A DNA stretch of 64,000 bases, from contig OY781066.1 in assembly GCA_963676395.1 (NCBI GenBank), forward strand, positions 1,664,001 to 1,728,000, read 5' to 3'. The notes beneath the pieces are model-generated. The model did not search any database and was not told the origin of the DNA. It saw only the letters and a program-made list of their open reading frames with translations. This document shows positions 1-64,000 of this stretch, piece by piece. The DNA is from a bacterium. GTDB lineage: Bacteria > Fidelibacterota > Fidelibacteria > Fidelibacterales > Fidelibacteraceae. Made by a program: the position numbers and the translations under genes. The stretch's first letter is position 1. Each line of letters opens with the position of its first letter.

Positions 1-319
1 AAACATCAAGAATGGGTTGTGTATACTTACTAAAGTCGACTGTCTTACCGTTTTCTTCTTTCTTGATAAAGGAAAAATTTAAATTACCGGGGTCGTGGAA
101 AACCGCACCACCTCCTGATAAGCGGCGTACTACGGTAATATTGTTTTCTTTTACATAATCCAGGTTAATCTCGGCCAATGAGTTTTGATGTTTACCTACA
201 ATAATACTGGGAGCATTGATGTAGAGGTAAAAGCAATCCTGGGACTTATGCTTAAGTAGGTATTCTTCCGTAGCAATATTAAATGCCGGATTATGGGTTT
301 TAGAGCGTATACATAACAT
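1..319 (-). CDS. lplA: Lipoate-protein ligase A (5' part; runs off the window)
   Basis: Manual translation MLCIRSKTHNPAFNIATEEYLL...IIVGKHQNSLAEIN...VVRRLSGGGAVFHDPGNLNFS; AGGAG RBS upstream. Confidence 0.92.
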   Translation of the reverse strand, partial: MLCIRSKTHNPAFNIATEEYLLKHKSQDCFYLYINAPSIIVGKHQNSLAEINLDYVKENNITVVRRLSGGGAVFHDPGNLNFSFIKKEENGKTVDFSKYTQPILDV

Positions 320-397
320 GAGTATCTCCTGTTAAACTACAGAAGTATAGCGAATAATATTGATCCATCGCTATTTATTATCAACTATTACTGTATT

Positions 398-2521
398 TTA
401 ACTTTTGTATGGTAAGGTTAACCAGAACGTTACACCTTCATCCTTTTTAGAATTAACTCCGATTTTTCCACCGTGAGCTTCAATAGCCATTTTGCAGAAA
501 GTAAGGCCAATGCCTGAGGAATAACTATGTTCACTGTGCCCCGTATAAATTTGACTATAAATATTAAAAATGGATTCCAATTTGTCTTTCGGGATATACT
601 CACCTGTATTGTATATCTTAATTCTGCAAACATTTCTTCCTTTATCCTTTATCAAATCAGCTGTGACTTGAATGAGGCCATTTTCATTTTTATATTTTGT
701 GGCATTGGAAATGATATTGGTTAAAACGCGGATGATCAATTTTTCATCCACTTTGATTATAAGGTTTTTGGGCACTTTGTTTTCAAATTTAATATTGTTT
801 AAATTAATTTGGAATTCATTTTGTTTGTATGCCTCTTTTACCAGTTCATCTAAAGGAGCTTCCTTTAAGTTGATCTCAAGACGGGTTTCTTCATATTTGT
901 TAACATCAAGAATGTTTTGTATCAGATTTTGCATTTCTTTACCTGAATGGTAAATGAGTTCTCTGGTGTTTTCATTGATCTCAGGTAATTGCATAAATCC
1001 GATAATATTGCTTAAAGGATTTTTAAGATCATGTACCATCATTTTGGTGATTTCTTTTTTGAATCGATCCAGATCAATAAGTTTTTTATTTGCCTGATTC
1101 AATACATCCGCTTGATTTTGGATCATATTGTTTTGTAGTGTGACTTCACTGTTAATTTTTTGAAGTTCCTGTGTGCGCTTTTCAACTATTTCTTCAAGTT
1201 CATCATTATGCTTTTCAAGTTTGTTGCTGAGCTTTTCTACCTGAATATGCGCCAGAGATGAATTTTTTGAAATAATAAATGCCTGTACGAATAATAAACT
1301 GATCAGCCCGAAGGGTAAAAGATATGTTGATTGGATGATCTCAAGATAAAAAAGTATATCGTTGAGCATAGTAAATAGCAATAAAAAAGATCCTGCGAAC
1401 AGTAAACCTGAATTTGGTATTTTTTGAATAAGCGCGCGGAGGATCAGTATGAAAATCCCAACGATCATATAAACGGCTACTACCAGGATGGCATAAGAGG
1501 CATAAGTAAAGATTCTTGCGGGAAAAAGCAGGATGATAAGACATAATATAGCTGCCATACCTTGCACGCTTTTCTGAAACCAGTTTGGAATATTATCTGG
1601 TATCATGTTTTTAAGAAATGCCATCAAATAAATTCCAAATAAGGGTATTGAAATATATTCAATGCGAACGGCTAGTTCCCATGGCATGGATGTTGCAAAG
1701 TTGATCATTAATTTTTCACCGGTGGTACTCATGCGGAATAGAACAAATATGGCCATCATACTGAAGTACGCAGAAGATTTATCTGATCGGCGATAATGAT
1801 ATAAGGTCAGATGATAAAGAATAAGAAGCGTTATAATGCCAATCATTAAAAATTCAATACCGATTCTTATGTTTTTTATTTTACTCAGCGAGCTACCTTG
1901 AGCAAATAGAATAGGTTCGGTTGCACCACCGTTTCTATGATGGAAGTTTGATATTTGCAGTATGACTTCAATGCGATTGTTTTCGGCAAAAAAGATAAAA
2001 TCTTTTCTTTGCCAGGATGGTTTCATTTCTTTCTTACTTTTGCCCACTTCACCGGCTCCGCCAAAGAATTTTCCGTTGATCCACATTGCAAAAGCTGTTT
2101 CAAATTCTTTGATTTTAAAACCATAAATATCCGGTTTGTTAACATCTATGAAAAATCGATAGGTTCCATATCCCATAGGGCCGACTTTTTTACCGTCAAC
2201 TTCTAGACCATTCCATTCAAGGGGGATGTGTTGATACACTGGCTTTGGAAGTTTTTCTGGATTCTTGAAATCTTCGGGTGTAAGTAATTGGTTCCAGTAG
2301 AATTCAACATCACCCTCCAACGTAGAATATTTCTGGACTGAAAAATCTATATTACTGTAATCAAAAACACCCTTATGTCCTTTGATGTGAATATCATTTT
2401 TATTCGGGTGAAGCTGGAGCGTATAATTAACTGAATTAATGATTATACTAAGAAGAACTAAACCAATTACTAATAAAGTATGGTTTTGTTTAAGCCATTT
2501 AAGGAATTGATTATCTTGCAT
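398..2521 (-). CDS. Membrane sensor histidine kinase (7TM-DISM-like input, HisKA, HATPase)
   Basis: Extracellular domain, about 7 TM helices, H-box VHDLKNPL, N-box NIISNATKY, G-boxes YNTGEYI and SGIGLTFCK. Confidence 0.88.
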   Translation of the reverse strand: MQDNQFLKWLKQNHTLLVIGLVLLSIIINSVNYTLQLHPNKNDIHIKGHKGVFDYSNIDFSVQKYSTLEGDVEFYWNQLLTPEDFKNPEKLPKPVYQHIPLEWNGLEVDGKKVGPMGYGTYRFFIDVNKPDIYGFKIKEFETAFAMWINGKFFGGAGEVGKSKKEMKPSWQRKDFIFFAENNRIEVILQISNFHHRNGGATEPILFAQGSSLSKIKNIRIGIEFLMIGIITLLILYHLTLYHYRRSDKSSAYFSMMAIFVLFRMSTTGEKLMINFATSMPWELAVRIEYISIPLFGIYLMAFLKNMIPDNIPNWFQKSVQGMAAILCLIILLFPARIFTYASYAILVVAVYMIVGIFILILRALIQKIPNSGLLFAGSFLLLFTMLNDILFYLEIIQSTYLLPFGLISLLFVQAFIISKNSSLAHIQVEKLSNKLEKHNDELEEIVEKRTQELQKINSEVTLQNNMIQNQADVLNQANKKLIDLDRFKKEITKMMVHDLKNPLSNIIGFMQLPEINENTRELIYHSGKEMQNLIQNILDVNKYEETRLEINLKEAPLDELVKEAYKQNEFQINLNNIKFENKVPKNLIIKVDEKLIIRVLTNIISNATKYKNENGLIQVTADLIKDKGRNVCRIKIYNTGEYIPKDKLESIFNIYSQIYTGHSEHSYSSGIGLTFCKMAIEAHGGKIGVNSKKDEGVTFWLTLPYKS

Positions 2522-2689
2522 TTAAATTAACTCTCTCATTCAATTCATTGCTACTTATCTCTCAATATAATAAGCTACTATGTATTGAGTTTATATGCAA
2601 TGGTAATCTGTAATTGAGAACCGCTTATCAATAACCATTTATCGGTGCTTCGTAGATATAGCTTGAAAATCTATTGATTATACTGTTTT

Positions 2690-3223
2690 TCAATTTTTAA
2701 TTCTACTGCTACTTGGCCTGGAACCGAACCACCAGGTGATAGCTGTTGTCAATAAGAACATGATCTGCGCAATGGTTTCACGGTACATGATAACCACTTC
2801 GGGAGCTGACAGGCTGTTTTCAATACCACCGGCAAAATGATGAAGGTTTATGGCGATAATGGTTCCGATCACCAGTAAGTATAGCGTGATGGTTGGACGC
2901 ATTAACCCACGAATTGCATCCACGATTTTAATCTTGCTGTTTTTGCTTTGTGTTTTTACGCTTTCTTTGAAAGCTTTGAGCTCTTCGAGATCTTTATCAA
3001 TAGTACCCTGAGTTTTGATACCTTCGATCTTTTTTTCTGCCAGCTCAAGTTCATGCCGGTACTTTAATTCGGTTTCGGCTTTTTTTAGTTCGGCCATTTT
3101 GAATTCATATTCTGATTTAATCTTGTGGTTTTTTCGCTCTTCACGCTTGGTTAGCCAGGAACCCAATAGTCCTATAACTGCACCAAAAGCTGATGAAGAC
3201 AATACTTGCATTAAAACGCCCAT
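2690..3223 (-). CDS. Membrane protein resembling 3TM (GTA-type) holins
   Basis: N-terminal hydrophobic helix, coiled coil, then RGLMRPTIT, two TM helices and a WWFGSR basic tail. Confidence 0.5.
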   Translation of the reverse strand: MGVLMQVLSSSAFGAVIGLLGSWLTKREERKNHKIKSEYEFKMAELKKAETELKYRHELELAEKKIEGIKTQGTIDKDLEELKAFKESVKTQSKNSKIKIVDAIRGLMRPTITLYLLVIGTIIAINLHHFAGGIENSLSAPEVVIMYRETIAQIMFLLTTAITWWFGSRPSSSRIKN

Positions 3224-3407
3224 GCTTACCTCTTGAGAAATATTTAATTAAATAATATAATGCTGATATTATAAAAGTAAATAATATATGAGATATATGC
3301 AAGAAATTTTTCGTGAGCATTAAGAGGTGCTAATAAAGTTTTGTTCCGAGATGTAGAAATCCATCGAGATAAAGATTTCCTATATAAGCGGGAAAAATAT
3401 ATAAAAT

Positions 3408-3436
3408 AAAAAACCCTGGAAGTTCCAGGGTTCTTT
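3408..3436. terminator. Intrinsic terminator downstream of the OsmC gene
   Basis: AACCCTGGAA-G-TTCCAGGGTT inverted repeat with A/T tracts. Confidence 0.75.
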
Positions 3437-3455
3437 AATGCCTTAAAGTGATTGT

Positions 3456-3887
3456 TTATTTAACAATTTCTTTAATAACGCTGGCGTTTATGATATTGTC
3501 AGCGATTGGGCAGCGTTTGGTAATTTTTTCAAGATAGGCTTCTTTTTCTGCATCTGTCATGTCTGCATCAATTTTAACAAAAGCGCGAATTTCAACAAAT
3601 CCTGCACGACCTTCTTCAGTTTTTCCAAGAAGGAAATCTTTATCAATGTCACCTTCAACATCAACTTCGATACCATTTACGGCGAGTCTTTCCTGGTTGG
3701 CGATAATACGTCCAATTGCACAAATACATCCAGGAAGTGAAGATAAGAAAATTTCCATGGGGTTAGGGCCTAAGCCTTCACCGCCCATTGCTACAGGTTG
3801 GTCAATGATGAATTCATGTGAACAGTTTACAACGGTTTTAAATCCTTTGCCAATTTTGGCGCCAAGTTTCATGGTAGTTACTGCCAT
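3456..3887 (-). CDS. OsmC/Ohr family protein
   Basis: DQPVAMGGEGLGPNPME, LPGC and KRCPIA motifs. Confidence 0.9.
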   Translation of the reverse strand: MAVTTMKLGAKIGKGFKTVVNCSHEFIIDQPVAMGGEGLGPNPMEIFLSSLPGCICAIGRIIANQERLAVNGIEVDVEGDIDKDFLLGKTEEGRAGFVEIRAFVKIDADMTDAEKEAYLEKITKRCPIADNIINASVIKEIVK

Positions 3888-4282
3888 TTTTTTCCCTTTA
3901 TTTTAGGTTGTTTATTGAAAAGAACGTGAATTATATGATAAAAATCACATAAATCAAAATGATATATAATAAATATTTAGTTAAGACAGAGCAATTCTCA
4001 ATTGAGTCGTAATTTGTTTGTTTTATTTTAAGAATATACTCAAATAAAGGATCCATTGCTGTTTGTTATATTAAGGATTTTGGGATTTTATATTTCGAAA
4101 AAGATAGTCAAAATATCAAAAAATAAGCATTGATATTCGGTTCACTCAAAATATAGCTTAGTGTAAATAGTTAAGAAATTTGACTCAAATCATTGATATG
4201 GGAAAATTCTAGGGTCAACACAAACAAATACCCCGGAAGCGAGCAATGTATCGAGATACATTCCGGTACATGTAGGCATTTG

Positions 4283-4990
4283 TTAGATCAGTTTTTCACC
4301 GACCAATCCCACAACGAAACCCAGTATTGCGCCTAACGAGCTTAGATAATTTTTTTCTAATTTGCTTTCGGGGATAATATCCTGAATGAGTAAATATAGG
4401 ATACCACCAGCTGCAAATGTCATTAAGTATGAGGTCATGATGGGGTGATCACGAAGGAAAAAATGACCAATTAAGGCACCGGCGATCCCGGTAAAACTCA
4501 AGAAAAAGAAAATGATCAGGGTTTGTTTTGATGAAAATCCACTTTGAACCAGGTCTCTAAATGCATTAAATGCTTCGGGTAAATTCTGCAACCCAATAAA
4601 TATGGCCAGTAATGTCGCCATCTCATGATCCACGGCAAAAACAGAGCCTAGTGCAATGGATTCCGGAACAAAATCCATCATCATTGCCAGGAGCGTTGCG
4701 GTTTGTCCGCCCTTTTTTGATAGCTTTTGATCCAGAATCATAAATAAAATAGCACCTGTAAGAAAGGTGATGCATAAAGGTAGCCAGTTTAAAGTGCTTA
4801 AGCCTTTTGGTATTAATACAAGTGCCAATGCCGAAAGAATGATACCACCACCAAAAGACATAAAGGTATGTGTGATCTCATATTTTACCGGACTTTCTTG
4901 AATGTGATGATTGAAACTTCTTGCTAAAATACCGCCAATAAAGACAGTTATTCCTGCAAAACCCGAAAAAATAATTAATTCTGTTAACAT
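4283..4990 (-). CDS. ZIP family (ZupT/GufA-like) divalent cation transporter
   Basis: Multi-TM; DFVPESIALG, LQNLPEAF, FAAGGILYL..DIIPE. Confidence 0.82.
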   Translation of the reverse strand: MLTELIIFSGFAGITVFIGGILARSFNHHIQESPVKYEITHTFMSFGGGIILSALALVLIPKGLSTLNWLPLCITFLTGAILFMILDQKLSKKGGQTATLLAMMMDFVPESIALGSVFAVDHEMATLLAIFIGLQNLPEAFNAFRDLVQSGFSSKQTLIIFFFLSFTGIAGALIGHFFLRDHPIMTSYLMTFAAGGILYLLIQDIIPESKLEKNYLSSLGAILGFVVGLVGEKLI

Positions 4991-5011
4991 TATTTGTTTC
5001 CTATCAATGTT

Positions 5012-5293
5012 TTAACTACCGGCAAATGGTGTGCCTAAGATACCCAGCGCAAGTTCCATCCAGATCAAAATGAAGATCACAATGACCCCAATGATGACCG
5101 GGATGCGCCATTGGCTACTCTTTAATTTTATCGTCAGGAATTGCAGTAGCATCCCGAGCCCGAAGAGCATGAGGCCACCTATCATAAGATCAGCGATGCT
5201 CCAGCCTTCGCCCTCGCCGAATTGCGAGGCGATGTAGGGAATGAGCATGAGACCGTAAGAGCCGAGCAGTGTGAAAAAGGTTTTTTTCATCAT
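5012..5293 (-). CDS. Small 3-TM hypothetical membrane protein
   Basis: Hydrophobic ORF ending WMELALGILGTPFAGS; TTGTAA-17-TAATTT promoter-like motif directly upstream. Confidence 0.7.
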   Translation of the reverse strand: MMKKTFFTLLGSYGLMLIPYIASQFGEGEGWSIADLMIGGLMLFGLGMLLQFLTIKLKSSQWRIPVIIGVIVIFILIWMELALGILGTPFAGS

Positions 5294-5355
5294 GAGAAAA
5301 ATTAGGGGATTTTAAAGGGGTTTACAATATAAAATAGCCTGACATGTTGAACGAA

Positions 5356-5740
5356 GGGACTCCGCAAGGAGAATATATCGCTTGTCCCGCTTATCAATAC
5401 GACTTCATGAGTTTAATAGGGACTCCGTAAGGAGTGCAAGAAGAATATATCGCTTGTCCCGCTTATCAATACGACTTCATGAGTTCAAAAGGGACTCCGC
5501 AAGTAGTGCAAGAAGAATATATCGCTTGTCCCGTTCATCAATACGACTTCATGAGTTCAAAAGGGACTCCGCTAGGAGTCCAAGAAGAATATACCGCTTG
5601 TCCAGCTCATCAATACAATCTCATGAGTTCACCAGAGACTTCGCAAGGAGTGCCAGAAGAATATATCGCTTGTCCCGCTTATCAATACGACTTCATGAGC
5701 TTAAAAGGGACTCCGTAAGGAGTCCAAGAAGAATATACCG
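5356..5740 (+). repeat. Tandem array of 72-bp units, each with a REP-like hairpin GACTCC-GNNA-GGAGT
   Basis: Units start at 5356 (shortened), 5419, 5491, 5563, 5635 and 5707 (partial); consensus GGGACTCCGCAAGGAGTGCAAGAAGAATATATCGCTTGTCCCGCTTATCAATACGACTTCATGAGTTCAAAA. Confidence 0.95.
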
Positions 5741-5758
5741 CCTTATCACCCATACAAA

Positions 5759-5775
5759 CGACCCCGTAGGGGTCG
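5759..5775. repeat. REP-like palindrome at the tnpA 3' end
   Basis: CGACCCC-GTA-GGGGTCG; inverted copy at 6235-6251, direct copy at ~6526-6542. Confidence 0.9.
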
Positions 5776-5780
5776 AAGAA

Positions 5781-6217
5781 TTAATGTATATATTTCTCCT
5801 CAAACTCAACATTAAATTCTCTTAATAATCGTTTCGTCTCCTCAAAAGGATTTTCCTTTTTATGATGTTCCTCCTGATTTTTAATATATTTAATCAAATC
5901 GGGTATCGCCTCAGGAGTATATGTAAAAGCACCATAGCCTTCATTCCATCCTCTAAAATATGGAAAAATTTTCTTTTCAAGAATAAATGAAGCACTGGAA
6001 AGCTTGATGTCTTTTACTAAAGAGGAAAGAGAAAGAGTTGGGTGAAGCGAAATTAGAATATGGATATGATTGTTGTATCCACCCACTCTATAAACAAAGC
6101 ATTTTTTGTTCATTAGGGTTTTTGAGATATACTCGAAAAGACGTTCCCTGTTATTTTTGCTTATGCTGTTTTCCCAATTTTTGGTTTGGAATACGATTTA
6201 CGGGTATAGGTTTTCAT
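5781..6217 (-). pseudogene. tnpA: IS200/IS605-family (Y1 HUH, RAYT-like) transposase, frameshifted near the 5' end
   Basis: HUH motif HIH, LSSLVKDIKLSS, WNEGYGAFTY, catalytic YIKNQEEHH; ATG at 6217 (MKTYT) is out of frame with IVFQTKNWEN...ERLFEYISKTLMNKKC (span 437 nt, not a multiple of 3). Confidence 0.88.
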
Positions 6218-6234
6218 TTTCGTCCCTTATTCTT

Positions 6235-6300
6235 CGACCCCTACGGGGTCGGGGTTTTACTTTGTAACGTATATATTCTTCTTGCACTCCTTGCGGAGTC
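6235..6300 (-). repeat. Inverted REP pair upstream of tnpA
   Basis: CGACCCCTACGGGGTCG and TATATTCTTCTTGCACTCCTTGCGGAGTC, the reverse complements of the downstream motifs. Confidence 0.9.
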
Positions 6301-6433
6301 GTGAATATAAGCAGTTTTTTTTATCAAAATCGTTGTTATTCAAAAAACTGTGATGAACATCACGGAAAAGTAGAAATTTAATTTCCGAATGGATTAAAAA
6401 TGGAGATTCCATAGAAGCCTAAGAAGAACAAAT

Positions 6434-6570
6434 TGCTTGTCCCGTTCATCAATACGACTTCATGAGTTCAAAAGGGACTCCGCAAGGAGTCCAAGAAGAA
6501 TATACCGCCTTATCACCCATACAAACGACCCCGTAGGGGTCGAAGAATTATTGGATATATTTTACTTCAA
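6434..6570 (+). repeat. Direct duplicate of 5668-5783 plus the last codons of a second tnpA
   Basis: About 115-bp near-identical copy; the minus strand then reads EVKYIQ* versus EEKYIH* in the first tnpA. Confidence 0.85.
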
Positions 6571-6608
6571 CTTTAACCGTCATCTCAGTTTTTAATTTTA
6601 CCACGGGA

Positions 6609-6773
6609 TCAGACCTTCCCCGACTTGTTGTCTAAAGCGACCCAAAAACAGCTGCTGTTCTTTAGAATGCGATAGTGTGTTTCCGGAAGCGGCGGATTCG
6701 ACCAACCGACAAAAAAACCTGTCAACTGCTCGTTGTTGATCTTTGTGATATCATTGATGTATTCCAGTGCCAT
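6609..6773 (-). pseudogene. Truncated GNAT acetyltransferase (N-terminal 54 aa only)
   Basis: MALEYINDITKINNEQLTGFFVGWSNPPLPETHYRILKNSSCFWVALDNKSGKV*; the GFFVGWxNPPxPETH start is typical of a GNAT family, and the acetyl-CoA motif is missing. Confidence 0.65.
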
Positions 6774-6809
6774 TTTTATCTCTGTAATCTAATTGTTCTG
6801 CACCGTGAT

Positions 6810-8636
6810 TTAGCGCGGTGACAATAAAACCAGTCCCCATTTCTCTTTAACCGTTACCGCATCGTTAAAGGTTATGTCGGAAATCAGATCCTTACATTTT
6901 TTCATCTCAAGAGTGGATATGTCAAATTCATATTCATCATCCCCGTTATTGATCACAACAAAGATTGTCTCGTTCTTGTATTTGCGTCCAAAGATCAGGA
7001 CACCCTTGTCATCGTCGGTCAGCACGGTTTTGTACGAACCTATTTGCAGGGCTTTGTGCTCATTGCGAATAGCGATCAGTTTTTTATAATGATCGAGCAG
7101 ATCGTGGTTGACCGCCACCTTGTCCGGGGTGTGTTGGCTGCCATCGGGATTGCTAACTTCGTCGTCGTAATCAATATTGTCCCAGATCATAGGCTTGCGG
7201 CAGTCCGGGTCGTTGCCGCCCCACATGCCGGCCTCGTCGCCGTAGTAGATCATGGGCGCGCCCACATAGGTCATTTGCATGATGACGAACAATTTCTGCA
7301 GCGCAATGTCCTCCGCCTGTGGTTTTCGTGGAGAATAATCTGGATTATCGATGGGCTTGGACGCTCCGAAATAGTGACCCCAATCACGAAAATTACCAAT
7401 GCCGTTCTTGCGGTTTACAATATGCGAGCCAATGCGGTTGGCATCGTGCGAACCGAAGAGGTTCATCGAGACCTCCGCCACGCCCGCAGGATAGAGGTTC
7501 TGCGGTTCCTGCAGTTTTTTATCATACTCGCTGGCCATGATGCGGTTCTTGCCTTCATTGAAAAAGAATTCTGCGGAAGCGAAAGCGAAGTTGTAGTTCA
7601 TCTCCCCGTCGAATTCGTCACCCTGCATGTAGGGCTGCACTTGTTCCGGTGGGGCGATGATCTCGGCGGTCAAATAGGCCTCCGGATTGATAGACCGCAC
7701 TAGCTTGCGCCAATCTTTCCAGAAGGGATGCGCAATGCAGTAGGCCACATCCAGACGCCAACCGTCGATGCCGTGCCGTGTGCCCATGTCGCCGGGATTC
7801 ATCCAACGCCGGGTGGCGTTAAAAATGTAATCCTTCGGACCTGCGACGATGCCGTTCTCATCTTCGCGCAGTTCGGGCAGGGACTTCACGCCGAACCAGC
7901 CTTCATAATCGAAGCTCGTTCCTTTTTCCTTGTTGTTCCAGGATTTGATGATAAACCAGTCCTTATAGGGCGAGTTCTGCTGCTTCTCGATCACGTCCTG
8001 AAAGGCGAAGCTGTGCATGCCCATGTGATTGAAAACCCCGTCGAAAATGATCTTCATGCCGCGTTGGTGCACCTCATTGATCAATTTGAGCGCGAGTTTG
8101 TCGGCTTGGGTCCATATCCATGTAGAAGGATCCAAAGGATTTTCTTCGGCCATCAGTTGGCGATCACCCTCGGGGTCGGGACCAAAATTCGGGTCGATAT
8201 GATGATAGCTTTCGCCGTCGTATTTATGTAGGGAGGGAGACACGAAGACCGGATTCAGGTAAATGGCCGTAATGCCCAGATCCTGAAGATAGTCGAGTTT
8301 ATCAATGACACCCTGTAGGTCCCCGCCGTAGCGACGGCGCAGCAGGTGCTTCCACAGTTCCGGCTCGTCGTTAGTTTTTTCATAGTCCTGTAGTACATAC
8401 CAGTCAGATCCCCAGGGATGGATGTGCCATTCCTTAGGTGCATCCTGCGGGTCCGCGCCGAGAATATCTTTGACGGTCGGGTCATTGGACGGATCCCCGT
8501 TGTGGAAACGCTCCGGAAAAATTTGGTACCAAACGACGGATTTGGCCCATTGTGGGACGAATTCTTTGTTTTGCATGCTGCACCCTACATGAAGTAATGA
8601 GATGATTATTAAGGCAAGATAAACGGATTTTTTCAT
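6810..8636 (-). CDS. GH13 alpha-amylase / cyclomaltodextrinase-neopullulanase-like lipoprotein
   Basis: Likely start MKKSVYL with lipobox HVGC; WYQIFPERF, GGDLQG, DGVFNH, DGWRLDVA, AEI, SHD, YYGDE, DPDCR. Confidence 0.92.
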   Translation of the reverse strand: MKKSVYLALIIISLLHVGCSMQNKEFVPQWAKSVVWYQIFPERFHNGDPSNDPTVKDILGADPQDAPKEWHIHPWGSDWYVLQDYEKTNDEPELWKHLLRRRYGGDLQGVIDKLDYLQDLGITAIYLNPVFVSPSLHKYDGESYHHIDPNFGPDPEGDRQLMAEENPLDPSTWIWTQADKLALKLINEVHQRGMKIIFDGVFNHMGMHSFAFQDVIEKQQNSPYKDWFIIKSWNNKEKGTSFDYEGWFGVKSLPELREDENGIVAGPKDYIFNATRRWMNPGDMGTRHGIDGWRLDVAYCIAHPFWKDWRKLVRSINPEAYLTAEIIAPPEQVQPYMQGDEFDGEMNYNFAFASAEFFFNEGKNRIMASEYDKKLQEPQNLYPAGVAEVSMNLFGSHDANRIGSHIVNRKNGIGNFRDWGHYFGASKPIDNPDYSPRKPQAEDIALQKLFVIMQMTYVGAPMIYYGDEAGMWGGNDPDCRKPMIWDNIDYDDEVSNPDGSQHTPDKVAVNHDLLDHYKKLIAIRNEHKALQIGSYKTVLTDDDKGVLIFGRKYKNETIFVVINNGDDEYEFDISTLEMKKCKDLISDITFNDAVTVKEKWGLVLLSPR

Positions 8637-8881
8637 GATTTGATTCTTCCATTGTGTGATCTTTAAAAGAAAAGTAAGGAAATATGCTGATGAATGCAAT
8701 ATATATGGATGGATTGACGGGGAAATGAACACTGATGTTCACTCGCAGATTTTAGATCGATCAAATATTGACCCAGAAGTGTATGTCTAGGGAGTTGGAA
8801 TTTTGAGGAATAATTTGATCGCTTCCAATCAATTTTAGAGGTCTAGAAACCTGCCATTTTTTCTTGATTTAAGATTTTTTA

Positions 8882-9376
8882 CTAAGCGTTATCTATATTT
8901 TCAGGCAGTTCTAAGGCTGACACTCTTTTAAAGGATTTTGTAAGCAAATTATAGTATAATACGCCATAAATAATAGTAAAAATAACATCTAATCCTATAT
9001 ATGCGGGATTTGAGGCATCGAAGTCGGTCAACATCGATTCGCTTGCTGAAAGGACGATTATAACAAGAATCGCGAGTATACCCAAAAAGATCAAACCAAG
9101 TCTAAAACTGTAGACCCATGAGAGCGCAAAGTAGCGTTTAAAGAAATCTTTTTTATCACCTGAGGAATTTGCTTTAAAAATGGATTGCGACCCCCAAATG
9201 GTAATGATCAAATTGGCCCAAAACGGAAGGGAGATTATAAAATTCTCAGTATTGCTGGTATAAGTGGCGATGGTTAATACTATCATGTTTGCGAGAAAGT
9301 ATTTAAATCCTGCTTCATCGGTTAATTTTCCCTCAATAATACTTTTTTCCAATTCCTTAATGTTAAGCCAGAACAT
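8882..9376 (-). CDS. Hypothetical 4-TM membrane protein
   Basis: 164-aa ORF with four hydrophobic segments. Confidence 0.7.
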   Translation of the reverse strand: MFWLNIKELEKSIIEGKLTDEAGFKYFLANMIVLTIATYTSNTENFIISLPFWANLIITIWGSQSIFKANSSGDKKDFFKRYFALSWVYSFRLGLIFLGILAILVIIVLSASESMLTDFDASNPAYIGLDVIFTIIYGVLYYNLLTKSFKRVSALELPENIDNA

Positions 9377-9635
9377 AGAAACCCTTTGCTGTTTGTTATT
9401 ATTGTTAGTTGTCTCTTAAATACATAATAATATAGTGAAATTAGTACTGGTATAATACCCAAAATTAGTACAGGGGAGTAGTATTTTTAGGTAGAAGAAA
9501 AATAGGGAAGATGATATTGAAAAACAAGAAACGAGGGTGCGATGGGAGGAGGATATGCCTTCGTTAAAACTACCAACCTTGAGCTTCATCAAGGCATCGC
9601 GGCGGACAAGGAAGAGGAGATCGGGAGAGAAAAAC

Positions 9636-9675
9636 GATGAACGATAAATACGAAGAAGCTCCGTAGGAGCGACAT
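9636..9675. repeat. 40-bp REP-containing direct repeat (second copy 10456-10495)
   Basis: GATGAACGATAAATACGAAGAAGCTCCGTAGGAGCGACAT, 37/40 identical; contains the GCTCC-NNA-GGAGC hairpin. Confidence 0.85.
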
Positions 9676-9721
9676 ATCTGTAGAAGAAATTTCTTCATTG
9701 ATCATTGAATTGATTTTTTTT

Positions 9722-10180
9722 CTAGACCTCGATCTCGATATCAAGCTGTCGGCCTTCTTTAGCGGCTTTTTTATCCATTTCACCGCCGATGGCAAGACCG
9801 ATGGCCATGCCAATGGGTAAACCGACACCGAGAAAGGCCATGTTCCCCATAGCTGTTCCAAACAGCGCTCCAAAGGGAATACCAAAGGTCATACCCAGCA
9901 CCATCCACTTGTTGCGGTAGCTATTCTTGGTGACCAGCTTCAGTTCTTTTTCAAGCAGTTCCAGAAGCTTATTTTGTTTCCTGATAAGTTGTTTTTTCAA
10001 CTCCTTGTCAGCGTTCTTGATAGCATTCAGTGTCTCGATATCGGCATTGATATAGTGAACGATATGATCGGGGAGCTGTTTTTTCCTTAATTCTTCCACA
10101 AGCTTTCCAAATAAAGTGTAAGCTTTGCTGAGATGCTTATTCTCGATCTCTTTCCGCTGCTTTAATTCAATGATCATCAT
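9722..10180 (-). CDS. Hypothetical membrane protein with C-terminal glycine-rich TM hairpin
   Basis: GMTFGIPFGALFG...GLPIGMAIGLAIG; GAAGGA RBS. Confidence 0.75.
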   Translation of the reverse strand: MMIIELKQRKEIENKHLSKAYTLFGKLVEELRKKQLPDHIVHYINADIETLNAIKNADKELKKQLIRKQNKLLELLEKELKLVTKNSYRNKWMVLGMTFGIPFGALFGTAMGNMAFLGVGLPIGMAIGLAIGGEMDKKAAKEGRQLDIEIEV

Positions 10181-10374
10181 GTATTCCTTCCGATAGGGTG
10201 ATCTCTTTACTTATTTACGATATTTTCGCTTTGCTTTTCTTGATCGAAATTTAGGGAAAATAATTTGAATGGCAATGTGTTATTTGGGGCCCGGAAAAAA
10301 CGATCAACTATTAATCGAAGAATCAACGAAGCTTTCTTGACCCACGAAGCTTTAGCGTAGTTGCAAGCGAAGGA

Positions 10375-10458
10375 GAACGATAAAGGATGAATGATAAAGG
10401 ATGAATGATAAAAGATGAATGATAAAAGATGAATGATAAAAGATGAATGATAAAAGAT
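10375..10458 (+). repeat. 14-bp tandem repeat (GAAYGATAAARGAT) x6
   Basis: Units at 10375, 10389, 10403, 10417, 10431 and 10445. Confidence 0.92.
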
Positions 10459-10640
10459 GAACGATTAATACGAAGAAGCTCCAGAGGAGCGACATCTTTT
10501 CTTTATTAAGGTAAAAAGATGCCACTCCTACGGAGTTTAAAATTATTTGGATACATAATTCTCTACAAAGATGTCATCCCTACGGGATTTAGCATCCGAT
10601 CAATCGATGAAGCTCCGACGGTTTTGTAAATATTTAACTG

Positions 10641-11243
10641 TCAATTGTTAACCGCTTTTCCTACAACCTGTGTATACACCACCTTCTCATGCTCACTCAA
10701 CCCCATGAGCTTGTGCAGTCCCTCGCGATCGACCAATCCCAGCACTGCGGTGCAAAGCTTCGCGGCCGTACAATAGAGGTAGACATTCTGGCTCATAAAA
10801 GCCGCATCGGCCGCGCTGGTGTACCACTTGCGCTGTTCGTCCGAATAGACCGGGTTAGTCATCTTGCGGTAATCGCTGACGTAGATCAGTCCCACAGGCG
10901 CCGACTGCATCATCTTCTGCGTGCCGATATGCGGACGCAGGTCCTGATCCAGCACCCCGACCAATTGATGCGCCGTTTCATCGTAGCGGTACAGACCCTC
11001 GGGCAACGCGACATAAACGCTGATCTCCTGGGAATTACAGGAGGACGGCGCCGCGCGCTTGCTCTTGGCACGTTTGGTCGCCTCGCAGGTGATCCCGCAG
11101 GCCGCCCACATAAGATTGCTCAGATCCTGCTCACCGACCGCCTCAGCGGCAAAACGGCGCTTGGTTCGGCGTTCTTTGATCGCCTTCATTAAGGGGAAGG
11201 AGAGGTTTGTTTGGGGCGGGGGAAGGGGGATGATGTTTTTCAT
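10641..11243 (-). CDS. Nitroreductase family (SagB/ThcOx-like) oxidoreductase
   Basis: PLMKAIKERRTKRRF, LSNLMWAACG, RAAPSSCN, SQNVYLYC; GC-rich. Confidence 0.88.
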   Translation of the reverse strand: MKNIIPLPPPQTNLSFPLMKAIKERRTKRRFAAEAVGEQDLSNLMWAACGITCEATKRAKSKRAAPSSCNSQEISVYVALPEGLYRYDETAHQLVGVLDQDLRPHIGTQKMMQSAPVGLIYVSDYRKMTNPVYSDEQRKWYTSAADAAFMSQNVYLYCTAAKLCTAVLGLVDREGLHKLMGLSEHEKVVYTQVVGKAVNN

Positions 11244-11378
11244 AGTTGAATTGATTCCTTGTCTAGTTTCACAATCTTAATTATTAATTCTTAAATTGTC
11301 AATCGTCCTTTTTCAATTGTCAATTGATTATAAGGGGTTTAAAATGATGAGGCAAAGGAAGATTTAAATTGTATGGAG

Positions 11379-11478
11379 AAGATGTTCGGGGGAGGTCTGT
11401 TACCAAAGAACTTTTATAGCTCAACTCGGGATAAATATTCTACAGTGCAACCTACATGAAGTAATTAGATTAAGACAA
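11379..11478 (-). pseudogene. Decayed 5' fragment of the GH13 lipoprotein gene
   Basis: Minus strand has TTACTTCATGTAGGTTGC (LLHVGC), then FIPS*AIKVLW*QTSPEHL versus FVPQWAKSVVWYQIFPERF in the intact gene. Confidence 0.75.
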
Positions 11479-11517
11479 ATGAGAGATGCATTATTGGTTG
11501 CTATTTCAATATATTTT

Positions 11518-13899
11518 TCAATTCAAAGATGATTCAACTCCAATACTGGATAAAAGAGCTTCATATTGATCAATATCTTTTTCTTTAATCTTTTTTAAAA
11601 TAAAAGAAGCAGTTTTTTTCATTTCAGGTATATCTATTGGTTTCATACTTCTTTCAAATAAGCCCTCCAAATGAGAAAATTCATTATTAATACGTTCAGT
11701 CATGCTAGAAGCTTGATGATTATCACCGAAAAATCTTGATAATTTATCATCTTGTTTCTTTGCGTTTGGATATTTATAGAAAAGAAAAGCTTCTAAGAAT
11801 TTACGTGCATTATTCCCAAAATTGTAATACAGGCTATGTTGTTCTACATCTTCGGCATTTGCATTAGCACACAAATAAATTTGATGAAACAAATAATTAA
11901 ATTCTGTAACATAGTTTTTTAAATACTTTGGCATAGGTTCAAGGTTACTAATTTCATTTTCTCTTGAGATTATGAAATAACCTCTTTGTGTACAATCTGA
12001 TGCTCCTGGAAGTCTTTTTAAATATTTTAAAAAATCAAGATTATGTGTAGATATAAATAGTTGTTCATAATTTTCTTTTGAAACGATTTCTGAATTAATA
12101 AGGCTATAAATAAAAAATATATGATTACTATCTAAACTAGAAATTGGATCATCTATCCAAATTATTGGTTTGATCCCCATAGTATCAATATCTTCAAGTT
12201 TAGCCATAAAATAACAAAATGCTATCAGATTACATTCACCTTCGCTCAAGTGATAAGCTTTTTTTCCATCTCTTATAACTTCAAATTTAATTTTTTTATC
12301 ACCAATTTGATTCTCTTCTTCTAAAGCTTGAAGTGAAAGATAGTTATGACCAAAGAAATTATTTAGATAATCATTGACCTTTAAAGCCCCATTTTCTTCA
12401 TCTTTTAGTAATCTTTCTTTATCATTTATAAGAACAATTAGGTTTTTAATTTTTTCTTCAACTTCCTCTTTTTTCTTATTTTCAGCTTCTAAATTACTTC
12501 TCAACCTATCAATTTTACTAATTTCATTCTCATACTGAATGGTTTTAAGAAAATCAAATACTTCTTTTAATCTAAGTAATATTTTAGATTTATCTTGTTC
12601 AGTTTTGAGTTTATTACTATAAGAGTTTGCTGCTAATCTCATTTTTTCAAAAATATCCCAACACCATTTAAGACGAATACTATAATCAAATATTTCACTA
12701 AAAACTCCTTCATTAAGTACATCATCTTTTCTCTTATTTAGCTGTATTATTAAGTCATCTAACTCTTTAATTATTTTATCAACAATTTGAGATTTTAATT
12801 TTATTAATCGATTAATGTCCGAATGATAGCTTGAGTAAAAGTTATCTTTATCAATAGGGAGTGTAGTTTTAAGATTAGCTATTGTATTATTAATTTCATT
12901 AATTAATTTTTCAATTTCATTTTCTAATTTTTCCGATTCTTCATCAAAATGACTATCTAATTCATTCCACCTTGTTTGTGAGATAATATTTCCACAGAAT
13001 GAACATTTATTTGAAATATTTTTGTGTAGTTGCCTACCTTCTTTAACCCAACGATTCATTATTGAATCTTTTACTAATTGTTCAATCTTATTTGAATTAC
13101 TTATTGGTTTTGTAATTAGTATTTTTGCTTTTTCGGACAATAAGTTTATGCTAAAATCTGGACGAGAAACAGCTCTAATATCTTCTTTTTTTCTTTCTTT
13201 CAATAATTCTTCAATTGAAATAACTTCTTCATCTTTTATAACAGAATATGAAGGATCGAGCACTTTTTTAATATCTAATTGAAGTTTGTTGATATTATAA
13301 TTTTGATCTCCGAACTTATGTGATTTATATTTTATTCCGTCAGGATTATTGATGGCTTTGTTCTTTAATTTTCGGTTTAGCTGTTCATATTCAGTTTCAT
13401 AAATATTTTTTGCATTTATAAAATTATTAAGTGAATTTTTTAAATCAAGATATAATCCTGATTCCTCATCAATCTTATTTTCACCTAATTCCTGTTTAAG
13501 TTTTTTAATTCCAACTTCTATATCAACGTTATCTCCAAGAATTGCAAAGGGAGAAATACTATCTTCGGAATTGCTCAAAAAACGAAGTTTTTCTTTTATA
13601 AAATCTTCATTAAAAACTCTAATATTTTTTCCATGATTTGTTAAATCATGATGTGTAACATTTACATTATCATTAAAACATAATTCAAATTCTGGATTGA
13701 CATATTTATCTGATATCTTACCTGTTTCTAGTGCACGTACAATTCTGGTAAGTGTGGTTTTGCCAGAGTAATTTCTTCCGTAAATAATATTTATGTTTTT
13801 AAAATTCTCAATTCTACCTGCTGAATCAACAACTGAGTTGTTCCAAACAAAATTTTGAAACACGGCAAGATTATTAATTGATTTTAATTTTGTTATCAC
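11518..13899 (-). CDS. RloC-like AAA_13 ABC-ATPase with zinc hook and C-terminal HEPN (putative anticodon nuclease)
   Basis: Walker A GRNYSGKT, coiled coil with CSFC hook, signature LSEGE, Walker B/D-loop IWIDDPISSLD, STH, HEPN-type RKFLE...RINNEFSH; GTG start with GAGG RBS. Confidence 0.85.
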   Translation of the reverse strand: MITKLKSINNLAVFQNFVWNNSVVDSAGRIENFKNINIIYGRNYSGKTTLTRIVRALETGKISDKYVNPEFELCFNDNVNVTHHDLTNHGKNIRVFNEDFIKEKLRFLSNSEDSISPFAILGDNVDIEVGIKKLKQELGENKIDEESGLYLDLKNSLNNFINAKNIYETEYEQLNRKLKNKAINNPDGIKYKSHKFGDQNYNINKLQLDIKKVLDPSYSVIKDEEVISIEELLKERKKEDIRAVSRPDFSINLLSEKAKILITKPISNSNKIEQLVKDSIMNRWVKEGRQLHKNISNKCSFCGNIISQTRWNELDSHFDEESEKLENEIEKLINEINNTIANLKTTLPIDKDNFYSSYHSDINRLIKLKSQIVDKIIKELDDLIIQLNKRKDDVLNEGVFSEIFDYSIRLKWCWDIFEKMRLAANSYSNKLKTEQDKSKILLRLKEVFDFLKTIQYENEISKIDRLRSNLEAENKKKEEVEEKIKNLIVLINDKERLLKDEENGALKVNDYLNNFFGHNYLSLQALEEENQIGDKKIKFEVIRDGKKAYHLSEGECNLIAFCYFMAKLEDIDTMGIKPIIWIDDPISSLDSNHIFFIYSLINSEIVSKENYEQLFISTHNLDFLKYLKRLPGASDCTQRGYFIISRENEISNLEPMPKYLKNYVTEFNYLFHQIYLCANANAEDVEQHSLYYNFGNNARKFLEAFLFYKYPNAKKQDDKLSRFFGDNHQASSMTERINNEFSHLEGLFERSMKPIDIPEMKKTASFILKKIKEKDIDQYEALLSSIGVESSLN

Positions 13900-13927
13900 A
13901 AAAACCTCTTAAAATATTTGGACTAAT

Positions 13928-14950
13928 TTATTTAACATAAATATCTGCTCTTCTATTTATGCCAATAGATTCTTCCTCACCTTTTATTGTGTTAATTGGA
14001 TTATTTTCACCATATCCAAAGATATTTATTCGTTGCTTATTGATGTTGTTTTTGGTTAAGTAATTTGACACAGACTTGGCACGTTTAATTGAGAGAGAAT
14101 CATTATATATACTGTTTCCCAAATAGTCCGTATGTCCAATAATCCATATTTTTTCCTTAGGAAATTTGTTTAAGTATAAAACAAGGTTATTCAATTTGTT
14201 TTTTGAAAATTCAGTTAAATTGTAATCATTATATCTGAAATATATACTTGTAATTGGATTATTACTTTCGTTAATGTAGTTACAATTAGATTCAATAAAT
14301 AATTTATCATTAACTAAATCAATTTTTTGCGGTTTATTATCGACTAATTTTATATAATCAACTATAACTGGCAAAATATTACCCAAAGCAATAATAATTG
14401 TCATAATAATCGTAAATTTTTGATTTCTAATAATTTTTAGTTGTTGTTTTTCTTCCTCTAATTCTTTTTTTAGTTGTTCAGTAGTTTTATAGCCGTTTTT
14501 AACATAGCTATGAAGCATTTCAGTTGGTTTGAATTTTTTTCTATTGAGTAAATGAAGTGATATTTTAAGATCTCTATCTTTAATTGGATGTTCAATATAA
14601 TCTAAATCGACTATCCTATTACCTATGTGATCAAAATTAATATCATCATACAATATTAAATAGCTATTATTTGACAAATAGTCTATCAAGCTTACAATCA
14701 GTATAAGTTTTTCTGTTATATCTTTTAGTAAAGACGCTATTCCTATTGGGCCATAATTACTTGAAAGCTTTTCAAAATACTTATTTTCAATTTTTAATAG
14801 GCAATCTTTTTTCGGTGTAAATTGAATATATACATGTGGTAGGAATACATCTTCAAGAATATTTTCAAGAACATTTAGTGAACCTTTTTTATTATCTATT
14901 TCAATAATATTTTCAATTATTTCTTTTTCGAAGCTTGAAAATTCTCTCAT
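13928..14950 (-). CDS. Unknown N-terminal domain + single TM + OmpA/MotB-like peptidoglycan-binding domain
   Basis: TM FTIIMTIIIALGNILPVIV; IYF, GHTD, NDSLSIKRAKSV, GYGE, NRRADI. Confidence 0.85.
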   Translation of the reverse strand: MREFSSFEKEIIENIIEIDNKKGSLNVLENILEDVFLPHVYIQFTPKKDCLLKIENKYFEKLSSNYGPIGIASLLKDITEKLILIVSLIDYLSNNSYLILYDDINFDHIGNRIVDLDYIEHPIKDRDLKISLHLLNRKKFKPTEMLHSYVKNGYKTTEQLKKELEEEKQQLKIIRNQKFTIIMTIIIALGNILPVIVDYIKLVDNKPQKIDLVNDKLFIESNCNYINESNNPITSIYFRYNDYNLTEFSKNKLNNLVLYLNKFPKEKIWIIGHTDYLGNSIYNDSLSIKRAKSVSNYLTKNNINKQRINIFGYGENNPINTIKGEEESIGINRRADIYVK

Positions 14951-14972
14951 TTTTAAAACCTTACTTAATTAA

Positions 14973-15521
14973 TTATTTTTTAAAAAAACTTCTCAAATTA
15001 AATCCAATTCCACAAAAGCTCGGTTCCAAAATAACACCATTGAGTAATTTTGCACCAAAGCCTTTTCTCATTTCCTTATTAATATTAAAATTTTGTAAAA
15101 TTTTCTTATCTTTTATATCAGAAAATATATTTGAAATCAGGGAAATTACATCTTGTTCTGAATTGCAATGTTTTTTAATTGGGATTAATATAATTTTCGA
15201 TTCTATGCTATCGATTTGATTTATATATTTATCTTTGAATGTATGTGGATTATCTCTTGTTATCAATATTGCAGGGAGGATATCTTTTCCTTTTTCTCCA
15301 TTAATATGATGCCAAGACATAATCTCATTATCAACATGACTTCCTACTGTACCTGTAATAAAAACAGAATTAGTTTTAGAGGCTTCATTTGAAATTTTAT
15401 TGAAGTTTTCCCAAATAATATTTGATAATGGTCCTTTCCAGCCATAATCAAGTAAATACAAATAATAGTCTCGGGTTACATTTTGTGGAATTTCATTTAA
15501 ACTGTGAATCATCAATCCCAT
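14973..15521 (-). CDS. Hypothetical protein (182 aa), first gene of the AT-rich unit
   Basis: Clean ORF with GGAG RBS; YYLYLLDYGW, LPAILIT, ILEPSFCGIGFNL. Confidence 0.75.
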   Translation of the reverse strand: MGLMIHSLNEIPQNVTRDYYLYLLDYGWKGPLSNIIWENFNKISNEASKTNSVFITGTVGSHVDNEIMSWHHINGEKGKDILPAILITRDNPHTFKDKYINQIDSIESKIILIPIKKHCNSEQDVISLISNIFSDIKDKKILQNFNINKEMRKGFGAKLLNGVILEPSFCGIGFNLRSFFKK

Positions 15522-15897
15522 ATTTTCTCCAATTAATAGTTTTATCGATTAACAATAACCATTTGCTATATTCTAAAATTATTTCATTTATGTAATAAAT
15601 CATCAATTACAATTTTCTCTATTTGTTTTTAGTTTCTTTCATGTAAACTATTGTAAATATGTGAAATTAACAAATAGTTTTTCTCATAATAGCCTGAAGG
15701 AAAGGGGAATCTGAGAAATCATCACATGTAGCCTCCCTATAGCTTTGGTAAAGGTGTGGTTAATACTGAACTATTCCAGTAGTACACGGCTTTTCGAAAA
15801 TTTAATACTCATACGGCTCAAGAAGAACGAGAGTATGAGGGTACGAGTGCAGGAGAGTGAGAGAGTACGATGAATAAAGATTTAGAATTTATTTCTT

Positions 15898-16016
15898 CAA
15901 CCCCTCCGGGGTTGTGATTTGAGTGGTACCCCGGCTATACTGTTCTTGAACCCTTTCAGGGTTCTTAATGATCTTATGATATAATAACTTTCGATATATA
16001 ATCCCGACGGGGTTGA
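15898..16016. repeat. Cluster of short REP-like palindromes
   Basis: CAACCCCTCCGGGGTTG, AACCCTTTCAGGGTT, AATCCCGACGGGGTT. Confidence 0.7.
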
Positions 16017-16112
16017 ATAAGTTGAATACGTTAACTTGCACAGAGGTTCTGAACCCGTCAGCGAATAGCTGCCGTTTCAAGATGACTATGTTGTGTGATA
16101 TTCCCGGAAAAA

Positions 16113-16961
16113 CTACATATGCAAATTCAAAAACTCTTTCACCGCAGGAAACTGGTTAATGATCACATGTCCGGTATCTTCTAAAAGCCTGATATCCGCA
16201 TGGGAGACGAGATTTCTCAATCGTTCAGCGCTGGCTTGCGAATTCAAGATGACATCATGATCTCCGCCGAAATACTGCAGAGGTGCTGACAGTTTCATCA
16301 GCATGTCATCGCTGAAGATCGGTATCGCCTCCATGAGCGGATTGAAATGTTTGGACATGACAGCCTGGAAGTCCAGCACTTCAACCGGAACTTCCGTATT
16401 GTGATAAAGAGCTTTGTTTAGACGCTTTTGTCCGGCTTTGCCCAGCATCATGTAGACGATCGCTTTAAAGATAAAGCTTATTTTGGCAGGCACGATCCCC
16501 GAGCTGGTGAGCAAGGATAGTGCGGTGATCCGTTGCGGGTTTTTTAGCGCAAAGTTTAGACTATACCAACTGCCCAGGCTCATGCCCAGAAATGAGGCTT
16601 TTGCGATATCCAGTTCATCCAGCAGTGACGCAAGCCACTCGCCGGGTGCATCGGAATTCAGAGGCAGTCGTTTTGCTTCACTTAAGCCCGGTTCACCCGG
16701 GATATCAACACAGTAGACACAGAAACGATCGATAAAATCACCCACATTGCCAAACCAGCTGGCGGAGTTGGATGTGGATCCATGAAGCATAATAAGTGCC
16801 GGTTTGGATGTATCGCCAAATCTCAATACGTGGGTTTTTGCGTGCTTTGTTTCAATAAATAACTGTTCAAATGAGGGACCGTTATATTCAGCCAGTGTTT
16901 TCTTGTACAGCGATTCGATGATCTTTTTGCCTTCTTCGCTTTTATAAATGCTTGTGTTCAT
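16113..16961 (-). CDS. Alpha/beta fold hydrolase
   Basis: LHGS, DIPGEPG, nucleophile GMSLG, D (GDHD) and H (TGH). Confidence 0.9.
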   Translation of the reverse strand: MNTSIYKSEEGKKIIESLYKKTLAEYNGPSFEQLFIETKHAKTHVLRFGDTSKPALIMLHGSTSNSASWFGNVGDFIDRFCVYCVDIPGEPGLSEAKRLPLNSDAPGEWLASLLDELDIAKASFLGMSLGSWYSLNFALKNPQRITALSLLTSSGIVPAKISFIFKAIVYMMLGKAGQKRLNKALYHNTEVPVEVLDFQAVMSKHFNPLMEAIPIFSDDMLMKLSAPLQYFGGDHDVILNSQASAERLRNLVSHADIRLLEDTGHVIINQFPAVKEFLNLHM

Positions 16962-16962
16962 G

Positions 16963-17439
16963 TCATTGTCCTTTTGTCCGGTTCAGTTCGTCGAAAATAG
17001 TCAGTATCTTGCTGATAAAACCCGGATCGCCATAGAAAGTATATTTAGCTTTTTGGATTTCGGGGTAATAAATGAAATCATAACGCGTCCCACCGCTCTG
17101 TCCTTTGTCGCTGTTCAGCATGGCCATGAGTGAATTTGACAGCCGCGATGCTTTTTCGGAATCCTGATCTTTGATCTCAACGACAACGGAAGCATTGATC
17201 TGTTCTTTGCTTGACGCGTTGCCGGACGTTATGGACGGCAGCTGGTCGTTGGATAACTCGGCATGACAATAGTTTTTAAGCTCCTCTTCGCTTACCATCC
17301 AGGAGCGGCCGATCTTTTTTGCCTTGATCTTGCCCTCTTTGATAAAGCGGATAATGGTCTTCGGGTGAAGTTTTAAAATGCCCGACAGGTCTGAGACCGA
17401 GTAAAGTTTAAGTTCCATATACATCCTTTTCGTTTTCAA
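16963..17439 (-). CDS. Excisionase/MerR-like HTH (HTH_17) DNA-binding protein; real start may be 17418-17424
   Basis: LYSVSDLSGILKLHPKTIIRFIKEGKIKAKKIGRSWMV; abuts the hydrolase gene. Confidence 0.82.
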   Translation of the reverse strand: MKTKRMYMELKLYSVSDLSGILKLHPKTIIRFIKEGKIKAKKIGRSWMVSEEELKNYCHAELSNDQLPSITSGNASSKEQINASVVVEIKDQDSEKASRLSNSLMAMLNSDKGQSGGTRYDFIYYPEIQKAKYTFYGDPGFISKILTIFDELNRTKGQ

Positions 17440-17584
17440 TTCGAGCAGAATATAGTGCGGCGAATTTGAAACAACAAGAATAAAAAGTAATAATAAGAAG
17501 TAAAGGGGAATAATAGGGAGTAATTATGCTAAAATAACATGGAAAAGGGGATAAATGGGGGTGTGAGGGTGCGAGGGAACGAGA

Positions 17585-17653
17585 GTAGGGAGCGGTCGTG
17601 ACCGTTCCTGAAAGAGATTGTTTGGAAGCGGAATAGTCGCGACTGTTCCCTAC
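17585..17653. repeat. GTAG-type REP doublet (REPIN-like)
   Basis: GTAG-GGAGCGGTCGTGACCGTTCC ... GGAATAGTCGCGACTGTTCC-CTAC in inverted orientation. Confidence 0.85.
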
Positions 17654-17764
17654 GGTTGATCAGGCAATGACAGAATTCTTACACAGATCATGAATTCGTT
17701 AATTGGCGGACCTCCGGACATCGTTTCAGGAGGACTAAACAAAAAGGGATTTTCTTAATTAAAT

Positions 17765-17796
17765 AAAAAAACTCCCCGAAGCATGATCCGGGGAGT
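17765..17796 (-). terminator. Intrinsic terminator
   Basis: ACTCCCCG...CGGGGAGT stem followed by a T-run on the minus strand. Confidence 0.75.
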
Positions 17797-17821
17797 ACCT
17801 GTTTTATCTGTTAAATTTTTA

Positions 17822-18034
17822 TTAACTTTTAACTTCGACCGCTTTGGGGTCGGGACCGTATTTGTTTTCCTTCGCTTCACCCTCGGTTACATTCAGGACA
17901 AAGATCCATATGCTTCCTATAACCGGAATCAGTTCGAGGAGTAACATCCAACCACTTTTACCAATGTCATGAAGCCGTCTGACAGCAAGGGCTAAAAATG
18001 GAATGATCATAATGATTAGATATTTGTTATCCAT
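17822..18034 (-). pseudogene. DUF805 family membrane protein, apparently internally deleted
   Basis: GAGGT RBS and MDNKYL jump straight to IIPFLALAVRRLHDIGKSGW...NKYGPDP; the usual N-terminal GRA-R-E-W motif and TM segments are absent. Confidence 0.65.
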
Positions 18035-18047
18035 ATTTACCTCTCAA

Positions 18048-18596
18048 TTATTTACCTTCCCAGCAAGGAGAAACAGTGACATATTCATTTAGTTGAGCCC
18101 ATCTGACAAAGTCATAGGTCTTGAATGAATCAACCCAACACTCTTCCTCACCCTCCGGGACATGGAAATATATGGTGCAGCCAAGACTGCTATCTTCGAG
18201 TGACTGCCGTAATTTATATTGCTCCATATTTTCAAGCCATAGCTGTTGATGAAGCGTATCTTTTATAGTCACCAATGCCGGAAAAACCGTGATAACCTGT
18301 GTATAATGACTAAGATAACCACTGGTGTTGATAACGTAAGGTTTTGCGTTAAGGCTACTTATTACATATTGCAAACTATCAGACCCTAATGCTGATCTAA
18401 AAGTTAATCCATGAATATTTTCCACGTCGTGATCAAATAAATTGATAAAATCAAATACCCGGTTGATGGGATAATCACCTCTGATCCCGACAAGTACATC
18501 CGTCGGGACATATTCGGGTTCGTCGTGATCGATCGGATCAACACATGCGCCTAGCATTAAAAGAGAAATTGCCATGAAGAATTTTAAGAATTTCAT
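18048..18596 (-). CDS. Hypothetical lipoprotein
   Basis: Signal peptide with lipobox LGAC. Confidence 0.7.
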   Translation of the reverse strand: MKFLKFFMAISLLMLGACVDPIDHDEPEYVPTDVLVGIRGDYPINRVFDFINLFDHDVENIHGLTFRSALGSDSLQYVISSLNAKPYVINTSGYLSHYTQVITVFPALVTIKDTLHQQLWLENMEQYKLRQSLEDSSLGCTIYFHVPEGEEECWVDSFKTYDFVRWAQLNEYVTVSPCWEGK

Positions 18597-18731
18597 GTAA
18601 AGCCTTTTATTATTTTAATTTATAAAAAGTATTGTAAATATGTTAGAATGACAAGTGGTATTTCTTGCAATATGCTGAGAATTAGAGAAATCTGCGCAAT
18701 CTGTGGGTAGTGTCGTTTCAATTACTCTAAA

Positions 18732-18845
18732 TCATGAATAGATCTCTCCCACAGGCGCCGTGCGCTTGATCCGGCGTTTTTTTATTGCTTTCATTAGCGG
18801 AAATAGTAAATCAGTCTGAGGAGAGGGAAGTTTGATCATTTCCAT
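18732..18845 (-). pseudogene. Decayed 5' fragment of the nitroreductase gene
   Basis: MEMIKLPSPQTDLLFPLMKAIKKRRIKRTAPVGE versus MKNIIPLPPPQTNLSFPLMKAIKERRTKRRFAAEAVGE. Confidence 0.85.
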
Positions 18846-18983
18846 TATATGTGAATTTCTTGCTTTAGAAGCCAAAAATGGTTGGTAATAATGTTTTTCT
18901 CAACCCATCAACGAACAGAAAGAGAGGCGATCCTTTCGTCATTTCAAAAAGAATATTTTGTGTTTGTCCTTCTTTTTAAAAGA

Positions 18984-19943
18984 TCATGATGAAAATAATT
19001 GTTTATAATGCTTTCTGACAGTGTTTTGATATTTCTGCTTCCCGAGGTCTGATAAAAATGATTTGTCGATAAATTTTAACATCTCTTCTTCTTTTTCCCG
19101 ACTTTGTTCTATGATCGTATCTAAGATATTATCTTTAATATTCCAGCGTTTTCCCAATTCAATGAAATGCTTTATGGAGTATTCATAAGGTGTTGTTAAT
19201 AAATGATCCTTTGTTCGTTCCATTTCTTTAAAAAGGTTCATGGCTATTTGGGTGTCATCAATATGAAGTTTTGTGTTCATTAGATCATAAGAAGGGGAAA
19301 GGATCATATCGCCGTTTTGTGATTCAAGAAGTGAAATATTTTTCAAGTGGACATCACCATTTCCGGTCAAAAAATTGAAGATCAGTATTTTTATAAATTT
19401 AATTTTATCAAGTGGATTCAGGTTATGACCAACGTCTTCATACGTTGCGGAATTATACTTGTTAATTCCAGAATTGCTGATACTTAGTATAGACGTAAAA
19501 TCCTCCTGGCGCAACGGGTCGCCATTATTATCTCGGTCAAATCTGCGGGTTAGATACACCGGCTCGCCATCGGCAAAATACATGAAAGCACATTTTGCAG
19601 TATCAATATTGAATATTTGGTCAGCCATTTGCATCGTCAAGTGTTCATTGGCGGGAGAATCTAAATACAGATCCCATCTTGAATCGAGGAAAGGTTTAAC
19701 GATATACATCGATTCCAAATCAATATTCGGCATAAGTAATTTATTTTTATTTCTTCCTATAAACCCTTTTGCCTGAACGCCGGAAAGGCTAAATCCAGTC
19801 GGTCGGCCGATGTTTCGTTTTCTAATATCATTCCAATTAAAATCAAGCGTCACCGGAACTTTTGATCTGTCAAAAAGCTTGCTTTCACATGCTGAACAAA
19901 AGCCATCTACATTGTTTTTTAAACATCCATGACAATATGACAT
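18984..19943 (-). CDS. HipA-family Ser/Thr kinase toxin (HipT-like, C-terminal domain only)
   Basis: FSLSGVQAK loop, ANEHLTM, TRRFDR, GNGDVHLKN, LSPSYDL; N-terminal CxxC...CxxC. Confidence 0.9.
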   Translation of the reverse strand: MSYCHGCLKNNVDGFCSACESKLFDRSKVPVTLDFNWNDIRKRNIGRPTGFSLSGVQAKGFIGRNKNKLLMPNIDLESMYIVKPFLDSRWDLYLDSPANEHLTMQMADQIFNIDTAKCAFMYFADGEPVYLTRRFDRDNNGDPLRQEDFTSILSISNSGINKYNSATYEDVGHNLNPLDKIKFIKILIFNFLTGNGDVHLKNISLLESQNGDMILSPSYDLMNTKLHIDDTQIAMNLFKEMERTKDHLLTTPYEYSIKHFIELGKRWNIKDNILDTIIEQSREKEEEMLKFIDKSFLSDLGKQKYQNTVRKHYKQLFSS

Positions 19944-20266
19944 TAGTTTTCATCTTTCTTTATTGTAATTGCCCCTATTGTATCATGACCACACGTATTA
20001 ATCAATAAATTCCAATCATCATGAATATCAATTCCCAAGGCTTTACATTGCATTTGCCTGTTATAGCCCTCTGAAAGCATTGATTGAAAAAAAGGAAAAA
20101 GCTGTTTAGCATGATATGTTTTTTGAGATTTTGGTAAATTGATTGAAATAGGATAAAGTTCATTATTTCTTATAAAATCATCATCGTATTCAAAGTGATA
20201 ACCAGTTTCATCCCGCCATAATAAGCCGGCAAGATACTTGTCTTTATAAATGACTTTGGCTCTCAT
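19943..20266 (-). CDS. HipA N-terminal (couple_hipA, HipS-like) protein
   Basis: AGLL, YHFEYD, PISINLP, LFPFFQSMLSEG, DTIGAITI; its stop overlaps the kinase start. Confidence 0.88.
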   Translation of the reverse strand: MRAKVIYKDKYLAGLLWRDETGYHFEYDDDFIRNNELYPISINLPKSQKTYHAKQLFPFFQSMLSEGYNRQMQCKALGIDIHDDWNLLINTCGHDTIGAITIKKDEN

Positions 20267-20471
20267 TATGCTTTCTTAACTCCAATTTGATCTCCAGATC
20301 CAGGTAATAGAATATTTCGTTAAGCGTTTCAAAAGAAGGATTTGCCTTCCCATTTTCGATAAGGGATAATGTTACAACCGTCAATCCGGTATAAGCGGCA
20401 AGTTCTTTTTGTGAGATGGATAAGACCTTCCGCCTTTCTCTAATCTTCTTTCCTAATTCTCGTTTGTTCAT
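20244..20471 (-). CDS. XRE-family HTH regulator (HipB-like)
   Basis: IRERRKVLSISQKELA...LSLIENGKANPSFETL. Confidence 0.9.
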   Translation of the reverse strand: MNKRELGKKIRERRKVLSISQKELAAYTGLTVVTLSLIENGKANPSFETLNEIFYYLDLEIKLELRKHNESQSHL

Positions 20472-20479
20472 TGTGCCAG

Positions 20480-20690
20480 TTAAATTATAATTAAACTATT
20501 ATTACGAATATAATTGTTTGGGTGCTCTATGTCAATAATATTTAATTATAATTAAAATATTATATCAAACAACACTGTTTTGGTCTAAATGTTAATAATA
20601 TTAAAATATAATTAAACTATTATCGTAATAATGATGTTTGCCTGTAATATTGTGTGGAATATTAAAATATAATTAAAGTATTATAACATA
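20480..20690. promoter_or_regulatory. Four phased palindromic operators upstream of the hipB-like gene
   Basis: TTWAAWTATAATTAAA cores with TATAAT at 20486, 20547, 20607 and 20668; perfect palindrome at 20541-20556. Confidence 0.7.
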
Positions 20691-20714
20691 TTATATTCCC
20701 CATCCCAGGAATGC

Positions 20715-20904
20715 ACGCACCGGCTCTTGGCGCGCTCGGTGGCCTCGTAAGTAATGCCGCAGGCCGCCCAGAGCAGATTACTTAGATCCTGCTCGCCGAC
20801 CGCCTCAGCGGCAAAACGTCGTTTTGTCCGGCGTTGGTTGATCGCTTGCATGAGGGGGAAGGTGAGGTTGGTTTGGGGCGGGGCAGAGACATAATATTTT
20901 TTAT
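20715..20904 (-). pseudogene. Second, longer 5' fragment of the nitroreductase gene
   Basis: Collinear with 11060-11243 for about 60 codons; start mutated to ATA, 1-bp deletion in codon 9, similarity ends after AKS. Confidence 0.92.
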
Positions 20905-20986
20905 GAATGAGTTCCTTATTTTGTTACAAGAAAGAGAAGGGGTTTAAAATTGATGGTTGGAGAGTTAGGAGTCAGAGAAGTGATAT

Positions 20987-23900
20987 TTATTCCTCTCTTA
21001 TAAACTTCAATTCTGGTAAAACTATTCTAAACTCTTTATCCAATTTATCTTTATGCCAAAATATAATATAATTAACAAGAGCTTCTGAAAGCTTATAACC
21101 TTTGTTTTTGTAATCCTCGATTTTCTTTTTAAAGCTTCTTGAAAATTTTAGCACGCAATTTCCATCTTTATCTGAACAGCCATCATCATTAACTATAAGT
21201 TCATCACCACCTTTAAGCGTGGAAATATATTTCTGTCTTTTAATAAAATAATCTAACCAAATGTCTTTATGTGATAAATGTAATAGCAGAAGATTTGATG
21301 TTTCGTATGGGGTATCATCATACTTGCGTTCAATATTATTACAAGAATAATTGTCTAAATAATTCCCATTTAAATGAATGGTTAGATTTTCTTTTGCTCT
21401 AGTCATTGCGACATATAATTCTCTTTTGATAGCGTCAGTACGTGGAGAAATATTTCTTAGCATCAAAAACACATTATCAAATTCTTTACCCTTTGCTTTA
21501 TGGTTTGTTGAAACTAATATTGTTTCTCTAATGGTACTAATAAAATCCTCAAGCTTTGATTCTTTTACAAAGACCTCAAAATCGGATTTGAATTTCTTTT
21601 CCGGATTACTAAGTTCAAATGCTTTAATCAGATGAATACATATTTCAATTTTTGAGCTTTCTTTATAGTTATTCCATAGTTTTCTCTTAGCTGATTTCCA
21701 GTCCTCTGGGGATATCGTGTATTTGTCTTCCGAGAAATTAAGTTGATTAATAAAATATCTTACTTCAAGTATGTTGTGTAAACTAAACCAATCGTTGCTT
21801 TGGATTAATTTTGCTTTTATTCCTTTATTAAGTAATAGTCCCGTTATTTGTAAGGCTTCGGAATTCTCATGAGTTAATATGCACGTGCTCCCATTTAGGT
21901 CAGAGTTAAGTATGTCCATAATTACCGGTTTCGATAGATTTGGACTGGAATATTTTATTATCTTAAGTTTCCCGTTTTCACTTGAGTGAGGAATGATCGG
22001 ATTTGTTTTAAGTCGTTTTTGGATTCCCGTAGCAAACTGATTGGTAAATTCAACAAGGTTGGCCCTACTGCGATAATTTTCTATTAGCTCAATCTTTTTA
22101 GCATTTTGTTCAACAATGAATCTTTCAAGATATTCAGAACTAGCTCCCCTAAATTCATAAATATTTTGATCATCATCGCCAACAGCAATAACTCTCATTC
22201 CTTCATTTTTATCCATTAATATTTTAATTAACTCAAATTCATGCTTGTCCATGTCTTGGGCTTCATCAATTACCAAAACGGTTTTTGTAATTCGGTTTGA
22301 TTCAATATCTCCAGATCTGATTTTCTCAATCGTGTTTTTTATTATTGTTTCTGATTTCTCGATTGAACCGACCTTTCCTAGTAGATCAAAACAATATGAA
22401 TGAAAGGTTTTTATTTCAATATATGCTGCAGCATTTCCTATTAAAGTAAATAATCGTTTCTTGAACTCTGAGGCTGCTGCTCGTGAAAAAGTTACCATCA
22501 ATAATTGTTCGTGTTTAACATCTTCCATTAATAATAATGAAGCAAGCTTATGTACCAAAACTCTGGTTTTACCACTTCCGGGACCGGCTGTTACAGCAAT
22601 ATATGGAGAACTATTATCATTGATAATGCTGAGTTGTCTAGGGGATAACTCACCGAATAGTTGGCTGAATTTTTCAGGGGTGATATTTTGCTTTATTTCA
22701 TTTTGTCTGCTGCCCTTAAAATATTTATTTAGAAATGAAGAATAATTAAGTTGAAAATAATCTTCGACAAATTGTAGTGCCGATTTGTAATCCTGAATCA
22801 TTTTTTTTGCATATTCACCTACAATATGAATTTGCTGAACTCTCTGCTCATAGAATTGATTTAGTTTTTTATAATCTTCTGCCTTATATCTAACTTTATT
22901 GTCTTTTTCAAGTCGTTCAATTGTGAGTTTATTATATATGACTAAAAATCCACCTTCAATTTTTATAGCATCAATTCTTGAAAGATAGAAGAGGGCATCT
23001 TCAACATCCGAAATCGAAATTTGGAGTTTAAAAAGAGAGTTACTATTCTCATATTGTTGCTTTAATTCATGAACGGAAAACTCAACGTATAGGTATTCTT
23101 TGTTAGCATCCGATCTAGAAAGGTTTTGACTGCTTTTCCCATATAGATAATCGGTTATAAAGCGAGCTAAATCATGTCTTCTTTTTAATCTATTTCTTAA
23201 TTCATGTACCGGATAATTTGATACAACAGAAAGGTGGTTATTAGAAGTGTTACTTTGCTTTCTCTTAAGCCAGTTCTTAATCACCCAAAAGTTTATGATC
23301 GTTTTTAGCTTGTTAGGTGAAATATCTGTGCAGCCATTTTCTTCTGCCAATTCATTTAGCTCTTTAATGTGGAAAGATTTTTCCTCTTCATCAAATTGAG
23401 TTAATAAGAATTTCTCTATTTTGCTAATTGAATTAACAATTCTAAGTGATCGGTTTTTATTTTCTCCTTGCTTAATAAAAGCTGTCAAATCTTTTGTATC
23501 TGCTAATATTTTTTCTTCTCGTAATAAATTTATTGCATTGATCACATCTTCTTTTACAATGCCTAAATGGTCTGATATGTAGTCTACTCTCGATTCTGCC
23601 ACTTCGTCAGTAGCTTGTTTTCTGCTTTTACTGGAAAATAGTTTTTTTATAATTCTGACAGCATCTTGTCTTTGTTTGGTGTTGAACTTTTCCGACACAT
23701 TAATTTTGTCAATAGCCTCTTGAGCATTTTTTGTTAGAATACTATTAGCAAATATTCTAGGTGTATTTTGTCCGCGTTTTAGGTAACCTGACTCTTCTAA
23801 GGCTGAAATTGCAGTTGTCACTCTTGTCTCGATCTCAACGACATTATCATCCCATCCGGCTTTCCTTGCAATTTCCAGGGCTGAATTTGAAACACTTGAC

Positions 23901-25789
23901 CTGAATTTAGTTATTTCCTTAATAGCAACCCATATCTGCTGGATCTCCTTAATATTTAACTTAGTCTGGTTAAGTAATATGAAGTGCTTGCTAAGATCTT
24001 CCTCATTAAAAAGTACATAACAATCAGCTGATATTTTTTCATCCCTTCCAGCTCTGCCAGCTTCTTGGACATAGTTTTCAAGAGAATCAGATAATTCGTA
24101 ATGAATCACCATACCGACATCTTTTTTATCTACTCCCATACCAAATGCTGAAGTAGCAACCATGATATCAACATCGCCTCTAATAAATGCATCCTGATTT
24201 TCTGATTTCTCCTGCTTATCCATTTTACCATGATAGGGTTTTGCAGAATATCCATCCTTAGAAAGTTTTTCAGCAATTTGATAAGCTCTTTTAGTACGAG
24301 AAACATAAATAATGGTTGGACAGTTTTTCCCGTCAATGAGATTGCGTAGACTCTCATACTTATCTACTTCCGTAGCCTTAGGGATTACCTTGTAATGTAG
24401 ATTAGTACGGGAGGCATTTGAGCTAAAGATTTCTAGTTCTAAGTCTAATTTATCTTTAAAATAATCCTTAATATCTTGAATAACATTTTGCTTGGCAGTT
24501 GCTGTAAAACAAGAAACCGGAATCGGGTTTTTAAGTTTTTTCTTTTCTTGTAATGATTTTATGAAATCACCTATGTATAGATAATCAACTCTAAAATCTT
24601 GACCCCAAGCAGAAAAACAATGTGCCTCATCAATAATGAAACGTACAACATTTCTACCAAGTAATAAGCGCTCGATTGATCTTGATCTTAAAGATTCTGG
24701 TGAAATATAGAGAAGAGATGTTGTGCCATTTTCGACTCTTTCAAAAGATTTTCCTCTTTCGATGGGATCCAGCAAACCGTTTATTGTAACTGCTTCGGTG
24801 ATATTTGCTTTTTCTAAATTATCTACCTGATCTTTCATCAAAGATTGCAATGGAGATATGACAACAGTTAAGCCTTTAACATATTCACCACTCATTAACG
24901 CAGGGACTTGAAAGGCTAAAGATTTTCCACCGCCGGTTGGAAATACCGCAATTAAAGATTTATTTTTTATCGCTGCCTCAACGGCTTCTTTTTGTAGTTC
25001 TTTGCCGCCAAAACTTCTGTATGAAGAATATCCGAAGTAATTTTTTAATGCCATATCTGCATTAAGAAAACTGTTGCAATATCGGCATCCCCTCATGCAG
25101 GGATTATTTCTTAATAAATACATTATCCGTTCAATATCAGGATAATTCTTGATCACCCAGGGAGGTGTAATAGAGTATCGGCTATCAGTATTTATTAAGG
25201 CTAGAGAATAAGCTAATTCAACAGGATATTCTTTTATTGTTTTTCTTAATTGGAAATTTTGACAAATTTTATCAAAGAATTTATTCGTTATTAGATTTTC
25301 AATATTTCGGTTACCAGGAAAATATTCTACAACATCAAAGAAAGCTGAAAATTCCATTTTATCCTTGAGTAATGTATAATATATTTGTTTTAAGTCGTTG
25401 TCAAGTTTGTGAAATGCTTCGACCTCATCGCGGAAGAGAGCTCTTGCTTTTATAGCATCATTCAGAGGATTGTTTAGTTCTTCTGTTTGTAGTTTGTCGT
25501 CTTTTAAAAGTGCATGATATGGCTTTTTAGGAAATAGTAGTGGAGATAAAAATAAAGTATCAATGGCTTTTATTTTGGATACATTTATATCTGTTGCTTT
25601 TGCAATAAATTTCAAGTCATGATTAATGATGTTGTGCCCACAAATAAATTCATTTTGGTTAATAAATGCAAGAAGTACTGACATGGATTTAGAGTGGAAT
25701 TTCATTCCATCATTAGATACTCCACCTATATCAAGTATTTGTTGGCTTTTGGCTTCTACTTCGGTATCTATGAAGGCAATTTTTTTCAT
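20987..25789 (-). CDS. Multidomain helicase: DEDD-like exonuclease + RecQ (SF2) + UvrD/Rep (SF1) fusion
   Basis: FIDTE/GHNIINHD/DTL; PTGGGKS, DEAH, TATA, ATSAFGMG, QEAGRAGRD; AGPGSGKT, DEAQD, VGDDDQNIYEFRGA, ENYRS, HKAKGKEF, YVAMTRA. Confidence 0.92.
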   Translation of the reverse strand: MKKIAFIDTEVEAKSQQILDIGGVSNDGMKFHSKSMSVLLAFINQNEFICGHNIINHDLKFIAKATDINVSKIKAIDTLFLSPLLFPKKPYHALLKDDKLQTEELNNPLNDAIKARALFRDEVEAFHKLDNDLKQIYYTLLKDKMEFSAFFDVVEYFPGNRNIENLITNKFFDKICQNFQLRKTIKEYPVELAYSLALINTDSRYSITPPWVIKNYPDIERIMYLLRNNPCMRGCRYCNSFLNADMALKNYFGYSSYRSFGGKELQKEAVEAAIKNKSLIAVFPTGGGKSLAFQVPALMSGEYVKGLTVVISPLQSLMKDQVDNLEKANITEAVTINGLLDPIERGKSFERVENGTTSLLYISPESLRSRSIERLLLGRNVVRFIIDEAHCFSAWGQDFRVDYLYIGDFIKSLQEKKKLKNPIPVSCFTATAKQNVIQDIKDYFKDKLDLELEIFSSNASRTNLHYKVIPKATEVDKYESLRNLIDGKNCPTIIYVSRTKRAYQIAEKLSKDGYSAKPYHGKMDKQEKSENQDAFIRGDVDIMVATSAFGMGVDKKDVGMVIHYELSDSLENYVQEAGRAGRDEKISADCYVLFNEEDLSKHFILLNQTKLNIKEIQQIWVAIKEITKFRSSVSNSALEIARKAGWDDNVVEIETRVTTAISALEESGYLKRGQNTPRIFANSILTKNAQEAIDKINVSEKFNTKQRQDAVRIIKKLFSSKSRKQATDEVAESRVDYISDHLGIVKEDVINAINLLREEKILADTKDLTAFIKQGENKNRSLRIVNSISKIEKFLLTQFDEEEKSFHIKELNELAEENGCTDISPNKLKTIINFWVIKNWLKRKQSNTSNNHLSVVSNYPVHELRNRLKRRHDLARFITDYLYGKSSQNLSRSDANKEYLYVEFSVHELKQQYENSNSLFKLQISISDVEDALFYLSRIDAIKIEGGFLVIYNKLTIERLEKDNKVRYKAEDYKKLNQFYEQRVQQIHIVGEYAKKMIQDYKSALQFVEDYFQLNYSSFLNKYFKGSRQNEIKQNITPEKFSQLFGELSPRQLSIINDNSSPYIAVTAGPGSGKTRVLVHKLASLLLMEDVKHEQLLMVTFSRAAASEFKKRLFTLIGNAAAYIEIKTFHSYCFDLLGKVGSIEKSETIIKNTIEKIRSGDIESNRITKTVLVIDEAQDMDKHEFELIKILMDKNEGMRVIAVGDDDQNIYEFRGASSEYLERFIVEQNAKKIELIENYRSRANLVEFTNQFATGIQKRLKTNPIIPHSSENGKLKIIKYSSPNLSKPVIMDILNSDLNGSTCILTHENSEALQITGLLLNKGIKAKLIQSNDWFSLHNILEVRYFINQLNFSEDKYTISPEDWKSAKRKLWNNYKESSKIEICIHLIKAFELSNPEKKFKSDFEVFVKESKLEDFISTIRETILVSTNHKAKGKEFDNVFLMLRNISPRTDAIKRELYVAMTRAKENLTIHLNGNYLDNYSCNNIERKYDDTPYETSNLLLLHLSHKDIWLDYFIKRQKYISTLKGGDELIVNDDGCSDKDGNCVLKFSRSFKKKIEDYKNKGYKLSEALVNYIIFWHKDKLDKEFRIVLPELKFIREE

Positions 25790-26082
25790 TAATTATTCGA
25801 TTCTTTTTATAAATATTCGATTTGCCTAGTGTGTGACTAAATATGTGTTTGTACTTTAGATTACCACTTCCCTTATAATTGTTATATAAATTACTGTAAA
25901 TATGTATTAACCGCAATTGATTATTTGCGCTTGAAAGAAGAGTATAGATTTAACTTAAATGGCTATCATTATATTAGTGAGTAGTGTTTAATGAGTTAGA
26001 ATTATTTTTAATATTTTTCATTAGAGTATGAAAGTTCATCGGTATTCGGTAATTGCCAAGAAATACTTGCCTGGCATTCGTG

Positions 26083-26583
26083 TTAAGATTTAATATGACG
26101 CTTTAATTTTTTAATGGCCCACTCATAATGCGAGCTGGTACTGGAAATACAGTAGGCGCCCAAGGAGGTGGATCCGGTCCATGAAAAGTGTTTTTTTACG
26201 AATAATTCTTCATCACTGAAAGAATCGATAAGCGCTATCACATCGGCATGACTTTGTGTGAGCTTTTTGATAGATTCATCCAAAGGTGTATGCTGATGTT
26301 TTTTCCATATTTCCACATTCATATCGGGATAGGTTTTCCAATTGTAAGGCTCAGGCAAGAAAGGTGAAACTGTCCCGCTTGTATTGTTTTTTACCCACTT
26401 GATCTGCAACAGGTGCCATTCGTAAAGATGAATAAGCACATCGCGCAGATTGCGATCTCTATCTTCAAAAGCAAAGCTTGCATTTTGCAATTCGGGACCC
26501 ATTGCATCGATGAGAGCAAAGAGCTTGTTAAAATTGTTTTCGGCGGCTGTGAGTAGTTCGGATTTGGATTTTGGGCGGGGCAT
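26083..26583 (-). CDS. ClbS/DfsB (DUF1706, DinB-like) four-helix protein
   Basis: MPRPKSKSELL, RDRNLRDVLIHLYEWH, PYNWKTY, SSTSSHYEWA. Confidence 0.82.
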   Translation of the reverse strand: MPRPKSKSELLTAAENNFNKLFALIDAMGPELQNASFAFEDRDRNLRDVLIHLYEWHLLQIKWVKNNTSGTVSPFLPEPYNWKTYPDMNVEIWKKHQHTPLDESIKKLTQSHADVIALIDSFSDEELFVKKHFSWTGSTSLGAYCISSTSSHYEWAIKKLKRHIKS

Positions 26584-27076
26584 TGGATTACCTCAGTGTT
26601 TATTGTGATTTGTATGGCAATTTTACAATAAATTCAGTGAAAAAACCAAAGATTAAGTTTTTTAAGAGGGTTAACAGTTAACACGAATAAGGGACTTTAC
26701 TACTTCATTTTTTCTTTCTGTTTAAAAAGATATCTGGGTGTTCGAAATTAAAGCTTAATTAAGAATTAACCCACCTCCGGGGAAGGCTATGGCGGGCGGG
26801 GAACAATCGAACATTTGATTTAGCGTTGACGATTGCGCATTTCAATATTTCATTTTCATGAGTAGGTCTCTCCGCTACTTCGCCTTTCGGCGGATCCGGC
26901 CGAGATGACAGTCTGCTTCTCATTTCCTTTGATTTTTGTTGATTTTCTTCCTATGTTGATTTGAATATCAAATGTAAAATTGAATATTGAACAAGGATTA
27001 ACGATATTCGCTATTGGAAGTTGTCTTTCGACTTCATATATGGGTGTTCCTTGTTCGTATATAAAAAGAGAAGTCA

Positions 27077-28381
27077 ATGAATAAAATATCATCACGCAGA
27101 TTTGCCCACAAAATACTTTTAAAATGGTTTACCTCCGATCTCTATCTGGAGCATCTCATCGATTTTTCCGATGTGGATATGACCGCCCAAGATCGTCGCT
27201 TTGCCGAAGCGCTTATCCATCAGGTGATCATGCATCAGCGTATGCTCAGCTTTGTGTTGGGGAAATTCGTGGATAAAAAGCCTAAGAAGCCGGTGTGGGT
27301 TTTGCTGATGATGGGTACCTGTGAAATTCTATATATGGGCGTAAAAGATCATGCGGCGATCAACGAAACGGTCAAACTTGCCGCTAAAATAGATCAACGA
27401 AGCAAGGGCTTTGTGAATGCTGTGCTGAGAAAAGTAACGGACTACCGAAATGCCGACTGGGAAGGGGATCGCGTGGATCCACGAATTCAGGCGGGCATAC
27501 GCTTTAATTTACCCGATTGGCTGATCAAGCGCTGGAGTGTTCAATTTGGTTCAGAGACCATGGATCTGCTGGGTTCGCTCAATGAACGACCACGTAAAAT
27601 GGCGCGTATTGTAAAGACCAAAGAGAGGGTAAAAATTCTGGCTAGACTGGAAGAACTCGGCGTGCTGGAAGAAACGAGCACGTATCACAAAGATTTTGTT
27701 TTTATCCATTCTTGGCAACCACTTTTACATGATCCATTGTTCACCGAAGGCAAGATCATTGCCCAGGATGTCTCGGCGATTTTTCCAACACTCATGATCA
27801 CGCAAGATAATCCCGAATCCATCGCAGATGTCTGCTGCGCACCGGGTGGCAAGCTATCCGCCTTGGCTCAGTATACTTCGTATAAAACAATCCTACGTGG
27901 TTATGATCATAATCCACAGCGCCTGGAAGATACACAGGCGACCCTTGATCGTTTGGGTATGAAAAATGTTACGCTTAAGGCACGTGATGTGGCAACGGAA
28001 GAAATTCCGCTATTTTCACATATTCTTGTCGATGCGCCTTGCTCAGGATTTGGTGTGATCCGTAAACGCACCGACCTGCGCTGGCGACGAAAAGAAGAAG
28101 AAATGCCCGGTTTATTTAAAATTCAGCAAGACATTCTTAACAATATGAGTCAGTATGTCAAACCAGGTGGCTTATTGGTGTATTCAACTTGTACCTTCGA
28201 TAACGAAGAAAACCGCGGAACGATCAAAGAATTTTTAAGCAAACATACCGATTTTTCTATAGAACCGGCCAGTCCTAAGATTTCCCCCGAATCCCTTATC
28301 GGATGGAAGGGAGCGATCGAAAGTTTCCCGCATCAGCATTATTGTGAAGGATCGTTTGCAATTGCTTTGAGAAAACGTTAA
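27077..28381 (+). CDS. rsmB: 16S rRNA m5C967 methyltransferase RsmB/Sun
   Basis: NusB-like N-terminus (AAINETV, FVNAVLR), QD, DVCCAPGGK, DAPCSG, YSTCT. Confidence 0.9.
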   Translation: MNKISSRRFAHKILLKWFTSDLYLEHLIDFSDVDMTAQDRRFAEALIHQVIMHQRMLSFVLGKFVDKKPKKPVWVLLMMGTCEILYMGVKDHAAINETVKLAAKIDQRSKGFVNAVLRKVTDYRNADWEGDRVDPRIQAGIRFNLPDWLIKRWSVQFGSETMDLLGSLNERPRKMARIVKTKERVKILARLEELGVLEETSTYHKDFVFIHSWQPLLHDPLFTEGKIIAQDVSAIFPTLMITQDNPESIADVCCAPGGKLSALAQYTSYKTILRGYDHNPQRLEDTQATLDRLGMKNVTLKARDVATEEIPLFSHILVDAPCSGFGVIRKRTDLRWRRKEEEMPGLFKIQQDILNNMSQYVKPGGLLVYSTCTFDNEENRGTIKEFLSKHTDFSIEPASPKISPESLIGWKGAIESFPHQHYCEGSFAIALRKR

Positions 28382-28450
28382 ATTTCTTGCCACTTTGCGG
28401 ATTTCTTGGAAGATGTTAAATCCGCCTAATTAAGAATCCGAGGCAAAAGA

Positions 28451-31400
28451 ATGCAAGGAGCGGCAAAGCTTAAAGAACTGGCAAAAACACGAGTTTTAAT
28501 TTTAGATGGTGCCATGGGAACCGCCATACAACAGCGCGGACTGACGGCTGACGATTTTATTTATCCCGGTACTTCTACAAGGTTGCAGGGGTGTAACGAC
28601 CTGCTGACCTTGTCTCGCCCCGATGTGATCAAAGATATTCATTGCGATTATATTAAAGCCAATGCCGATATTATTGAAACCAATACTTTTGGCGCCAATG
28701 CCTTTTCATTAAAAGATTACGGTTTGGCCGATAAGGCCTACGAAATGAATGTTGCAGCAGCCAGACTAGCTAGAGAAGCTGCCGATTCCGTTGATCGTGA
28801 TATATTTGTTGCCGGCGATATCGGTCCCACCGGTCGCTCGGCTTCTTTTTCGCCTTCAGTCGATGATCCTGCATATCGCGAATCTAATTTTGCGGAGTTC
28901 CGTGAGATGTATCGCGAGCAGGTAAGTGGATTGATAGACGGTGGTGTGGATTTGCTTATTGTTGAGACCATTTTTGATACCTTGATCGCCAAGGCCGCAC
29001 TTACTGCCATTATGGATGAATTCGAAGCGCGCCAGATCGAGCTGCCTATCATGGTGTCGGCGACCTTTAGCGATAAATCGCGTCGTACTTTATCCGGACA
29101 GGAGTTGGAAGCTTTTATTACTTCCATGTCCAATTTTCCCATTTTTACTCTGGGTGTAAATTGCTCTACCGGCGCTGCTGAAATGGTACCGTTGATCAAG
29201 GATTTGGCTGACCTGTCGCCTTTTGGTACCTCGGCTCATCCCAATGCGGGTTTCCCCGATAGTGATGGAAATTATATTCAAACACCCGATGAGATTGCCG
29301 CTCAGCTGGAGCCGGTGCTGGATGCGGGTCTGCTGAATATTATTGGGGGTTGCTGTGGGACACGCCCCGAGCATATTGCCGCCATTGCCAAAATTTCTAA
29401 AGACAAGCCGCCTTTCAAGAAAGTAGCTTGCGAACCCGTGCTGAAGCTCAGTGGTTGGGAGACCTTGCGTATTCCCCGCGAGCATATGTTTATCACGGTC
29501 GGTGAGCGCGCCAATGTAGCCGGTTCCCGAAAATTCGCTCGTCTGATCAAAGAAGAAAAATTCGAAGAAGCCATTTTCGCCACGCGTAAGCAGATCGAAG
29601 AAGGGGCTCAAATTATTGATATTTGTATGGATGATGCGCTCATTGATGCACCCAAAGCCATGATCACATTTTTACGACTCATTGCCGCCGATCCCATAAC
29701 TGCGCGAGTCCCTGTGATGATCGATTCTTCCAACTGGGAGGTCATCGAAGCGGCACTGCCTGAAATTCAGGGTCGTAGTATTGTGAATTCTATTTCCCTC
29801 AAAGAGGGTGAAGAAGAGTTTCTGCGTCGTGCCAATTTTATTCACAATATGGGTGCCACCGCTATGGTCATGCTTTTTGATGAGAAAGGGCAGGCAGATA
29901 CCTTTGAACGAAAGATTGCTGTGGCCGAACGTGCGATGACCTTATTGGCGGAAAAAACAGCGATCACTCAGGAAAGCATTATTATTGATCCAAATATCCT
30001 TACTATTGCTACCGGTATTGACGAGCACGATACTTATGCTCGTGATTATATTCGCGCTATTGTCTGGATCAAAGAGCACTATCCCGATGCAAAGACTTCC
30101 GGTGGTTTGAGTAACCTCTCCTTTTCTTTCCGTGGTAATAATCCCTTGCGAAAAGCTATGCATGCTATTTTTCTGGAATTGGCGGTGGAGGCCGGACTGG
30201 ATATGGCCATCGTGAATCCCGCTGCCGAGATGTCTACCACTCTTATTCCCAAGTATGCAACAAGCATTATTCGCGAAGCGTTGTTGCTGGAAAAGGGTGA
30301 TGGTTCCAAAGCACGACAAGATCTCATTGAACTCGCTATGAGTGGCTCGCTCAAAGAAGAAGCCGGGAGCAAGAAGCCTGAATTGGAAAGTCAAAAGTGG
30401 CGAAAGTTCGATGTGATGGAGCGTTTATCCGAAGCATTGGTTCGCGGTGATGATGCCTATCTCGAAGCTGATCTTCAAGAAGCCGGGTTTGAGCATGCCA
30501 TGAAACTTATCGAAGGTCCGCTTATGGGTGGCATGGGTAAATTGGGTGAACTCTTCGGTGAAGGAAAGGTCTTTCTTCCGCAAGTGGTACGCTCTGCACG
30601 TATTATGAAAAAAGCCGTGGATATATTAAAGCCTTACCTAAGTGGATTGGATGATGATGTTGCCAATGCCCGAGGTACAGTTGTGATGGCTACCGTAAAA
30701 GGTGACGTGCACGATATCGGAAAGAATATTGTTTCACTGGTACTGCAATGTAATCATTTTAATGTTATTGATCTGGGCGTCATGGTTCCGCCCGAAAATA
30801 TATTTGCCGCTGCAGTTGAGCACAAGGCTGATATGGTCGGTTTGTCCGGACTTATCACACCCTCGTTGCAGGAAATGGGTGAGGTTTGTCGTCAATTCAA
30901 CGAAGCCGATTTGGATATCCCCATTATGATCGGAGGTGCCACTACCTCCGAAGCGCATACTGCCACGCGACTTGCCCCCTTGTATCCGGGACGAGTGATC
31001 TATACGTCAGATGCATCGGATTCCGTAAAAGTGGCCTTACAATTGGCAGGCAAGAATGCGAAAGCTTACAAGGAAAGAGTACAGAAAGAGTATTATTCCT
31101 TAGAAAGCAAAAGCGAAAAACCGGGTGGAAAACAGAAACCGGAATTACTTTCTCTCAAAGAGGCCCGTGCCAAAAAATATCGGAAAGCCAAGACTTCCTG
31201 CGTTTCGGCATTCTTGGGAAAAAAGGTATTAAAAGAACTGCCGCTGGATGAATTGATCTCGCGTATCAACTGGAAAATGTTTGCATTGGCCTGGCAATTA
31301 AAACCAAATAGCGATGAAGCTATCAGAGTGAAACGCGATGCTGAAGAGCTGCTTGCATTACCCGAAGTACGCAAGATGTATCAGGAGTCGATTTCGGCCG

Positions 31401-32029
31401 TGCTGGGATTTTTTAAAGTTAAAGCTCATGGAGATGATCTGCAGGTGCTTGATGAAAACGGCCAAGAACTGACACGTTTTTACTTTCTGCGGCAGCAGGA
31501 AGCAAAGTATAAAAAGCAAACACTATCGCTCAGTGATTATACCTATCAAGAAGGTGATACCATTGGCATATTTGTTGCAACGGCCGGTGCCAAAGTTGCG
31601 GAACTCAGCGATGTATATCGCAAAGAAGGTGATGAATATCATGCGTTGATGATCAACTTTTTGGGTGACCGTTTTGCTGAAGCAACAAGTGAATTTCTGC
31701 AAGATCAGGTGGAAACAGTGTGGTGGAAACAGGATGAACATAGAATTATTCGCCCTTCAAACGGATACCCGTCGGCACCCGATCATAGTGAAAAATTGCA
31801 AATATTCAAGTTGCTTGATGCCGAAAAAGAGCTGGGTGTTACTCTTACCGAAAGTTATAATATGAAACCTTTGTCTTCAGTTTGCGGTTATTATTTTGCC
31901 GATGCCGATCCCCATTATTTTACGCTTGGCACACTCTCTCGCGTGCAGCTTGAAGATTATGCAAAGCGTAAGGGCATGGATGTTGAGACCATATTGAAAT
32001 ATTATGCGGGTAAGACAACTGAAAAATGA
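28451..32029 (+). CDS. metH: Cobalamin-dependent methionine synthase
   Basis: LDGAMGT, GGCCGT, GERANVAGS, DVHDIGKN, SGLITPS, GYPSAPDH. Confidence 0.96.
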   Translation: MQGAAKLKELAKTRVLILDGAMGTAIQQRGLTADDFIYPGTSTRLQGCNDLLTLSRPDVIKDIHCDYIKANADIIETNTFGANAFSLKDYGLADKAYEMNVAAARLAREAADSVDRDIFVAGDIGPTGRSASFSPSVDDPAYRESNFAEFREMYREQVSGLIDGGVDLLIVETIFDTLIAKAALTAIMDEFEARQIELPIMVSATFSDKSRRTLSGQELEAFITSMSNFPIFTLGVNCSTGAAEMVPLIKDLADLSPFGTSAHPNAGFPDSDGNYIQTPDEIAAQLEPVLDAGLLNIIGGCCGTRPEHIAAIAKISKDKPPFKKVACEPVLKLSGWETLRIPREHMFITVGERANVAGSRKFARLIKEEKFEEAIFATRKQIEEGAQIIDICMDDALIDAPKAMITFLRLIAADPITARVPVMIDSSNWEVIEAALPEIQGRSIVNSISLKEGEEEFLRRANFIHNMGATAMVMLFDEKGQADTFERKIAVAERAMTLLAEKTAITQESIIIDPNILTIATGIDEHDTYARDYIRAIVWIKEHYPDAKTSGGLSNLSFSFRGNNPLRKAMHAIFLELAVEAGLDMAIVNPAAEMSTTLIPKYATSIIREALLLEKGDGSKARQDLIELAMSGSLKEEAGSKKPELESQKWRKFDVMERLSEALVRGDDAYLEADLQEAGFEHAMKLIEGPLMGGMGKLGELFGEGKVFLPQVVRSARIMKKAVDILKPYLSGLDDDVANARGTVVMATVKGDVHDIGKNIVSLVLQCNHFNVIDLGVMVPPENIFAAAVEHKADMVGLSGLITPSLQEMGEVCRQFNEADLDIPIMIGGATTSEAHTATRLAPLYPGRVIYTSDASDSVKVALQLAGKNAKAYKERVQKEYYSLESKSEKPGGKQKPELLSLKEARAKKYRKAKTSCVSAFLGKKVLKELPLDELISRINWKMFALAWQLKPNSDEAIRVKRDAEELLALPEVRKMYQESISAVLGFFKVKAHGDDLQVLDENGQELTRFYFLRQQEAKYKKQTLSLSDYTYQEGDTIGIFVATAGAKVAELSDVYRKEGDEYHALMINFLGDRFAEATSEFLQDQVETVWWKQDEHRIIRPSNGYPSAPDHSEKLQIFKLLDAEKELGVTLTESYNMKPLSSVCGYYFADADPHYFTLGTLSRVQLEDYAKRKGMDVETILKYYAGKTTEK

Positions 32030-32044
32030 TATATTTACAATGTT

Positions 32045-32069
32045 AGGAACGGATTGAACCGTTCCCTAT
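32045..32069. repeat. REP-like palindrome related to 17585-17653
   Basis: GGAACGG-ATTGAA-CCGTTCC-CTAT. Confidence 0.6.
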
Positions 32070-32093
32070 GCGATAAACGATATAGGAAGCAAT

Positions 32094-33047
32094 ATGAAAG
32101 TCACAGAAATCATAAGCAAAGCAAACAAACCTCTTTTTACCTTTGAGCTCTTACCGCCGCTTAAAGGTCACACGATGGACGCTATTAATGCAGCCATCGA
32201 GGCGATGTTGCCTTATGATCCGGCTTACATTAATATTACTTCGCATCAGGAAGAGGTGGTGTACCTGGAACGTGAAGATGGTCTGTTGGAACGTCGTACG
32301 GTTCGTAAACGACCGGGCACAGTGCCAATGTCTGCTGCAACTCAATACAAGTATAATATTCCCGTGATCCCGCATCTTATTTGCGGTGGCAAGAATCGCG
32401 ATCAGATCGAAGATCAGCTTATCGACCTGAATTTTTTGGGTATTGATAATATTTTTGCTTTACGTGGAGATCCCGCTAAAGGCGAACGTCGTTTTGTTGC
32501 CAGCAAAGATGGGTACGAACATACCGATGGACTGGTGGCTCAGATCGCAGCCGCCAATCGAGGTGAATATCTGGATCCCACTATGAAAGATCCCCAACCG
32601 GCGGATTTTTGTATTGGTGTGGCCGGTTATCCGGAAAAACATTTCGAGGCACCCAATTTAGAGCATGATATCCAGATGCTTAAGAAAAAAGTTGACGCCG
32701 GTGCCCATTACATTGTAACGCAAATGTTTTTCGTCAATGATCATTTTTTCTCATTTGTCGATAAATGCCGTGAAGCCGGCATTACCGTTCCCATTATTCC
32801 CGGTATTAAGCCCATTCGTAGACGTAAAGATATGGAATTCCTACCTCAGGTTTTTCATATTGATCTGCCGGGTGATCTGGTTAAAGATGTTGATAATGCC
32901 AAGAATATCGCCGAGATCAAAGATATTGGCATTGAATTTTGTAAAGATCAGGTTCGTGGATTATTAAAAGGCGGTGTTCCCGGTGTACATTTCTACAGCG
33001 AAGGCAGAGCAGAGCAGATCACCAAAGTGATCGAGGCTACGTTTTAA
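32094..33047 (+). CDS. metF: 5,10-methylenetetrahydrofolate reductase
   Basis: FELLPP, PHLICGG, ALRGD, VAGYPEKH, KVDAGA, VTQMFF, GVHFY. Confidence 0.95.
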   Translation: MKVTEIISKANKPLFTFELLPPLKGHTMDAINAAIEAMLPYDPAYINITSHQEEVVYLEREDGLLERRTVRKRPGTVPMSAATQYKYNIPVIPHLICGGKNRDQIEDQLIDLNFLGIDNIFALRGDPAKGERRFVASKDGYEHTDGLVAQIAAANRGEYLDPTMKDPQPADFCIGVAGYPEKHFEAPNLEHDIQMLKKKVDAGAHYIVTQMFFVNDHFFSFVDKCREAGITVPIIPGIKPIRRRKDMEFLPQVFHIDLPGDLVKDVDNAKNIAEIKDIGIEFCKDQVRGLLKGGVPGVHFYSEGRAEQITKVIEATF

Positions 33048-33057
33048 TGAAATCAAT

Positions 33058-33087
33058 GTAAGGGCACAAAACCTTGTGCCTTTTTTT
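33058..33087 (+). terminator. Intrinsic terminator after metF
   Basis: GGCACAA-AACC-TTGTGCC followed by T7. Confidence 0.75.
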
Positions 33088-33254
33088 ATATGCGTTCGAT
33101 ATTACAATTTCCGGTGGTATTATTTATTGGTTTATAATAATTAGGTTACCAGATTGCATGCAGGTTTGTGTATTTTTATCAATCTTTACCATCAAATTAT
33201 CATATTCCATCTTATCTCTTTTATTTTATCCCCTTATTAATTAAATTTCTGCCA

Positions 33255-34073
33255 ATGGCTAAAAAAAGCGACAGGATCAGGCTGCTGATCAACGAAACAA
33301 AAGGTCCCGGTATCAAACGGAAGAAACGGGAAAAGCCATTTCGTTCTTTTGTGATTTTTGTGATCATTTTTGGAATTTTCTGTGCTTTGGCCGCTGTGCT
33401 GATGAATTTTGTTGTTTTACCTAAATTTACCCGCCAGGGGCAGGAAAGAATTTTACTGAATGTTGAAGGCTTGACTTGGGAAGAAGCCCGACATCTTCTT
33501 GAACTGGAAAAATTCACTCCGGTTCGCGGTAAATCCATTCCCAAGGATGATATGGAGCCATTCCGTGTGATCGCTCAACAGCCACGTCCCGGTACACGCG
33601 TAAAGCTTAACCGTCGCGTTTATCTTGATATTGCCATTCCGCTTGAAAATGTCGTATTCCCGGATTTGCGAGGTAAAACTCTACGATCTGTAGAAATTTT
33701 ATTGCAGGAAAATAACTTAGCCATTGATTCCGTTTCTTATGGTTTTTCGGATATGCCGCGTGAAGTGATCTATTGGCAATCTATTGATCCGGGAAAATCT
33801 GTGCGACCCGGGTCGGGTGTGCATGTGAAGATCTCGCTTGGTTTGAACAACTGGGAGGTTCCAAATTTGATCAATATGAGTTTGGTTGATGCCCATAAGG
33901 CCATTAATGATGCCGGATTACGCATCGGAACGGTATCTTACCGCGATAGAAATGATCTCCTACCCAACACGGTGATCTATCAATCTGTTCCCGGTACCAC
34001 GGTTTTGAGTATCCCTCAGCCAATTGATCTGGTTGTATCCCGATATAATTCAGAACTTGAATCTAACGAATAA
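33255..34073 (+). CDS. PASTA-domain membrane protein (3 repeats)
   Basis: Start MAKK; one TM; repeats with P.L.G and V..Q...PG patterns. Confidence 0.85.
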   Translation: MAKKSDRIRLLINETKGPGIKRKKREKPFRSFVIFVIIFGIFCALAAVLMNFVVLPKFTRQGQERILLNVEGLTWEEARHLLELEKFTPVRGKSIPKDDMEPFRVIAQQPRPGTRVKLNRRVYLDIAIPLENVVFPDLRGKTLRSVEILLQENNLAIDSVSYGFSDMPREVIYWQSIDPGKSVRPGSGVHVKISLGLNNWEVPNLINMSLVDAHKAINDAGLRIGTVSYRDRNDLLPNTVIYQSVPGTTVLSIPQPIDLVVSRYNSELESNE

Positions 34074-34669
34074 TGCTTAGTCAACTTGAACTTCGAAGAC
34101 AGATTATTCATGCCGCTACGGCTATTATTCCACTATTGTATTGGTTTTTTCCCGATATTGGTCCCTTAAGCGGTCGGCAGATCGTGTTGATATTATTTGC
34201 GATCTTTGGTGGACTATTTATTTTTGCCGATTATTATCGCAGACGAAATGAAACCGTTAAAAAAGCTTTTCTTTTCCTGGTTTCGCCCTTTATTCGTAAG
34301 GTTGAAGAAGAAAAAATGACGAATGCTTCACATATTGGGATTACATTTTTTCTTGTACTGCTTATTTTTCCCAAGAATATTTCCGTACCGGCATGTATGC
34401 TGCTCAGCGTAGCGGATTCAGCTTCCGGGATCGTGGGACGATTGTGGGGAAAACACACTTGGTTTAAGAATTATACCTATGCAGGAAGCTTGGCGTTTAT
34501 TATTGCCGGTCTTCTACTCTATTATTTTGCCTTTCCATACATCATATTCTGGAAAGCTGCTTTGGTTGTTGCAATGTGCGCGCTTTTTGAAGGTCTGCTC
34601 TCGCATCTAGACGATAATGTCGTGATTCCAATCGCAGCCGCCATGATGCTGATGATGTTGGAAGTTTGA
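34073..34669 (+). CDS. Polyprenol/dolichol/phytol kinase-like (CTP_transf_1) membrane protein
   Basis: ELRRQIIH, ADSASGIVGRLWG, GSLAF, DDNVVIP. Confidence 0.8.
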   Translation: MLSQLELRRQIIHAATAIIPLLYWFFPDIGPLSGRQIVLILFAIFGGLFIFADYYRRRNETVKKAFLFLVSPFIRKVEEEKMTNASHIGITFFLVLLIFPKNISVPACMLLSVADSASGIVGRLWGKHTWFKNYTYAGSLAFIIAGLLLYYFAFPYIIFWKAALVVAMCALFEGLLSHLDDNVVIPIAAAMMLMMLEV

Positions 34670-34730
34670 AGATTGTGAAGAGGAAATAGTAAGATATTAC
34701 GTAGATGAAACATTAATTTTATGATCGACG

Positions 34731-34904
34731 GGAGTCGAAAATAAAAATACATTACGATTGAGTGTCCGGGACAAAAGTATTAAGCTTACAAAAGACATTT
34801 ACACCATTATCAAAAAAAATCCCGATTACGAAAAATATGACTCATGCCCGCAAGTGCAACGTACTCCAGTTTTTGAGCTGGAAACAGACTTGGAATCAAA
34901 ATAA
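34731..34904 (+). pseudogene. Decayed, internally deleted four-helix-bundle gene
   Basis: LRLSVRDKSIKLTKDIYTIIKKNPDYEKYDSCPQVQRTPV/FELETDLE matches the family pattern L.VW.KS..L..DIY..T..FP..EKYGL.SQ.RR...ELETQL; no start codon. Confidence 0.65.
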
Positions 34905-34924
34905 AAATATTAGATTACTCGTCA

Positions 34925-35968
34925 CTATTTAATCAATCTTTTTATATACCTACTCATTACCTCGGCCATCCGCATTGCGCCTACATCGGTCAAATGGATG
35001 CCATCAACGGTGCCTTCTACAGCGACATGTCTGATCTTATCAAAAGGGATCATGTGTAGATTTTTGTGATCTTTTTTGAGTCGTTTATAAATGTCCACGA
35101 GTTCATCGTTTTCTGCAACGCAGGCATTATAAACTTCAGGGTCAAACCAACCGTCTTCCGACATGATATTGGGTGTTACCAATACGGGTGTGTTGGGATG
35201 TGCTTCAAGCAGTTTTTTTAATTCACGTTCGGTACGTTCTTTGATCATTTCCAGATCCATGTTGGGGAAACAATCGAAAATATAACAGTCAACATCTACA
35301 CTTGCGATGTAATCAATAATCTCCGGATCCATGCGGCCGTTGCCGGAAAAACCAAGATTAATATTTTCACGACCAAGTTTGCGACCAATGATGGCAGGAT
35401 ATGCCATGCCGGGACGAGATACGCAACCGCCTTGGGTAATGCTGGTACCATAAAAAAGGATAGGCTTTTCTTTGCGCTCAACTTTGGTAAGCGTGGCTTC
35501 GGGGTCAAGTCCGATCTCAAGTGAAACCAAGCCATCATAAAGCGGACAATATAACATAAATTCTTTTTCATCACTATTGAGGTTCTTGATCAAGCGACGT
35601 TGATTTTCTTTTTTATACGGCTTGCCGGTTCCCAAAAAGAACCATTTACCGTTTTCTTTTACATATAAATCCAGTCCGCGAATACCTGTGCCGGGCATAT
35701 GGCACATATGAAAATCGTTCAAAACCTCCCATTTTACGTGGATTTCACTGGAATTACTTCTAAAGTGTGCAGCGATCCCCGCTGAATTTTGGGCTAGTTC
35801 CCATACGGGTTTACGCACCAGATCTTTAGCTCCTTCGGGAAGACGCGTGTATGTTTTTGCATCATCAAAGGCCATACCTTCAAGAAATGCTTTTGCATCA
35901 TGAAAAACAGGGTCAATAGCGAATAGTGTAACAACACACACACATAATAGAACAACGATCTTGCGCAT
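34925..35968 (-). CDS. Secreted SGNH/GDSL hydrolase with N-terminal GxDLY domain
   Basis: Signal peptide, GLDLY, YGTSITQG, NLGFSGNG, DGIH. Confidence 0.88.
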   Translation of the reverse strand: MRKIVVLLCVCVVTLFAIDPVFHDAKAFLEGMAFDDAKTYTRLPEGAKDLVRKPVWELAQNSAGIAAHFRSNSSEIHVKWEVLNDFHMCHMPGTGIRGLDLYVKENGKWFFLGTGKPYKKENQRRLIKNLNSDEKEFMLYCPLYDGLVSLEIGLDPEATLTKVERKEKPILFYGTSITQGGCVSRPGMAYPAIIGRKLGRENINLGFSGNGRMDPEIIDYIASVDVDCYIFDCFPNMDLEMIKERTERELKKLLEAHPNTPVLVTPNIMSEDGWFDPEVYNACVAENDELVDIYKRLKKDHKNLHMIPFDKIRHVAVEGTVDGIHLTDVGAMRMAEVMSRYIKRLIK

Positions 35969-36286
35969 AATATCCTCAATGGTTATATATTTTAAATTGA
36001 TTCCATAAATCCGGTGTAATTTAATGGAAAATATGAAATAAGTAAAGCTGATTTATAAGGGCATCATACAAAGCTGTAAAGTTGTACATTGCTTATAAAA
36101 TGAAACTTAATTGGATGTAATCGTTCTGCTTATTATTTTTACAAAATTACATATGCACACAATAAACACTAAGAAGCGGGGAACACAGTTTTATTAAAAA
36201 AATATAAGATTTTGTGTGCTTTATCTGTTTAATGTTTTGATGTGGTACATAGTGGCTTTTTGTGAGGTATTGAACTCAATTTTCAA

Positions 36287-36315
36287 TTGTTAATGATTCT
36301 AAAAACCCCTAAATT
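36287..36315 (+). promoter_or_regulatory. Sigma70-like promoter, possibly leaderless
   Basis: TTGTTA-17 bp-TAAATT, 6 nt before the ATG, no SD. Confidence 0.45.
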
Positions 36316-36321
36316 TATAAG

Positions 36322-37821
36322 ATGAATAAGTCTAGACAATACATCCTCGTACTTTTTCTGTTATTGCTTTCCGTGCCTCTGTTTGCGCAAGTTGTTCCCT
36401 TTAGTCTGACACTGGGATCGGAAACTAAAAACGTGTTTGCTTCGGATCTTTACGGAGCCCGCTGGGTATCGTTGAACAGTTTTTTTCGTTCATTTGGTGT
36501 GGTTGAAAAAATGGATACCGAAAATTGGGAGCTAAGAACGACTTTATCAGGCAAGACGTACAAGTTTTATGCCAATTCATCCTTTTATCAGGTGAATGGT
36601 AAGTGGTTTCATCTGGCAACCACGGTGGAGCGCTTGGGTAATGGTTTGTACATTCCAGAGAAAGAATTTATTTTGGTACTACATCGGGAGGCCTTTCCCG
36701 AAATGGTTAAGGATATTGTATCCGGCGCTTATATTCTTGCGCCGACCGAATTTTCTATCACTGGGATGAATATTCTTGAAATGAAGAACGGAACCATCGT
36801 TCGTCTCAAAACCTCAAAATTCTTTAGAAAAGATCATTGCCGCGTATGGCAGGGAGCTAATCAGTATCTCTATATTTCTATTTACGATGCTACTGCCGAT
36901 ATGAATGGTTTGGCAAGAACATTTGATCATGGTGTTATACGTGAGATCGTGCCGGTGCAGGCGAAAGAAATGTTGCAATTCAATATGAAATTGCGCATGA
37001 GGATCAAAAGCATGGATTATTATATTGACCAGAATAACGGCGATATTGTAATCTCTTTGCGTCATGATTATCAAAAAAATCAAACCCCCATTAATGAAAC
37101 TCAGATCAAAAACCGCTGGTTGATCGATACCATTGTGATCGATCCCGGTCACGGTGGTCGAAAATCTCCCGGTGCCATCGGCCCGGATGGTACTTTGGAA
37201 AAAACCATTGCTTTGGATGTTTCTCGACGTCTTGGTTCAATGCTGGAGGATAAATTGGGTGTTAAGGTTATTTACACACGTGAAAACGATGTGTTTATTC
37301 CTCTTTATCAACGTCCAAAGATCGCCAATGAAGCGGGTGGAAAATTGTTTATATCCATTCACTGTAATTCTTCGACTTCATCTTCTCCCTACGGTACCGA
37401 AACCTATATTTTAGCACCAAAAAGCACAGAAAAATCCATTGAAATCGCGGCACGCGAAAACAAGGTGATCGAGCTTGAGGAAGATAGAGAACGATATGAA
37501 AAAATGCTGAGTTCTGAACAGTATATTCTTTCTACTATGGCTCAGTCTGTATATATGAAAGAAAGTGAGATGCTGGCGCAATCGATCGAAACAAAGTTTA
37601 AAGGACGTTTGGGTGCAAAAAGTCGTGGTGTTAAACAGGCTTCGTTTATTGTTTTGATAGGTCCGGCAATGCCTGCAGTGTTAACAGAGATCGGATTTAT
37701 TTCTAACTGGCGTGAATTGAGTAATCTTAAAAAAGATTCCTATCGCCAGGAAGTGGCATATTCCTTGTATCAAGCGATAAGAGATTTTAAGAATAATTTC
37801 GAGAAAGAAATAAAAGAGTAA
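36322..37821 (+). CDS. N-acetylmuramoyl-L-alanine amidase (Amidase_3, AmiA/B/C-like)
   Basis: Signal peptide, IDPGHGG, EK, SIHCN, GTETY, ENKV, PAVLTEIGFISN. Confidence 0.93.
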   Translation: MNKSRQYILVLFLLLLSVPLFAQVVPFSLTLGSETKNVFASDLYGARWVSLNSFFRSFGVVEKMDTENWELRTTLSGKTYKFYANSSFYQVNGKWFHLATTVERLGNGLYIPEKEFILVLHREAFPEMVKDIVSGAYILAPTEFSITGMNILEMKNGTIVRLKTSKFFRKDHCRVWQGANQYLYISIYDATADMNGLARTFDHGVIREIVPVQAKEMLQFNMKLRMRIKSMDYYIDQNNGDIVISLRHDYQKNQTPINETQIKNRWLIDTIVIDPGHGGRKSPGAIGPDGTLEKTIALDVSRRLGSMLEDKLGVKVIYTRENDVFIPLYQRPKIANEAGGKLFISIHCNSSTSSSPYGTETYILAPKSTEKSIEIAARENKVIELEEDRERYEKMLSSEQYILSTMAQSVYMKESEMLAQSIETKFKGRLGAKSRGVKQASFIVLIGPAMPAVLTEIGFISNWRELSNLKKDSYRQEVAYSLYQAIRDFKNNFEKEIKE

Positions 37822-37851
37822 GCAAACAGCGTACAGCTGATAGTAGGCAGC
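37817..37851 (+). repeat. Degenerate heptamer array (NNNNAGC) x5 upstream of the four-helix-bundle gene
   Basis: AGTAAGC AAACAGC GTACAGC TGATAGT AGGCAGC. Confidence 0.65.
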
Positions 37852-37875
37852 AAATGCAAGTCATGGGGGTGACGG

Positions 37876-38235
37876 ATGCGTGATTTTAAGAAATATGATA
37901 TTTGGCATAAAAGTCATAATTTTGCAATGAAAGTATATTGTGAAACAAAGCTTTTTCCTAAAGATGAGACCTATGGATTAAGGAGCCAATTAAGAAGGGC
38001 GGCAACATCAATACCTACTAATATTGTAGAAGGTGCCGGTCGAGATGGCGACAAGCAGTTTGCACGATTTGTCGATATCGCTATGGCATCGGCATGTGAA
38101 TGCGAGTATTTACTTATATTGATACAAGAGTTAAACTATATTTCTGATAAAAATTATAGAGACCTTGAAAAGAAAGTCGTTGAAATCAAGAAAATGCTTG
38201 CAACTTTATATAAAAGATTGAAACTTGATAGCTGA
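37876..38235 (+). CDS. Four helix bundle protein (23S rRNA IVP-like family)
   Basis: DFKKYDIWHKS, FPKDETYGLRSQLRRAATSIPTNIVEGAGR, IAMASACECEY. Confidence 0.93.
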   Translation: MRDFKKYDIWHKSHNFAMKVYCETKLFPKDETYGLRSQLRRAATSIPTNIVEGAGRDGDKQFARFVDIAMASACECEYLLILIQELNYISDKNYRDLEKKVVEIKKMLATLYKRLKLDS

Positions 38236-38323
38236 TAGCTGATAGCTGATAGCTGATAGCTGATAGCTGATAGCTGATAGCTGATAGCTGATAGCTGATA
38301 GCTGATAGCTGATAGCTGATAGC
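38226..38323 (+). repeat. Perfect heptamer tandem repeat (TGATAGC) x14
   Basis: 98 bp; contains the last codons and the TGA stop of the four-helix-bundle gene. Confidence 0.97.
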
Positions 38324-38354
38324 TGACATAAACATAACCCGAAAGTATACTACA

Positions 38355-39179
38355 ATGTCCAAAGGTAAAATTGGCATCTTCGATAGCGGTTTAGGCGGCC
38401 TCACTGTCTATAAAGAGATCAGGAAATTGCTTCCCGATTACGATTATCTGTATCTTGGAGATTCTGCCAGAACGCCCTATGGTACTCGCTCTTTTGAAAC
38501 CATTTATCATTACACTCAGCAGGGTGTTGAAAAACTTTGGGATTTGGGTTGTCCACTCATTATTCTAGCTTGTAACACGGCGTCCGCGAAAGCATTGCGC
38601 AGTATTCAGCAGAAAGATCTCGTCGAAAAATATCCCGATCGTCGGGTTCTCGGTGTGATCCGTCCTTCGGTGGAGGTGGTGGGGGAGGCATCTAAAACGC
38701 GAAAAATAGGACTTTTTGGCACCACTGGAACCGTGAGATCGGAATCCTATAAAATGGAATTTGATAAACTATTTCCTGACCTTGAACTTTTCCAGGAAGC
38801 TTGTCCCATGTGGGTACCGCTGGTTGAGAATAATGAGATCGATACGCCGGCTGCAGATTATTTTGTGAAACGACATGTGGAGCATCTTTTAGGCAAGAAT
38901 GCTGATATCGATACGATCATTCTGGCTTGTACGCATTATCCCATGTTGGTTGACAAAATCAAACAATATTTGCCCGACGGAATTCGCGTGATGGATCAAG
39001 GTCCGCTGGTTGCCGATAAATTGGCAGATTATTTGCAACGCCATCCTGAGATAGAAAGCCGGTGTGCCAAGAACGGCAAAGAAGAGTTTTATACTACCGG
39101 TTCAACGGAATTGTTTAAGAAGAATGCTTCGATGTTTTTCGGTAAGAAGATTTTGGCGGGACACATAGAATTAAAATGA
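38355..39179 (+). CDS. murI: Glutamate racemase
   Basis: FDSGLGGLT, PYG, ACNTAS, LACTHYP. Confidence 0.96.
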   Translation: MSKGKIGIFDSGLGGLTVYKEIRKLLPDYDYLYLGDSARTPYGTRSFETIYHYTQQGVEKLWDLGCPLIILACNTASAKALRSIQQKDLVEKYPDRRVLGVIRPSVEVVGEASKTRKIGLFGTTGTVRSESYKMEFDKLFPDLELFQEACPMWVPLVENNEIDTPAADYFVKRHVEHLLGKNADIDTIILACTHYPMLVDKIKQYLPDGIRVMDQGPLVADKLADYLQRHPEIESRCAKNGKEEFYTTGSTELFKKNASMFFGKKILAGHIELK

Positions 39180-39227
39180 TATAGAGATGCGAGATTATGA
39201 GCATCTGCAGGGCCGAAGAAAGAATTC

Positions 39228-40496
39228 ATGCAAGATTACCTCTCCGATTTATACAAAAAACTCTCCGGCAAAATGAAGCTGGGGCGACAACGGGCCGAAA
39301 TGCTCATGCGGGAGCTGGGGCATCCGGAAAAAGCTTTTCCTTCGATACATATTGCCGGGACTAATGGCAAAGGCACTGTGACTACGGTTGCGGCTGCTAT
39401 TTTACAGCAATTGGGATATAAAACCGGCAAATTCACATCACCGCATTTAATGCGTTTTAATGAGCGGATCTCTGTTGCCGGCAAAGAGATCAACGATAAC
39501 TATATCAAATTGTTTTTAGCAAATCATGATGACTTGTTAGAGAAAAGCGAGGCCTCCTTCTTTGAGGTTACCACCGCTTTGGGCTTCCAATATTTTAAAG
39601 ATCAAGCCGTGGATATCGCGGTGGTGGAAACGGGTCTGGGCGGTCGCCTGGATGCGACCTCGGTATTGACTCCCGATGTTTCCGTGATCACGACCATTGG
39701 CTATGACCATACCGCCATTCTTGGTGAAACACTTCCCGAGATCGCAGCCGAAAAAGCCGGGATCATTAAAGAGGGGAAACCCGTGCTGACCTTGCCGCAA
39801 AGTGAAAAGGTGCTGAATGTTTTTCGGGAAAAGACCGATCTGCTGAGTATCGTAGATCCTAAAGATCTCTTTGCCGATGTAAAACAAACACCTCAAGGGA
39901 TGCGTTTTAATTATCTACCGGAAAGTAGAGAATTGCTGTTTCCGATATGCGGGGAGCATTTGCTGGGAAATATCGGACTGGCTATTGCGGCCGTTGAATG
40001 CTTTCTTGGAAAAAAACTCAAAGCGGATGATTTGCAAAAGGCATTTGATATACTTAGTTGGAAAGGTCGTTTTGAACACCTGTCTTTCGATCCGCCGGTG
40101 ATCTATGATGTAGCACATAATTTTCAGGGTGTGGCGGCTTTTTGTAAGACGGCTATGTTGGTGTATCCCGATAGGGGTTTTATTGCCGTAATGGGACTAT
40201 TAGACGATAAATCACCGGAGAAAGTGATGCAAGAATTGTCTGTTCTAAACGGCAAGATCATTCTTGCACCCGTCAACTCGCACCGCTCGATGAGTATGGA
40301 AAAACTACAGGCTTTGGCCGAAAATTATCCCGGAGTTAAAACGGCAGACTCCGTGACGCAAGCGTGCGAGCGAGCATACGACAAAATGAAAGAAAACGAT
40401 GTTCTGCTTATCCTTGGCTCGCATTATATAGCGGAAGAAGTCTACGGATTTACGAATAATCGAATGAGTGAACATTCGAATGAAATAATCGATTGA
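39228..40496 (+). CDS. folC: Folylpolyglutamate synthase/dihydrofolate synthase
   Basis: HIAGTNGKG, FTSPHL..FNERI, ETGLGGRLDAT, EKAGIIK, GRFE, DVAHN, GSHY. Confidence 0.95.
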   Translation: MQDYLSDLYKKLSGKMKLGRQRAEMLMRELGHPEKAFPSIHIAGTNGKGTVTTVAAAILQQLGYKTGKFTSPHLMRFNERISVAGKEINDNYIKLFLANHDDLLEKSEASFFEVTTALGFQYFKDQAVDIAVVETGLGGRLDATSVLTPDVSVITTIGYDHTAILGETLPEIAAEKAGIIKEGKPVLTLPQSEKVLNVFREKTDLLSIVDPKDLFADVKQTPQGMRFNYLPESRELLFPICGEHLLGNIGLAIAAVECFLGKKLKADDLQKAFDILSWKGRFEHLSFDPPVIYDVAHNFQGVAAFCKTAMLVYPDRGFIAVMGLLDDKSPEKVMQELSVLNGKIILAPVNSHRSMSMEKLQALAENYPGVKTADSVTQACERAYDKMKENDVLLILGSHYIAEEVYGFTNNRMSEHSNEIID

Positions 40497-40575
40497 CGAA
40501 TGAGTGAATAAACAGACAGAACAATCGAGTGACGAATGAGTGAGCAATCGAATGCTTGATTAATCGATTGTTCAA
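40452..40575 (+). repeat. Degenerate octamer-period tract overlapping the folC 3' end
   Basis: GAATAATC GAATGAGT GAACATTC ... GATTGAC GAATGAGT GAATAAAC ... GAACAATC GAGTGAC GAATGAGT GAGCAATC. Confidence 0.7.
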
Positions 40576-40789
40576 ATAGTCTTGTCTTGCATCTCCAATA
40601 TAAACAAACAACTACGATTAAAATTGTAAAAGGTAGAAATACTTGACAATGTAGCTATGTAGGTGTAGTTTTCGTTAAAGAATAATTAAAATGTGAACAG
40701 ATAATGAATCACTCGTCCTCTGTTCAAAAAAATAGTAGCTTGAAATGATAGCTCTATTCGTATAAATGATGTTAGTAATGGAAAAGTAA

Positions 40790-41824
40790 ATGAAAAGAGA
40801 ACTGCTACTAATCATAGTAATGTTTAGCATTATGATTTTGTTTAATGCATGTATTTTTAAACCAAATAATTCCAATGAATTCTACTACCTATATGTTGGT
40901 AATTGGGATAATGATGAGGTGTTTATCATCGACACAGAGGATAACTCCGTTATTGATACACTCGATGGTTTTGGACATGTTTGGGATCTAGCTATAACTC
41001 CGGGTGGGAGTAAACTCTATGTAAGTACCAGAGAAGGTATGTATAATCAACCTGGTGCTTTATTTTCTGTAGATTTACAAAGTAAGACAAAGAGAATCAT
41101 ATTAAACAGTGCTGCAGATGTTTTTATTAGTCCATCCGGTACACCACTTGTTATCGCGCATATTCCTAATGATACCATGGCGCAGGTGGGATTTATTGAT
41201 ACTTTGACGGATCAGATTAGTTTTATTGATAGTCTGAATATTTTAGATCAATCAATTAATTATCAGAATTTAGTTTTTGACCCAATAGAACCTATTTTTT
41301 ATGCTTGGACAAATCAACATTATTTATTTGGATATAATTATAATTGCGAGGGAATAGTTCATCTTTTTAACTCGGAATCGGTATCTGAAGAGATGATTAT
41401 ATCAAAAGATGGTAAATATATATTTTTTCCTGATAAGACATTAGATATAGTAAAAGATTCAATTATTGCGACTTGGGAAGGCAGAAAAGGTACAATGATG
41501 CAAAGTAATGATGGAAAAACTTTATACCTTACTGATTATGGGAATCCCTTTTCTACTTTGCTTGCTCCCCCTAGTGGTTTGGTAAGAGTTCTAGATTTAG
41601 AGACCTATACTATCGTTAATTCTATGAGTTTTAATGAAGCAGCGGAACATTATTATCCGCATTTAGATAGGATGATAATAACTCCAAATGGAAAAAAGGC
41701 CTTTGTAAGTAGCCCCGCTGAAATATTTAGTGTTGATCTAAATAGAAATATAGCTGTGAGTATCTTTAGACCGGTAGTAGGTAATTCTTGGTTTAAACCC
41801 ATTGTAGTTGGGAAAAAACCTTAA
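40790..41824 (+). CDS. YncE/YVTN-like beta-propeller lipoprotein
   Basis: Lipobox FNAC; blades LYVGN, LAITPGGSKLYVS, ISKDGKYIF, SNDGKTLYL, ITPNGKKAFV; AT-rich. Confidence 0.78.
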   Translation: MKRELLLIIVMFSIMILFNACIFKPNNSNEFYYLYVGNWDNDEVFIIDTEDNSVIDTLDGFGHVWDLAITPGGSKLYVSTREGMYNQPGALFSVDLQSKTKRIILNSAADVFISPSGTPLVIAHIPNDTMAQVGFIDTLTDQISFIDSLNILDQSINYQNLVFDPIEPIFYAWTNQHYLFGYNYNCEGIVHLFNSESVSEEMIISKDGKYIFFPDKTLDIVKDSIIATWEGRKGTMMQSNDGKTLYLTDYGNPFSTLLAPPSGLVRVLDLETYTIVNSMSFNEAAEHYYPHLDRMIITPNGKKAFVSSPAEIFSVDLNRNIAVSIFRPVVGNSWFKPIVVGKKP

Positions 41825-41939
41825 GTATCCGTATCTTTTCCTACGGCATATTCTTAAGAGAGACCGGAGATCCGCTACAGCCAAATGTTAATCCGATGGC
41901 AAACCAATTTGGAGAAAAAGCTTTAATGTATTAAATTAT

Positions 41940-41980
41940 TGCTTATCCTTGGTTCGCATAATATTGCGGAGGAGGTTTAT
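41940..41980 (+). pseudogene. Duplicate of the folC 3' end (40405-40445)
   Basis: 34/41 nt identical; LLILGSHNIAEEVY versus LLILGSHYIAEEVY; 6 of 7 differences synonymous. Confidence 0.85.
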
Positions 41981-41997
41981 AGTTGGGTGGGGCAATT

Positions 41998-42215
41998 TAC
42001 CCCGACGAATGGAGGGGTAATTCAAAGGTAACCCGGGATGGGATCCCGGGAGAAGAATAATCCAAACATCAACAACCCTGAGCGAAGTCGAGGGGTTGAC
42101 CTGCGATACATAGATCAACCCTTCCATAAAGTCAGCTTGTAAACTTTTAGCATGGACGTTCTCAGGATTTCATCCCGGGGCAATAACAAATAATCCCTCG
42201 ATAACCTCGGGGTTT
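41998..42215. repeat. Cluster of degenerate REP-like palindromes
   Basis: ACCCCG...GGGGT, CCCGGGATGGGATCCCGGG, CAACCC...GGGGTTG, AATCCC...GGGGTT. Confidence 0.6.
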
Positions 42216-42220
42216 AAAAT

Positions 42221-42574
42221 ATGGAGAAAAATATGAATAACTGCATCTTTTGCAAAATCGCCAATAAAGAGATCCCCTCAACCGTCGTTTACGAAGACGA
42301 TGATGTTTTGGCATTTAAAGACCTTAATCCTCAGGCACCCGAACATGTACTCATCATTCCCAAACGGCATATCGCACGCATCGAAAATCTGCAAGAAGCC
42401 GATGCCGATGTCATGGGCAAGGTGATGGTCGCAGCAAAAAAAGTTGCGGACAAGCTCGGACTTAAAAACGGTTACCGTTGCGTATTTAATAATGGTTCCG
42501 ATGGTGGTCAGGAAGTGGAACATATCCACCTTCACCTGATGGGCGGACGGAAATTTTCTTGGCCTGCGGGGTGA
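42221..42574 (+). CDS. Histidine triad nucleotide-binding protein (HinT-like)
   Basis: CIFCKI, DLNPQAPEHVLIIPK, GQEVEHIHLHLMGGR. Confidence 0.95.
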   Translation: MEKNMNNCIFCKIANKEIPSTVVYEDDDVLAFKDLNPQAPEHVLIIPKRHIARIENLQEADADVMGKVMVAAKKVADKLGLKNGYRCVFNNGSDGGQEVEHIHLHLMGGRKFSWPAG

Positions 42575-42767
42575 GAATTGAGGACTTGCGTGCTGAAAAT
42601 GGGAAAATAATAATGCAAGATACATGGACGCTTCGAGACGAGCGTCTTTCATAAATCAATATGATCATTCTAGCGTTTAAATATGTTTGTGCCTTAGTGT
42701 GAGATGTTTTCTTTGATTGGTGCCTGTTTTGTCTTAAATTACACGGTTAAATTTTTAAAATAACATT

Positions 42768-45700
42768 ATGTTTATATCTAAACTGGAAATTGTGGGCTTT
42801 AAATCTTTTGCGACCAAAACCGTTTTGCAATTTGGTAAGGGCGTAACGGCAGTGATCGGACCGAACGGCTGTGGTAAATCCAATGTCGTTGATGCGATCC
42901 GTTGGGTGATGGGCGAACAAAAAACACATACCCTTCGCTCGGAGTCCATGGTGGATGTGATCTTTTCCGGTTCTAAACATCGAAAACCTCTGAACTATGC
43001 TGAGGTAAATCTTACCATTCATAATGATGACGGTAAGCTTGGACTGGCTTATACCGAGGTTCAGGTTGGCCGTCGTTTATACCGCGACGGTTCTTCGGAG
43101 TATTTGCTTAACGAAGTACCGGTTCGTTTAAAAGATATTCAGAACCTTTTTGTCGATACAGGTATGAGCTCTAATGCTTATTCCGTAATTGAATTGAAAA
43201 TGGTAGAAGAGATCCTTAACGAAGATAAAATCCAGCGAAAACTACTTTTTGAAGAAGCCGCAGGTATTACAAAGTATAAATCTCAGCGTCGCTCTGCGAA
43301 ACGAAAACTTGATGCGACCCAAGAAGATCTCGCAAGACTTGAAGATATTATTTACGAAGTTGAAAGCTCGGTTCGTGGCTTGAAACGTCAATTAGGTCGC
43401 TACGAACGCTATGAAGGTTATGCCGAAGAACTTAAGAAGTTAGAGCTTACCTTAGCTCAGACCAACTGGTACGATTACGAAGATAAGATAGTCCCCCTGG
43501 AAAAGCAGTTATCCAATAATCAGATCCGTAACGAAGAAACCGGTAAACAGCTTGGTATCGAAGAAGCCATGTTGACCTCATACAAACAGGAGCTTGAAAA
43601 GATCGAAGCGGGTATGAATGAGGTGAATGATAAGCTGCAGGAACTAAATGATAAGTTTAATTCCGAATCTTCTAAAAAATTGGTTTGGCAGGAAAAAATC
43701 GGGAATGCGCAAAGTAATAAGGTCCGCTTGCAAAACGAAAAAGAATCTGCAAAGATCCGACTTCAATCCAATATAGAAATGCAGGAAAATCTATCATCAC
43801 AATTGGGCGATGATGATCCTGAATTGGTTGCGATGCGCGAGGAACTCGAAAAAGTGCGTGAAAATTTTGAAGAAGTTCAAAGCATCTATCAAAATGCTTC
43901 TCATCGTCTGGATGAGTTAAGGCAAGATCTTCGTGAACAGCAAAATCAGTTGGGGAATTCACAGCAGCAAATCCTTCGCCTGCGAGATCAACGTAAACAA
44001 TATTCGCGATTGCAGGATGAAGAGCTGCAACGTCGTGAGCAATTGATCTCACGCTCAGGCTCACAGGAAGAACAAGTTAAGTCACTCAAAGTTGAATTAG
44101 AGAATAAAGAAAAAGAACTCGAAGAGGCCAACGCTCAGGTAGAACAATGTGAAGTTGAGCGACGAGCTTTTGAGTCAAAAATACAGACCCTTAATTCCGA
44201 GATCGTACAAAGGCAGACGGCATATGAACGAAATCGTTCCGATGCCGCATTTTACAAAGACCTTGTAGAATCGCTGGAAGGTTACAATCCGGGTGTTAAA
44301 TATGTAATGAAAACTATGAAGCATTCGGGCATTCGTGGAACGGTTGCGGAGTTGATTTCTGTAGATAAAGAATACGGTACAGCGATAGAGATCGCTCTTG
44401 GAAATGTTGCAAAATATCTGGTAGCCGAAACTAAATCAGATGCCATGGATGTGGTTGACGAATTAAAAGCAAAAAAACGCGGGCGAGTCAGCATTGCTCC
44501 AATGGATGTAATGAAGAAACGCCTCAAAGACCCCTTAAAGAATCCTTTTCACGATTCAAATATTTTAGCTCATGCCGTTGATATCGTTTCGGCTGAAGGC
44601 GATAATCAATTATTGGTTGATTATTTTTTGGGTAACGTATTGATCGTTCGCTCATTGCGCGATCTAAGTGAAGCTGCATTAAAAGATGCCCGATTCCGAT
44701 ATGTTACCCCCGAAGGTGATTACATGGATGGACGTGCCATGATTCGCGGTGGTAAGGGACAGGGACAAAACCAGCAGATCATTGGTCGTCAGGAAAAATT
44801 GAAAGAACTGAATGAGTTTGCCGAAAAGCTCAAAGATGATCTTGAATTTTCTAAGAAATCGCTTTCTGATCTCGAAAGGGCTCGTCAGGATCTTATCAAG
44901 AAAACCGGAGAAGTTTCGCGACACTCCAAGCTTATTATGCAAGAACGTCTTGAGGTCGAAAAGAAAATGTCGGCATTATCATATGCTGTAAATCATCATC
45001 ACGACAGTATGGAAGAGATTGATCGCAAGGTCGAGGATTATGCCGGACGCATTCTTGAAATAGATAAGCAGATGAGCTCATCGGAAGACCTTCTTGCTAC
45101 AAGTAAGATCAATGAAGAAAAAGCTCAAAAAGATCTGGAAAGATATCGTGCGGAATATGAAGATATTTCATTTCAACGTGATAAGTTGAACAATGAATTA
45201 CAGGATATGCGTGTTTCATTGATCGCAAAAGAAAAAGAAAAGGACAATGTCCGTTTTCAATATAAAAATGCGACAGCAACCATCGAAGAGATGAATAAAC
45301 GACTTCTTGAGATTGATGAACAAGTGAAAAGCTTGAATGATTTGATCAGTGAAGGCGAGAGCAATACTGCGGAGCTTGATGTTAGTCTGGAATTGCTTCG
45401 CTCTAAGCGAGATGATGCTCGTGAGCAACGTGATAAAGTTTATAAAGAATTGAGTGTGAAACGCGATCAGATCCAACAGGTCGAAAATGCGATTGCGGAA
45501 TATCATCGGAATCGCGAAGATGCTTTTGAGACCCTTCGGGATCTGGAAGTCCGCGTTAAAGATCTCCAATTACGACAGAGTCAGTTGAAAGATCGCATGT
45601 ACGAACGATATCATATTGATATTCTCAAGAAACCTTATGAACCTATGGATATGGATAGGCGTGAGATGGAAGAGAAAATAGAAAAGCTTACACATCGCAT

Positions 45701-46328
45701 TGAGCTGATCGGCCCCATCAATATGGCAGTTCGTGAGGAATACAATGAACAATCCACGCGACTCAATTTTCTTAAGGAACAAAGAGCTGATCTTTTGGGT
45801 GCCGAAGCCAGCATCAATGAAACCATTGATAAACTTGATAACGAAGCACGAAGGCAATTTACCGAAATTTTTACACAGATCCGGGAGAACTACAAGAAAA
45901 CCTACAAACTGTTCTTTGCACAGGGCGAATGTGATGTGCGCTTAGAAGGTTCCAGTGATCCGCTTGAAGCTGATGTGGAAATATTCTCTCGTCCCAAAGG
46001 TAAGCAAATGAAGTCGCTTCGTGCGCTTTCCGGTGGCGAAAAAGCCTTAACCGCTATTGCTCTACTATTTGCTATTTATCTTGTAAAACCATCACCATAC
46101 TGTATTCTAGATGAGGTCGATGCTCCTCTTGATGACACCAATGTAAAACGCTTTACGCACGCATTGGAACACTTTACCGACAAAACACAATTTATTATCG
46201 TTACACATAACAAGCTGACAATGAACGCATGTGATTATTTATATGGGATCACAATGCAAGAAGAAGGTGCATCTACTGTTGTCTCTGTAAAATTCAAAGA
46301 CAGCGAACTCGATAAGCTATTAAAATAG
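42768..46328 (+). CDS. smc: Chromosome segregation protein SMC
   Basis: GFKSF, GPNGCGKSN, FEEAAG, hinge with glycine motif, LSGGEK, LDEVDAPLD. Confidence 0.97.
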   Translation: MFISKLEIVGFKSFATKTVLQFGKGVTAVIGPNGCGKSNVVDAIRWVMGEQKTHTLRSESMVDVIFSGSKHRKPLNYAEVNLTIHNDDGKLGLAYTEVQVGRRLYRDGSSEYLLNEVPVRLKDIQNLFVDTGMSSNAYSVIELKMVEEILNEDKIQRKLLFEEAAGITKYKSQRRSAKRKLDATQEDLARLEDIIYEVESSVRGLKRQLGRYERYEGYAEELKKLELTLAQTNWYDYEDKIVPLEKQLSNNQIRNEETGKQLGIEEAMLTSYKQELEKIEAGMNEVNDKLQELNDKFNSESSKKLVWQEKIGNAQSNKVRLQNEKESAKIRLQSNIEMQENLSSQLGDDDPELVAMREELEKVRENFEEVQSIYQNASHRLDELRQDLREQQNQLGNSQQQILRLRDQRKQYSRLQDEELQRREQLISRSGSQEEQVKSLKVELENKEKELEEANAQVEQCEVERRAFESKIQTLNSEIVQRQTAYERNRSDAAFYKDLVESLEGYNPGVKYVMKTMKHSGIRGTVAELISVDKEYGTAIEIALGNVAKYLVAETKSDAMDVVDELKAKKRGRVSIAPMDVMKKRLKDPLKNPFHDSNILAHAVDIVSAEGDNQLLVDYFLGNVLIVRSLRDLSEAALKDARFRYVTPEGDYMDGRAMIRGGKGQGQNQQIIGRQEKLKELNEFAEKLKDDLEFSKKSLSDLERARQDLIKKTGEVSRHSKLIMQERLEVEKKMSALSYAVNHHHDSMEEIDRKVEDYAGRILEIDKQMSSSEDLLATSKINEEKAQKDLERYRAEYEDISFQRDKLNNELQDMRVSLIAKEKEKDNVRFQYKNATATIEEMNKRLLEIDEQVKSLNDLISEGESNTAELDVSLELLRSKRDDAREQRDKVYKELSVKRDQIQQVENAIAEYHRNREDAFETLRDLEVRVKDLQLRQSQLKDRMYERYHIDILKKPYEPMDMDRREMEEKIEKLTHRIELIGPINMAVREEYNEQSTRLNFLKEQRADLLGAEASINETIDKLDNEARRQFTEIFTQIRENYKKTYKLFFAQGECDVRLEGSSDPLEADVEIFSRPKGKQMKSLRALSGGEKALTAIALLFAIYLVKPSPYCILDEVDAPLDDTNVKRFTHALEHFTDKTQFIIVTHNKLTMNACDYLYGITMQEEGASTVVSVKFKDSELDKLLK

Positions 46329-46642
46329 GTGCTTTATATAAGCTTTTGGCTTCGTATTTTCAGTGATAATTATTATGCAAATGATTTCCGCTTTTATGGT
46401 GATTGTATGTGCTATTACGATATTGATAAAGCTTTTGAAAATTTTTAATATATAAATAAAGGGCTATGAGGCCAAGAGGCGGGGTCCTGTTGATATCTCA
46501 CGTAAGTAGGACGAAGAGCGCTAAAAGATCATGAAATATGGATCTATGAAGGCGTGCGTGGGGAAATGCAGTTTATATTTGTGATACCTAGGGACGGGGT
46601 GAATATGAGCTGATCTAAAGCAATTTAGAGGGGGAATTACGA

Positions 46643-47347
46643 ATGCAAATTAAAAGGATGTGCCTACGGCCGGCGCAAGGAATTATTAATTTACTCAGGT
46701 CGATCATAGATTTCATTTATCCACCCATCTGTATGATATGCGGCGATATGTCGGATTTTCAACCTTTTGTATGCAATAAGTGCTTCAATAAAATTCCTAA
46801 ATTTGATGCGACACCCGACTCGATCCGCTATCATAAAGGGCATTCTGTTAAGCATGTTATGGCATTGTACTATTTCGATAAGGTGCTTCAAAATATTATT
46901 CATCATATCAAATATCAGGATTCGGATTATATGGCTGTTTTTCTGGGTAAAGAATTAGGGAAATATTATAAAGATCATCCCATTTCTGATTGTGATGCGT
47001 TGATACCTGTACCGCTTCATTCCGCAAGAAAGCGTGAGCGAAGCTATAATCAGTCTACCTGCCTTGCACGTGGGATCGCATCCGTTTGGGGTGTAGATGT
47101 CATTAAAAACGGTTTAAAGCGTCAACGATATACCAATACCCAAACTAAATTAAATAAAGATGAACGGCAAAAGAATATTAAAGATGCTTTTATTGTGCGG
47201 CGCGCCGAATGCCTACCCGCGCGCGTTTGTATTGTTGATGATGTATTTACGACAGGTGCAACCACCATGGAAATTGCGCGTATTCTCAAGAATGCTGGCG
47301 TAAAAGAAATTAGTATTCTTTGCCTTGCGACGCCATATCATGATTAA
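46643..47347 (+). CDS. comF: ComF family protein (zinc finger + PRTase); start uncertain
   Basis: YPPICMIC..CNKC, PVPLH, RERSYNQS, VDDVFTTGAT. Confidence 0.9.
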   Translation: MQIKRMCLRPAQGIINLLRSIIDFIYPPICMICGDMSDFQPFVCNKCFNKIPKFDATPDSIRYHKGHSVKHVMALYYFDKVLQNIIHHIKYQDSDYMAVFLGKELGKYYKDHPISDCDALIPVPLHSARKRERSYNQSTCLARGIASVWGVDVIKNGLKRQRYTNTQTKLNKDERQKNIKDAFIVRRAECLPARVCIVDDVFTTGATTMEIARILKNAGVKEISILCLATPYHD

Positions 47348-47482
47348 ATATTTAGAATGATTATCATGAATGAGCGGGTATCTTTGAATTACCTGGAGCT
47401 GCCTTTGCATTAGTTTGAAATCGTTATTATGTAGCGAATCGTAGTCGAAAGGTCTATTTATAAGATTAATATTTAAAATGAT

Positions 47483-47512
47483 AAAAAAAGCCTCGGGAAT
47501 AAACCCAAGGCT
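47483..47512 (-). terminator. Intrinsic terminator after the PspC gene
   Basis: AGCCT.GGG...CCC.AGGCT stem with a T-run on the minus strand. Confidence 0.6.
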
Positions 47513-47535
47513 GATCAATTCTTTTAGTAAAGATA

Positions 47536-47739
47536 TTACTTGAAAATATTTTTTGATGGAATAATTACCCAGCAAATTAAATAAACAAGAGCAGCGGGGA
47601 ATATTGCTGAGAAAATCCCAATGAAAACAAATAATACTCTGATAAGCGTGACATCGATATTGAAGTAATCGGCAATGCCGGACATAACGCCGCCGATCAT
47701 GGCATTGTCTATTGAGCGATATAATTTCTTCTGTGTCAT
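47536..47739 (-). CDS. pspC: PspC domain protein
   Basis: KKLYRS...MIGGVMSGIADYFNIDVTLIRV...YLICWVIIP. Confidence 0.9.
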   Translation of the reverse strand: MTQKKLYRSIDNAMIGGVMSGIADYFNIDVTLIRVLFVFIGIFSAIFPAALVYLICWVIIPSKNIFK

Positions 47740-47975
47740 TTTTATATTTCCTTCTATTGCTTTTACAAAATACGATATTTATGATTTGTTGTCAAGGGAA
47801 TGAAATAAAGAGTACCTTTGTTCCTATTAAAATATATCAAACAGCCCACGTTGAATTAATGTGTTAAAAAAACATTAGCTCGTTAATACAATTATAATCA
47901 TTTTTATTCTGCTGTTTTATCTAAGGGGAATTTGCCGGAATTTCATTTTGTTTAAATAAAAAAATCCGTCAAAAT

Positions 47976-48002
47976 AAAAAAACCTGTCTTTCGACAGGTT
48001 TT
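47976..48002 (-). terminator. Terminator after tRNA-Asn
   Basis: AAAACCTGTC-TTTC-GACAGGTTTT. Confidence 0.8.
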
Positions 48003-48012
48003 CTTTGCTCCG

Positions 48013-48084
48013 CTCCGGGAATAGGATTCGAACCTACAACCTAGTGGTTAACAGCCACCCGCTCTACCGTTGAGCCATCCCGGA
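48013..48084 (-). tRNA. tRNA-Asn (GTT); CCA not encoded
   Basis: TCCGGGA acceptor stem, anticodon arm GTGG-CTGTTAA-CCAC, T-arm GGTTCGAATCC. Confidence 0.95.
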
Positions 48085-48401
48085 ATATTACCCATTTGGG
48101 TCAAAAAGCCAGCTAATTTAATTAGAATTGAGTCCCCAGTCAATAAAAAAATGTAGTCTACCATCTTTTTTATGTTTTAAAAAAATGTGACCTGGATCAC
48201 ACTTTAAAAATCGGACTTGAATTTAGTGACAATCATCTCTATTTTCTCCTAGAAAACAATCAAAATTGGCAGAAAAATGGGATCAACTTTACATCTGAAT
48301 ATGTCGGATATTCTTACCATTCCGGGATCTGCGGCATATGCTCATCCTCCTTAGCGATGGGATGTGCTAATCCATAATAATTTAATGAAAGAGGGGTTTA
48401 G

Positions 48402-49178
48402 ATGAAAAACACCATAAGGATCTTATTGATCGTAATTATTGTTCTGTTTGCGTCTTGCGGCCATCCTATTTCGGGACCGCAGCAGAGGCTGGAAGAACTA
48501 AAACAGCATTATGACGAAGTTGGTTTTTGTCATAATCAAGAACTTGATGTACTGAAACATGAGTTTCATAAATGTGATGATATTACCCTTGAGAGTGCAA
48601 AAGCATTGATCGAAACACATTATCAACAGCTTGATCCTGTATTCTCAAATAGTGTTGCAGAAGGATTGTTTAACTATATTGCTAATGCTTCAATATTGGG
48701 TAAAAGTACCGTTAATGCCGAGTTGATTGACCTTTTAGCTGATAGCCTTGAACTCTATGCGCGCTATCCCGAAGTATTTGATTCGATGTCCTATGTTTTG
48801 GATATGAATATCTCAGTTCGTGAAAAATGCCATAATCTCGAAAAAATTTATCTATTTGCAGATCAAAAGGCAGTAGATGATGAAGATAAGGATGCATTGA
48901 TGAACGGACTAAGTACGACTATTCATTCGTTGGAATACTGGGAGAATAATTATCATGATTGGCATGAAACGCTTACGGGAAATATGGCAAAGCCTAGCTT
49001 AGGAATAGTAGGTGCCATAGGAATTATCGATGGAGCCGGAGCTGTCGTTGGAACTATCGAAGGTTTTCGTGATATACCCAAAGGTACGGAAAAACGAGGG
49101 CGAAAGATCGTTGGTCGGGCTGTCGGTGAGGGAGTGAAAACATCCGCCTTTGCTGTTTTATCATTAGTATTATTGTAA
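48402..49178 (+). CDS. Hypothetical lipoprotein with glycine-rich hydrophobic C-terminal helices
   Basis: Lipobox FASC; C-terminus GIVGAIGIIDGAGAVVG...GRAVGEGVKTSAFAVLSLVLL. Confidence 0.75.
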   Translation: MKNTIRILLIVIIVLFASCGHPISGPQQRLEELKQHYDEVGFCHNQELDVLKHEFHKCDDITLESAKALIETHYQQLDPVFSNSVAEGLFNYIANASILGKSTVNAELIDLLADSLELYARYPEVFDSMSYVLDMNISVREKCHNLEKIYLFADQKAVDDEDKDALMNGLSTTIHSLEYWENNYHDWHETLTGNMAKPSLGIVGAIGIIDGAGAVVGTIEGFRDIPKGTEKRGRKIVGRAVGEGVKTSAFAVLSLVLL

Positions 49179-49187
49179 AGGTTAATT

Positions 49188-49358
49188 ATGAAAAAGATAA
49201 TTTCAGTCACTCTGTTGCTTCTTATGATTTTTATGCTTGAGTTCAATTGGTTAGAGGGGGTGCTCCCCGGAATCTATATCTGGGTGGAATCCATTCTTGC
49301 TATTGGAGTTATGATATCGTTGATTATGTGGAATGATCTGATTAAACGTAAATCATAA
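49188..49358 (+). CDS. Small 2-TM protein (56 aa), absent from the ORF track
   Basis: MKKIISVTLLLLMIFMLEFNWLEGVLPGIYIWVESILAIGVMISLIMWNDLIKRKS*; AAGGT RBS, 9 nt after the upstream stop. Confidence 0.7.
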   Translation: MKKIISVTLLLLMIFMLEFNWLEGVLPGIYIWVESILAIGVMISLIMWNDLIKRKS

Positions 49359-49434
49359 GAAGTAAATCTGATAATTTTAGATTTATTGGAAGACGTAGGG
49401 GAAACTTTTGAGTTTCCCTTATGTTTTTATTTGT

Positions 49435-49465
49435 AAAAAAAAGAGGCACGCTATAACGTACCTCT
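49435..49465 (-). terminator. Terminator after spmAB
   Basis: AGAGG.ACG...CGT.CCTCT stem with T8 on the minus strand. Confidence 0.65.
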
Positions 49466-49489
49466 GATATTTTGAATTAGAACGATTGT

Positions 49490-50098
49490 TTAACCAAATA
49501 CTGCGTGACAAACGATTACAGATGCGATCATACCTGCAAGATCGGCTGTTAAAGCTGCAGGTAAGGCGTGACGAGTTTGTCTAACATTGATCGACCCGAA
49601 GTATACGGCGAGAATGTAAAAGGTTGTCTCGGTTGAGCCCATCATAATTGAAACCAAGCGACCAATAAAGGAATCAGCTCCGTGAGTTTTAATCAATTCA
49701 GACATAATACCCAAAGCACCGGAACCTGACAAAGGTCTCATAAGAGCCATAGGGACCACTTCGCCGGGCATACCGATTTTAGATGTGATAGGAGAGAGTA
49801 TCCACGTAAGGATATCCATAGCACCTGATGAACGGAATACGGAGATAGCTAAAAAGATAGCTACAAGGAAGGGGATAATTCTCAATGCGACCTGGAAACC
49901 TTCTTTGGCACCTTCAGTGAATTCTTCGTAGACTTTTAATCCTTTGTTATAACCATAAATCGGAATCAAAACAATGATGGCGGGGATAGCGATCACGGAG
50001 ATTACATTCATAACTTGTGCAAAAGGAAAAAAGATGAAAAGAGCAACCACTACTGCAAGAGAAAGAATAAGGATAATACGATTTTTAGTTTTACTCAT
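49490..50098 (-). CDS. spmB: Spore maturation protein B-like (Gate domain) membrane protein
   Basis: VYEEFTEGAKEGF, RPLSGSGA, GSTETTFYILAVYFG; start MSKTK. Confidence 0.9.
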   Translation of the reverse strand: MSKTKNRIILILSLAVVVALFIFFPFAQVMNVISVIAIPAIIVLIPIYGYNKGLKVYEEFTEGAKEGFQVALRIIPFLVAIFLAISVFRSSGAMDILTWILSPITSKIGMPGEVVPMALMRPLSGSGALGIMSELIKTHGADSFIGRLVSIMMGSTETTFYILAVYFGSINVRQTRHALPAALTADLAGMIASVIVCHAVFG

Positions 50099-50768
50099 TG
50101 TCGGCCTCCTCAACACTATCAACATAATTTTCTACCTGAAATCGTGGAAGTCTCTGTAATACCTTGGATACAACGACTGCGACAGTTGTTGAAACAACGG
50201 TTGCAATAATAACCGGAGCAATGATTTCAGACGGGTTTGATGAACCCGCAGCGGTTCTGATACCGATAATGGTTGCGGGGATAATGGTAACCGATGAAGT
50301 ACTCATCGCCATATAGGTAACTTGGGCATTCGTTGCAATATCTTTATGCTTGTTGAGTTTTTGCATATCAGCAAAAGCTTTTAATCCTAAAGGTGTTGAG
50401 GCATTACCCAATCCCAACATGGTAGCTGATAATGCCATAATGATAGATCCCATAGCAGGATCTTCTGGGGGAATTTCAGGGAAGAGTCGAACCATAACAG
50501 GTTTTAAACCTCTGGCAAAAACATTAATTAAGCCGGATTTTTCGGCAATTCGCATAATGCCAAGCCATAAAGCCATGAGGCCAACAAGACCTAAAGCTAA
50601 TTCAACGGCAAATTTTGAATATTCGAATACTGAATTCGTAACCATTGCCAAAGGCTCGGGTGAAGCGAAAAAATAAATACCCAGGGGAGTGATTGTAATC
50701 CCCAAACAACGAATAGCTGCAACAACTACACCAATAATGATCATAGCTAGCCAAATTACATTTATCAT
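50091..50768 (-). CDS. spmA: Spore maturation protein A-like (Gate domain) membrane protein
   Basis: MINVIW, LWLGIMRIAEKSG, LFPEIP, MLGLGNASTPLGLKA. Confidence 0.9.
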   Translation of the reverse strand: MINVIWLAMIIIGVVVAAIRCLGITITPLGIYFFASPEPLAMVTNSVFEYSKFAVELALGLVGLMALWLGIMRIAEKSGLINVFARGLKPVMVRLFPEIPPEDPAMGSIIMALSATMLGLGNASTPLGLKAFADMQKLNKHKDIATNAQVTYMAMSTSSVTIIPATIIGIRTAAGSSNPSEIIAPVIIATVVSTTVAVVVSKVLQRLPRFQVENYVDSVEEADNE

Positions 50769-51005
50769 AAGCTCTCCTTAAACAAGCTGTTTAATATTGA
50801 TAAATAAAATACTTTTATCAGTCGAAAATGTAATGAAAAATGCTCGGATGAACAAAGGGTTATTGAGATAATATGTATCCTAAAGACTAGAATTGAAACC
50901 GAGTAAAGAAGCAATACATTTCATCTCTATTCGCTAGTTTTTATTCATTATTCTTTAGTCAAAATACCAAGAATGGTTTTGTTCTTTCCCCATAAAATAT
51001 ATTTA

Positions 51006-52217
51006 TTATGCTTCTCTACTTAACTTAAACTTTTGCACCCAGCGTTTTTTAAGAAAAACTTCAGGATTCCTATTGGTTAATCCCAGTTCTTCATATGCAG
51101 CGGAGTGAATAAGTTGCCGCCATTCAAAATAATTGGGATATTTATATGTACGATCGGGATGAACCGCATTGGTTAATAGGATTACATACACATCATTTTC
51201 AGCATCGATCCATAAAGATGTACCGGTGTAACCTGTATGGCCAAAGGAATGGGGTGAGATATAAATACCACCCGAACTTTCACCTTCCGGACTATCCCAG
51301 CCTAAGCATCGTGAAGAGCTTTCGCTAATTCTGGATGTGAAGAGTTTGATGGTCTCGGGTTGGAATATTCTTACACCTTCAAGTTCCCCTTTATGTAGCA
51401 TCATACGACAAAATAAACTTAAATCAGGCGCCGTCGAGAATAAACCGGCATGACCTGCAACTCCACCCAAGCTATGCGTATTCTCATCATGTACCCAACC
51501 ATGGATCAAAACATCACCTTCATACTCTGTGGGAACGATTCTGTTTAGTAAGTCAGGATTAGGATTATAATCGGTATCTTTCATGCCCAGTGGCGCAAAG
51601 ACATGCTTTTTTAAGTACTCATTTTGAGGCATGCCGGAGATCTTTTCTACGATCTTGCCCATTAACATTAGACCTATATCGGAATATTTTGTGCTATCGC
51701 CGGGTTTATAGTAGATTTTGCTGTCATAAACTGAATCCCATCTGGCTTCAACACTGCAGTCCATTTTGTAAAATAATCTAAAAGGTTCAAAACCGGCTGA
51801 GTGAGTTAACAGATGTTTAACCGTGATCTCTTTTTTTAATCTGGTGCTTTCGGGATCTGGACCTTTTAATTGAGGTAGATAAGTGATCACTTTATCATCA
51901 AGAGAAAGCTGTCCGCTTTCTACCAACTGCATCACGGCGGAGGTTGTACCAATTACCTTTGAAACAGATGCTAGATCAAATATATCATTTATTTTGGTTT
52001 TAACCTTCTGGTCATAGGTATGATAACCAACCGCTTTATGGAAAACTATTTCATCTCCATGGCCGATTATTAGTACTGCACCCGGCCATGCCGAATCGGC
52101 AACAGCGTCAGCTAAAATTGTTTCAAGTGAGGCATATTTGAGTCCTTTCGTTCCACAACTTGTAAAAAGTATGAGTACTAACAAAAATGTAATAAAAAGT
52201 GCAGATAGTTTTTTCAT
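51006..52217 (-). CDS. Beta-lactamase-family serine hydrolase, lipoprotein
   Basis: Lipobox FTSC, FDLASVSK, LLTHSAG, YSD, VHDEN, GHAGLFS, GHTGYTG. Confidence 0.9.
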   Translation of the reverse strand: MKKLSALFITFLLVLILFTSCGTKGLKYASLETILADAVADSAWPGAVLIIGHGDEIVFHKAVGYHTYDQKVKTKINDIFDLASVSKVIGTTSAVMQLVESGQLSLDDKVITYLPQLKGPDPESTRLKKEITVKHLLTHSAGFEPFRLFYKMDCSVEARWDSVYDSKIYYKPGDSTKYSDIGLMLMGKIVEKISGMPQNEYLKKHVFAPLGMKDTDYNPNPDLLNRIVPTEYEGDVLIHGWVHDENTHSLGGVAGHAGLFSTAPDLSLFCRMMLHKGELEGVRIFQPETIKLFTSRISESSSRCLGWDSPEGESSGGIYISPHSFGHTGYTGTSLWIDAENDVYVILLTNAVHPDRTYKYPNYFEWRQLIHSAAYEELGLTNRNPEVFLKKRWVQKFKLSREA

Positions 52218-52296
52218 GTTTAGTCCCGTTTTTTAATTGACGGATATTGCAAAAAAAAGTGTAAATTTCAAAGCTAAAATATTTATTGAGGTAAGA

Positions 52297-53304
52297 ATGA
52301 AAAATAATTTGCGAATTTCTATTTTGATCATGTTTGGATTCTTGCTTTTGTGCTCATGTTCAAGAGCACCTCTTATGACGATTTATGGTAAAACCATGGG
52401 GACGTGGTATACCGTTAAAGTACATGGTGTTAAAAATGATAATGATCGTGAGCGTTTACAATTAGCCATTGATATGGCACTCGAGAAGATCAATTTAAGT
52501 GTAAATACCTACAATCCTGATAGTGAGATTTCAAAATTTAATGCTTTATCAAAAGTAGATTCATTTTCTTTATCAAAAGATTTCATGCGTGTGGCAAGAA
52601 TCGCAAAAAAGGTATATGATGTTTCCGGGGGTGCTTTTGATCCAACTGTCAAAATTCTTGTAGATCTCTGGGGTTTTGGAGCCAAAGGTCTGGTCTGGCC
52701 TACTGATATCGATTTGAACGAAATACTGGAAAACGTTGGATATAATAAATGTACCTTGCTTGATAACGCTATTTTAAAAAAAGATCCTAATATACAGCTG
52801 GATTTTTCTGCCATCGCTAAGGGCTATGGTGTTGATTTGGTGCTAGAGGAGATCGCAGCATTGGGATATGATGATATTCTTGTGGAAATTGGTGGTGAGG
52901 TTCGTGTTTTAGGCAAGAATGGTACACGCACATGGAAGATTGGTATCGCAGTCCCCAGTGATGATAATATTGGGAATGTCAAAGCGAATGAGCGTCTTGA
53001 ACTACATGATATTGCCTGCGCAACATCAGGTGATTATCAGCAGTTTTATATTCAAGATGGGATTAGATATTCTCATTTAATAAATCCTAAGACCGGCTAT
53101 CCTATTCGACATGAAGTTACATCTGTAACCGTTATTGCTAAAAATTGCATGCTTGCCGATGCCTGTGCTACGGCAGCTATCGTTTTAGGTAAGGATAAGG
53201 GATTGGCTTTTATCGAATCAATGGAAGATGTTGAAGCATATTTTATTTATCGGGTAGGGGATGAATTGAAAACGATTCAGAGTCAGGGGTGGGAGAAGCA
53301 GTAG
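52297..53304 (+). CDS. apbE: FAD:protein FMN transferase
   Basis: Lipoprotein signal, TMGT, FDPTV, AIAKGYGVD, EIGGE, ATSGDY, SHLINPKTG, ADACAT. Confidence 0.93.
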   Translation: MKNNLRISILIMFGFLLLCSCSRAPLMTIYGKTMGTWYTVKVHGVKNDNDRERLQLAIDMALEKINLSVNTYNPDSEISKFNALSKVDSFSLSKDFMRVARIAKKVYDVSGGAFDPTVKILVDLWGFGAKGLVWPTDIDLNEILENVGYNKCTLLDNAILKKDPNIQLDFSAIAKGYGVDLVLEEIAALGYDDILVEIGGEVRVLGKNGTRTWKIGIAVPSDDNIGNVKANERLELHDIACATSGDYQQFYIQDGIRYSHLINPKTGYPIRHEVTSVTVIAKNCMLADACATAAIVLGKDKGLAFIESMEDVEAYFIYRVGDELKTIQSQGWEKQ

Positions 53305-53330
53305 ATAGTAAGTAGTAAGTAGTGAGTAGT
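53300..53330 (+). repeat. Short heptamer tract overlapping the apbE stop
   Basis: AGTAGAT AGTAAGT AGTAAGT AGTGAGT AGT. Confidence 0.65.
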
Positions 53331-53361
53331 ATACTACTTCTAAACGACTCAGTTTTACATC

Positions 53362-53898
53362 TTAAATATATTTCACAATCTCATCTATATTTTTTCGCTT
53401 TTTATCACGGATTCGGGTATGCCCCGAATAGCCAAGAGTAATGATAAGTACAGGCTTTTTAGGTGATTTAATGCCTAAAATTTTCATGATATTTTTAGTA
53501 CGAAACCATCCTAACATACATGTGCCAAGACCTTCCTCGGCAGCTTGAAGGCAAAAGTGTTCGGCGGCAATACCGATATCTATTAGATTGAATTGACGAT
53601 TTTTTAAAATACCACCAATAGCAATGTGCAAGGCAGGCTTCCAAGAATTTATAACGACTAAAACAGGTGCCGAAGGCACCCAACGATTAAATTTAATCAT
53701 AGGACCATAGGTTGCATGAGCAACCTTGTTTTTTAAATCCGTATCCTGTACAACAATGAATTCCCAAGGTTGAGAGTTTGATGCCGAGGGTGCAATATGT
53801 GCAGCTTTAATACAGCGTTCTATTTTTTCTTTTTCGACAGGTTTATCAAGATATTTCCTATCACTTTGACGAGTTTTTGCTAGATCTAAAAAATTCAT
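53362..53898 (-). CDS. Nitroreductase family protein
   Basis: RQSDRKY, APSASNSQPW, GLGTCMLG. Confidence 0.9.
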   Translation of the reverse strand: MNFLDLAKTRQSDRKYLDKPVEKEKIERCIKAAHIAPSASNSQPWEFIVVQDTDLKNKVAHATYGPMIKFNRWVPSAPVLVVINSWKPALHIAIGGILKNRQFNLIDIGIAAEHFCLQAAEEGLGTCMLGWFRTKNIMKILGIKSPKKPVLIITLGYSGHTRIRDKKRKNIDEIVKYI

Positions 53899-54317
53899 AA
53901 TTGAGCTTCTATTTCTTTCTTGTAAAGGGCTTTAAACTGTGCTTCGATTTCATCGCGTACCTCGCGGTATACGCGCATAACTTCAGCACTGCCGTGTGCC
54001 ATATACGGGTCGCGAAATGGCATATGTAAACGATTTCGCACTACACCACGAAAAACCGGACACATCTCATCGGCATAATCACAGACAGTGATAACATAAT
54101 CAAAGGAATCAGAAATATAGTAATCAACATGTTCCGGATAGTGTCCGCTAATGTCAATGCCTTTTTCTTTCATGACTTCAACAGCTTCCGGCATAACGCG
54201 AGAGGAGGGCGATACACCGGCAGAATAGACTTCCAAGTTATTGTTGAATGAATTTAGGAAGCCGTGAGCCATTTGGGAACGGCAAGAATTACCCGTGCAG
54301 ATTACAAGGATTTTCAT
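53895..54317 (-). CDS. arsC: Arsenate reductase (LMW-PTP family)
   Basis: CTGNSCRSQMA, ITVC, CP.F, F.DP. Confidence 0.9.
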   Translation of the reverse strand: MKILVICTGNSCRSQMAHGFLNSFNNNLEVYSAGVSPSSRVMPEAVEVMKEKGIDISGHYPEHVDYYISDSFDYVITVCDYADEMCPVFRGVVRNRLHMPFRDPYMAHGSAEVMRVYREVRDEIEAQFKALYKKEIEAQL

Positions 54318-54319
54318 AT

Positions 54320-55183
54320 TTAATCTTTCTTTTTTCGTCTGCTTTTAAAGAAGATCATGAGAGCAATGATCAAAATCCAAATTGGCCAATATGCGATAAA
54401 CCAGAAAAAGACTATGCCAATACCTGCAAGTCCATTATCTAACGATCTTAGGAATTTCGCGCCAAAACTTTCAGGTTTTTCGGGAATATAGCTTACAGGG
54501 ACTACCTGGTAGATGTTTATACTCACCTCGCTCATATCAACTTGATGGCTCAAATATTTTAATCGAGCTTCCTGAGATTCGATCTCTTCTTGAAGACGGC
54601 GGATCTTGTCTTCGACCGTCATAATATCTTTGACCGTATTGGCTTTTTGAAGTATCTCACGATAGCGGGTGAGAGCAAGATTCTTGGTCTCAAGACGAGA
54701 TTCAATATCTACGAATTGTTCAGTTACATCCTGCGAAGAAATGCTTTTATCTTCAAGTTTTCGAATTTTATCTTGATCCATCAGTGCATTGATGAAATTA
54801 TGAAAATGTTTTGAAGGGACTCTTAAGGTAAGCGACATGTATTTGCGGTTCCCCGAATCATATTGGCGTTCGTTTTGGACGAGGCCATCATATTCTTTCA
54901 AAGTACTGGATATAAGCGCCAGCGAAGAATCAAGATTGAAAACTTCATAGCGTAAATTTGCGTTTTTGATGACCTTTTGCTCGGTAGTTTGATCTTGCAT
55001 TATACTGTTGGAACCACCGGCTCGTTTACTCATCATAGGCGCGACATCCATCATTGCTGTTTCTTTAGCCATTTTGGAATGACCATCATAATAGTTTTCT
55101 TCGGTTAAAACTTCTCTGTTATTATCATTGCTGCATGATATTAGCAGGATGAGTGTGAATAATGCAAATATAACACGTTTCAT
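54320..55183 (-). CDS. DUF4349 domain lipoprotein
   Basis: Lipobox LISC, KVIKNA, LRVP, DVTEQFVD, coiled coil, C-terminal TM. Confidence 0.82.
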   Translation of the reverse strand: MKRVIFALFTLILLISCSNDNNREVLTEENYYDGHSKMAKETAMMDVAPMMSKRAGGSNSIMQDQTTEQKVIKNANLRYEVFNLDSSLALISSTLKEYDGLVQNERQYDSGNRKYMSLTLRVPSKHFHNFINALMDQDKIRKLEDKSISSQDVTEQFVDIESRLETKNLALTRYREILQKANTVKDIMTVEDKIRRLQEEIESQEARLKYLSHQVDMSEVSINIYQVVPVSYIPEKPESFGAKFLRSLDNGLAGIGIVFFWFIAYWPIWILIIALMIFFKSRRKKKD

Positions 55184-55194
55184 TTGATCCCTTT

Positions 55195-55626
55195 CTATTT
55201 AACTCCCGTTGATCCGAATCCACCTAAACCACGGTCAGATTCACCAAGTTTTTCAACTTCATATATTTCAGGATGTTTCGGTGTTTGAAAAATAAATTGA
55301 GCTATACGATCCCCCTCAGAAACTTGAAAATCTTCTTCTCCAAAATTTGCAAGAATAACGCCGATCTCGTTTCTATAACCGGCATCAACTGTGCCGGGAG
55401 CGTTCAAGCAAAAGATACCTTTTTTAAAAGCCAAGCCCGAACGAGAGCGAACTTGCAATTCCATTTCCTGAGGTAGTTCTACTGCTAAACCGGTTTTAAT
55501 CAGTGCCCATTTACCGGCGGGAATAATTTTTTCTTCGACAGATGTAACATCGTAGCCGGCATCATAAGCATGTTGTTGTGAAGGGATTATAGCTTTGGGG
55601 GATAGGCGCTTGAATTTAACTTTCAT
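55195..55626 (-). CDS. dut: dUTP diphosphatase
   Basis: AGYD, RSGLA, GTVDAGYR, GDRIAQ, RGLGGFGSTG. Confidence 0.96.
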   Translation of the reverse strand: MKVKFKRLSPKAIIPSQQHAYDAGYDVTSVEEKIIPAGKWALIKTGLAVELPQEMELQVRSRSGLAFKKGIFCLNAPGTVDAGYRNEIGVILANFGEEDFQVSEGDRIAQFIFQTPKHPEIYEVEKLGESDRGLGGFGSTGVK

Positions 55627-55701
55627 GACTTCTTTATTCCTTTATTTTTAAAGATTTTACTTGACTTTAACGTAATTTATCAAGATTATCATTACCGCGA
55701 T

Positions 55702-55785
55702 GCCGAGGTGGTGAAATTGGTAGACGCAGTGGACTCAAAATCCACCTGGCTTCGGTCAGTGCGGGTTCGATTCCCGCCCTCGGTA
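55702..55785 (+). tRNA. tRNA-Leu (CAA)
   Basis: GCCGAGG acceptor, GTGGA-CTCAAAA-TCCAC anticodon arm, long variable arm, GGTTCGATTCC. Confidence 0.95.
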
Positions 55786-55791
55786 CAAGCA

Positions 55792-55818
55792 AGGCTCCAG
55801 CGAAAGTTGGAGCTTTTT
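55792..55818 (+). terminator. Terminator after tRNA-Leu
   Basis: GCTCCAGC-GAAA-GTTGGAGC followed by T5. Confidence 0.85.
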
Positions 55819-55962
55819 GTATTCTGCTATTATATTTAATGGCAGTCACTGCAGGTTCATCCGATAAATTCAATGGTTAAAAATAGGGGAGGAGAGTGAG
55901 AAAAACAACATTTGCTTTTCAATAGCTTTGGGTTTAGGATCAAGGCTGTTGAAAATATATTT

Positions 55963-57480
55963 TTATAAGAAAATCAATGTAAATATAACACCAAGAATAC
56001 CCAATATTGCCAATAAGCCAACCATACGTCGTGGCATTTCTCCATTGTTGCTCATGGCTTTTCCAAACATGCCAAAGACTACCGGGTGGATTAAGAATGG
56101 CATGGCAAAGATAAAGGAAATAAGTCCGGCAGATTCAGCTCCAAACATGCCACCTTGGATAGAGGCAAAGAGTCCGAAATGCGAAATGGCAGATGAATTC
56201 GCCATGGCTGCATATTCCAGTTTCATACCCGACAAATGCAGTAAAATAAACCCACCAAATACGGCAATAAGCTGCCAACCAAGTGAAAAGAAGATCAGTC
56301 CTTTGATCTCTTTACTTTCTTCGTTATTGGATTTGCGTAAAGTCGTGAGTGCAAGGAAAGTTAATATAATGCCGGCAAGGACAATCAATAGAGAAGGTAC
56401 TATTAAAAGCTTCCCGCGGGTGGCACTCATGGCCAGAATCGTAAAGACGAATAAATGACCAAAGAATGGGATGTTGATCATGATCGGTGCTCGCTCTTTT
56501 GCTATATCTCCTAAATCACCGGCAGTACAAGCACCGGTGAGTCCGGAGTGCGATAAAGAACCTGCCATACCGGGTGCCAGGATATTGACTTTATTGACTT
56601 TTCCCAAAAAGACCAACAGTGCCATACCAACGAACATCCAGAAGAGCTGTCCGAAAAAACCAAAGGCCATAACCTGTAGCATGCCGTCCAATTCAAAGGC
56701 TGAGATCAATCTGGAACCACCGATAATAAAAACGGCTGCCAATACCATGGGGATACCGCCAAAAAGTAATGATCTAATGGTGGGGCCGGGTTTCCAGTCT
56801 GAGAATATCATTCCTAACCCACTTGAAAGCAACATAGCAAAAAAGATTTGTGGTAAAGCGATTACATCCTTTACCCATATTGAAATATAGTATGATAAAA
56901 CAAGTATACTCAGAATGGTAAGTATTTCAACAATACCCCGTCCGAGATATTTACGTCTATCGGCAATAATGGCTTTTCTGTCGATAAGGATAAGAGCTCC
57001 GGCAATACCAAAGAATGCGATCAGTGGATAATAAGTAGCAAGATCACCTGTGGTCTGTCCAATGATAATTCGCTTTATTCCTTCAATCCCAAGAAGAATA
57101 AAATAGGCTCTGATGATGAAAACAAACTGTGTGCCTTTAGTACCCAGCATGACTTCGCTATCATTGAGAGTTACATCATCTTTTCCGGGGAGTTTGGGTT
57201 TAAAGAATGTATTTCGGAGCTTTTGACCTCCAACAAAGAAAGTTGCCACAAGTGCTGTGATAGTTACAGCCGAGGCTAATCCTATCATAGGAAATTCTTT
57301 TAGTCCGGGTGTGCCAATTCTCGTGAGCTCAATAATGAGTCCCAGGGTAAGTCCAAAGATCACAATGATCAGAATAGGGGAATATTTACTCCCCGCCACG
57401 ACCGCTCTTGAGATAAGGATAACCGGTAGTAATAATAGTAAAGTCAGCCAAAAGTGGTTCAGGATCTCTAAGTTTGCCAT
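55963..57480 (-). CDS. Polytopic membrane protein, probable secondary transporter of unassigned family
   Basis: 505 aa, more than 12 hydrophobic segments, glycine-rich; AAGGAAG RBS. Confidence 0.65.
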   Translation of the reverse strand: MANLEILNHFWLTLLLLLPVILISRAVVAGSKYSPILIIVIFGLTLGLIIELTRIGTPGLKEFPMIGLASAVTITALVATFFVGGQKLRNTFFKPKLPGKDDVTLNDSEVMLGTKGTQFVFIIRAYFILLGIEGIKRIIIGQTTGDLATYYPLIAFFGIAGALILIDRKAIIADRRKYLGRGIVEILTILSILVLSYYISIWVKDVIALPQIFFAMLLSSGLGMIFSDWKPGPTIRSLLFGGIPMVLAAVFIIGGSRLISAFELDGMLQVMAFGFFGQLFWMFVGMALLVFLGKVNKVNILAPGMAGSLSHSGLTGACTAGDLGDIAKERAPIMINIPFFGHLFVFTILAMSATRGKLLIVPSLLIVLAGIILTFLALTTLRKSNNEESKEIKGLIFFSLGWQLIAVFGGFILLHLSGMKLEYAAMANSSAISHFGLFASIQGGMFGAESAGLISFIFAMPFLIHPVVFGMFGKAMSNNGEMPRRMVGLLAILGILGVIFTLIFL

Positions 57481-57823
57481 GATTTCACTTCCTTGCTTGT
57501 ATAAATTTACCTATGTCAAATTATTTTGCTTCGGTACTGTTACAGCTGCAATAATAAATGTGTCTTTTTCTTTTATTAATTGTTCATATTATTACATGTA
57601 AAATATAGTAATGCTTCGTTAAATACAATGAAATTAATGTACAGAGGTGCACTGGAAGGTTGTGGCCTTCTCTTATGCTTTGGAAATTGAACATAAAATC
57701 CAATGGCATAATAAATTATGATGGTAGGGGTTATTTTATAAGCATTTTATGATTAATGAACGGCAGCTCTCAAGTATTATTTATAACATTCGTGTAATTT
57801 TTTAAGAAATCACTTCCCAAAAT

Positions 57824-57847
57824 AAAACCCCCGTCAAGGACAGGGGT
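57824..57847 (-). terminator. Terminator after the M55 peptidase gene
   Basis: ACCCC.GTC-AAG-GAC.GGGGT with a T-run. Confidence 0.65.
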
Positions 57848-57877
57848 GAGTATTTTTATTACGTAGATAAAACTGAT

Positions 57878-58675
57878 TTATACACAGAACAGAATATATT
57901 TCATGACATCCATAATGGTATCTGCTTCAAATCTTATCGTGTAGGAGTCGATCAATTTGGCACCGGGATAAAATGATGCCTTGTAAGCGAGTGGATGTTT
58001 GGTGTAACGAGTATCCAGAATATAATGCTCAGGTAATTCCAGTGAGTAGGATTTTAGATCTTTTGCCAGCGCTTTTTCAACACCTGCTTTAATCGCGGGT
58101 ACAGTGAGTTTAGGATTATTACTGAGTGTTGAATTTCCCTCACCCTTAATAGTGGAAACTGTTACGATTTGAGGTTCCATTTTTGCAGATAGTTTACATA
58201 TCCCTTCATCTCCTGAGAGGAAGACGGATGGAACACCATGTGAACGTGCAACCAAAGAATGTATCATGAATTCGGAACATATTTCACCATTCAATGTCAT
58301 TTGATGGATTTTCACTGAGCTCATTGTATGCGACAGAGGATTTTCGTTAGATCCGGAGGGGGAGTGGTATCCTATAAAGGCAAGGGCATCAAAACTTTCA
58401 TCAATACCAAAAACCATAGAATAAGGGTGAGCCCAGTTCCGGATAAGTTTAACTTCTGTGGGCAAATCTTCTACACGTAAATTTCTACCGGAATCATGCG
58501 CATCTTTTACCACGATTTCTGTGGCTCCAGCTGCTAATGCACCTTCGCAGGCGGCGACAACTTCTTTGGTCATCTGTATGCGGAATTCTGAATAATCGGG
58601 ATTATTCTTGTTTGTCTCAGACCAATTGTTGATCCCGGTGACACCTTCAATGTCGGCGGATATGAAAAAACGCAT
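57878..58675 (-). CDS. dppA: M55 family D-aminopeptidase
   Basis: Start MRFFISADIEG; DAH, IGYH, LSHT, SGD. Confidence 0.9.
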   Translation of the reverse strand: MRFFISADIEGVTGINNWSETNKNNPDYSEFRIQMTKEVVAACEGALAAGATEIVVKDAHDSGRNLRVEDLPTEVKLIRNWAHPYSMVFGIDESFDALAFIGYHSPSGSNENPLSHTMSSVKIHQMTLNGEICSEFMIHSLVARSHGVPSVFLSGDEGICKLSAKMEPQIVTVSTIKGEGNSTLSNNPKLTVPAIKAGVEKALAKDLKSYSLELPEHYILDTRYTKHPLAYKASFYPGAKLIDSYTIRFEADTIMDVMKYILFCV

Positions 58676-58676
58676 A

Positions 58677-58835
58677 TTATGCTTCCTCACCGTCCTCAAC
58701 ATCCCGCAATTCCAACTCATCGTCAAAATCCAGATCAGGGTTCTTTAACAAGAATTTGTCCAAAAGAAATTTTGTGGCAATCCCCAGTCCTGTCATGACC
58801 AGCCCCGCAATGATCAACTTCTTTCCCGTTTTCAT
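58677..58835 (-). CDS. Small single-TM protein with acidic tail (52 aa), absent from the ORF track
   Basis: MKTGKKLIIAGLVMTGLGIATKFLLDKFLLKNPDLDFDDELELRDVEDGEEA*; GGAGG RBS; stop 1 nt before the dppA ATG. Confidence 0.75.
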   Translation of the reverse strand: MKTGKKLIIAGLVMTGLGIATKFLLDKFLLKNPDLDFDDELELRDVEDGEEA

Positions 58836-58918
58836 TTAAGCCTCCAGATTGTTTACCCTAATATACTAAAAGGTAGTAAATTCACAAAGTAAAACAGATT
58901 ATCGAATTAACATTTTTA

Positions 58919-59665
58919 TTAGGCTTTTTTAATCCAATTTGTTTCCATTTTTAGGACACTTTTTTTACTGCTTTGGTTAATAACATGGTGAAGAATCCTA
59001 AATCCATCATGCTTGGGGATCACTTCGCATTGCGATAGGAGTATCTCGCCATAAAATGCTTGTCCTTTGAATGTGATTTGAGCATCGACGAGTTTGGAAC
59101 CCAGAAGGATATTAATAGGGATACTTTCAATTCCAAACTCAACTAATGGTCTATTATTAACATGCTTATTGATGTCAATATCATGCTTGCGAATTCTGAT
59201 TTCTTGTGAATGCTCAATGTTTTTGGGAAGCTCAAGTGAGGGGAAATTATCATCGATGGCTCGTTCATCTACCAATGAATCAAAAATAGGTAGATGTTCT
59301 TCAACATTAACGATTTGCTTGGTTTTGAAATCGTATATAACAAATGAAGATGTCATTCTGGCCAGCTTCTCACCATTTTCGCTTTCAAGCATGAATTCGC
59401 GAAGTGTGAAAAGACCTTTACAGGATGAAGGCCAGGTTTTCATTACCACAGTTTCACCATAGGCGGGGTAGCGTTCTACAGAAATGTGGTAGCGAGACAG
59501 CATCCATGTGAGTCCCTTTTTAAATAAGTCAAAAATGCTCACATTTAAGATCACTGAGTGTTCTGCAGCGATATCCTGCATCATGTTCATAAGAGAGGAA
59601 AAGCTGAGTTTTAGGTCAAGTCCGCACTCGGGCTGACGAATAGTAAAGTGTTTTTCATATTTCAT
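58919..59665 (-). CDS. Acyl-ACP thioesterase (double hotdog)
   Basis: QDIAAEH, WMLSR, TWP, DIDINKHVNN. Confidence 0.9.
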   Translation of the reverse strand: MKYEKHFTIRQPECGLDLKLSFSSLMNMMQDIAAEHSVILNVSIFDLFKKGLTWMLSRYHISVERYPAYGETVVMKTWPSSCKGLFTLREFMLESENGEKLARMTSSFVIYDFKTKQIVNVEEHLPIFDSLVDERAIDDNFPSLELPKNIEHSQEIRIRKHDIDINKHVNNRPLVEFGIESIPINILLGSKLVDAQITFKGQAFYGEILLSQCEVIPKHDGFRILHHVINQSSKKSVLKMETNWIKKA

Positions 59666-59692
59666 GTTTACTCCTGTGTAAGGCGGAAATGT

Positions 59693-59731
59693 AAAGTTAA
59701 AAGGAAAAAGTTAAAAGGAAAAAGTCAAAGG
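59693..59731 (+). repeat. 14-bp-period tract (AAAGTTAAAAGGAA)
   Basis: About 2.8 copies. Confidence 0.6.
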
Positions 59732-59779
59732 CTTAACAAATATTGGATAAGTTTACAAAGTTTATATGTTTGTTGGGAT

Positions 59780-60373
59780 TTACCCTTTTAGAATAGAAAT
59801 GGCAATCAGAATCATGATGACCGCAATGATTCCATTAAAAACGAAGTAAAATGTTTTGTTTTCAAAGTATTTTGACAAGCTAGAGCCAATCAAGGTCCAT
59901 AATGAAATGCAGATATAAGCCAGAATGACAGCAAAAATCACTGTAAGAATCACTGATATAGGTGATATGCTAACAACATCGGCAAATGAGGTAAAGATAG
60001 TTAATCCGAAAAATATGAGTTTGATATTTAGCAATTGTAATATCATTCCCGAAACAAAACTGTAAGTGATCTCTTTGCTACTTTTTTTACTATTCATAAA
60101 TATAAATGGAGCCAATCCCAAAAAGATTATATATCCGGCACCGGCCCATTTTAAAATATTGAAAAAAAGTGATTCGGTATTGAGTGATGATGTAAAGAAA
60201 CCTGCAACAAATAAGACAATGGATATTCCAGAGCAAATGCCCAGTATGTAAGGAATGGTTTTACGATATCCGATTTTTACACCCGCAGCTGCAGATGTGA
60301 TGTTGTTAGGTCCGGGCGTAATGGTTGCAGTGACTGTAAATAAAATAAAGCTAATGAGTAGTTCGTTTTGCAT
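59780..60373 (-). CDS. LysE/RhtB family amino acid exporter
   Basis: Start MQNELL with GGAG RBS; ITPGPNN, LKWAGAGY, LQLLNIK. Confidence 0.85.
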   Translation of the reverse strand: MQNELLISFILFTVTATITPGPNNITSAAAGVKIGYRKTIPYILGICSGISIVLFVAGFFTSSLNTESLFFNILKWAGAGYIIFLGLAPFIFMNSKKSSKEITYSFVSGMILQLLNIKLIFFGLTIFTSFADVVSISPISVILTVIFAVILAYICISLWTLIGSSLSKYFENKTFYFVFNGIIAVIMILIAISILKG

Positions 60374-60518
60374 TGTTTCTCCAATGCGATAAAATAATTG
60401 AAAATTGAAAATTGGCAAAGGAGAATTAAATTAAGAATTGTAATCGTTTTAATTTGCCTCAAATTAGATACTTCAAGCTTTCGACTTTTTAATCTAAAAA
60501 GAAAATTGGACAATAATG

Positions 60519-61910
60519 TTATACGGGTTCAGTAAAAATTTTCTTTTCTTTACGCATTTCTATACTCAACCAAATAATTGCCATGGCACAGGATGCATAA
60601 TCCGCTAAAGGCATCGACCACCAAATACTGTCAACACCATAAATAGGCGTTAGAATTAAAATAAGAGGAATAAGTATTAATACTTGACGAGCTGATGAAA
60701 TAACAAGGGCAGGAATAGCTTTTCCGATGGATTGAAAATAGCCACTAGCTACAATTTGTAATCCAAGGGTGGGGACACCAAGTATGATTAGTCTAAGGAT
60801 TTTTGCACCCAATTTAACAGTTTCACTTTCTTGGATAAATGCACCCACAATAGGCTTGATGAATATGAAAATTAGAATAAAGCCGATTATAGATATCATG
60901 CTTGCCGACAGTGCTGAAATTTTAAGCGCTTTATTGGAACGATCGACCTGCTTTGCACCGAAGTTATAACCTACAATAGGTTGCATTCCTTGGGCAATAC
61001 CTATCGAAGGCATCATTACAAATGATACGACGGGCGATAAAACTCCCATGATCGCAAAGTGGACATCAAGACCATACTGTTTAATTGCATTATTTATTAC
61101 GATAGAAAAAAGTGTAAATGCACCGGTTCTTACCAATGAAGGTAGTCCAATAGCAAAAGTTTTTCCAATGATATCCCAATCAACTATAAACATATTTGCT
61201 TTAATCTTGAAATAACTTTTTCCAGAAAGGAAGTATGTTGTGATTAATATAAATCCCAAGAATTGAGCAATGATCGTCGCAATTGCAGCCCCCTCTACTC
61301 CCATTTTAAAAATAATAACAAAGAGATAATCAAGTGGAATATTTAATACAGTACCAACGATCATCACAACCATGGCCATAATAGCATTTCCTTCAGCACG
61401 AATGATGTTATTCATTGAAACTGTAACACTAAAGAAAATAGTTCCGTAGAACACTATTTTTGTATAGGCTAGTGCATAAGGCATTATCGCATCTGTTGCG
61501 CCAAATATCCGAAGTATGGGTTCTGTGAAAAGTGTACCTACCGTTGTTAAGATAGCTGAGAGAACAATGATCATCATAAGAGAATTCCCAAATGTAACAT
61601 CAGCTTTATGGAACTCCTTGGCACCCAGGTAACGAGAGATGAGAGAGGAAGCACCTATGCCCATCATGGTTGCAAGAGCAATAATTAGCATTTGTATTGG
61701 GAATGCAATGTTTAGTCCAGCTAAACTTAAGGTCCCCACATGTACAACATCCCCGGCAGTATTTATGATATCGGCTTGATTTCCAATAAACAGTTTATCA
61801 ACAATATTATAAATTGAGTTTAGTAACATTCCTAATACGGCTGGAATCGAGAACTTAAATAGTAGTTTTCCAATAGGTTCATTTCTTAGTGCTTGTTGAT
61901 TTTTATTCAC
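60519..61910 (-). CDS. MATE family efflux transporter (MepA-like)
   Basis: KLLFKFSIP, YNIVDKLFIG, RAEGN, GVEGAAIAT, QPIVGYNFGA. Confidence 0.92.
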   Translation of the reverse strand: MNKNQQALRNEPIGKLLFKFSIPAVLGMLLNSIYNIVDKLFIGNQADIINTAGDVVHVGTLSLAGLNIAFPIQMLIIALATMMGIGASSLISRYLGAKEFHKADVTFGNSLMMIIVLSAILTTVGTLFTEPILRIFGATDAIMPYALAYTKIVFYGTIFFSVTVSMNNIIRAEGNAIMAMVVMIVGTVLNIPLDYLFVIIFKMGVEGAAIATIIAQFLGFILITTYFLSGKSYFKIKANMFIVDWDIIGKTFAIGLPSLVRTGAFTLFSIVINNAIKQYGLDVHFAIMGVLSPVVSFVMMPSIGIAQGMQPIVGYNFGAKQVDRSNKALKISALSASMISIIGFILIFIFIKPIVGAFIQESETVKLGAKILRLIILGVPTLGLQIVASGYFQSIGKAIPALVISSARQVLILIPLILILTPIYGVDSIWWSMPLADYASCAMAIIWLSIEMRKEKKIFTEPV

Positions 61911-61952
61911 TTAGCAAATTCCTTGCTTTTGAGTTCATGTTTTTTTAATATA

Positions 61953-62002
61953 GTTGCGCAAGCAACCAAGAGAGTATAATGAATATTGGTTGCGATGGCA
62001 AC
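61953..62002. promoter_or_regulatory. Two palindromic operators between the divergent MATE and MarR genes
   Basis: GTTGC-GCAA-GCAAC (61953-61966) and GTTGC-GATG-GCAAC (61989-62002) flanking TATAAT. Confidence 0.75.
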
Positions 62003-62019
62003 AATAATTTGGAGAATTT

Positions 62020-62457
62020 ATGCATAAATCTCATGGACAAAGAATCGGATATCTGAGCAGAATGTCTCACCGGTATTTTAGTGAAAAGTTAGGTGCAATG
62101 GGGATCGGTCCCGGTCAGACATTCATTTTAAAAAGCCTATATCATGAAGATGGTGTTCATCAGGAATCTCTTGTGGATAATTGTCAATTACATAAAGCCA
62201 ATGTTGCCAGAGCGCTTGCAAAATTGGAAGAAAATGGACTTGTGAAGCGTGAGTCTGATCTCAATGATAAACGAGCAAAGCTTATTCGTTTAACTCCCAA
62301 AGCGATAGAGATCAAAGATGATTTCTTTACAGCTTTTAGATCTTGGAGTGAAATGCTCACTCAAGGTTTTACAGATAAAGAAAAAGAGCTTTCTTTTGAG
62401 TTGCTCGACCGTATGGCTGCAAATGTAGAGCCCTATTATGGTGATAAGAATAATTGA
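62020..62457 (+). CDS. MarR family transcriptional regulator
   Basis: KANVARALAKLEENGLVKR...DKRAKLIRLT. Confidence 0.92.
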   Translation: MHKSHGQRIGYLSRMSHRYFSEKLGAMGIGPGQTFILKSLYHEDGVHQESLVDNCQLHKANVARALAKLEENGLVKRESDLNDKRAKLIRLTPKAIEIKDDFFTAFRSWSEMLTQGFTDKEKELSFELLDRMAANVEPYYGDKNN

Positions 62458-62619
62458 GAGTGGAAAATTCAATTAAGAATTAAAGCTCCGCAAACTTGTT
62501 TTCAATAAAGTTTTTGCTTGGATAAAAAATAATATATTATATCTGTAATAATATTGAACTTTAGCTTAAGTCGGTTGATTATTTCAATTCACTAATCCTC
62601 AACTTTTCATCTTGTAAAG

Positions 62620-62645
62620 AAAAAGACTCGAGAAATCGAGTCTTT
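62620..62645. terminator. Terminator after murQ
   Basis: AAAGACTCGA-GAAA-TCGAGTCTTT. Confidence 0.8.
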
Positions 62646-62675
62646 ACATTTTAAAATTTTGTTCTTTGCCTTGAG

Positions 62676-63590
62676 CTATATATGTAGCTCTTTGCCTTCT
62701 TCATCCAGTACTTTTCTTAAAGCCCCGCCATGTTTAGCAAGTCTTTCGCGGGCGGTAGGAGCATCAACATCCAAAAGAACCATAACTAAAGCTGTTTTAA
62801 CACTGCCTTTAGATTCTTTAAGTTTTTCCATACCATAATCATAGTCAACACCGGTACAGTGGCGGATGATACGAGCTCCACGATCCCATAGTTTCTTATT
62901 GGTGGTCATTAAGTCCACCATCAGATTACCATAGGTTTTATTCATTTTGATCATGGTTGCCGTTGTGATCATGTTTAAGATAAGTTTTGTAGCAGTTCCG
63001 GCTTTCATGCGGGTTGAACCGGTTACGATTTCCGGTCCTACAACTGCTTTGATCAAAATATCAATATCTTTTGTTTTTTCGAATTCGTTACAAACCAACA
63101 AACCGGTTGTTCCACCGATCTCTTTGGTTCGTTTTAAAGCAGCATGTACGTAAGCTGCAGAACCACTGGTTGTTATACCAAGAAGGCAGTCATTTTCCGT
63201 TAAGCCGCGTTCGCCAATAATGCGGTAACCTTCATCAAAATCATCTTCGGCACCTTCAACAGCTGTTACCAGTGCTTCCATGCCACCACACATGATACCT
63301 TGTACCAGATGATTGGGGGCGGAATATGTTGGGGGGATCTCAGAAGCATCTAGAACACCTAAGCGACCTGAAGTTCCTGCACCGATATAAAAAAGTCGAC
63401 CACCTTTTTTCATTGAGTCGACAACAGCATCTACAAATTCAGTAATAGCAGGAATAGCTTGTTCAACTGCATTGGGAACTGTCTTGTCTTCATTGTTCAT
63501 GGTGACAAGAATTTCATTTGTGCTCATCTGATCAATGTTCTTGCTTGCTTGATTTTGTTGTTCTGTTGCCTTATCGCTAATTTGCTTCAT
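62676..63590 (-). CDS. murQ: N-acetylmuramic acid 6-phosphate etherase
   Basis: GAGTSGRLGVLDASEIPPTY, EGAED, GPEIVTGSTRMKAGTATK. Confidence 0.96.
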   Translation of the reverse strand: MKQISDKATEQQNQASKNIDQMSTNEILVTMNNEDKTVPNAVEQAIPAITEFVDAVVDSMKKGGRLFYIGAGTSGRLGVLDASEIPPTYSAPNHLVQGIMCGGMEALVTAVEGAEDDFDEGYRIIGERGLTENDCLLGITTSGSAAYVHAALKRTKEIGGTTGLLVCNEFEKTKDIDILIKAVVGPEIVTGSTRMKAGTATKLILNMITTATMIKMNKTYGNLMVDLMTTNKKLWDRGARIIRHCTGVDYDYGMEKLKESKGSVKTALVMVLLDVDAPTARERLAKHGGALRKVLDEEGKELHI

Positions 63591-63663
63591 GTTTTCCCTT
63601 TTTTTATCCTGTAAAATCGGTTATTATTTTAATACGAAAAACGAATGAAAACAAGTGAATAAA

Positions 63664-64000
63664 ATGTTTAAAAAATACGCACTTATAACTCTTATGGTAT
63701 TTGCTGTTTTGGGGATGAATTCTCTTATTGCTTTGCCTATGGTCTACGATTTACGACACGTTGATAGTACCACTTCCTATATTTCTTTAGTTCGCGATCA
63801 ACAGGGTGGAACTTGTTGGACGCATGGTACTATGGCTGCAGTTGAAAGCAATATGCTGCGAAACGGATTATGGCCTTTATCAAATTTACATGAATTGAAT
63901 CTTTCTGAGTATCATTTAGATTGGTGGAATGGTTTCAATCTTTATTACAATGAAGATTTTGGTTTTCATCCCGTTGCAGGATTAGATGTTCATTTTGGGG
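63664..64000 (+). CDS. Secreted papain-like (C1) cysteine peptidase, 5' part
   Basis: Signal peptide, then YDLR...VRDQQGGTCWTHG...LNLSEYHL. Confidence 0.82.
   Translation, partial: MFKKYALITLMVFAVLGMNSLIALPMVYDLRHVDSTTSYISLVRDQQGGTCWTHGTMAAVESNMLRNGLWPLSNLHELNLSEYHLDWWNGFNLYYNEDFGFHPVAGLDVHFG

Follow-up and report, generated by a model that had tools for sequence, protein, structure and literature searches.

The fmt–rsmB interval and its cargo

The window, a 64,000-nt stretch of the genome studied here (G000; contig positions 1664001-1728000), opens within a hypervariable interval between the conserved genes fmt and rsmB. This interval runs from the fmt stop codon, which precedes the window by 885 nt, takes up window positions 1..27076 and totals 27,962 nt, with its cargo on the minus strand. 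Flanks and cargo are given below in window coordinates, with negative positions lying before the window; G numbers are our handles for genomes.

-1785..-886, fmt, conserved left flank
2..319, minus strand, lplA, its 3' part beyond the window; in the interval of G006 and G032, not in that of G016 and G002
398..3223, minus strand, 7TMR-DISM histidine kinase and orf177; not found in the G006 or G032 interval
3456..3887, minus strand, OsmC-like gene, common to G032 (78% aa)
4283..5293, minus strand, ZIP transporter and orf93 (small membrane protein); orf93 also in G006 (71%)
6810..8732, minus strand, GH13 alpha-amylase-family lipoprotein, 50% GC; also in G006 (84% aa)
8882..10180, minus strand, orf164 and orf152; orf152 also in G032 (53% aa), there adjoining rsmB
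10641..11243, minus strand, intact nitroreductase (NTR), 57% GC
11518..15521, minus strand, low-GC module (25-27%) of orf182a, an OmpA-domain protein and an AAA_13 RloC-like ATPase
16113..18596, minus strand, 40-46% GC module of orf182b, a DUF805 3' fragment, an HTH_17 protein and an alpha/beta hydrolase
18984..20688, minus strand, predicted hipBST cassette (HTH_3 / Couple_hipA / HipA_C) with four 61-nt operator-like repeats at 20476-20688
20987..25789, minus strand, 1600-aa RecQ-like and UvrD-like double helicase with PADLOC DpdF/GajB-like domains
26083..26583, minus strand, DUF1706/DinB-like gene, the cargo gene nearest rsmB
27077..28381, plus strand, rsmB, conserved right flank

All 26 ORFs accepted as genes between 2 and 26583 lie on the minus strand, 19 of them with Pfam matches, and none of the 13 plus-strand ORFs of at least 83 aa in the block has a Pfam match (E ≤0.01); the credible cargo genes are all antisense to both fmt and rsmB. 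A preliminary description of this DNA had reported a single minus-strand series from lplA to the DUF1706 gene with GC jumps between modules, and both features hold, with module GC spanning 24.5% (OmpA) and 25.9% (RloC-like) up to 49.7% (GH13) and 56.7% (NTR) in a genome of 38.1%. The length of the same-strand run was considered as exceptional in its own right and rejected, with a crude gene call giving 13 runs of at least 20 genes in the genome, the longest of 56.

Enrichment of the array in defence genes, also part of the preliminary description, applies to a share of the cargo: about three of the roughly ten modules are defence or toxin–antitoxin systems. The cassette at 18984..20688 encodes, in order, HTH_3 (75 aa), Couple_hipA (107 aa) and HipA_C (319 aa) proteins. 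Three genes for an HTH antitoxin, a HipA-N-terminal-like HipS and a kinase HipT without that domain make up the hipBST tripartite toxin–antitoxin system, and by its gene content the cassette is a putative member. The RloC-like ATPase corresponds to PADLOC PDC-S06 (E 1e-298). When 400 other genomes sampled from the phylum were searched, its gene (26% GC) matched none of them at E ≤1e-80, a result at odds with the earlier proposal that the cargo came from relatives. Among phage records, matches to this gene are partial only. The HTH_17 protein (16963-17439) has an excisionase-type fold, and the DUF805 ORF (17822-18034) covers profile positions 54-111 of 111, hence a 3' part and not a 5' piece.

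Turnover between conserved flanks in relatives

The same pair of flanking genes encloses gaps of very different size in five genomes of the genus: none in G016 (locus L003), where fmt (18493-19449) and rsmB (from 19458) are direct neighbours, 4.3 kb in G005, 4.8 kb in G032, 11.0 kb in G002 and 27.96 kb in G000. In G032 the gap holds orf152, OsmC, an ODP/flavodoxin protein and lplA, and in G002 it holds hipBST, ORF6N, AlaDh, CMD, TacAT, an MjaI restriction enzyme and methylase, and YhcG. The interval of G006 contains lplA, orf93, RAYT, GH13, glyoxalase, MFS and a 3' piece of NTR, while a metagenome locus (L013) carries TacA, a 1614-aa DEAD/MZB helicase and a 928-aa ORF. Only lplA, OsmC and orf152 are common to G000 and G032, and only hipBST to G000 and G002. 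Gap content across the genus is mostly unshared, largely defence or toxin–antitoxin in kind and mostly antisense to the flanks, and it turns over between relatives. Variable cargo between conserved flanks had been predicted from the sequence and was found, with gaps of 0 to 28 kb, the true flanks being fmt and rsmB and lplA itself belonging to the cargo.

G000 departs from G032 or G006 at three or more internal places, the sub-intervals lplA/OsmC, OsmC/orf152 and orf152/rsmB, as well as between GH13 and NTR. Between orf152 and rsmB, which adjoin in G032, G000 has 16.9 kb of DNA specific to it. Five relatives lack an orthologue of the histidine kinase, the best match among them reaching 32% over the C-terminal part only. 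All four hipBST-bearing relatives have something other than NTR behind the cassette: the gene after hipA is fmt in G002 and G017, a 102-aa ORF and then DUF3024 in G013, and GrpB in G015. NTR was likewise found downstream of none of four full-length RecQ-UvrD homologues, for which the available flanks are short. In RsmB even the nearest relatives reach no more than 70-78% identity, and a scan of metagenomes for RsmB returned no conspecific contigs (best 72%; three loci equal G002). With the nearest relatives at this distance and no conspecific strains, recent events are not visible.

Nitroreductase relics around the hipBST cassette

Two intergenic stretches resemble the 5' end of the intact NTR gene.

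20700..20935, minus strand, NTR scar 1: 5' leader, former start (now ATA) and codons 1 to about 62-70, 54% GC
18744..18870, minus strand, NTR scar 2: own 5' leader, ATG at 18845 and codons 1 to about 38, then a 13-nt gap and a stop

Scar 1 (20720-20881) matches NTR residues 9-62 with 85% amino acid identity (tblastn E 9e-28) and 84% nucleotide identity, and its alignment extends to about 20700-20716 from a point ~30 nt upstream of the former start, which has become ATA; there is also a 1-nt deletion. Scar 2 (18744-18842) matches residues 3-38 at 61% (tblastn E 5e-7) and retains its own ATG and the N-terminal motif of the NTR family ahead of the gap and stop. Overall, scar 1 is 82-84% and scar 2 about 61-83% like the resident gene, each with disabling changes of its own, and the best local alignment between the two scars is 78% over 37 nt. 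Both lie at module edges that are defined independently by hipBST homology to four relatives (18991-20681): scar 1 begins ~20 nt past one edge, and the leader of scar 2 lies ~115 nt past the other. The GC content of scar 1 is close to that of NTR and stands out amid neighbours of 32-37%. These alignments provide solid grounds for regarding both as genuine 5' pseudogene pieces of NTR.

Scar 1 and the resident NTR are separated by 18 synonymous and 10 non-synonymous differences (dS 0.74, dN/dS 0.115), similar to the resident gene and its G008 orthologue (dN/dS 0.075-0.134). Scar 1 thus diverged under purifying selection and is probably the relic of a separate functional allele. An origin of the scars elsewhere than in a fresh local copy, as the preliminary description had it, agrees with this independent history, while the donor arrangement that it implied was not found. 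The further expectation that the scars would be no closer to the resident gene than to orthologues of relatives fared worse, with scar 1 being, in nucleotides, 82-84% identical to the resident and 75-79% to G008, a weak comparison given that G008 holds the sole orthologue found.

An NTR orthologue occurs in one of 18 other genus genomes (G008; 77%), as a single copy at a different locus, and the second NTR-family gene of G000 lies 1.2 Mb off and is only 45% identical. None of 18 usable NTR loci in other genomes has a second NTR copy or piece within about 8 kb. The 3' piece in the G006 interval (residues 172-200) marks a third NTR junction at the fmt–rsmB locus, so that joints recur in one 600-bp gene. 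A 213-nt direct repeat flanking TacAT in locus L014 was considered as a second scar/cargo/scar case and rejected; it is apparently a non-coding repeat.

Alternative strain haplotypes joined in series by the assembler would be one source of such pieces, and the genome does look metagenome-derived and the locus hypervariable. However, independent Logan contigs from run X1, probably the source sample, span 12109-27500, 10432-12137 and 8000-10429 with no differences, and the divergence of the scars and their own disabling changes are beyond what an assembler join can produce. In the contig alignment, candidate joints with sides of ≤23 nt in AT-rich DNA were disregarded. An assembly artefact, the chimera that the preliminary description had named as a risk, is thus exceedingly improbable.

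Other relics, repeats and mobility genes

Further decayed sequences lie nearer to fmt.

11379..11486, minus strand, candidate GH13 5' relic: lipobox and WYQIFPERF-like stretch, two in-frame stops
6612..6773, minus strand, GNAT acetyltransferase 5' fragment: residues 1-53 of about 130, ended by the REP block
5364..6570, block of REP-like 72-nt repeats (5364-5741, 6229-6300 inverted, 6421-6570) around a decayed Y1 gene
5781-6197, decayed IS200-like Y1 (RAYT-type) gene: Y1_Tnp domain at 5781-6113, N-terminus lost

The GH13 candidate has only 32% amino acid identity to GH13 (tblastn E 0.63), with the lipobox and WYQIFPERF-like stretch colinear. Among 330 intergenic-by-N-terminus pairs it ranks third, with a Smith–Waterman score of 56. 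None of 1000 single shuffles attained this score, whereas three of 60 family-wise ones did; it is probably a real 5' relic, though a marginal one. The GNAT fragment corresponds to residues 1-53 of a 130-aa GNAT in G033 (52%, E 2e-16), has no Pfam match and has no intact GNAT copy downstream. Among 141 stop-to-stop intergenic fragments scanned with Pfam, scar 1 alone gave a weak NTR match (E 0.019), while scar 2, the GH13 relic and the GNAT piece were missed because they are too short. The claim that several modules end in 5' scars of genes intact further downstream therefore stands for the two NTR pieces and marginally for GH13, and not for GNAT, a 5' fragment that lacks such a copy.

The block at 5364..6570 has the make-up of a REP/RAYT unit, a putative Y1 (HUH) transposase gene between inverted REP hairpins. 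Its 72-nt repeats are confined to this block within the genome, and G006 has an intact 147-aa Y1 (RAYT-type) copy at the same place. GC-rich hairpins were considered as junction markers and rejected: the block has 14 of them, which cluster around the RAYT unit, and not one lies at a scar. Assistance by REP/HUH sites at the joints, which had been suggested, finds no counterpart in this distribution around a dead RAYT.

That decayed Y1 gene is the sole mobility gene in the interval. The tyrosine recombinase profile PF00589 has five matches genome-wide and none in the window, with no intI adjoining the array, and the serine recombinase profile PF00239 has none in the genome. An Rfam scan of 1-30000 returned no matches, the block contains no tRNA (nearest at 48012), and no prophage or ICE was seen in the interval. 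A crude scan for attC-like sites, based on the R''/R' consensus, gave four R''/R' pairs against 5.5 expected from 50 shuffles, the sole well-paired one inside the helicase coding sequence. The lack of an integrase and of a convincing attC in the preliminary description is borne out. ComEC and DprA are encoded in the genome; both are also found in non-transformable control genomes, so their presence says little.

How the interval may have been assembled

The block is a core-gene-flanked, integrase-free hotspot, probably remodelled by homologous and illegitimate recombination. This genus-wide hypervariable hotspot splits an otherwise contiguous def-fmt-rsmB string, and modules of very different origin (accessory, toxin–antitoxin and defence) have probably been gained, replaced and eroded in it without a resident recombinase. 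The likely routes would combine illegitimate joints with homologous recombination, either at the conserved flanks or at cargo genes held in common. The NTR pieces that bracket hipBST are probably what is left of NTR alleles that once worked: an incoming segment would have joined within the 5' part of each and so truncated it, and a complete NTR would have stayed, or come in, downstream. For the joining step we favour homology-facilitated illegitimate recombination (HFIR), in which NTR or the DNA just downstream would act as anchor and the illegitimate joint would form close by; this would explain NTR 5' relics of unequal length. No donor arrangement, in which an intact NTR of the scar's allele would follow the cargo, was found in the relatives. 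The hotspot, its turnover, the absence of recombinases and the existence of the scars are observed, as is the selective signature of an independent functional past; the joining mechanism, with its direction, and the order of events are what we infer. The RloC-like module lacks a close homologue in the 400 sampled genomes, which excludes pairing with such a copy in a relative as the route of its first entry. The hotspot and HFIR model does not account for the pronounced antisense orientation of the cargo in G000 and in relatives.

A bolder form, which we hold to be doubtful, makes NTR a recombinase-free landing pad: an incoming segment would pair by homology and be closed by an illegitimate joint some dozens of codons inside the old copy, whose 5' end with promoter and leader would be pushed upstream while a fresh complete copy is left. 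The preliminary description instead proposed an ordered, integron-like array growing only at the rsmB end, where imports from relatives would be anchored by homology towards rsmB and would end illegitimately in the donor's next gene, so that scars would be donor gene starts and the newest cargo would lie nearest rsmB. The 16.9 kb of G000-specific DNA beside rsmB, the seemingly lesser decay of scar 1, which is nearest rsmB, and the leaders and start codons that the scars carry are all as this model expects. However, G000 also differs from G032 and G006 at internal positions, which contradicts entry from one side only, and hipBST in relatives sits beside or near fmt and not near rsmB. The donors that the model predicts, with cargo followed by NTR, appear among neither the four hipBST relatives nor the four RecQ-UvrD homologues (short flanks), the RloC-like module has no close match in the 400 sampled genomes, and it is left unexplained why a pair of donor fragments would each stop within the first 70 codons of one 600-bp gene. 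Growth at the rsmB end alone is unlikely on these grounds.

Tandem site-specific islands, each integrating into the NTR 5' end and bringing a replacement 5' end, with integrases later deleted, would generate the observed layout of scar, cargo, scar, cargo and intact gene, and the HTH_17 protein would suit an excisionase. Nevertheless, the window holds no tyrosine recombinase and the genome no serine recombinase, the scars end at unlike codons (about 38 and about 62-70) and are only 78% alike over 37 nt at best, the 18 usable NTR loci elsewhere lack a second piece, and four relatives have hipBST in this very hotspot with no NTR pieces beside it; such islands are quite unlikely. Long-lived paralogues would account for a dS of 0.74 with low dN/dS equally well, and the interval has other decayed genes (DUF805, RAYT and GNAT), as would be expected if several complete NTR paralogues had once stood in tandem and had later been broken up by insertions and deletions unrelated to one another. 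The same 18 loci, the single copy in G008 and the remoteness and divergence of the other NTR-family gene in G000 run counter to this, and we judge erosion of a paralogue set to be very unlikely.

Relation to known hotspots and arrays

Many hotspots of horizontal gene transfer have no mobile elements and show, at the core genes on their flanks, homologous recombination (Oliveira, Touchon, Cury and Rocha 2017, PMC5635113), and housekeeping recombination acting on exogenous DNA is the driver proposed in that account. The fmt–rsmB interval resembles them in its core-gene bounds, content turnover and concentration of transferred genes, and in having no integrase, prophage, ICE or tRNA. It differs, as far as those hotspots are described there, in cargo that is almost wholly antisense to the flanks and in the presence of relics of xenologous alleles of one cargo gene. 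Defence systems at a fixed chromosomal site between core genes also characterize the core defence hotspots of Pseudomonas aeruginosa as presented in PMC10250203, whereas the cargo here is only partly defence-related.

Sequential displacement of the HFIR type, with one homologous anchor and no integrase, has been put forward for the immunity arrays of T6SS and for Rhs loci (PMC5361080). The truncated relics beside a complete copy are similar to the V. cholerae T6SS orphan immunity genes and to Rhs C-terminal displacement in that report, and homology of relics to an intact neighbour is present here (NTR E 9e-28 and 5e-7; GH13 marginal). In those arrays, by the same report, a conserved 5' anchor is followed downstream by the relics, which are 3' ends plus immunity genes, all of a single functional system, whereas here 5' ends lie upstream of the intact gene with functionally unrelated cargo in between. 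Co-oriented, compositionally mixed genes in a row, with the whole block on the minus strand, recall an integron cassette array; unlike one, the block has no intI or attC-like site, is made of multi-gene modules with long intergenic regions, and turns over beyond one end.

On present evidence the block is an instance of a known phenomenon and not a new mechanism or an integron-like machine. Its interest lies in a hotspot that splits the widely conserved def-fmt-rsmB string in a little-studied, mostly uncultured genus and gathers defence and toxin–antitoxin systems without mobile-element machinery, and in two NTR relics that are unusually clean molecular fossils of past joints. Were the landing-pad reading true, the array would be a dated import record and a functional integron analogue in a defence hotspot, the mirror image of Rhs/T6SS C-terminal displacement.

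Short repeats were considered as a basis of the joints, and no link to the joints could be made. These repeats are genus-wide and lie at several module borders (11276-11331, 15891-15983, 18716-18752 and 26838-27067), with one to four copies in G000.

A variable interval between fmt and rsmB

Across the genus, the gap between fmt and rsmB is a hotspot that gathers accessory, defence and toxin–antitoxin genes without an integrase. In the genus relative G016 rsmB directly follows fmt, and def, fmt and rsmB are presumably likewise neighbours in E. coli. In the genome under study (G000), the window opens 885 nt past the fmt stop and rsmB begins at 27077; between the two lie 27,962 nt of antisense genes that include lplA. 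Cargo in relatives is mostly antisense to the flanks; in G002 four ORFs are sense and ~10 antisense.

Content of the fmt–rsmB gap in G000 and its relatives
G016, 0 kb: no content
G005, 4.3 kb: kinase fragments
G032, 4.8 kb: orf152, OsmC, ODP/flavodoxin protein, lplA
G002, 11.0 kb: hipBST, ORF6N, AlaDh, CMD, TacAT, MjaI restriction enzyme plus methylase, YhcG
G000, 27.96 kb: block under study
G006, partial view: lplA, orf93, intact RAYT, GH13, glyoxalase, MFS, 3' piece of the nitroreductase gene (NTR)
G013 and G017, partial views: hipBST near fmt
L013 (metagenome), partial view: TacA, 1614-aa DEAD/MZB helicase and 928-aa ORF ahead of rsmB

Every ORF with a Pfam match between 2 and 26583 lies on the minus strand, and none of the 13 plus-strand ORFs of at least 83 aa in the block has such a match. 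Module GC ranges from 24.5–27% (orf182a, OmpA, RloC-like) to 50% (GH13) and 57% (NTR), against 38.1% for the whole genome. The single strand and GC jumps reported in the preliminary description are borne out, as are the relics discussed below, that of GH13 only marginally.

Genes of the block with Pfam matches, in window order
minus, lplA
minus, 7TMR-DISM histidine kinase
minus, OsmC
minus, ZIP transporter
minus, truncated IS200-like Y1 transposase
minus, GH13 amylase-family lipoprotein
10641–11243, minus, intact NTR
minus, AAA_13 RloC-like ATPase
minus, OmpA-domain protein
minus, alpha/beta hydrolase
minus, HTH_17 protein
minus, DUF805 3' fragment
minus, hipT, hipS, hipB
20987–25789, minus, RecQ-like plus UvrD-like helicase, 1600 aa
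minus, DUF1706
plus, beyond the block: rsmB, then metH

Cumulative GC skew in G000 is lowest near 1.19 Mb and highest near 0.04 Mb. On that basis the leading strand at 1.5–1.7 Mb, window included, is expected to be the plus strand; only 29% of genes (crude calling) are on that strand there, and the presumed lagging strand holds the entire hotspot.

Short intergenic elements at 11276–11331, 15891–15983, 18716–18752 and 26838–27067, of which G000 has 1–4 copies and other genus genomes have many (75–97% identity), lie at borders of modules differing in GC; one adjoins the end of the second NTR relic. A direct repeat of ~270–300 nt (96% identity) flanks the TacAT pair of the G002 hotspot (L014 3559–3858 and 5033–5303, equal to G002:C44) and resembles a non-coding repeat element. 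Stretches of 30–43 nt just upstream of fmt and rsmB are alike crosswise between genomes at 84–97% (L007 1709–1738 and L014 9942–9984 against window 26979–27008 and −1858 to −1816), and may represent a shared promoter or repeat enabling rsmB expression after the operon was split.

The reported lack of an integrase and attC sites also held: PF00589 has five matches in the genome and none in the window, PF00239 has none in the genome, and a crude scan found fewer attC consensus pairs than in shuffles. The nearest tRNA is no closer than 48012, and an Rfam search found nothing. Independently built contigs from run X1 cover 12109–27500, 10432–12137 and 8000–10429 with 0 differences. X1 probably represents the source sample itself, and the agreement therefore tests the assembler, not the biology. 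These contigs break exactly at a 14-nt tandem repeat (6.5 copies, 10356–10467) between NTR and orf152.

Gene relics within the block

Self-tBLASTN of the block proteins against the window gave two strong off-diagonal matches, both to NTR and both recovered by whole-genome search too.

20720–20881, scar 1: NTR aa 9–62, 85% identity, E 9e-28
18744–18842, scar 2: NTR aa 3–38, 61% identity, E 5e-7

DNA alignment places the NTR leader (~30 nt) and start codon in both. In scar 1, whose homology extends to ~20700–20716, ATA now stands in place of the start codon, and a 1-nt deletion lies shortly downstream. Scar 2 retains ATG at 18845 and an unbroken N-terminal motif of the family, judged against 17 homologues, followed by a gap of 13 nt and then a stop. 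Between scar 1 and the resident gene there are 18 synonymous and 10 non-synonymous differences (dS 0.74, dN/dS 0.115, the same range as resident versus G008 orthologue), values that point to a once-functional gene that would have worked, for most of its past, in a lineage of its own. NTR itself is foreign; of 18 genus genomes, G008 alone carries an orthologue (77%, at a different locus), and homologues of ≤63% identity are scattered over many phyla.

The preliminary description had modules ending in dead 5' fragments. This holds for both NTR scars and a GNAT piece, and marginally for GH13; the DUF805 ORF is instead a 3' part, and the N-terminus is missing from the Y1 gene. The GNAT piece (6612–6773) has no Pfam match, aligns with aa 1–53 of a 130-aa GNAT in the relative G033 (52%, E 2e-16) and is cut off by a REP block. 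The stretch 11379–11486 is a probable, marginal GH13 relic: the self-tBLASTN match is weak (32% identity, E 0.63), with the lipobox and a WYQIFPERF-like stretch retained in order. Its permutation-test score was 56, third among 330 intergenic-by-N-terminus pairs, a value reached by 0/1000 single and 3/60 family-wise shuffles.

The DUF805 ORF covers only profile positions 54–111 and begins 14 nt past the orf182b stop in a different frame (17822–18596); the two may be a single frameshifted gene, or DUF805 may be 5'-truncated. A REP/RAYT unit at 5364–6570 comprises the decayed Y1 transposase between REP-like 72-nt repeats (five in tandem, one inverted, one further copy) that are absent from the rest of the 2.34-Mb genome; the same spot in G006 carries an intact 147-aa Y1 gene.

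Assembly of the block

Integron-like ordered accretion, the model first proposed, is not supported. Growth at the rsmB end alone disagrees with G032, where content differs in lplA/OsmC, OsmC/orf152 and orf152/rsmB, and with G006, where it differs in lplA–orf93 and GH13–NTR. The expected donors were not seen either: NTR follows hipA in none of the four genus relatives with hipBST, and is absent from the short downstream flank of all four RecQ–UvrD homologues. Scar 1, expected to lie closer to relatives' orthologues, is nearer to the resident gene (82–84% nt) than to the single orthologue, that of G008 (75–79%), which makes for a weak test. As to the order of imports, how far each scar has decayed would, if anything, agree better with the proposed one, in which the newest cargo lies near rsmB. 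An NTR-targeting element could have left both scars, or NTR paralogues could habitually stand in tandem; against both, no second NTR piece occurs within ~8 kb in any of the 18 usable NTR loci of other genomes (of 21; L031 yielded no query, and L035 and L037 contain just a 3' end beside a contig edge).

One 600-bp gene has received three joints, seen as two 5' relics in G000 and a 3' relic in G006 (aa 172–200), a recurrence suggestive of a role for NTR homology itself in joining. We favour homology-facilitated illegitimate recombination, in which NTR or DNA just downstream would be the homologous anchor and the illegitimate joint would form close to it; no such donor arrangement was found among relatives. 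ComEC and DprA are present in the genome, which is uninformative on mechanism. Hotspots without mobile elements are a known class, proposed to be remodelled via recombination with exogenous DNA (PMC5635113), and our observations fit that class. Displacement has been proposed for Rhs loci and T6SS immunity arrays (PMC5361080); the joining envisaged at NTR would be its mirror image. The hotspot is real and a further example of an already known kind, and its two clean NTR relics are worthwhile targets at the population level.

Cargo modules

The hipBST locus has homologues (71–72% DNA identity) in four of 21 other genus genomes, with homology spanning exactly 18991–20681, between the scars. Directly upstream of hipB, four AT-rich repeats at 60–61-nt spacing (20476–20688), partly conserved in G015 and G017, look like multiple putative HipB operator sites.

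The double helicase, with DpdF/GajB-like domains in PADLOC, has full-length homologues (60–65%) in four of 400 sampled phylum genomes, all of other families (L039–L042), and in 0/21 genus genomes. All four genes stop within ~25–870 nt of the edge of their contig, a hint that the DNA downstream is variable or repetitive.

PADLOC assigns the RloC-like protein to PDC-S06 (E 1e-298). In the 400 sampled phylum genomes nothing matches its gene at E ≤ 1e-80; full-length homologues at 36–39% occur on 13 plasmids.

Follow-up and report, generated by a model that had tools for sequence, protein, structure and literature searches.

Three adjacent genes, designated A, B and C, lie close together on the minus strand of a 64,000-nucleotide stretch of bacterial DNA (GCA_963676395.1 OY781066.1:1664001-1728000; hereafter the window) and raise the question of whether they form a single anti-phage unit or a nuclease gene that has two unrelated neighbours. 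A sequence-only reading had proposed the former, in which an envelope sensor is coupled to a tRNase. The analysis described here favours the latter, and with a probability of roughly 0.7 the locus is a horizontally acquired mosaic islet that carries a stand-alone RloC gene together with two unrelated accessory genes. The three genes, and two repeat copies in their surroundings, are as follows.

14973..15521, minus strand: gene A, 182 aa, ATG start; assigned to a 180-aa family that is unnamed and strongly conserved (homologue search, AF2, VIA)
13928..14950, minus strand: gene B, 340 aa, ATG start; bitopic membrane protein (Pfam, AF2 model, hydropathy, structure comparison)
11518..13899, minus strand: gene C, 793 aa, GTG start; RloC-type anticodon-nuclease candidate (Pfam AAA_13, PADLOC PDC-S06, motifs and their conservation)
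11057..11262, plus strand: left direct-repeat copy of about 200 nt, comprising the 5' end and upstream region of an intact nitroreductase gene
20719..20919, plus strand: right repeat copy, about 84% identical, a displaced nitroreductase 5' fragment

Composition and setting of the block

The gap between A and B measures 22 nt (14951-14972) and that between B and C 28 nt (13900-13927), and all three are real genes, each with a family of homologues that aligns from residue 1. The block spans 4,004 nt with a GC content of 25.6%, as compared to 38.1% across the 2.34-Mb genome, and it represents the genome's GC minimum: when 4-kb segments are slid along the genome only one in 4,664 is as low, and this is the block's own position. 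The individual genes have GC contents of 24.5-27% and GC3 values of 0.197 (A), 0.185 (B) and 0.150 (C), and the local GC content of 24-26% over 12-15 kb gives way to 36-46% in the flanks. ORF list and base composition therefore agree with the earlier description of three tightly spaced, co-oriented and very AT-rich genes. No Rfam family is matched between 10 and 18 kb at E<=0.1. Promoter and terminator scans of the block are uninformative, as their signal does not exceed the shuffled background, and a search of sequencing runs found one DNA run, probably the source, and no RNA run.

Between the two nitroreductase repeat copies lies a mosaic segment of about 9.7 kb, in which C, B and A are situated. 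The right copy contains a 56-aa ORF on the minus strand (20681-20851). There are no island-end repeats immediately around the 4-kb block and no empty site is recognisable at the DNA level within the genus, where the nitroreductase orthologue of genome G082 resides in another genomic context. The vicinity of the block also includes a HipA-type toxin module and a DpdF/GajB-like helicase. A HTH_17 protein is encoded at 16963-17439; it was considered as a counterpart of the HTH_17 proteins adjoining the closest RloC relatives and turned out to be unrelated to them.

Gene C, an RloC-type candidate

RloC is known to act alone. C resembles it in length class (793 aa), in its ABC-ATPase motifs, central CxxC hook and GTG start, and in the stand-alone occurrence of its family, but differs from all sampled RloC relatives in having two unrelated genes upstream at apparent operon spacing. 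C matches Pfam AAA_13 from end to end (6.6e-131, residues 26-769) and the PADLOC profile PDLC04887 over its full length (E 1.3e-298, residues 1-789 on profile positions 1-786 of 790). The latter profile stands for PDC-S06, which PADLOC presents as a single-gene defence candidate, a prediction label only. Of the three genes, C is the only recognisable defence gene. A search of PDB sequences with C gave no match. The following motifs were located.

13756..13779, minus strand: Walker A GRNYSGKT, residues 41-48; K47 invariant (68/68)
12994..13005, minus strand: CxxC hook motif CSFC, residues 299-302; both cysteines invariant (68/68)
12148..12249, minus strand: ABC signature LSEGE (551-555) and Walker B IIWIDD (579-584); S552, D583 and D584 invariant (68/68)
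11671..11805, minus strand: putative nuclease triad R699-x3-E703-x39-S742-H743; R699, E703, S742 and H743 in 67/68 (one gap)

Conservation was scored in 68 full-length sequences of C relatives, in which the ATPase motifs are kept in 67-68 cases; the 79 relatives that were fetched share 45-64% identity with C. The ATPase motifs further include STHN (617-620), so that the H-loop histidine is present, and the CSFC motif is situated halfway from Walker A to the ABC signature within an insert of about 500 residues. The RloC signature published by Davidov and Kaufmann (2008, PMC2610378), who describe a wobble-nucleotide-excising anticodon nuclease, reads R-X3-E-X36-52-H with a serine often preceding the histidine, and C conforms to it with a spacer of 39 residues and with S742. 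The motif positions are collinear with the hook cysteine 291 and with R692, E696 and H737 of the G. kaustophilus protein (PMC2610378). According to the same report a GTG start is common to many RloC genes and linkage to restriction-modification (R-M) genes is rare (8 of 72 specimens); among the loci of C relatives HsdM/HsdS are present at about 10 of 79. The same C-terminal stretch of C also reads as the HEPN motif Rx4-6H (R736-x6-H743, with R736 in 67/68 and one gap), and a survey of HEPN proteins places RloC and PrrC in that superfamily (PMC3710099). Judging from these profile matches and motifs, C is predicted to combine a Rad50-like ABC ATPase, into which a hook is inserted, with a HEPN-type nuclease domain at its C-terminus, as had been suggested from the sequence.

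PrrC, the tRNA-Lys anticodon nuclease, follows the same kind of ATPase and nuclease logic, and C gives a weak match to the PADLOC PrrC profile (5.9e-10, residues 507-774). PrrC is described as having no coiled-coil or hook insert and as always being flanked by hsd genes in a type Ic R-M locus. C was rejected as a PrrC since it contains the CxxC insert and since the block and its flanks are devoid of hsd or other R-M genes.

The mode of action of C, as a putative abortive-infection enzyme, can be sketched by analogy with characterised RloC, which the HEPN survey describes as silenced by the ATPase domain at its own N-terminus (PMC3710099) and whose nuclease activity is zinc-responsive. In this scheme the ABC ATPase and zinc hook would hold the C-terminal anticodon nuclease silent until a cue arising from DNA damage or from a phage frees it, whereupon the nuclease would cleave the anticodon loops of tRNAs and bring translation in the infected cell to a stop. 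Both the nuclease activity of C and its trigger are assigned on this basis.

Genes A and B

B combines an N-terminal domain with a single transmembrane (TM) segment and a C-terminal OmpA-like domain, in agreement with the earlier proposal of a TM and OmpA protein that carries an extra N-terminal domain of about 175 residues. Its parts are the following.

14483..14950, minus strand: N-terminal domain, residues 1-156, unnamed family, winged-helix-like (AF2 and VIA)
14360..14416, minus strand: TM helix, residues 179-197, FTIIMTIIIALGNILPVIV (Kyte-Doolittle 19-mer maximum 2.48)
13931..14263, minus strand: OmpA-like peptidoglycan-binding domain, residues 230-340 (Pfam, VIA, motifs)

The OmpA part is well supported by Pfam (2.7e-21, residues 237-326), by the motifs GHTD and LSIKRA and by its structural match to Pal (4g4v; VIA Z 18.1, rmsd 1.9, 110 residues aligned). 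The TM segment falls within a long helix of the AF2 model (157-204). The N-domain is modelled with confidence (pLDDT 92-98) and appears winged-helix-like, with VIA Z scores of 8-9.7 to the winged-helix domains of MarR, HxlR, AF1382, ScpB and Csa3, where by the tool's own note a Z below 8 may reflect merely a common arrangement. These alignments comprise about 78 residues spread over positions 1-156 at 9-11% identity to the MarR/HxlR-type domains, to which no match is found at the sequence level. B is probably tethered to the inner membrane with its N-domain in the cytoplasm and its OmpA anchor in the periplasm.

An exhaustive phmmer search retrieved 89 distant relatives of the N-domain, only three of which carry OmpA, and hence the envelope anchor is not a trait of the B family. 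The ESM Atlas returned only unnamed clusters for this domain, and tblastn found no match to it in 50,697 phage or 72,556 plasmid records. Scans with conserved stretches of the family added little, as alignments A1 and A2 were too variable and A3 led to two short metagenome contigs and to no viral contig. A back-translated pattern scan for the OmpA-type B relative P0056 in genome contigs recovered only an unrelated OmpA domain.

Two known types of protein invite comparison with B. Like Zorya ZorB and MotB, it has a single TM helix followed by an OmpA-like peptidoglycan-binding domain; unlike ZorB, it possesses an additional winged-helix-like, probably cytoplasmic domain of 156 residues. The match to PADLOC ZorB is weak (best 1.6e-07) and covers only the linker and OmpA part (residues 151-337), and the structural comparison with ZorAB chains yields VIA Z scores of 8.3-9.2. 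A conserved acidic TM residue is a feature of MotB and ZorB, and the TM helix of B contains neither aspartate nor glutamate. No MotA/ZorA-type gene and no ZorC/D gene is found among the three genes and the 13 flanking ORFs scanned (8.9-32 kb), as the sequence-only reading had already remarked for the ZorA/MotA partner. Because the acidic residue and the partner are both lacking, B was rejected as a ZorB-like stator. The second comparison is with regulators of the ToxR/CadC type, which are membrane-tethered winged-helix proteins. B would share with them the succession of a cytoplasmic fold of DNA-binding type, one TM helix and a periplasmic domain, but its periplasmic part is an OmpA anchor and not a sensor domain, and no sequence relationship to this type was found.

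A has no match in Pfam, PADLOC, NCBIfam or PHROG. At E<=1e-3 a word search finds 47 proteins including A itself, the others being 44-69% identical, and the N-terminus of the family is invariant. The AF2 model (pLDDT 79.7, pTM 0.81) reaches VIA Z scores of 5-6.2 to thioredoxin-fold domains, a moderate similarity in a range (Z below 8) that may indicate a common arrangement only, and Foldseek gave no match at E<=1e-3. A is probably a cytosolic protein with a thioredoxin-like fold. Its only cysteines are residues 119 and 170, and consequently there is no CxxC motif; a role as a catalytic thioredoxin was rejected on account of the missing active site and the moderate fold similarity. A has no tblastn match in the 50,697 phage records and a single one among the plasmid records, in a Vibrio chromid, and the ESM Atlas again returned unnamed clusters only. 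The word search detected no longer, fused forms of A; this counts for little, as one A relative (L009) does have an effector domain of PNP type fused to it.

Partnership or chance neighbours

If the three genes formed an established system, their families would be expected to travel together. Co-occurrence was assessed with tblastn and profile HMMs, and no A- or B-family gene lies within 5 kb at any of 79 loci of C relatives, no B or C at 13 A-family loci and no A or C at six B-family loci, in samples that cover the closest relatives poorly and leave out the A homologues of about 60-69% identity and the OmpA-type B relatives P0055 and P0056 on metagenome contigs (4.5 and 63.9 kb, respectively). 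None of the five genomes checked as a whole contains both A and B: two of them (G404 and G405) have A and no B anywhere in the genome, and three (G401-G403) have B and no A. Among 401 sampled genomes of the phylum the A family and the B family each occur in one, namely the present genome; within the taxonomic family C occurs in one of 33 genomes. The genes that surround A and B relatives differ from case to case and have no family in common. The single OmpA gene close to an RloC relative (L041), 251 nt upstream, was dismissed as a counterpart of B, as it encodes a 787-aa protein of outer-membrane type with a different architecture (DUF5723, TSP_3 and OmpA). A and B belong to separate, unnamed and sporadic families, neither of which is a conserved companion of RloC or of the other. 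Since they were never found beside C or beside each other elsewhere, a conserved three-gene system is unlikely, and the functional unit that had been proposed is not upheld; for the coupling of an envelope sensor to a tRNase the positive evidence amounts to adjacency and shared composition.

The preferred reading is that the AT-rich 4-kb islet was acquired horizontally within a larger mosaic variable region, and that A and B most likely represent independent cargo that came to lie beside RloC either in the donor or in the island and would also act independently in vivo. The short gaps, common strand and near-identical composition speak against it, as they fit a single transcription unit that was taken up in one piece, and genes that share an operon frequently cooperate. 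It is conceivable, if unlikely, that a lineage-specific defence operon of all three genes, or of B and C, exists here, in which the OmpA-anchored, membrane-tethered winged-helix domain of B would respond at the membrane to a disturbed envelope or to entering DNA and, with or without A, free or restrain the RloC nuclease. The shared extreme composition suggests joint acquisition. The ATPase of RloC has been reported to be DNA-dependent (PMC3458546), which makes a DNA-binding partner conceivable, and there are loose parallels in a B-like gene beside AbiU, an A gene beside AbiD and an A-PNP fusion. This operon is at odds with the complete lack of co-occurrence in the loci and whole genomes sampled, with RloC relatives that retain their full length and all motifs although they have no such partners, with the scarcity of OmpA among B-family relatives and with the TM helix of B, in which the acidic residue known from stator-type sensors is missing. 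An even smaller chance is given to A and B being a two-gene module of their own, for instance a membrane-tethered regulator and its thioredoxin-fold partner, that is unrelated to RloC and became inserted upstream of it. The 22-nt gap would suit such a module, as would the rare and patchy distribution of both families in variable or mobile regions, but the HMM searches of the A and B loci and the genomes that hold one family without the other contradict it.

It is likewise rather improbable that A, B or both are unrelated to defence and were carried along as chance passengers, in which case B could be an envelope protein or regulate transcription from the membrane, and A could be a redox-fold protein of housekeeping type. 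One A relative sits with zero gap between the genes for chorismate synthase and aroK/aroB (L005) and another adjoins a GNAT gene (L111). PADLOC at E<=1e-5 matches none of the 21 scanned neighbours of A relatives outside the L001 island, and among 18 scanned neighbours of B relatives only an AbiU homologue (L093) and, weakly, mad8 (L096). Other surroundings argue against a role outside defence. An A relative is found upstream of AbiD within a defence island (L001), an OmpA-type B relative lies 155 nt upstream of the AbiU homologue, the PNP fusion joins A to an effector domain, and in the present genome both genes are near RloC, the HipA-type toxin module and the DpdF/GajB-like helicase.

From these three loci (L093, L001, L009) there is a hint that abortive-infection effectors may have A- and B-like genes as companions. 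A more speculative proposal, which is considered unlikely, is that A and B are undescribed portable accessory modules of single-gene effectors of this kind (RloC here, AbiU, AbiD and the fused PNP nucleosidase elsewhere). B would then be a DNA-binding sensor, tethered to the membrane and anchored to peptidoglycan, that alerts the effector when phage DNA enters or the envelope is damaged, and A would be a thioredoxin-fold adaptor or sensor domain. Should A or B indeed modulate abortive-infection effectors, it would represent a sensor or adaptor of a new type. As the preferred islet reading has it, C is an ordinary addition, a further RloC/PDC-S06 gene within a mosaic island of defence type. Two possibly useful by-products are the B family, whose winged-helix-like proteins are tethered to the membrane and in a minority of cases anchored by OmpA, and the conserved A family with its thioredoxin-like fold and one PNP-type fusion, both of them unnamed.

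A compositionally foreign islet and its RloC-type gene

Genes A, B and C, as taken from the ORF listing, are arranged as follows:

14973-15521, minus strand: gene A, 182 aa, ATG start
13928-14950, minus strand: gene B, 340 aa, ATG start
11518-13899, minus strand: gene C, 793 aa, GTG start

The three gene models are sound, since the homologue family of each ORF aligns from residue 1, and the sequence-only reading was accurate in describing co-oriented, tightly spaced and AT-rich genes, which are separated by gaps of 22 and 28 nt. The 4,004-nt block has a GC content of 25.6% as against 38.1% for the 2,335,625-base genome (24-26% across 12-15 kb of the window versus 36-46% on either side), and an equally low value is reached in one of 4,664 sliding 4-kb genome windows, namely at the position of the block itself. 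The genes resemble one another in GC content (0.270, 0.245 and 0.259 for A, B and C) and have GC3 values of 0.197, 0.185 and 0.150. Of 401 genomes sampled from the phylum, this one alone has the A family, and likewise the B family; for the latter, 400 genomes of another class were also scored, with two positives, including the query's own genome. In the taxonomic family, C turned up in one genome out of 33. This narrow distribution makes all three accessory genes, and they were probably acquired horizontally. The block is best interpreted, with a probability of roughly 0.7, as an islet of foreign composition that carries a stand-alone abortive-infection gene of the RloC type and, upstream of it, two unrelated accessory genes.

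C aligns with Pfam AAA_13 along its whole length (6.6e-131, residues 26-769 on profile positions 8-713 of 713) and, in the PADLOC run, with the single-gene candidate PDC-S06 (PDLC04887; 1.3e-298, residues 1-789), which is no more than a prediction label in the relevant passages of PMC11514479 and bioRxiv 10.1101/2025.01.08.631966. The PADLOC profile for PrrC gives a weak match to the tail alone (5.9e-10, residues 507-774), and a sequence search of solved structures returned no match to C. According to the pertinent section of PMC2610378, the defining features of RloC are ABC-ATPase motifs, a coiled-coil insert that bears a CXXC hook, and the triad Arg-X3-Glu-X36-52-His, its His often preceded by Ser; GUG starts are described there as common among RloC genes. 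C has each of these sequence features and is nearly collinear with the G. kaustophilus protein, in which the counterparts are C291, R692, E696 and H737 (PMC2610378). A motif search located:

Residues 41-48: Walker A, GRNYSGKT
Residues 299-302: CxxC, CSFC
Residues 551-555: ABC signature, LSEGE
Residues 579-584: Walker B, IIWIDD
R699-x3-E703-x39-S742-H743: nuclease triad, readable too as R736-x6-H743

The CxxC sits halfway from Walker A to the ABC signature, where the tip of a hairpin insert should fall. Of the 79 fetched loci, 67 have a match that reaches from residue 3 to residue 780, and the other 12 were left out. Aligned with the window protein, the 67 give a set of 68 full-length sequences, all of which share the ATPase and hook residues and 67 of which have the triad. 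RloC and PrrC tails are assigned to HEPN in the part of PMC3710099 concerned with them, and the earlier identification of C as an RloC-like ATPase/HEPN protein is upheld by profiles, motifs and conservation alike. By analogy with characterised RloC, the ATPase and hook would sense DNA perturbation and release the HEPN-type anticodon nuclease, which could in turn stop translation.

The upstream genes B and A

B carries a C-terminal OmpA domain (Pfam, residues 237-326, 2.7e-21). All NCBIfam matches fall below cut-off (best 90.4 bits versus 175), and the ZorB profiles of PADLOC match weakly (best 1.6e-07) and within residues 151-337 only. A word search of 5.8 billion proteins with residues 1-230 retrieved B alone; exhaustive phmmer extended the family by 89 cluster representatives at E<=1e-3, of which 33 reach E<=1e-10. 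Just three of the 89 (P0055, P0056 and P0063) have an OmpA domain, the remainder ending in short variable tails after the hydrophobic helix. The AF2 model of B, built from a 31-row alignment, has a mean pLDDT of 87.7, with residues 1-200 at 92-98. In a VIA-align search of 48,161 chains, the C-terminal domain resembles Pal/OmpA-like domains (Z 18.1, rmsd 1.9, 110 residues aligned with 4g4v) and residues 1-156 resemble winged-helix domains of the MarR, HxlR, AF1382, ScpB and Csa3 types (Z 8.1-9.7, approximately 70-80 residues aligned). The sole hydrophobic segment, 179-197 (FTIIMTIIIALGNILPVIV), is part of a long helix (157-204) and contains no acidic residue. Most simply, B would span the inner membrane once, with its winged-helix-like domain in the cytoplasm and its peptidoglycan anchor in the periplasm, a topology proposed because the OmpA domain must reach the wall. 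Pfam, AF2 and scans of the flanking genes thus agree with the first description of B as a TM-OmpA protein with an extra N-terminal domain; unlike ZorB/MotB-type proteins, it has a TM helix free of acidic residues and no MotA/ZorA gene nearby.

A matched no family in Pfam, PADLOC, NCBIfam or PHROG. A word search recovered 47 proteins including A itself (44-69% identity, 104-224 aa each), and the family occupies 12 loci in at least eight phyla-level groups of the genome collection, with a further relative on a Vibrio chromid. Conservation is strong: the N-terminal MGL.IHSL is invariant, as are D25, W28, H62, S69, H71 and P83. The AF2 model (pLDDT 79.7, pTM 0.81) found nothing in Foldseek at E<=1e-3, and in VIA-align thioredoxin-fold domains fill the top 50 at a Z of only 4.2-6.2, middling by the tool's scale; A has no CxxC, its only cysteines being 119 and 170. 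Modelling, which the first reading had advised for both unknown domains, gave a winged-helix-like fold similarity for the B N-domain and a moderate thioredoxin-like one for A.

Association of the three genes among relatives

The sequence-only reading had further proposed that A, B and C form an anti-phage unit in which an envelope sensor is coupled to a tRNase, and here the co-occurrence test was negative in every sample. Neither B nor C was detected by tblastn within approximately 7 kb of the 12 A loci, no A accompanies the 79 C loci, and neither A nor C is present at five B-family loci (L093-L097). One OmpA match was found among the C loci, in L041; it belongs to a 787-aa DUF5723, TSP_3 and OmpA protein of other architecture, 251 nt upstream, and was rejected as a B. 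Profile HMMs of the aligned A and B families, run over six-frame translations of all fetched A, B and C loci, matched their own family only, as they did on L111 and L115. Genome-wide, A is present and B absent in G404 and G405, and B is present and A absent in G401-G403; two of these five genomes have AAA_13 genes, on other contigs.

No neighbouring family is common to the A relatives. L001 is a defence island (DrmD-like helicase, type III R-M genes, PDC-S02) where A is immediately followed by an AbiD homologue, and other loci hold a TIR_2 gene (L007), transposase genes (L002), shikimate-pathway housekeeping genes (L005) or a GNAT gene (L111). In L009, from a Kofleriaceae MAG, a single ORF (7001-8347) joins an A-family domain (1-177) to a PNP_UDP_1 nucleosidase-type domain (249-439) that also matches the PADLOC 'Effector PN-superfamily' and PDC-M60C. 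The surroundings of the B relatives differ just as much: an integrase gene (L094), weak TIR-like and Mrr_cat genes (L095), a GmrSD-like gene (L097), and an integrase fragment with an IS3 element (L115). On the 1.7-kb metagenome contig L093 (104-1739), an AbiU homologue (PADLOC 1.3e-21) begins 155 nt downstream of the OmpA-type P0063 (336 aa). These pairings of a B-like gene with AbiU and of A with AbiD, together with the A-PNP fusion, are loose parallels for a lineage-specific functional coupling of A, B and C, with which the shared composition and operon-like spacing are also compatible; given that the families are found apart in all samples, such coupling is improbable.

Neighbour ORFs of C relatives were clustered and one representative scanned per larger cluster. 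Singletons make up 266 of 295 clusters; the recurrent ones are HsdM-like (10 loci), HsdS (9 and 3), SbcD-like (7), SbcC-like (6), RhuM (5), tyrosine integrase (4) and DUF2130 (4 and 3). This agrees with the accounts of RloC in the sections of PMC2610378 and PMC3710099 concerned, as autonomous and sometimes within R-M loci, and with the reading of C as a stand-alone gene.

In L010 (7001-8677) an A-like ORF ends at a stop (7313-7315), beyond which the frame runs on as a 453-aa ORF with no match in Pfam; this may represent a fusion broken by a single in-frame stop or a sequencing error. An SbcD-like phosphoesterase lies approximately 44 nt downstream of the RloC relative in 7 of 79 loci (including L062, L069, L071, L078, L081 and L089), usually with an SbcC-like ATPase next, a recurrent arrangement. 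The nearest RloC relatives (63% identical, Bacteroidota; L013, L014, L015 and L018) have a tyrosine integrase 120 nt upstream, with HTH_17 and DUF3408 genes beyond it, suggesting that they are cargo of integrative mobile elements.

Genomic setting

The surroundings are mosaic and also include a 56.7%-GC nitroreductase gene, an alpha/beta-hydrolase gene and an HTH_17 protein. Further features are:

18984-20471, minus strand: split HipA-type module (HipA_C, 319 aa; Couple_hipA N-domain, 107 aa; 75-aa ORF)
20987-25789, minus strand: DEAD/Helicase_C and UvrD-type helicase fusion, 1,600 aa, 32% GC
11057-11262 and 20719-20919: direct repeat of approximately 200 nt, approximately 84% identity, nitroreductase 5' end and upstream region

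The helicase matches the DpdF (8.5e-95) and GajB profiles of PADLOC and is possibly a further defence gene of the island. The near repeat copy belongs to the intact nitroreductase gene and the far copy to a 56-aa pseudo-fragment (ORF 20681-20851, minus strand). Between them lies a 9.7-kb mosaic of C, B, A, the hydrolase, HTH_17, DUF805 and the HipA module, an arrangement suggestive of an insertion that duplicated the target end; the segment contains no integrase, and the nitroreductase orthologue of a congeneric genome stands in another context. No repeats bounding the 4-kb block itself were found, nor, at DNA level, an empty site in the genus.

The 75-aa ORF of the HipA-type module appears by eye to be an Xre-type HTH, giving a HipBST-like arrangement. 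Most congeneric genomes contain, at many places, copies of three short interspersed intergenic repeats (40-90 nt, here at approximately 11275-11335, 15890-15970 and 10328-10376), two of which flank the A-B-C block. A tandem array at 10356-10467 has a 14-nt unit, AAGATGAATGATAA-like, in six overlapping 42-nt copies.

Follow-up and report, generated by a model that had tools for sequence, protein, structure and literature searches.

ORF-bearing intervening sequences (IVSs) of the 23S rRNA gene have been reported from Leptospira, Coxiella, Brucella and Xanthomonas. The encoded protein belongs to the TIGR02436/PF05635 family, its ORF is sense-oriented inside the host transcription unit, and the IVS has complementary terminal repeats. 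Crystal structures of the family have been available since 2006-2007, and we know of no function for it. In the Coxiella IVS, two to three copies of GACAGAT were described right before the S23p ORF, with RNase III cutting at the first repeat (PMC4990558). Apart from this one remark, our literature search found no paper that ties TIGR02436/PF05635 to heptamer arrays. The family is very large, with 36,750 clusters at 50% identity in a library of 1.84 billion proteins.

Tandem heptamers are known in cyanobacteria as STRR, which we group with the TAACTGA repeats. Intergenic TAACTGA repeats were described from Beggiatoaceae, Cyanobacteria and Bacteroidetes (MacGregor 2015, PMC4679880). As far as the main text of that paper goes, S1, Csp or CsrA are proposed as binders, no binding protein is identified and one is asked for; no associated gene is given, and the terms 'four helix', 'S23' and '23S' do not occur (PMC4679880).

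Avd, the accessory protein of diversity-generating retroelements (DGRs), has been described as a positively charged pentamer which contacts a structured RNA, the 'Avd-binding RNA' element, and which is indispensable for DGR reverse transcription (bioRxiv 10.1101/2023.10.23.563531). It is the nearest characterised relative of the TIGR02436 family. A further system that pairs a gene with short repeats is RAYT/REPIN, where RAYTs are HUH/Y1 transposases and REPs are single palindromes.

The amidase-murI locus

The window, that is, the whole stretch of 64,000 nucleotides that was analysed, contains a gene of the TIGR02436/PF05635 family between two host genes, with a heptamer run on either side. 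The preliminary description had placed the gene and both runs at this site, and the ORF list, Pfam and NCBIfam confirm it. The features, all on the forward strand, are the following.

36322..37821, +, host gene upstream: N-acetylmuramoyl-L-alanine amidase (Amidase_3), from the ORF list and Pfam PF01520 (E 2.2e-50)
37821..37851, +, upstream run of five decayed heptamers (AGCAAAC AGCGTAC AGCTGAT AGTAGGC AGC), read from the sequence
37876..38235, +, gene for a four-helix-bundle protein of 119 aa (TIGR02436 / PF05635; 'S23p' / 23S-IVS protein family), from profile scores and fold
38226..38326, +, perfect (TGATAGC)x14.4 array (Tandem Repeats Finder, TRF: period 7, 100% matches)
38355..39179, +, host gene downstream: murI, glutamate racemase (195 bits for NCBIfam TIGR00067, cut-off 146.65)

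The genome looks like one of Marinimicrobia. The nearest named homologues of the amidase are from Candidatus Marinimicrobia (66-71% identity), and homologues overall are found at 65-87% identity. The protein between the host genes belongs to the family, with 130.8 bits for PF05635 (cut-off 33.8) and 128.7 bits for TIGR02436 (cut-off 24). An earlier span of 37817..38328 was right about the gene itself and too early at its start, since it included the upstream heptamers; the ORF starts at 37876, where MRDFKKYDIW matches the N-terminus of the family. Four close homologues (P0002-P0004 and P0008) share the Asp-Ser C-terminus of the window protein.

The AlphaFold2 model of the window protein is a bundle of four helices with a mean pLDDT of 94.8, and its calculated pI is 9.1. 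Foldseek aligned the model to 2GSC (TM 0.92), 2RLD (TM 0.81) and Avd (4DWL, TM 0.76), as well as to chains of the DGR ribonucleoprotein (TM 0.73-0.75); the family profile matched 2GSC with an E of 1.8e-27. Both 2GSC and 2RLD have five chains in the PDB entry, and 2GSC was published as a homopentamer. What the preliminary description had called established, namely that the family has no known function, is present in 23S IVSs and shares a fold with Avd, holds in view of the TM of 0.76 and of the Azospirillum IVS described below. The window protein is not an Avd equivalog: it scores 27.1 bits against NF033474 (cut-off 80) and 25.2 bits against Pfam bAvd (cut-off 40), and sequence identity to Avd is 9-13%. 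Its ORF contains PF05635 as the sole Pfam domain besides this sub-threshold bAvd match, with no HUH/Y1 transposase domain. Kinship to HEPN or other RNase families was rejected, as there was no such Pfam match up to an E of 1 among 36 members and our search returned no paper combining the terms.

Unlike a DGR, the window has no reverse transcriptase domain in the 52 ORFs scanned (the five at the locus and 47 others with a length of 90 aa or more). The other proposed partner, an HUH protein, has one counterpart in the window (5781-6113): an IS200-like Y1 transposase fragment, which lies 32 kb away and whose own repeats are hairpins, unrelated and without heptamers. Rfam at gathering scores returned two tRNAs only over the window and thus no 23S rRNA insertion, and PADLOC gave no match that would make the locus part of a defence system. 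In contrast to the ORF-bearing IVSs, the window element lies between protein-coding genes and not in helix 45, and its flanks do not pair.

The downstream array shares the last 10 nt of the four-helix-bundle ORF. The ORF ends with CTT GAT AGC TGA, so that the third base of the Leu codon, the Asp and Ser codons and the stop codon all belong to the array; the claim that the gene ends inside a perfect TGATAGC array which supplies its last codons is borne out. The unit includes TGA and TAG, and the array has stop codons in all three forward frames; since 7 cannot be divided by 3, any array that contains a stop codon closes every frame to translation. On the reverse strand there is an open frame of 72 aa, which contains SAISYQL. 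With head-to-tail units of 7 nt, a position in the spacer at gene ends and forward-strand stops, the array belongs to the intergenic heptamer class of TAACTGA and STRR. (TAACTGA)n equals (TGATAAC)n and is one base from the window unit; it has likewise forward stops and an open reverse strand, which reads LSVISYQ.

Upstream, AGC stands at 37821, 37828, 37835 and 37849 and AGT at 37842, in exact 7-nt spacing, and the A at 37821 doubles as the final base of the amidase stop codon. The five degenerate heptamers described before are thus real, although TRF made no call for them at a score of 30. The pattern AGC-N4-AGC-N4-AGC-N4-AG-N5-AGC, which was composed after the site had been seen, has 21 matches, one in the upstream run, 20 in the array and none elsewhere (mean 0.00 in 100 shuffles). 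The view that the two arrays share motif and orientation stands in part. They share AGC at period 7, and one upstream unit (TGATAGT) is one base off the downstream unit. In three of the five upstream units the sequence is CAGC, which is compatible with the direct unit and equally with its reverse complement (TATCAGC). In a duplex test, the flanks were neither significantly complementary (z 0.5) nor significantly direct (z 0.2).

Heptamer arrays across the family

For comparison we used 80 genome loci (731 kb, at least nine phyla) with proteins 46-57% identical to the window protein; they are the best 80 of at least 587 matches to one subfamily and not a random sample of the family. TRF returned 731 rows for these loci, of which 256 had period 7, 66 period 14 and 16 period 21. 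For 70 of the 84 family ORFs an array of period 7, 14 or 21 lay no more than 300 bp away, while none was detectable for the other 14. Period-7 arrays made up 5.3% of the bases within 120 bp of the ORF ends and 0.32% beyond 500 bp; the control periods 5, 6 and 8 made up 0.03%.

The same association is found when genes are counted. An array was present at an end in 53/80 family genes versus 137/545 other crude genes (91 of these 137 adjoin a family gene), and at both ends in 29/80 versus 17/545. Spacers that touch a family ORF contained a heptamer array in 90 of 162 cases, compared to 52 of 488 other spacers, and in spacers matched for length (20-150 bp) the counts were 65/127 and 25/210. Among 47 independent host contexts, arrays were found in 31 and were not detectable in 16. 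In a separate plasmid set (27 records matched, ten loci fetched), short-period arrays lay within 100 bp of the ORF in 10/10 loci and at both ends in seven, one of these with period 8. The expected enrichment of 7-mer arrays around family members is hence seen in bases, genes, spacers and independent contexts, the plasmid set agrees, and the proposal that gene and repeats are one unit is strongly supported. Bracketing by 7-nt tandem arrays is, almost certainly, the normal setting of this family, and the gene with its arrays is a cassette.

Arrays occur also without a family gene. The 80 loci contain 88 such solo arrays, 64 of them intergenic, and the overall density of arrays is 13-fold higher in intergenic DNA than in coding DNA. 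We rejected the idea that solo arrays are decayed cassettes, as tblastn at an E of 1e-3 found no gene remnant inside them. Repeat units differ widely from locus to locus; the unit of a solo array equalled that of the cassette arrays of its own locus in 21/60 cases, compared to a fraction of 0.11 +/- 0.04 for a random other locus. Nearby pairs of solo arrays were inverted in 9/16. The cassettes resemble RAYT/REPIN in that one gene lies between inverted copies of a short repeat which is also found in intergenic regions as inverted pairs. They differ in the four-helix-bundle protein without HUH/Y1 domain and in the tandem heptads. A bias of downstream arrays towards stop codons in sense (53/64, antisense 34/64) was discounted, because an ORF entering a stop-free array would merely be longer.

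Operon settings and pairing of the flanks

Gene and arrays form a single heritable cassette in short spacers between putatively co-transcribed host genes. Cassettes were found at groES|groEL, carA|carB, leuC|leuD, lysA|asd, argB|argD, nuoM|nuoN, rmlB|rmlA, cas6|cas4 and cas10|cmr3. In 62 of 79 cases the cassette has the orientation of both neighbours, with median gaps of 63 and 46 nt.

We consider gain and loss of cassettes to be, in all likelihood, a real process. There is one clear case, a cassette present in Anabaena sp. 90 and absent from the 98-99% identical plasmid of Dolichospermum UHCC 0315A, where the empty site holds an unrelated 273-bp element and no solo array. Moreover, an empty cas6-cas4 site in Pseudanabaena has a short heptamer array only, with a unit (AATTACG) unlike that of the cassette. 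Against gain and loss, the preliminary description had named two things together, no repeat enrichment and a gene fixed at its locus, and the second half applies to many cassettes: these keep the same site throughout a genus or family, such as groES|groEL in Flavobacteriia, and many are syntenic across genera. The protein tree (80 rows, 119 columns, 37 of 76 forks open, four ORFs outside 95-170 aa excluded), drawn to look for transfer between phyla, mostly follows the phyla; it needs 12 changes, where eight would be the fewest possible. Synteny and tree together indicate that mobility is slow, or takes place mostly within genomes. Carriage by phages was not seen, with no tblastn match among 50,697 phage records at an E of 1e-3.

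The two flanks of a cassette are often complementary, with a z below -3 in 34/84 cassettes. Arrays were called both upstream and downstream for 37 ORFs; judged by the repeat unit, 17 of these have inverted flanks, ten direct, one both and nine unrelated. On an Azospirillum plasmid, a family ORF lies inside the 23S rRNA gene between GAGGACG x3.9 and the complementary GTCTTCT x4.1; in the minimum-energy fold, these inverted arrays are paired along 32 bp and form the stem of the IVS. The classical 23S rRNA IVS with an ORF is thus this cassette, situated within an rRNA gene.

The window differs from these relatives in that a stem between its two flanks, enclosing the ORF, was rejected as not significant (z 0.5). 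Only a hairpin of the downstream array with itself applies here, and the array pairs with itself in the minimum-energy fold of 37810-38345. As sense RNA it reaches -49.4 kcal/mol (z -7.95, 0/200 shuffles as good), as antisense RNA -28.5 kcal/mol and as single-stranded DNA -13.3 kcal/mol (z -1.08).

A G.U asymmetry, which would be a sign of selection at the RNA level, was absent across 93 cassettes, where the flank duplex was more stable in sense in 51 and in antisense in 41 (Wilcoxon p 0.93); the structure therefore bears no mark of RNA as opposed to DNA at large. We also looked for a preferred length of five units, which would fit a pentamer. It was absent in near-perfect arrays, imperfect ones, which TRF detects only when long, being set aside, and therefore gives no support to a model of one heptad per subunit.

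Explanations of the association

The best explanation overall, which we hold with moderate confidence and little above an even chance, is an IVS-like passenger cassette with arrays that would fold as RNA hairpins and may be bound by a pentameric, Avd-like protein. The cassette would be transcribed by read-through from the host operon. Its arrays would then form hairpins; in many relatives the upstream array may pair with the downstream one around the ORF, and in the window the downstream array may pair with itself through the palindrome AGCU and two G.U pairs per heptad. Such hairpins could insulate or process the passenger transcript; for the rRNA version, cleavage by RNase III is the demonstrated fate. 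They would also be what the Avd-like protein, a putative pentamer of mildly basic character, is likeliest to bind. The arrays would lengthen and shorten by slippage, which would account for the 14 perfect copies in the window, and cassettes may at times be gained, lost or replaced, yet persist for long at one site. Among the parts of this reading, a role as RNA hairpin or in processing seems somewhat less probable than not, and binding of the protein to its own arrays is suggested with more reserve.

More speculatively, and with a probability well below even, the TIGR02436 proteins may be the missing partners of the intergenic heptamer repeats of the STRR/TAACTGA class, as Avd-like pentamers able to recognise a heptad period in RNA or single-stranded DNA. 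The cassette would then be the protein with its own arrays, solo arrays would be its targets or offspring, as REPINs are to RAYT, and 23S IVSs, the passengers of groESL and cas operons and the amidase-murI insert would be one kind of element. The association itself brings together two unexplained features, a very large protein family without known function and the over-abundance of 7-nt tandem repeats between the genes of cyanobacteria, Bacteroidota, giant sulfur bacteria and other groups. Should gene and arrays be one cassette, they offer a concrete protein-ligand pair for bench testing, and ORF-bearing rRNA intervening sequences become a special case of a general operon passenger.

The arrays could instead act as DNA, with cassettes moving between array-bearing spacers by homologous recombination and direct arrays excising a circle that leaves a solo array; this corresponds to the repeat recombination proposed in the preliminary description. 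Direct flanks are indeed found in 18/84 cassettes by duplex z and in 10/37 by unit, and the locus L082 has (AAAAGCT)x15.6 upstream and (AAAAGCC)x14 downstream. The solo arrays that share the cassette's unit within a locus (21/60 against 0.11), the short array kept at the empty Pseudanabaena site and the pairing without sense or antisense bias would fit as well. However, inverted flanks outnumber direct ones, and inverted arrays would flip the gene and not excise it. The unit AATTACG at the Pseudanabaena site is unlike the cassette's unit, and the Dolichospermum site holds its 273-bp element where a solo array would be left. Moreover, most arrays have 3-5 degenerate units and are short for RecA, and in the window the upstream array has decayed too far for recombination with the perfect array. 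We regard recombination between arrays as unlikely.

It is less probable still that the protein makes or maintains the repeats, as an Avd-like pentamer together with a polymerase or reverse transcriptase, so that cassette and solo arrays would be its products, in the manner of RAYT and REPINs or by iterative copying of a short template. The fold is that of Avd, on which DGR reverse transcription depends. Within the family-bearing loci, even at a distance from the gene, arrays of period 7 have about ten times the frequency of those with period 5, 6 or 8, and cassette and solo arrays of one locus have units in common. In related Poribacteria, orthologous spacers bear arrays of different units, which implies rapid turnover. 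Against this stand the lack of a reverse transcriptase domain in the 52 window ORFs, in the annotation of ten plasmid stretches (1.5 kb on each side) and in 95 neighbour ORFs scanned, and the score of 27 bits against the NCBIfam Avd equivalog (cut-off 80); to our knowledge, the family is also without a catalytic motif.

As a neutral by-product, heptamer arrays would accrue by slippage in any unconstrained spacer of these genomes, and a small foreign gene would merely make spacers, its association with arrays being functionless. Over-representation of heptamers has been described for many bacteria, with polymerase slippage as the idea behind it (PMC4692102). The arrays in 52 of 488 other spacers, their 13-fold density in intergenic DNA and the wide variation of units among loci point in the same direction. 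We find this reading very unlikely, as the difference is fourfold even in length-matched spacers, the complementarity between upstream and downstream arrays is far beyond shuffles, and the pattern occurs in 31 of 47 independent contexts and recurs within a 23S rRNA helix, where the sequence is constrained.

The perfect array of the window could also be a local contingency switch, a hypermutable tract which would adjust murI or the four-helix-bundle gene through its length. With 14 copies it is unusually long and perfect, as only a few of the 256 period-7 rows from the 80 loci reach ten copies; it ends 28 nt before the start of murI, and a promoter-like pair (CTGACA, 17 nt, TATACT; 10/12) begins at its last bases. 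This is highly improbable, since the first unit already contains the stop codon and copy number cannot alter the protein, the array is upstream of the sole nearby -35-like hexamer and cannot alter promoter spacing, as a phase-variable contingency locus would do, promoter-like sites in the region (9 found, 12.0 +/- 3.5 expected) are not above chance, and the family-wide pattern would be left unexplained.

With a passenger cassette as the preferred reading, the reported 'association' of this domain with CRISPR loci or DGRs may partly be hitch-hiking inside operons. For annotation, starts and stops of neighbour genes are to be expected inside arrays, as is the case for the annotated cas4 start in Anabaena sp. 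90.

Heptamer arrays around the family gene in the window

The preliminary description had proposed that a four-helix-bundle gene and the heptamer repeats flanking it form one unit, and our data support this well beyond the window. At the site between the amidase gene and murI, the observation of a gene together with arrays was confirmed, with the following features:

36322-37821, + strand: Amidase_3 gene, 5' neighbour of the family gene
37876-38235, + strand: gene for a four-helix-bundle protein of 119 aa, assigned by PF05635 and TIGR02436 profile scores
38226-38326: perfect array of the unit TGATAGC, period 7, 14.4 copies, 100% matches (Tandem Repeats Finder, TRF)
38355-39179, + strand: murI, 3' neighbour of the family gene
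also 3' of the family gene, + strand: Mur-ligase/folC-like gene

The gene product scored 130.8 bits with Pfam PF05635 (23S_rRNA_IVP; cut-off 33.8) and 128.7 bits with NCBIfam TIGR02436 ('four helix bundle protein'; cut-off 24). The profiles of Avd, the accessory protein of diversity-generating retroelements (DGRs), remained under their cut-offs (bAvd 25.2 versus 40; DivGenRetAVD 27.1 versus 80). An AlphaFold2 model from 36 homologues predicts four helices with a mean pLDDT of 94.8, and its top PDB matches are 2GSC (TM 0.92), 2RLD (TM 0.81) and then the DGR Avd 4DWL (TM 0.76). The nearest named homologues of the amidase come from Candidatus Marinimicrobia (66-71% identity).

The open reading frame (ORF) ends with CTT GAT AGC TGA, hence its last codons for Asp and Ser and its stop codon come from the TGATAGC array. 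The upstream run begins at the last base of the amidase stop codon, with AGC at 37821, 37828, 37835 and 37849 and AGT at 37842. A pattern drawn from this run matched once upstream and 20 times in the perfect array, compared with a mean of 0.00 in 100 shuffles. The two flanks do not resemble each other significantly, either as inverted (z 0.5) or as direct copies (z 0.2).

Arrays around relatives in other genomes

Based on an alignment of 36 family members, a genome scan confirmed at least 587 relatives among at least 601 pattern matches. The window's own genome was absent among the loci listed by the scan. We used the best 80 of these at least 587 loci (46-57% identity to the window protein, 731 kb in total), which derive from Bacteroidota, Chloroflexota, Poribacteria, Planctomycetota, Ignavibacteriota, Thermodesulfobacteriota, Verrucomicrobiota, Spirochaetota, Pseudomonadota and unplaced bins. 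Period 7 accounted for 256 of the 731 TRF rows, period 14 for 66 and period 21 for 16.

When all ORFs of 60 aa or more were searched with the profile, 84 proved to be family ORFs, the window's ORF counted in; 70 of these have an array of period 7, 14 or 21 within 300 bp, mostly adjoining the gene's start, its stop or both. In these best 80 loci the heptamer arrays proved to be enriched around family members by every measure, whether bases, genes, spacers or host contexts. Period-7 arrays cover 5.3% of the bases within 120 bp of the ORF ends and 0.32% of those more than 500 bp away, while periods 5, 6 and 8 amount to 0.03%. For the comparison of genes, a crude set of longest non-overlapping ORFs was taken, genes within 150 bp of the locus ends were excluded, and arrays of at least 2.8 copies were counted; the results are given together with those for spacers and host contexts.

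Heptamer arrays at family genes and at other genes of the 80 loci
Family genes: array at an end 53/80, at both ends 29/80
Other crude genes: array at an end 137/545 (91 of the 137 adjoin a family gene), at both ends 17/545
Spacers with an array: 90/162 touching a family ORF, 52/488 others (odds ratio 10.5)
Spacers of 20-150 bp with an array: 65/127 touching a family ORF, 25/210 others
Independent host contexts: array at an end 31/47, at both ends 18/47

Since many loci are orthologous, the 83 ORFs outside the window were grouped by homology of both neighbours, which left the 47 host contexts.

The same arrangement is found on plasmids. With tblastn, 27 PLSDB records were matched, of which 25 are cyanobacterial, and in all ten loci retrieved for analysis short-period arrays lie within 100 bp of the ORF, in seven at both ends (one of them with period 8). 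Examples are the plasmid cassettes, i.e. the family ORF with its flanking arrays, of Nostoc edaphicum (AGTAGGG x7.9 upstream, TCCCTAC x4.9 downstream), N. punctiforme (units TCAGGAG and CTGACTC) and Pseudanabaena galeata ((AAAAGCT)x15.6 and (AAAAGCC)x14).

Cassette structure and a proposed role as folded RNA

The heptamer units are highly variable between loci; of 115 flanking units, 68 contain AGC. For 37 ORFs, 7-nt arrays were called both upstream and downstream, and a comparison of the two units shows inverted copies in 17 cases, direct copies in 10, both in one and unrelated units in nine. Duplex z values below -3 against shuffles were obtained for 34/84 flank pairs in complementary and 18/84 in direct orientation. 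The stop codon lies within the downstream array in 23/83 family ORFs. Ahead of the family gene of locus L068, four copies of the upstream array module (GTAAGCTCTAAGCC and AAAGCCT units) follow one another with an 81-bp period (4682-4989).

Cassettes are co-oriented with both neighbours in 62/79 cases, the background for one adjacent pair being 0.79, and the median gap measures 63 nt to the upstream neighbour and 46 nt to the downstream one. Neighbours were assigned by a Pfam scan of 95 of the 162 neighbour ORFs. Ten loci were omitted as orthologous duplicates. Manual selection also removed additional groES/groEL-sized duplicates, the two neighbours of each of seven other loci and another six ORFs, of which five have 83-101 aa and one has 191 aa. 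In the 95 ORFs scanned, a cassette usually separates the two members of an operon pair, for example:

Metabolism: CPSase small/large; aconitase large/small (leuC/leuD); DAP decarboxylase/asd; amino-acid kinase/aminotransferase; dehydratase/nucleotidyl transferase
Others: Cpn10/Cpn60; two Proton_antipo_M genes; T2SS E/F; paired ABC components
Neighbours on plasmids, in addition to the 95 ORFs: cas6/cas4 (twice); cas10/cmr3; nrdB/nrdA

In a Melioribacter bin (L078, 3333-5363), the family gene directly follows an Amidase_3 gene whose product is 36% identical to that of the window over 384 aa; a 157-aa ORF without Pfam match stands where the window has murI.

The cassette of Azospirillum lipoferum is a classical intervening sequence (IVS), since its ORF lies inside the 23S rRNA gene (Rfam LSU). 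On one side lies GAGGACG x3.9 and on the other the complementary GTCTTCT x4.1, and the minimum-energy fold pairs them over 32 bp. Predicted folds of ten cassettes, selected for inverted arrays, join both arrays by 28-42 pairs. In the Coxiella IVS, two or three GACAGAT heptamers directly precede the S23p ORF, their number differs by strain, and RNase III cleaves at the first repeat (PMC4990558). The TGATAGC array of the window is predicted to self-fold as sense RNA with -49.4 kcal/mol (z -7.95), each heptad contributing an AGCU palindrome, two G.U pairs and one A.A mismatch; the predictions are -28.5 kcal/mol for the antisense RNA and -13.3 kcal/mol (z -1.08) for single-stranded DNA. Avd has been described as a pentameric, positively charged, S23-protein-like barrel contacting Avd-binding RNA (bioRxiv 10.1101/2023.10.23.563531). 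We favour a reading of the unit as an IVS-like operon passenger, in which the arrays would serve both as folded RNA and as putative ligand of a pentameric protein.

Within the open-access papers searched, only the one on the Coxiella IVS was relevant to a tie between the family and heptamer, heptanucleotide or STRR repeats. By identifier, PF05635 appeared in these papers only in the context of DGRs and TIGR02436 not at all. A CRISPR survey lists the family domain among CRISPR-linked domains (PMC10910872). Heptameric repeats were described as lacking any detailed literature in 2015 (Rehm 2015, PMC4692102). Abundant intergenic TAACTGA repeats, whose rotated unit is one base from TGATAGC, have been reported (MacGregor 2015, PMC4679880), and the available main text of that paper makes no mention of the TIGR02436/PF05635 family. 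Because the family comprises 36,750 clusters at 50% identity and has no known function, the link between gene and array is worth a direct test.

Probable gain and loss, and arrays without the gene

Differences at the cas6-cas4 site count for mobility. The plasmids of Anabaena sp. 90 and Dolichospermum UHCC 0315A are 98.5-99.2% identical on either side of this spacer, which in Anabaena holds 849 bp (about 40 heptamers, the family gene and a CTGTCAC array) and in Dolichospermum (L091, 1533-1805) an unrelated element of 273 bp, bounded by inverted ends of the GGTTGGGTTG/CCCAACC type. P. galeata carries 712 bp of arrays and family gene at this site and Pseudanabaena ABRG5-3 50 bp with about four AATTACG units, with flanks 86-89% identical; the gap is 5-66 bp in three other cyanobacteria. 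Two family genes among 24 strain-unique genes of Arthrospira (PMC8700078) also count for mobility. Array-mediated recombination is a live alternative to the passenger reading.

Against high mobility count a groES/groEL site common to 21 Flavobacteriaceae and Weeksellaceae loci (L003, L060 and 19 more; about 4640-7120 in each), further syntenic cassettes (six Poribacteria loci, four leuC/leuD loci and others), a protein tree that is mostly by phylum and little resolved, and the absence of a family relative from any phage record searched. The groES/groEL cassettes vary between species in array number and unit. Some of them have one to three duplications of a downstream module. On Anabaena plasmid pANA02 (L087), the annotated cas4 start takes in a CTGTCAC x4.3 array (1884-1951); homology to the Dolichospermum cas4 starts only at 1952, and the true start probably lies downstream of the array.

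Arrays also occur alone. We counted 88 solo arrays, defined by at least 2.8 copies and a distance of over 300 bp to any family ORF; 64 are intergenic, with a density of 0.59 per kb in intergenic sequence versus 0.044 in crude genes. Nine of the 16 pairs within 200 bp are inverted, one is direct and six are unrelated. No family-gene remnants were detectable within solo arrays. The solo unit is within one base of the cassette unit of the same locus in 21/60 cases, versus 0.11 +/- 0.04 against a random other locus. Repeat generation by the family protein is the other live alternative.

The window holds more heptad-type arrays at gene ends:

53306-53331: (TAGTAAG)x3.7 solo array, 2 nt past the ApbE stop codon, followed by a short palindrome
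10375-10465: 14-bp tandem repeat x6.5 of alternating heptamers GATGAAT and GATAAAA, in a 460-bp spacer that precedes a nitroreductase gene
40455-40560: degenerate GAATGAG/GAGTGAC-type repeats (TRF period 36, x2.6) spanning the final codons of the folC-like ORF and the adjoining spacer; they do not interrupt long ORFs on the reverse strand

Moreover, a conflict-type gene cluster lies at 11518-25789:

11518-13899: AAA_13 ATPase
18984-20266: hipA-like kinase and N-terminal partner
20987-25789: DEAD and UvrD helicase fusion, 1600 aa

A fragment of an IS200-like Y1 (HUH-type) transposase (5781-6113, - strand) is bracketed by REP-like hairpins at about 5757-5773 and 6237-6252. A tandem repeat with a 72-bp unit (x5.2, 5364-5741) lies beside it, and this unit has a hairpin of its own. 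Together, these elements form a RAYT/REP-like cluster (5364-6310), the repeats of which bear no relation to the heptamers.
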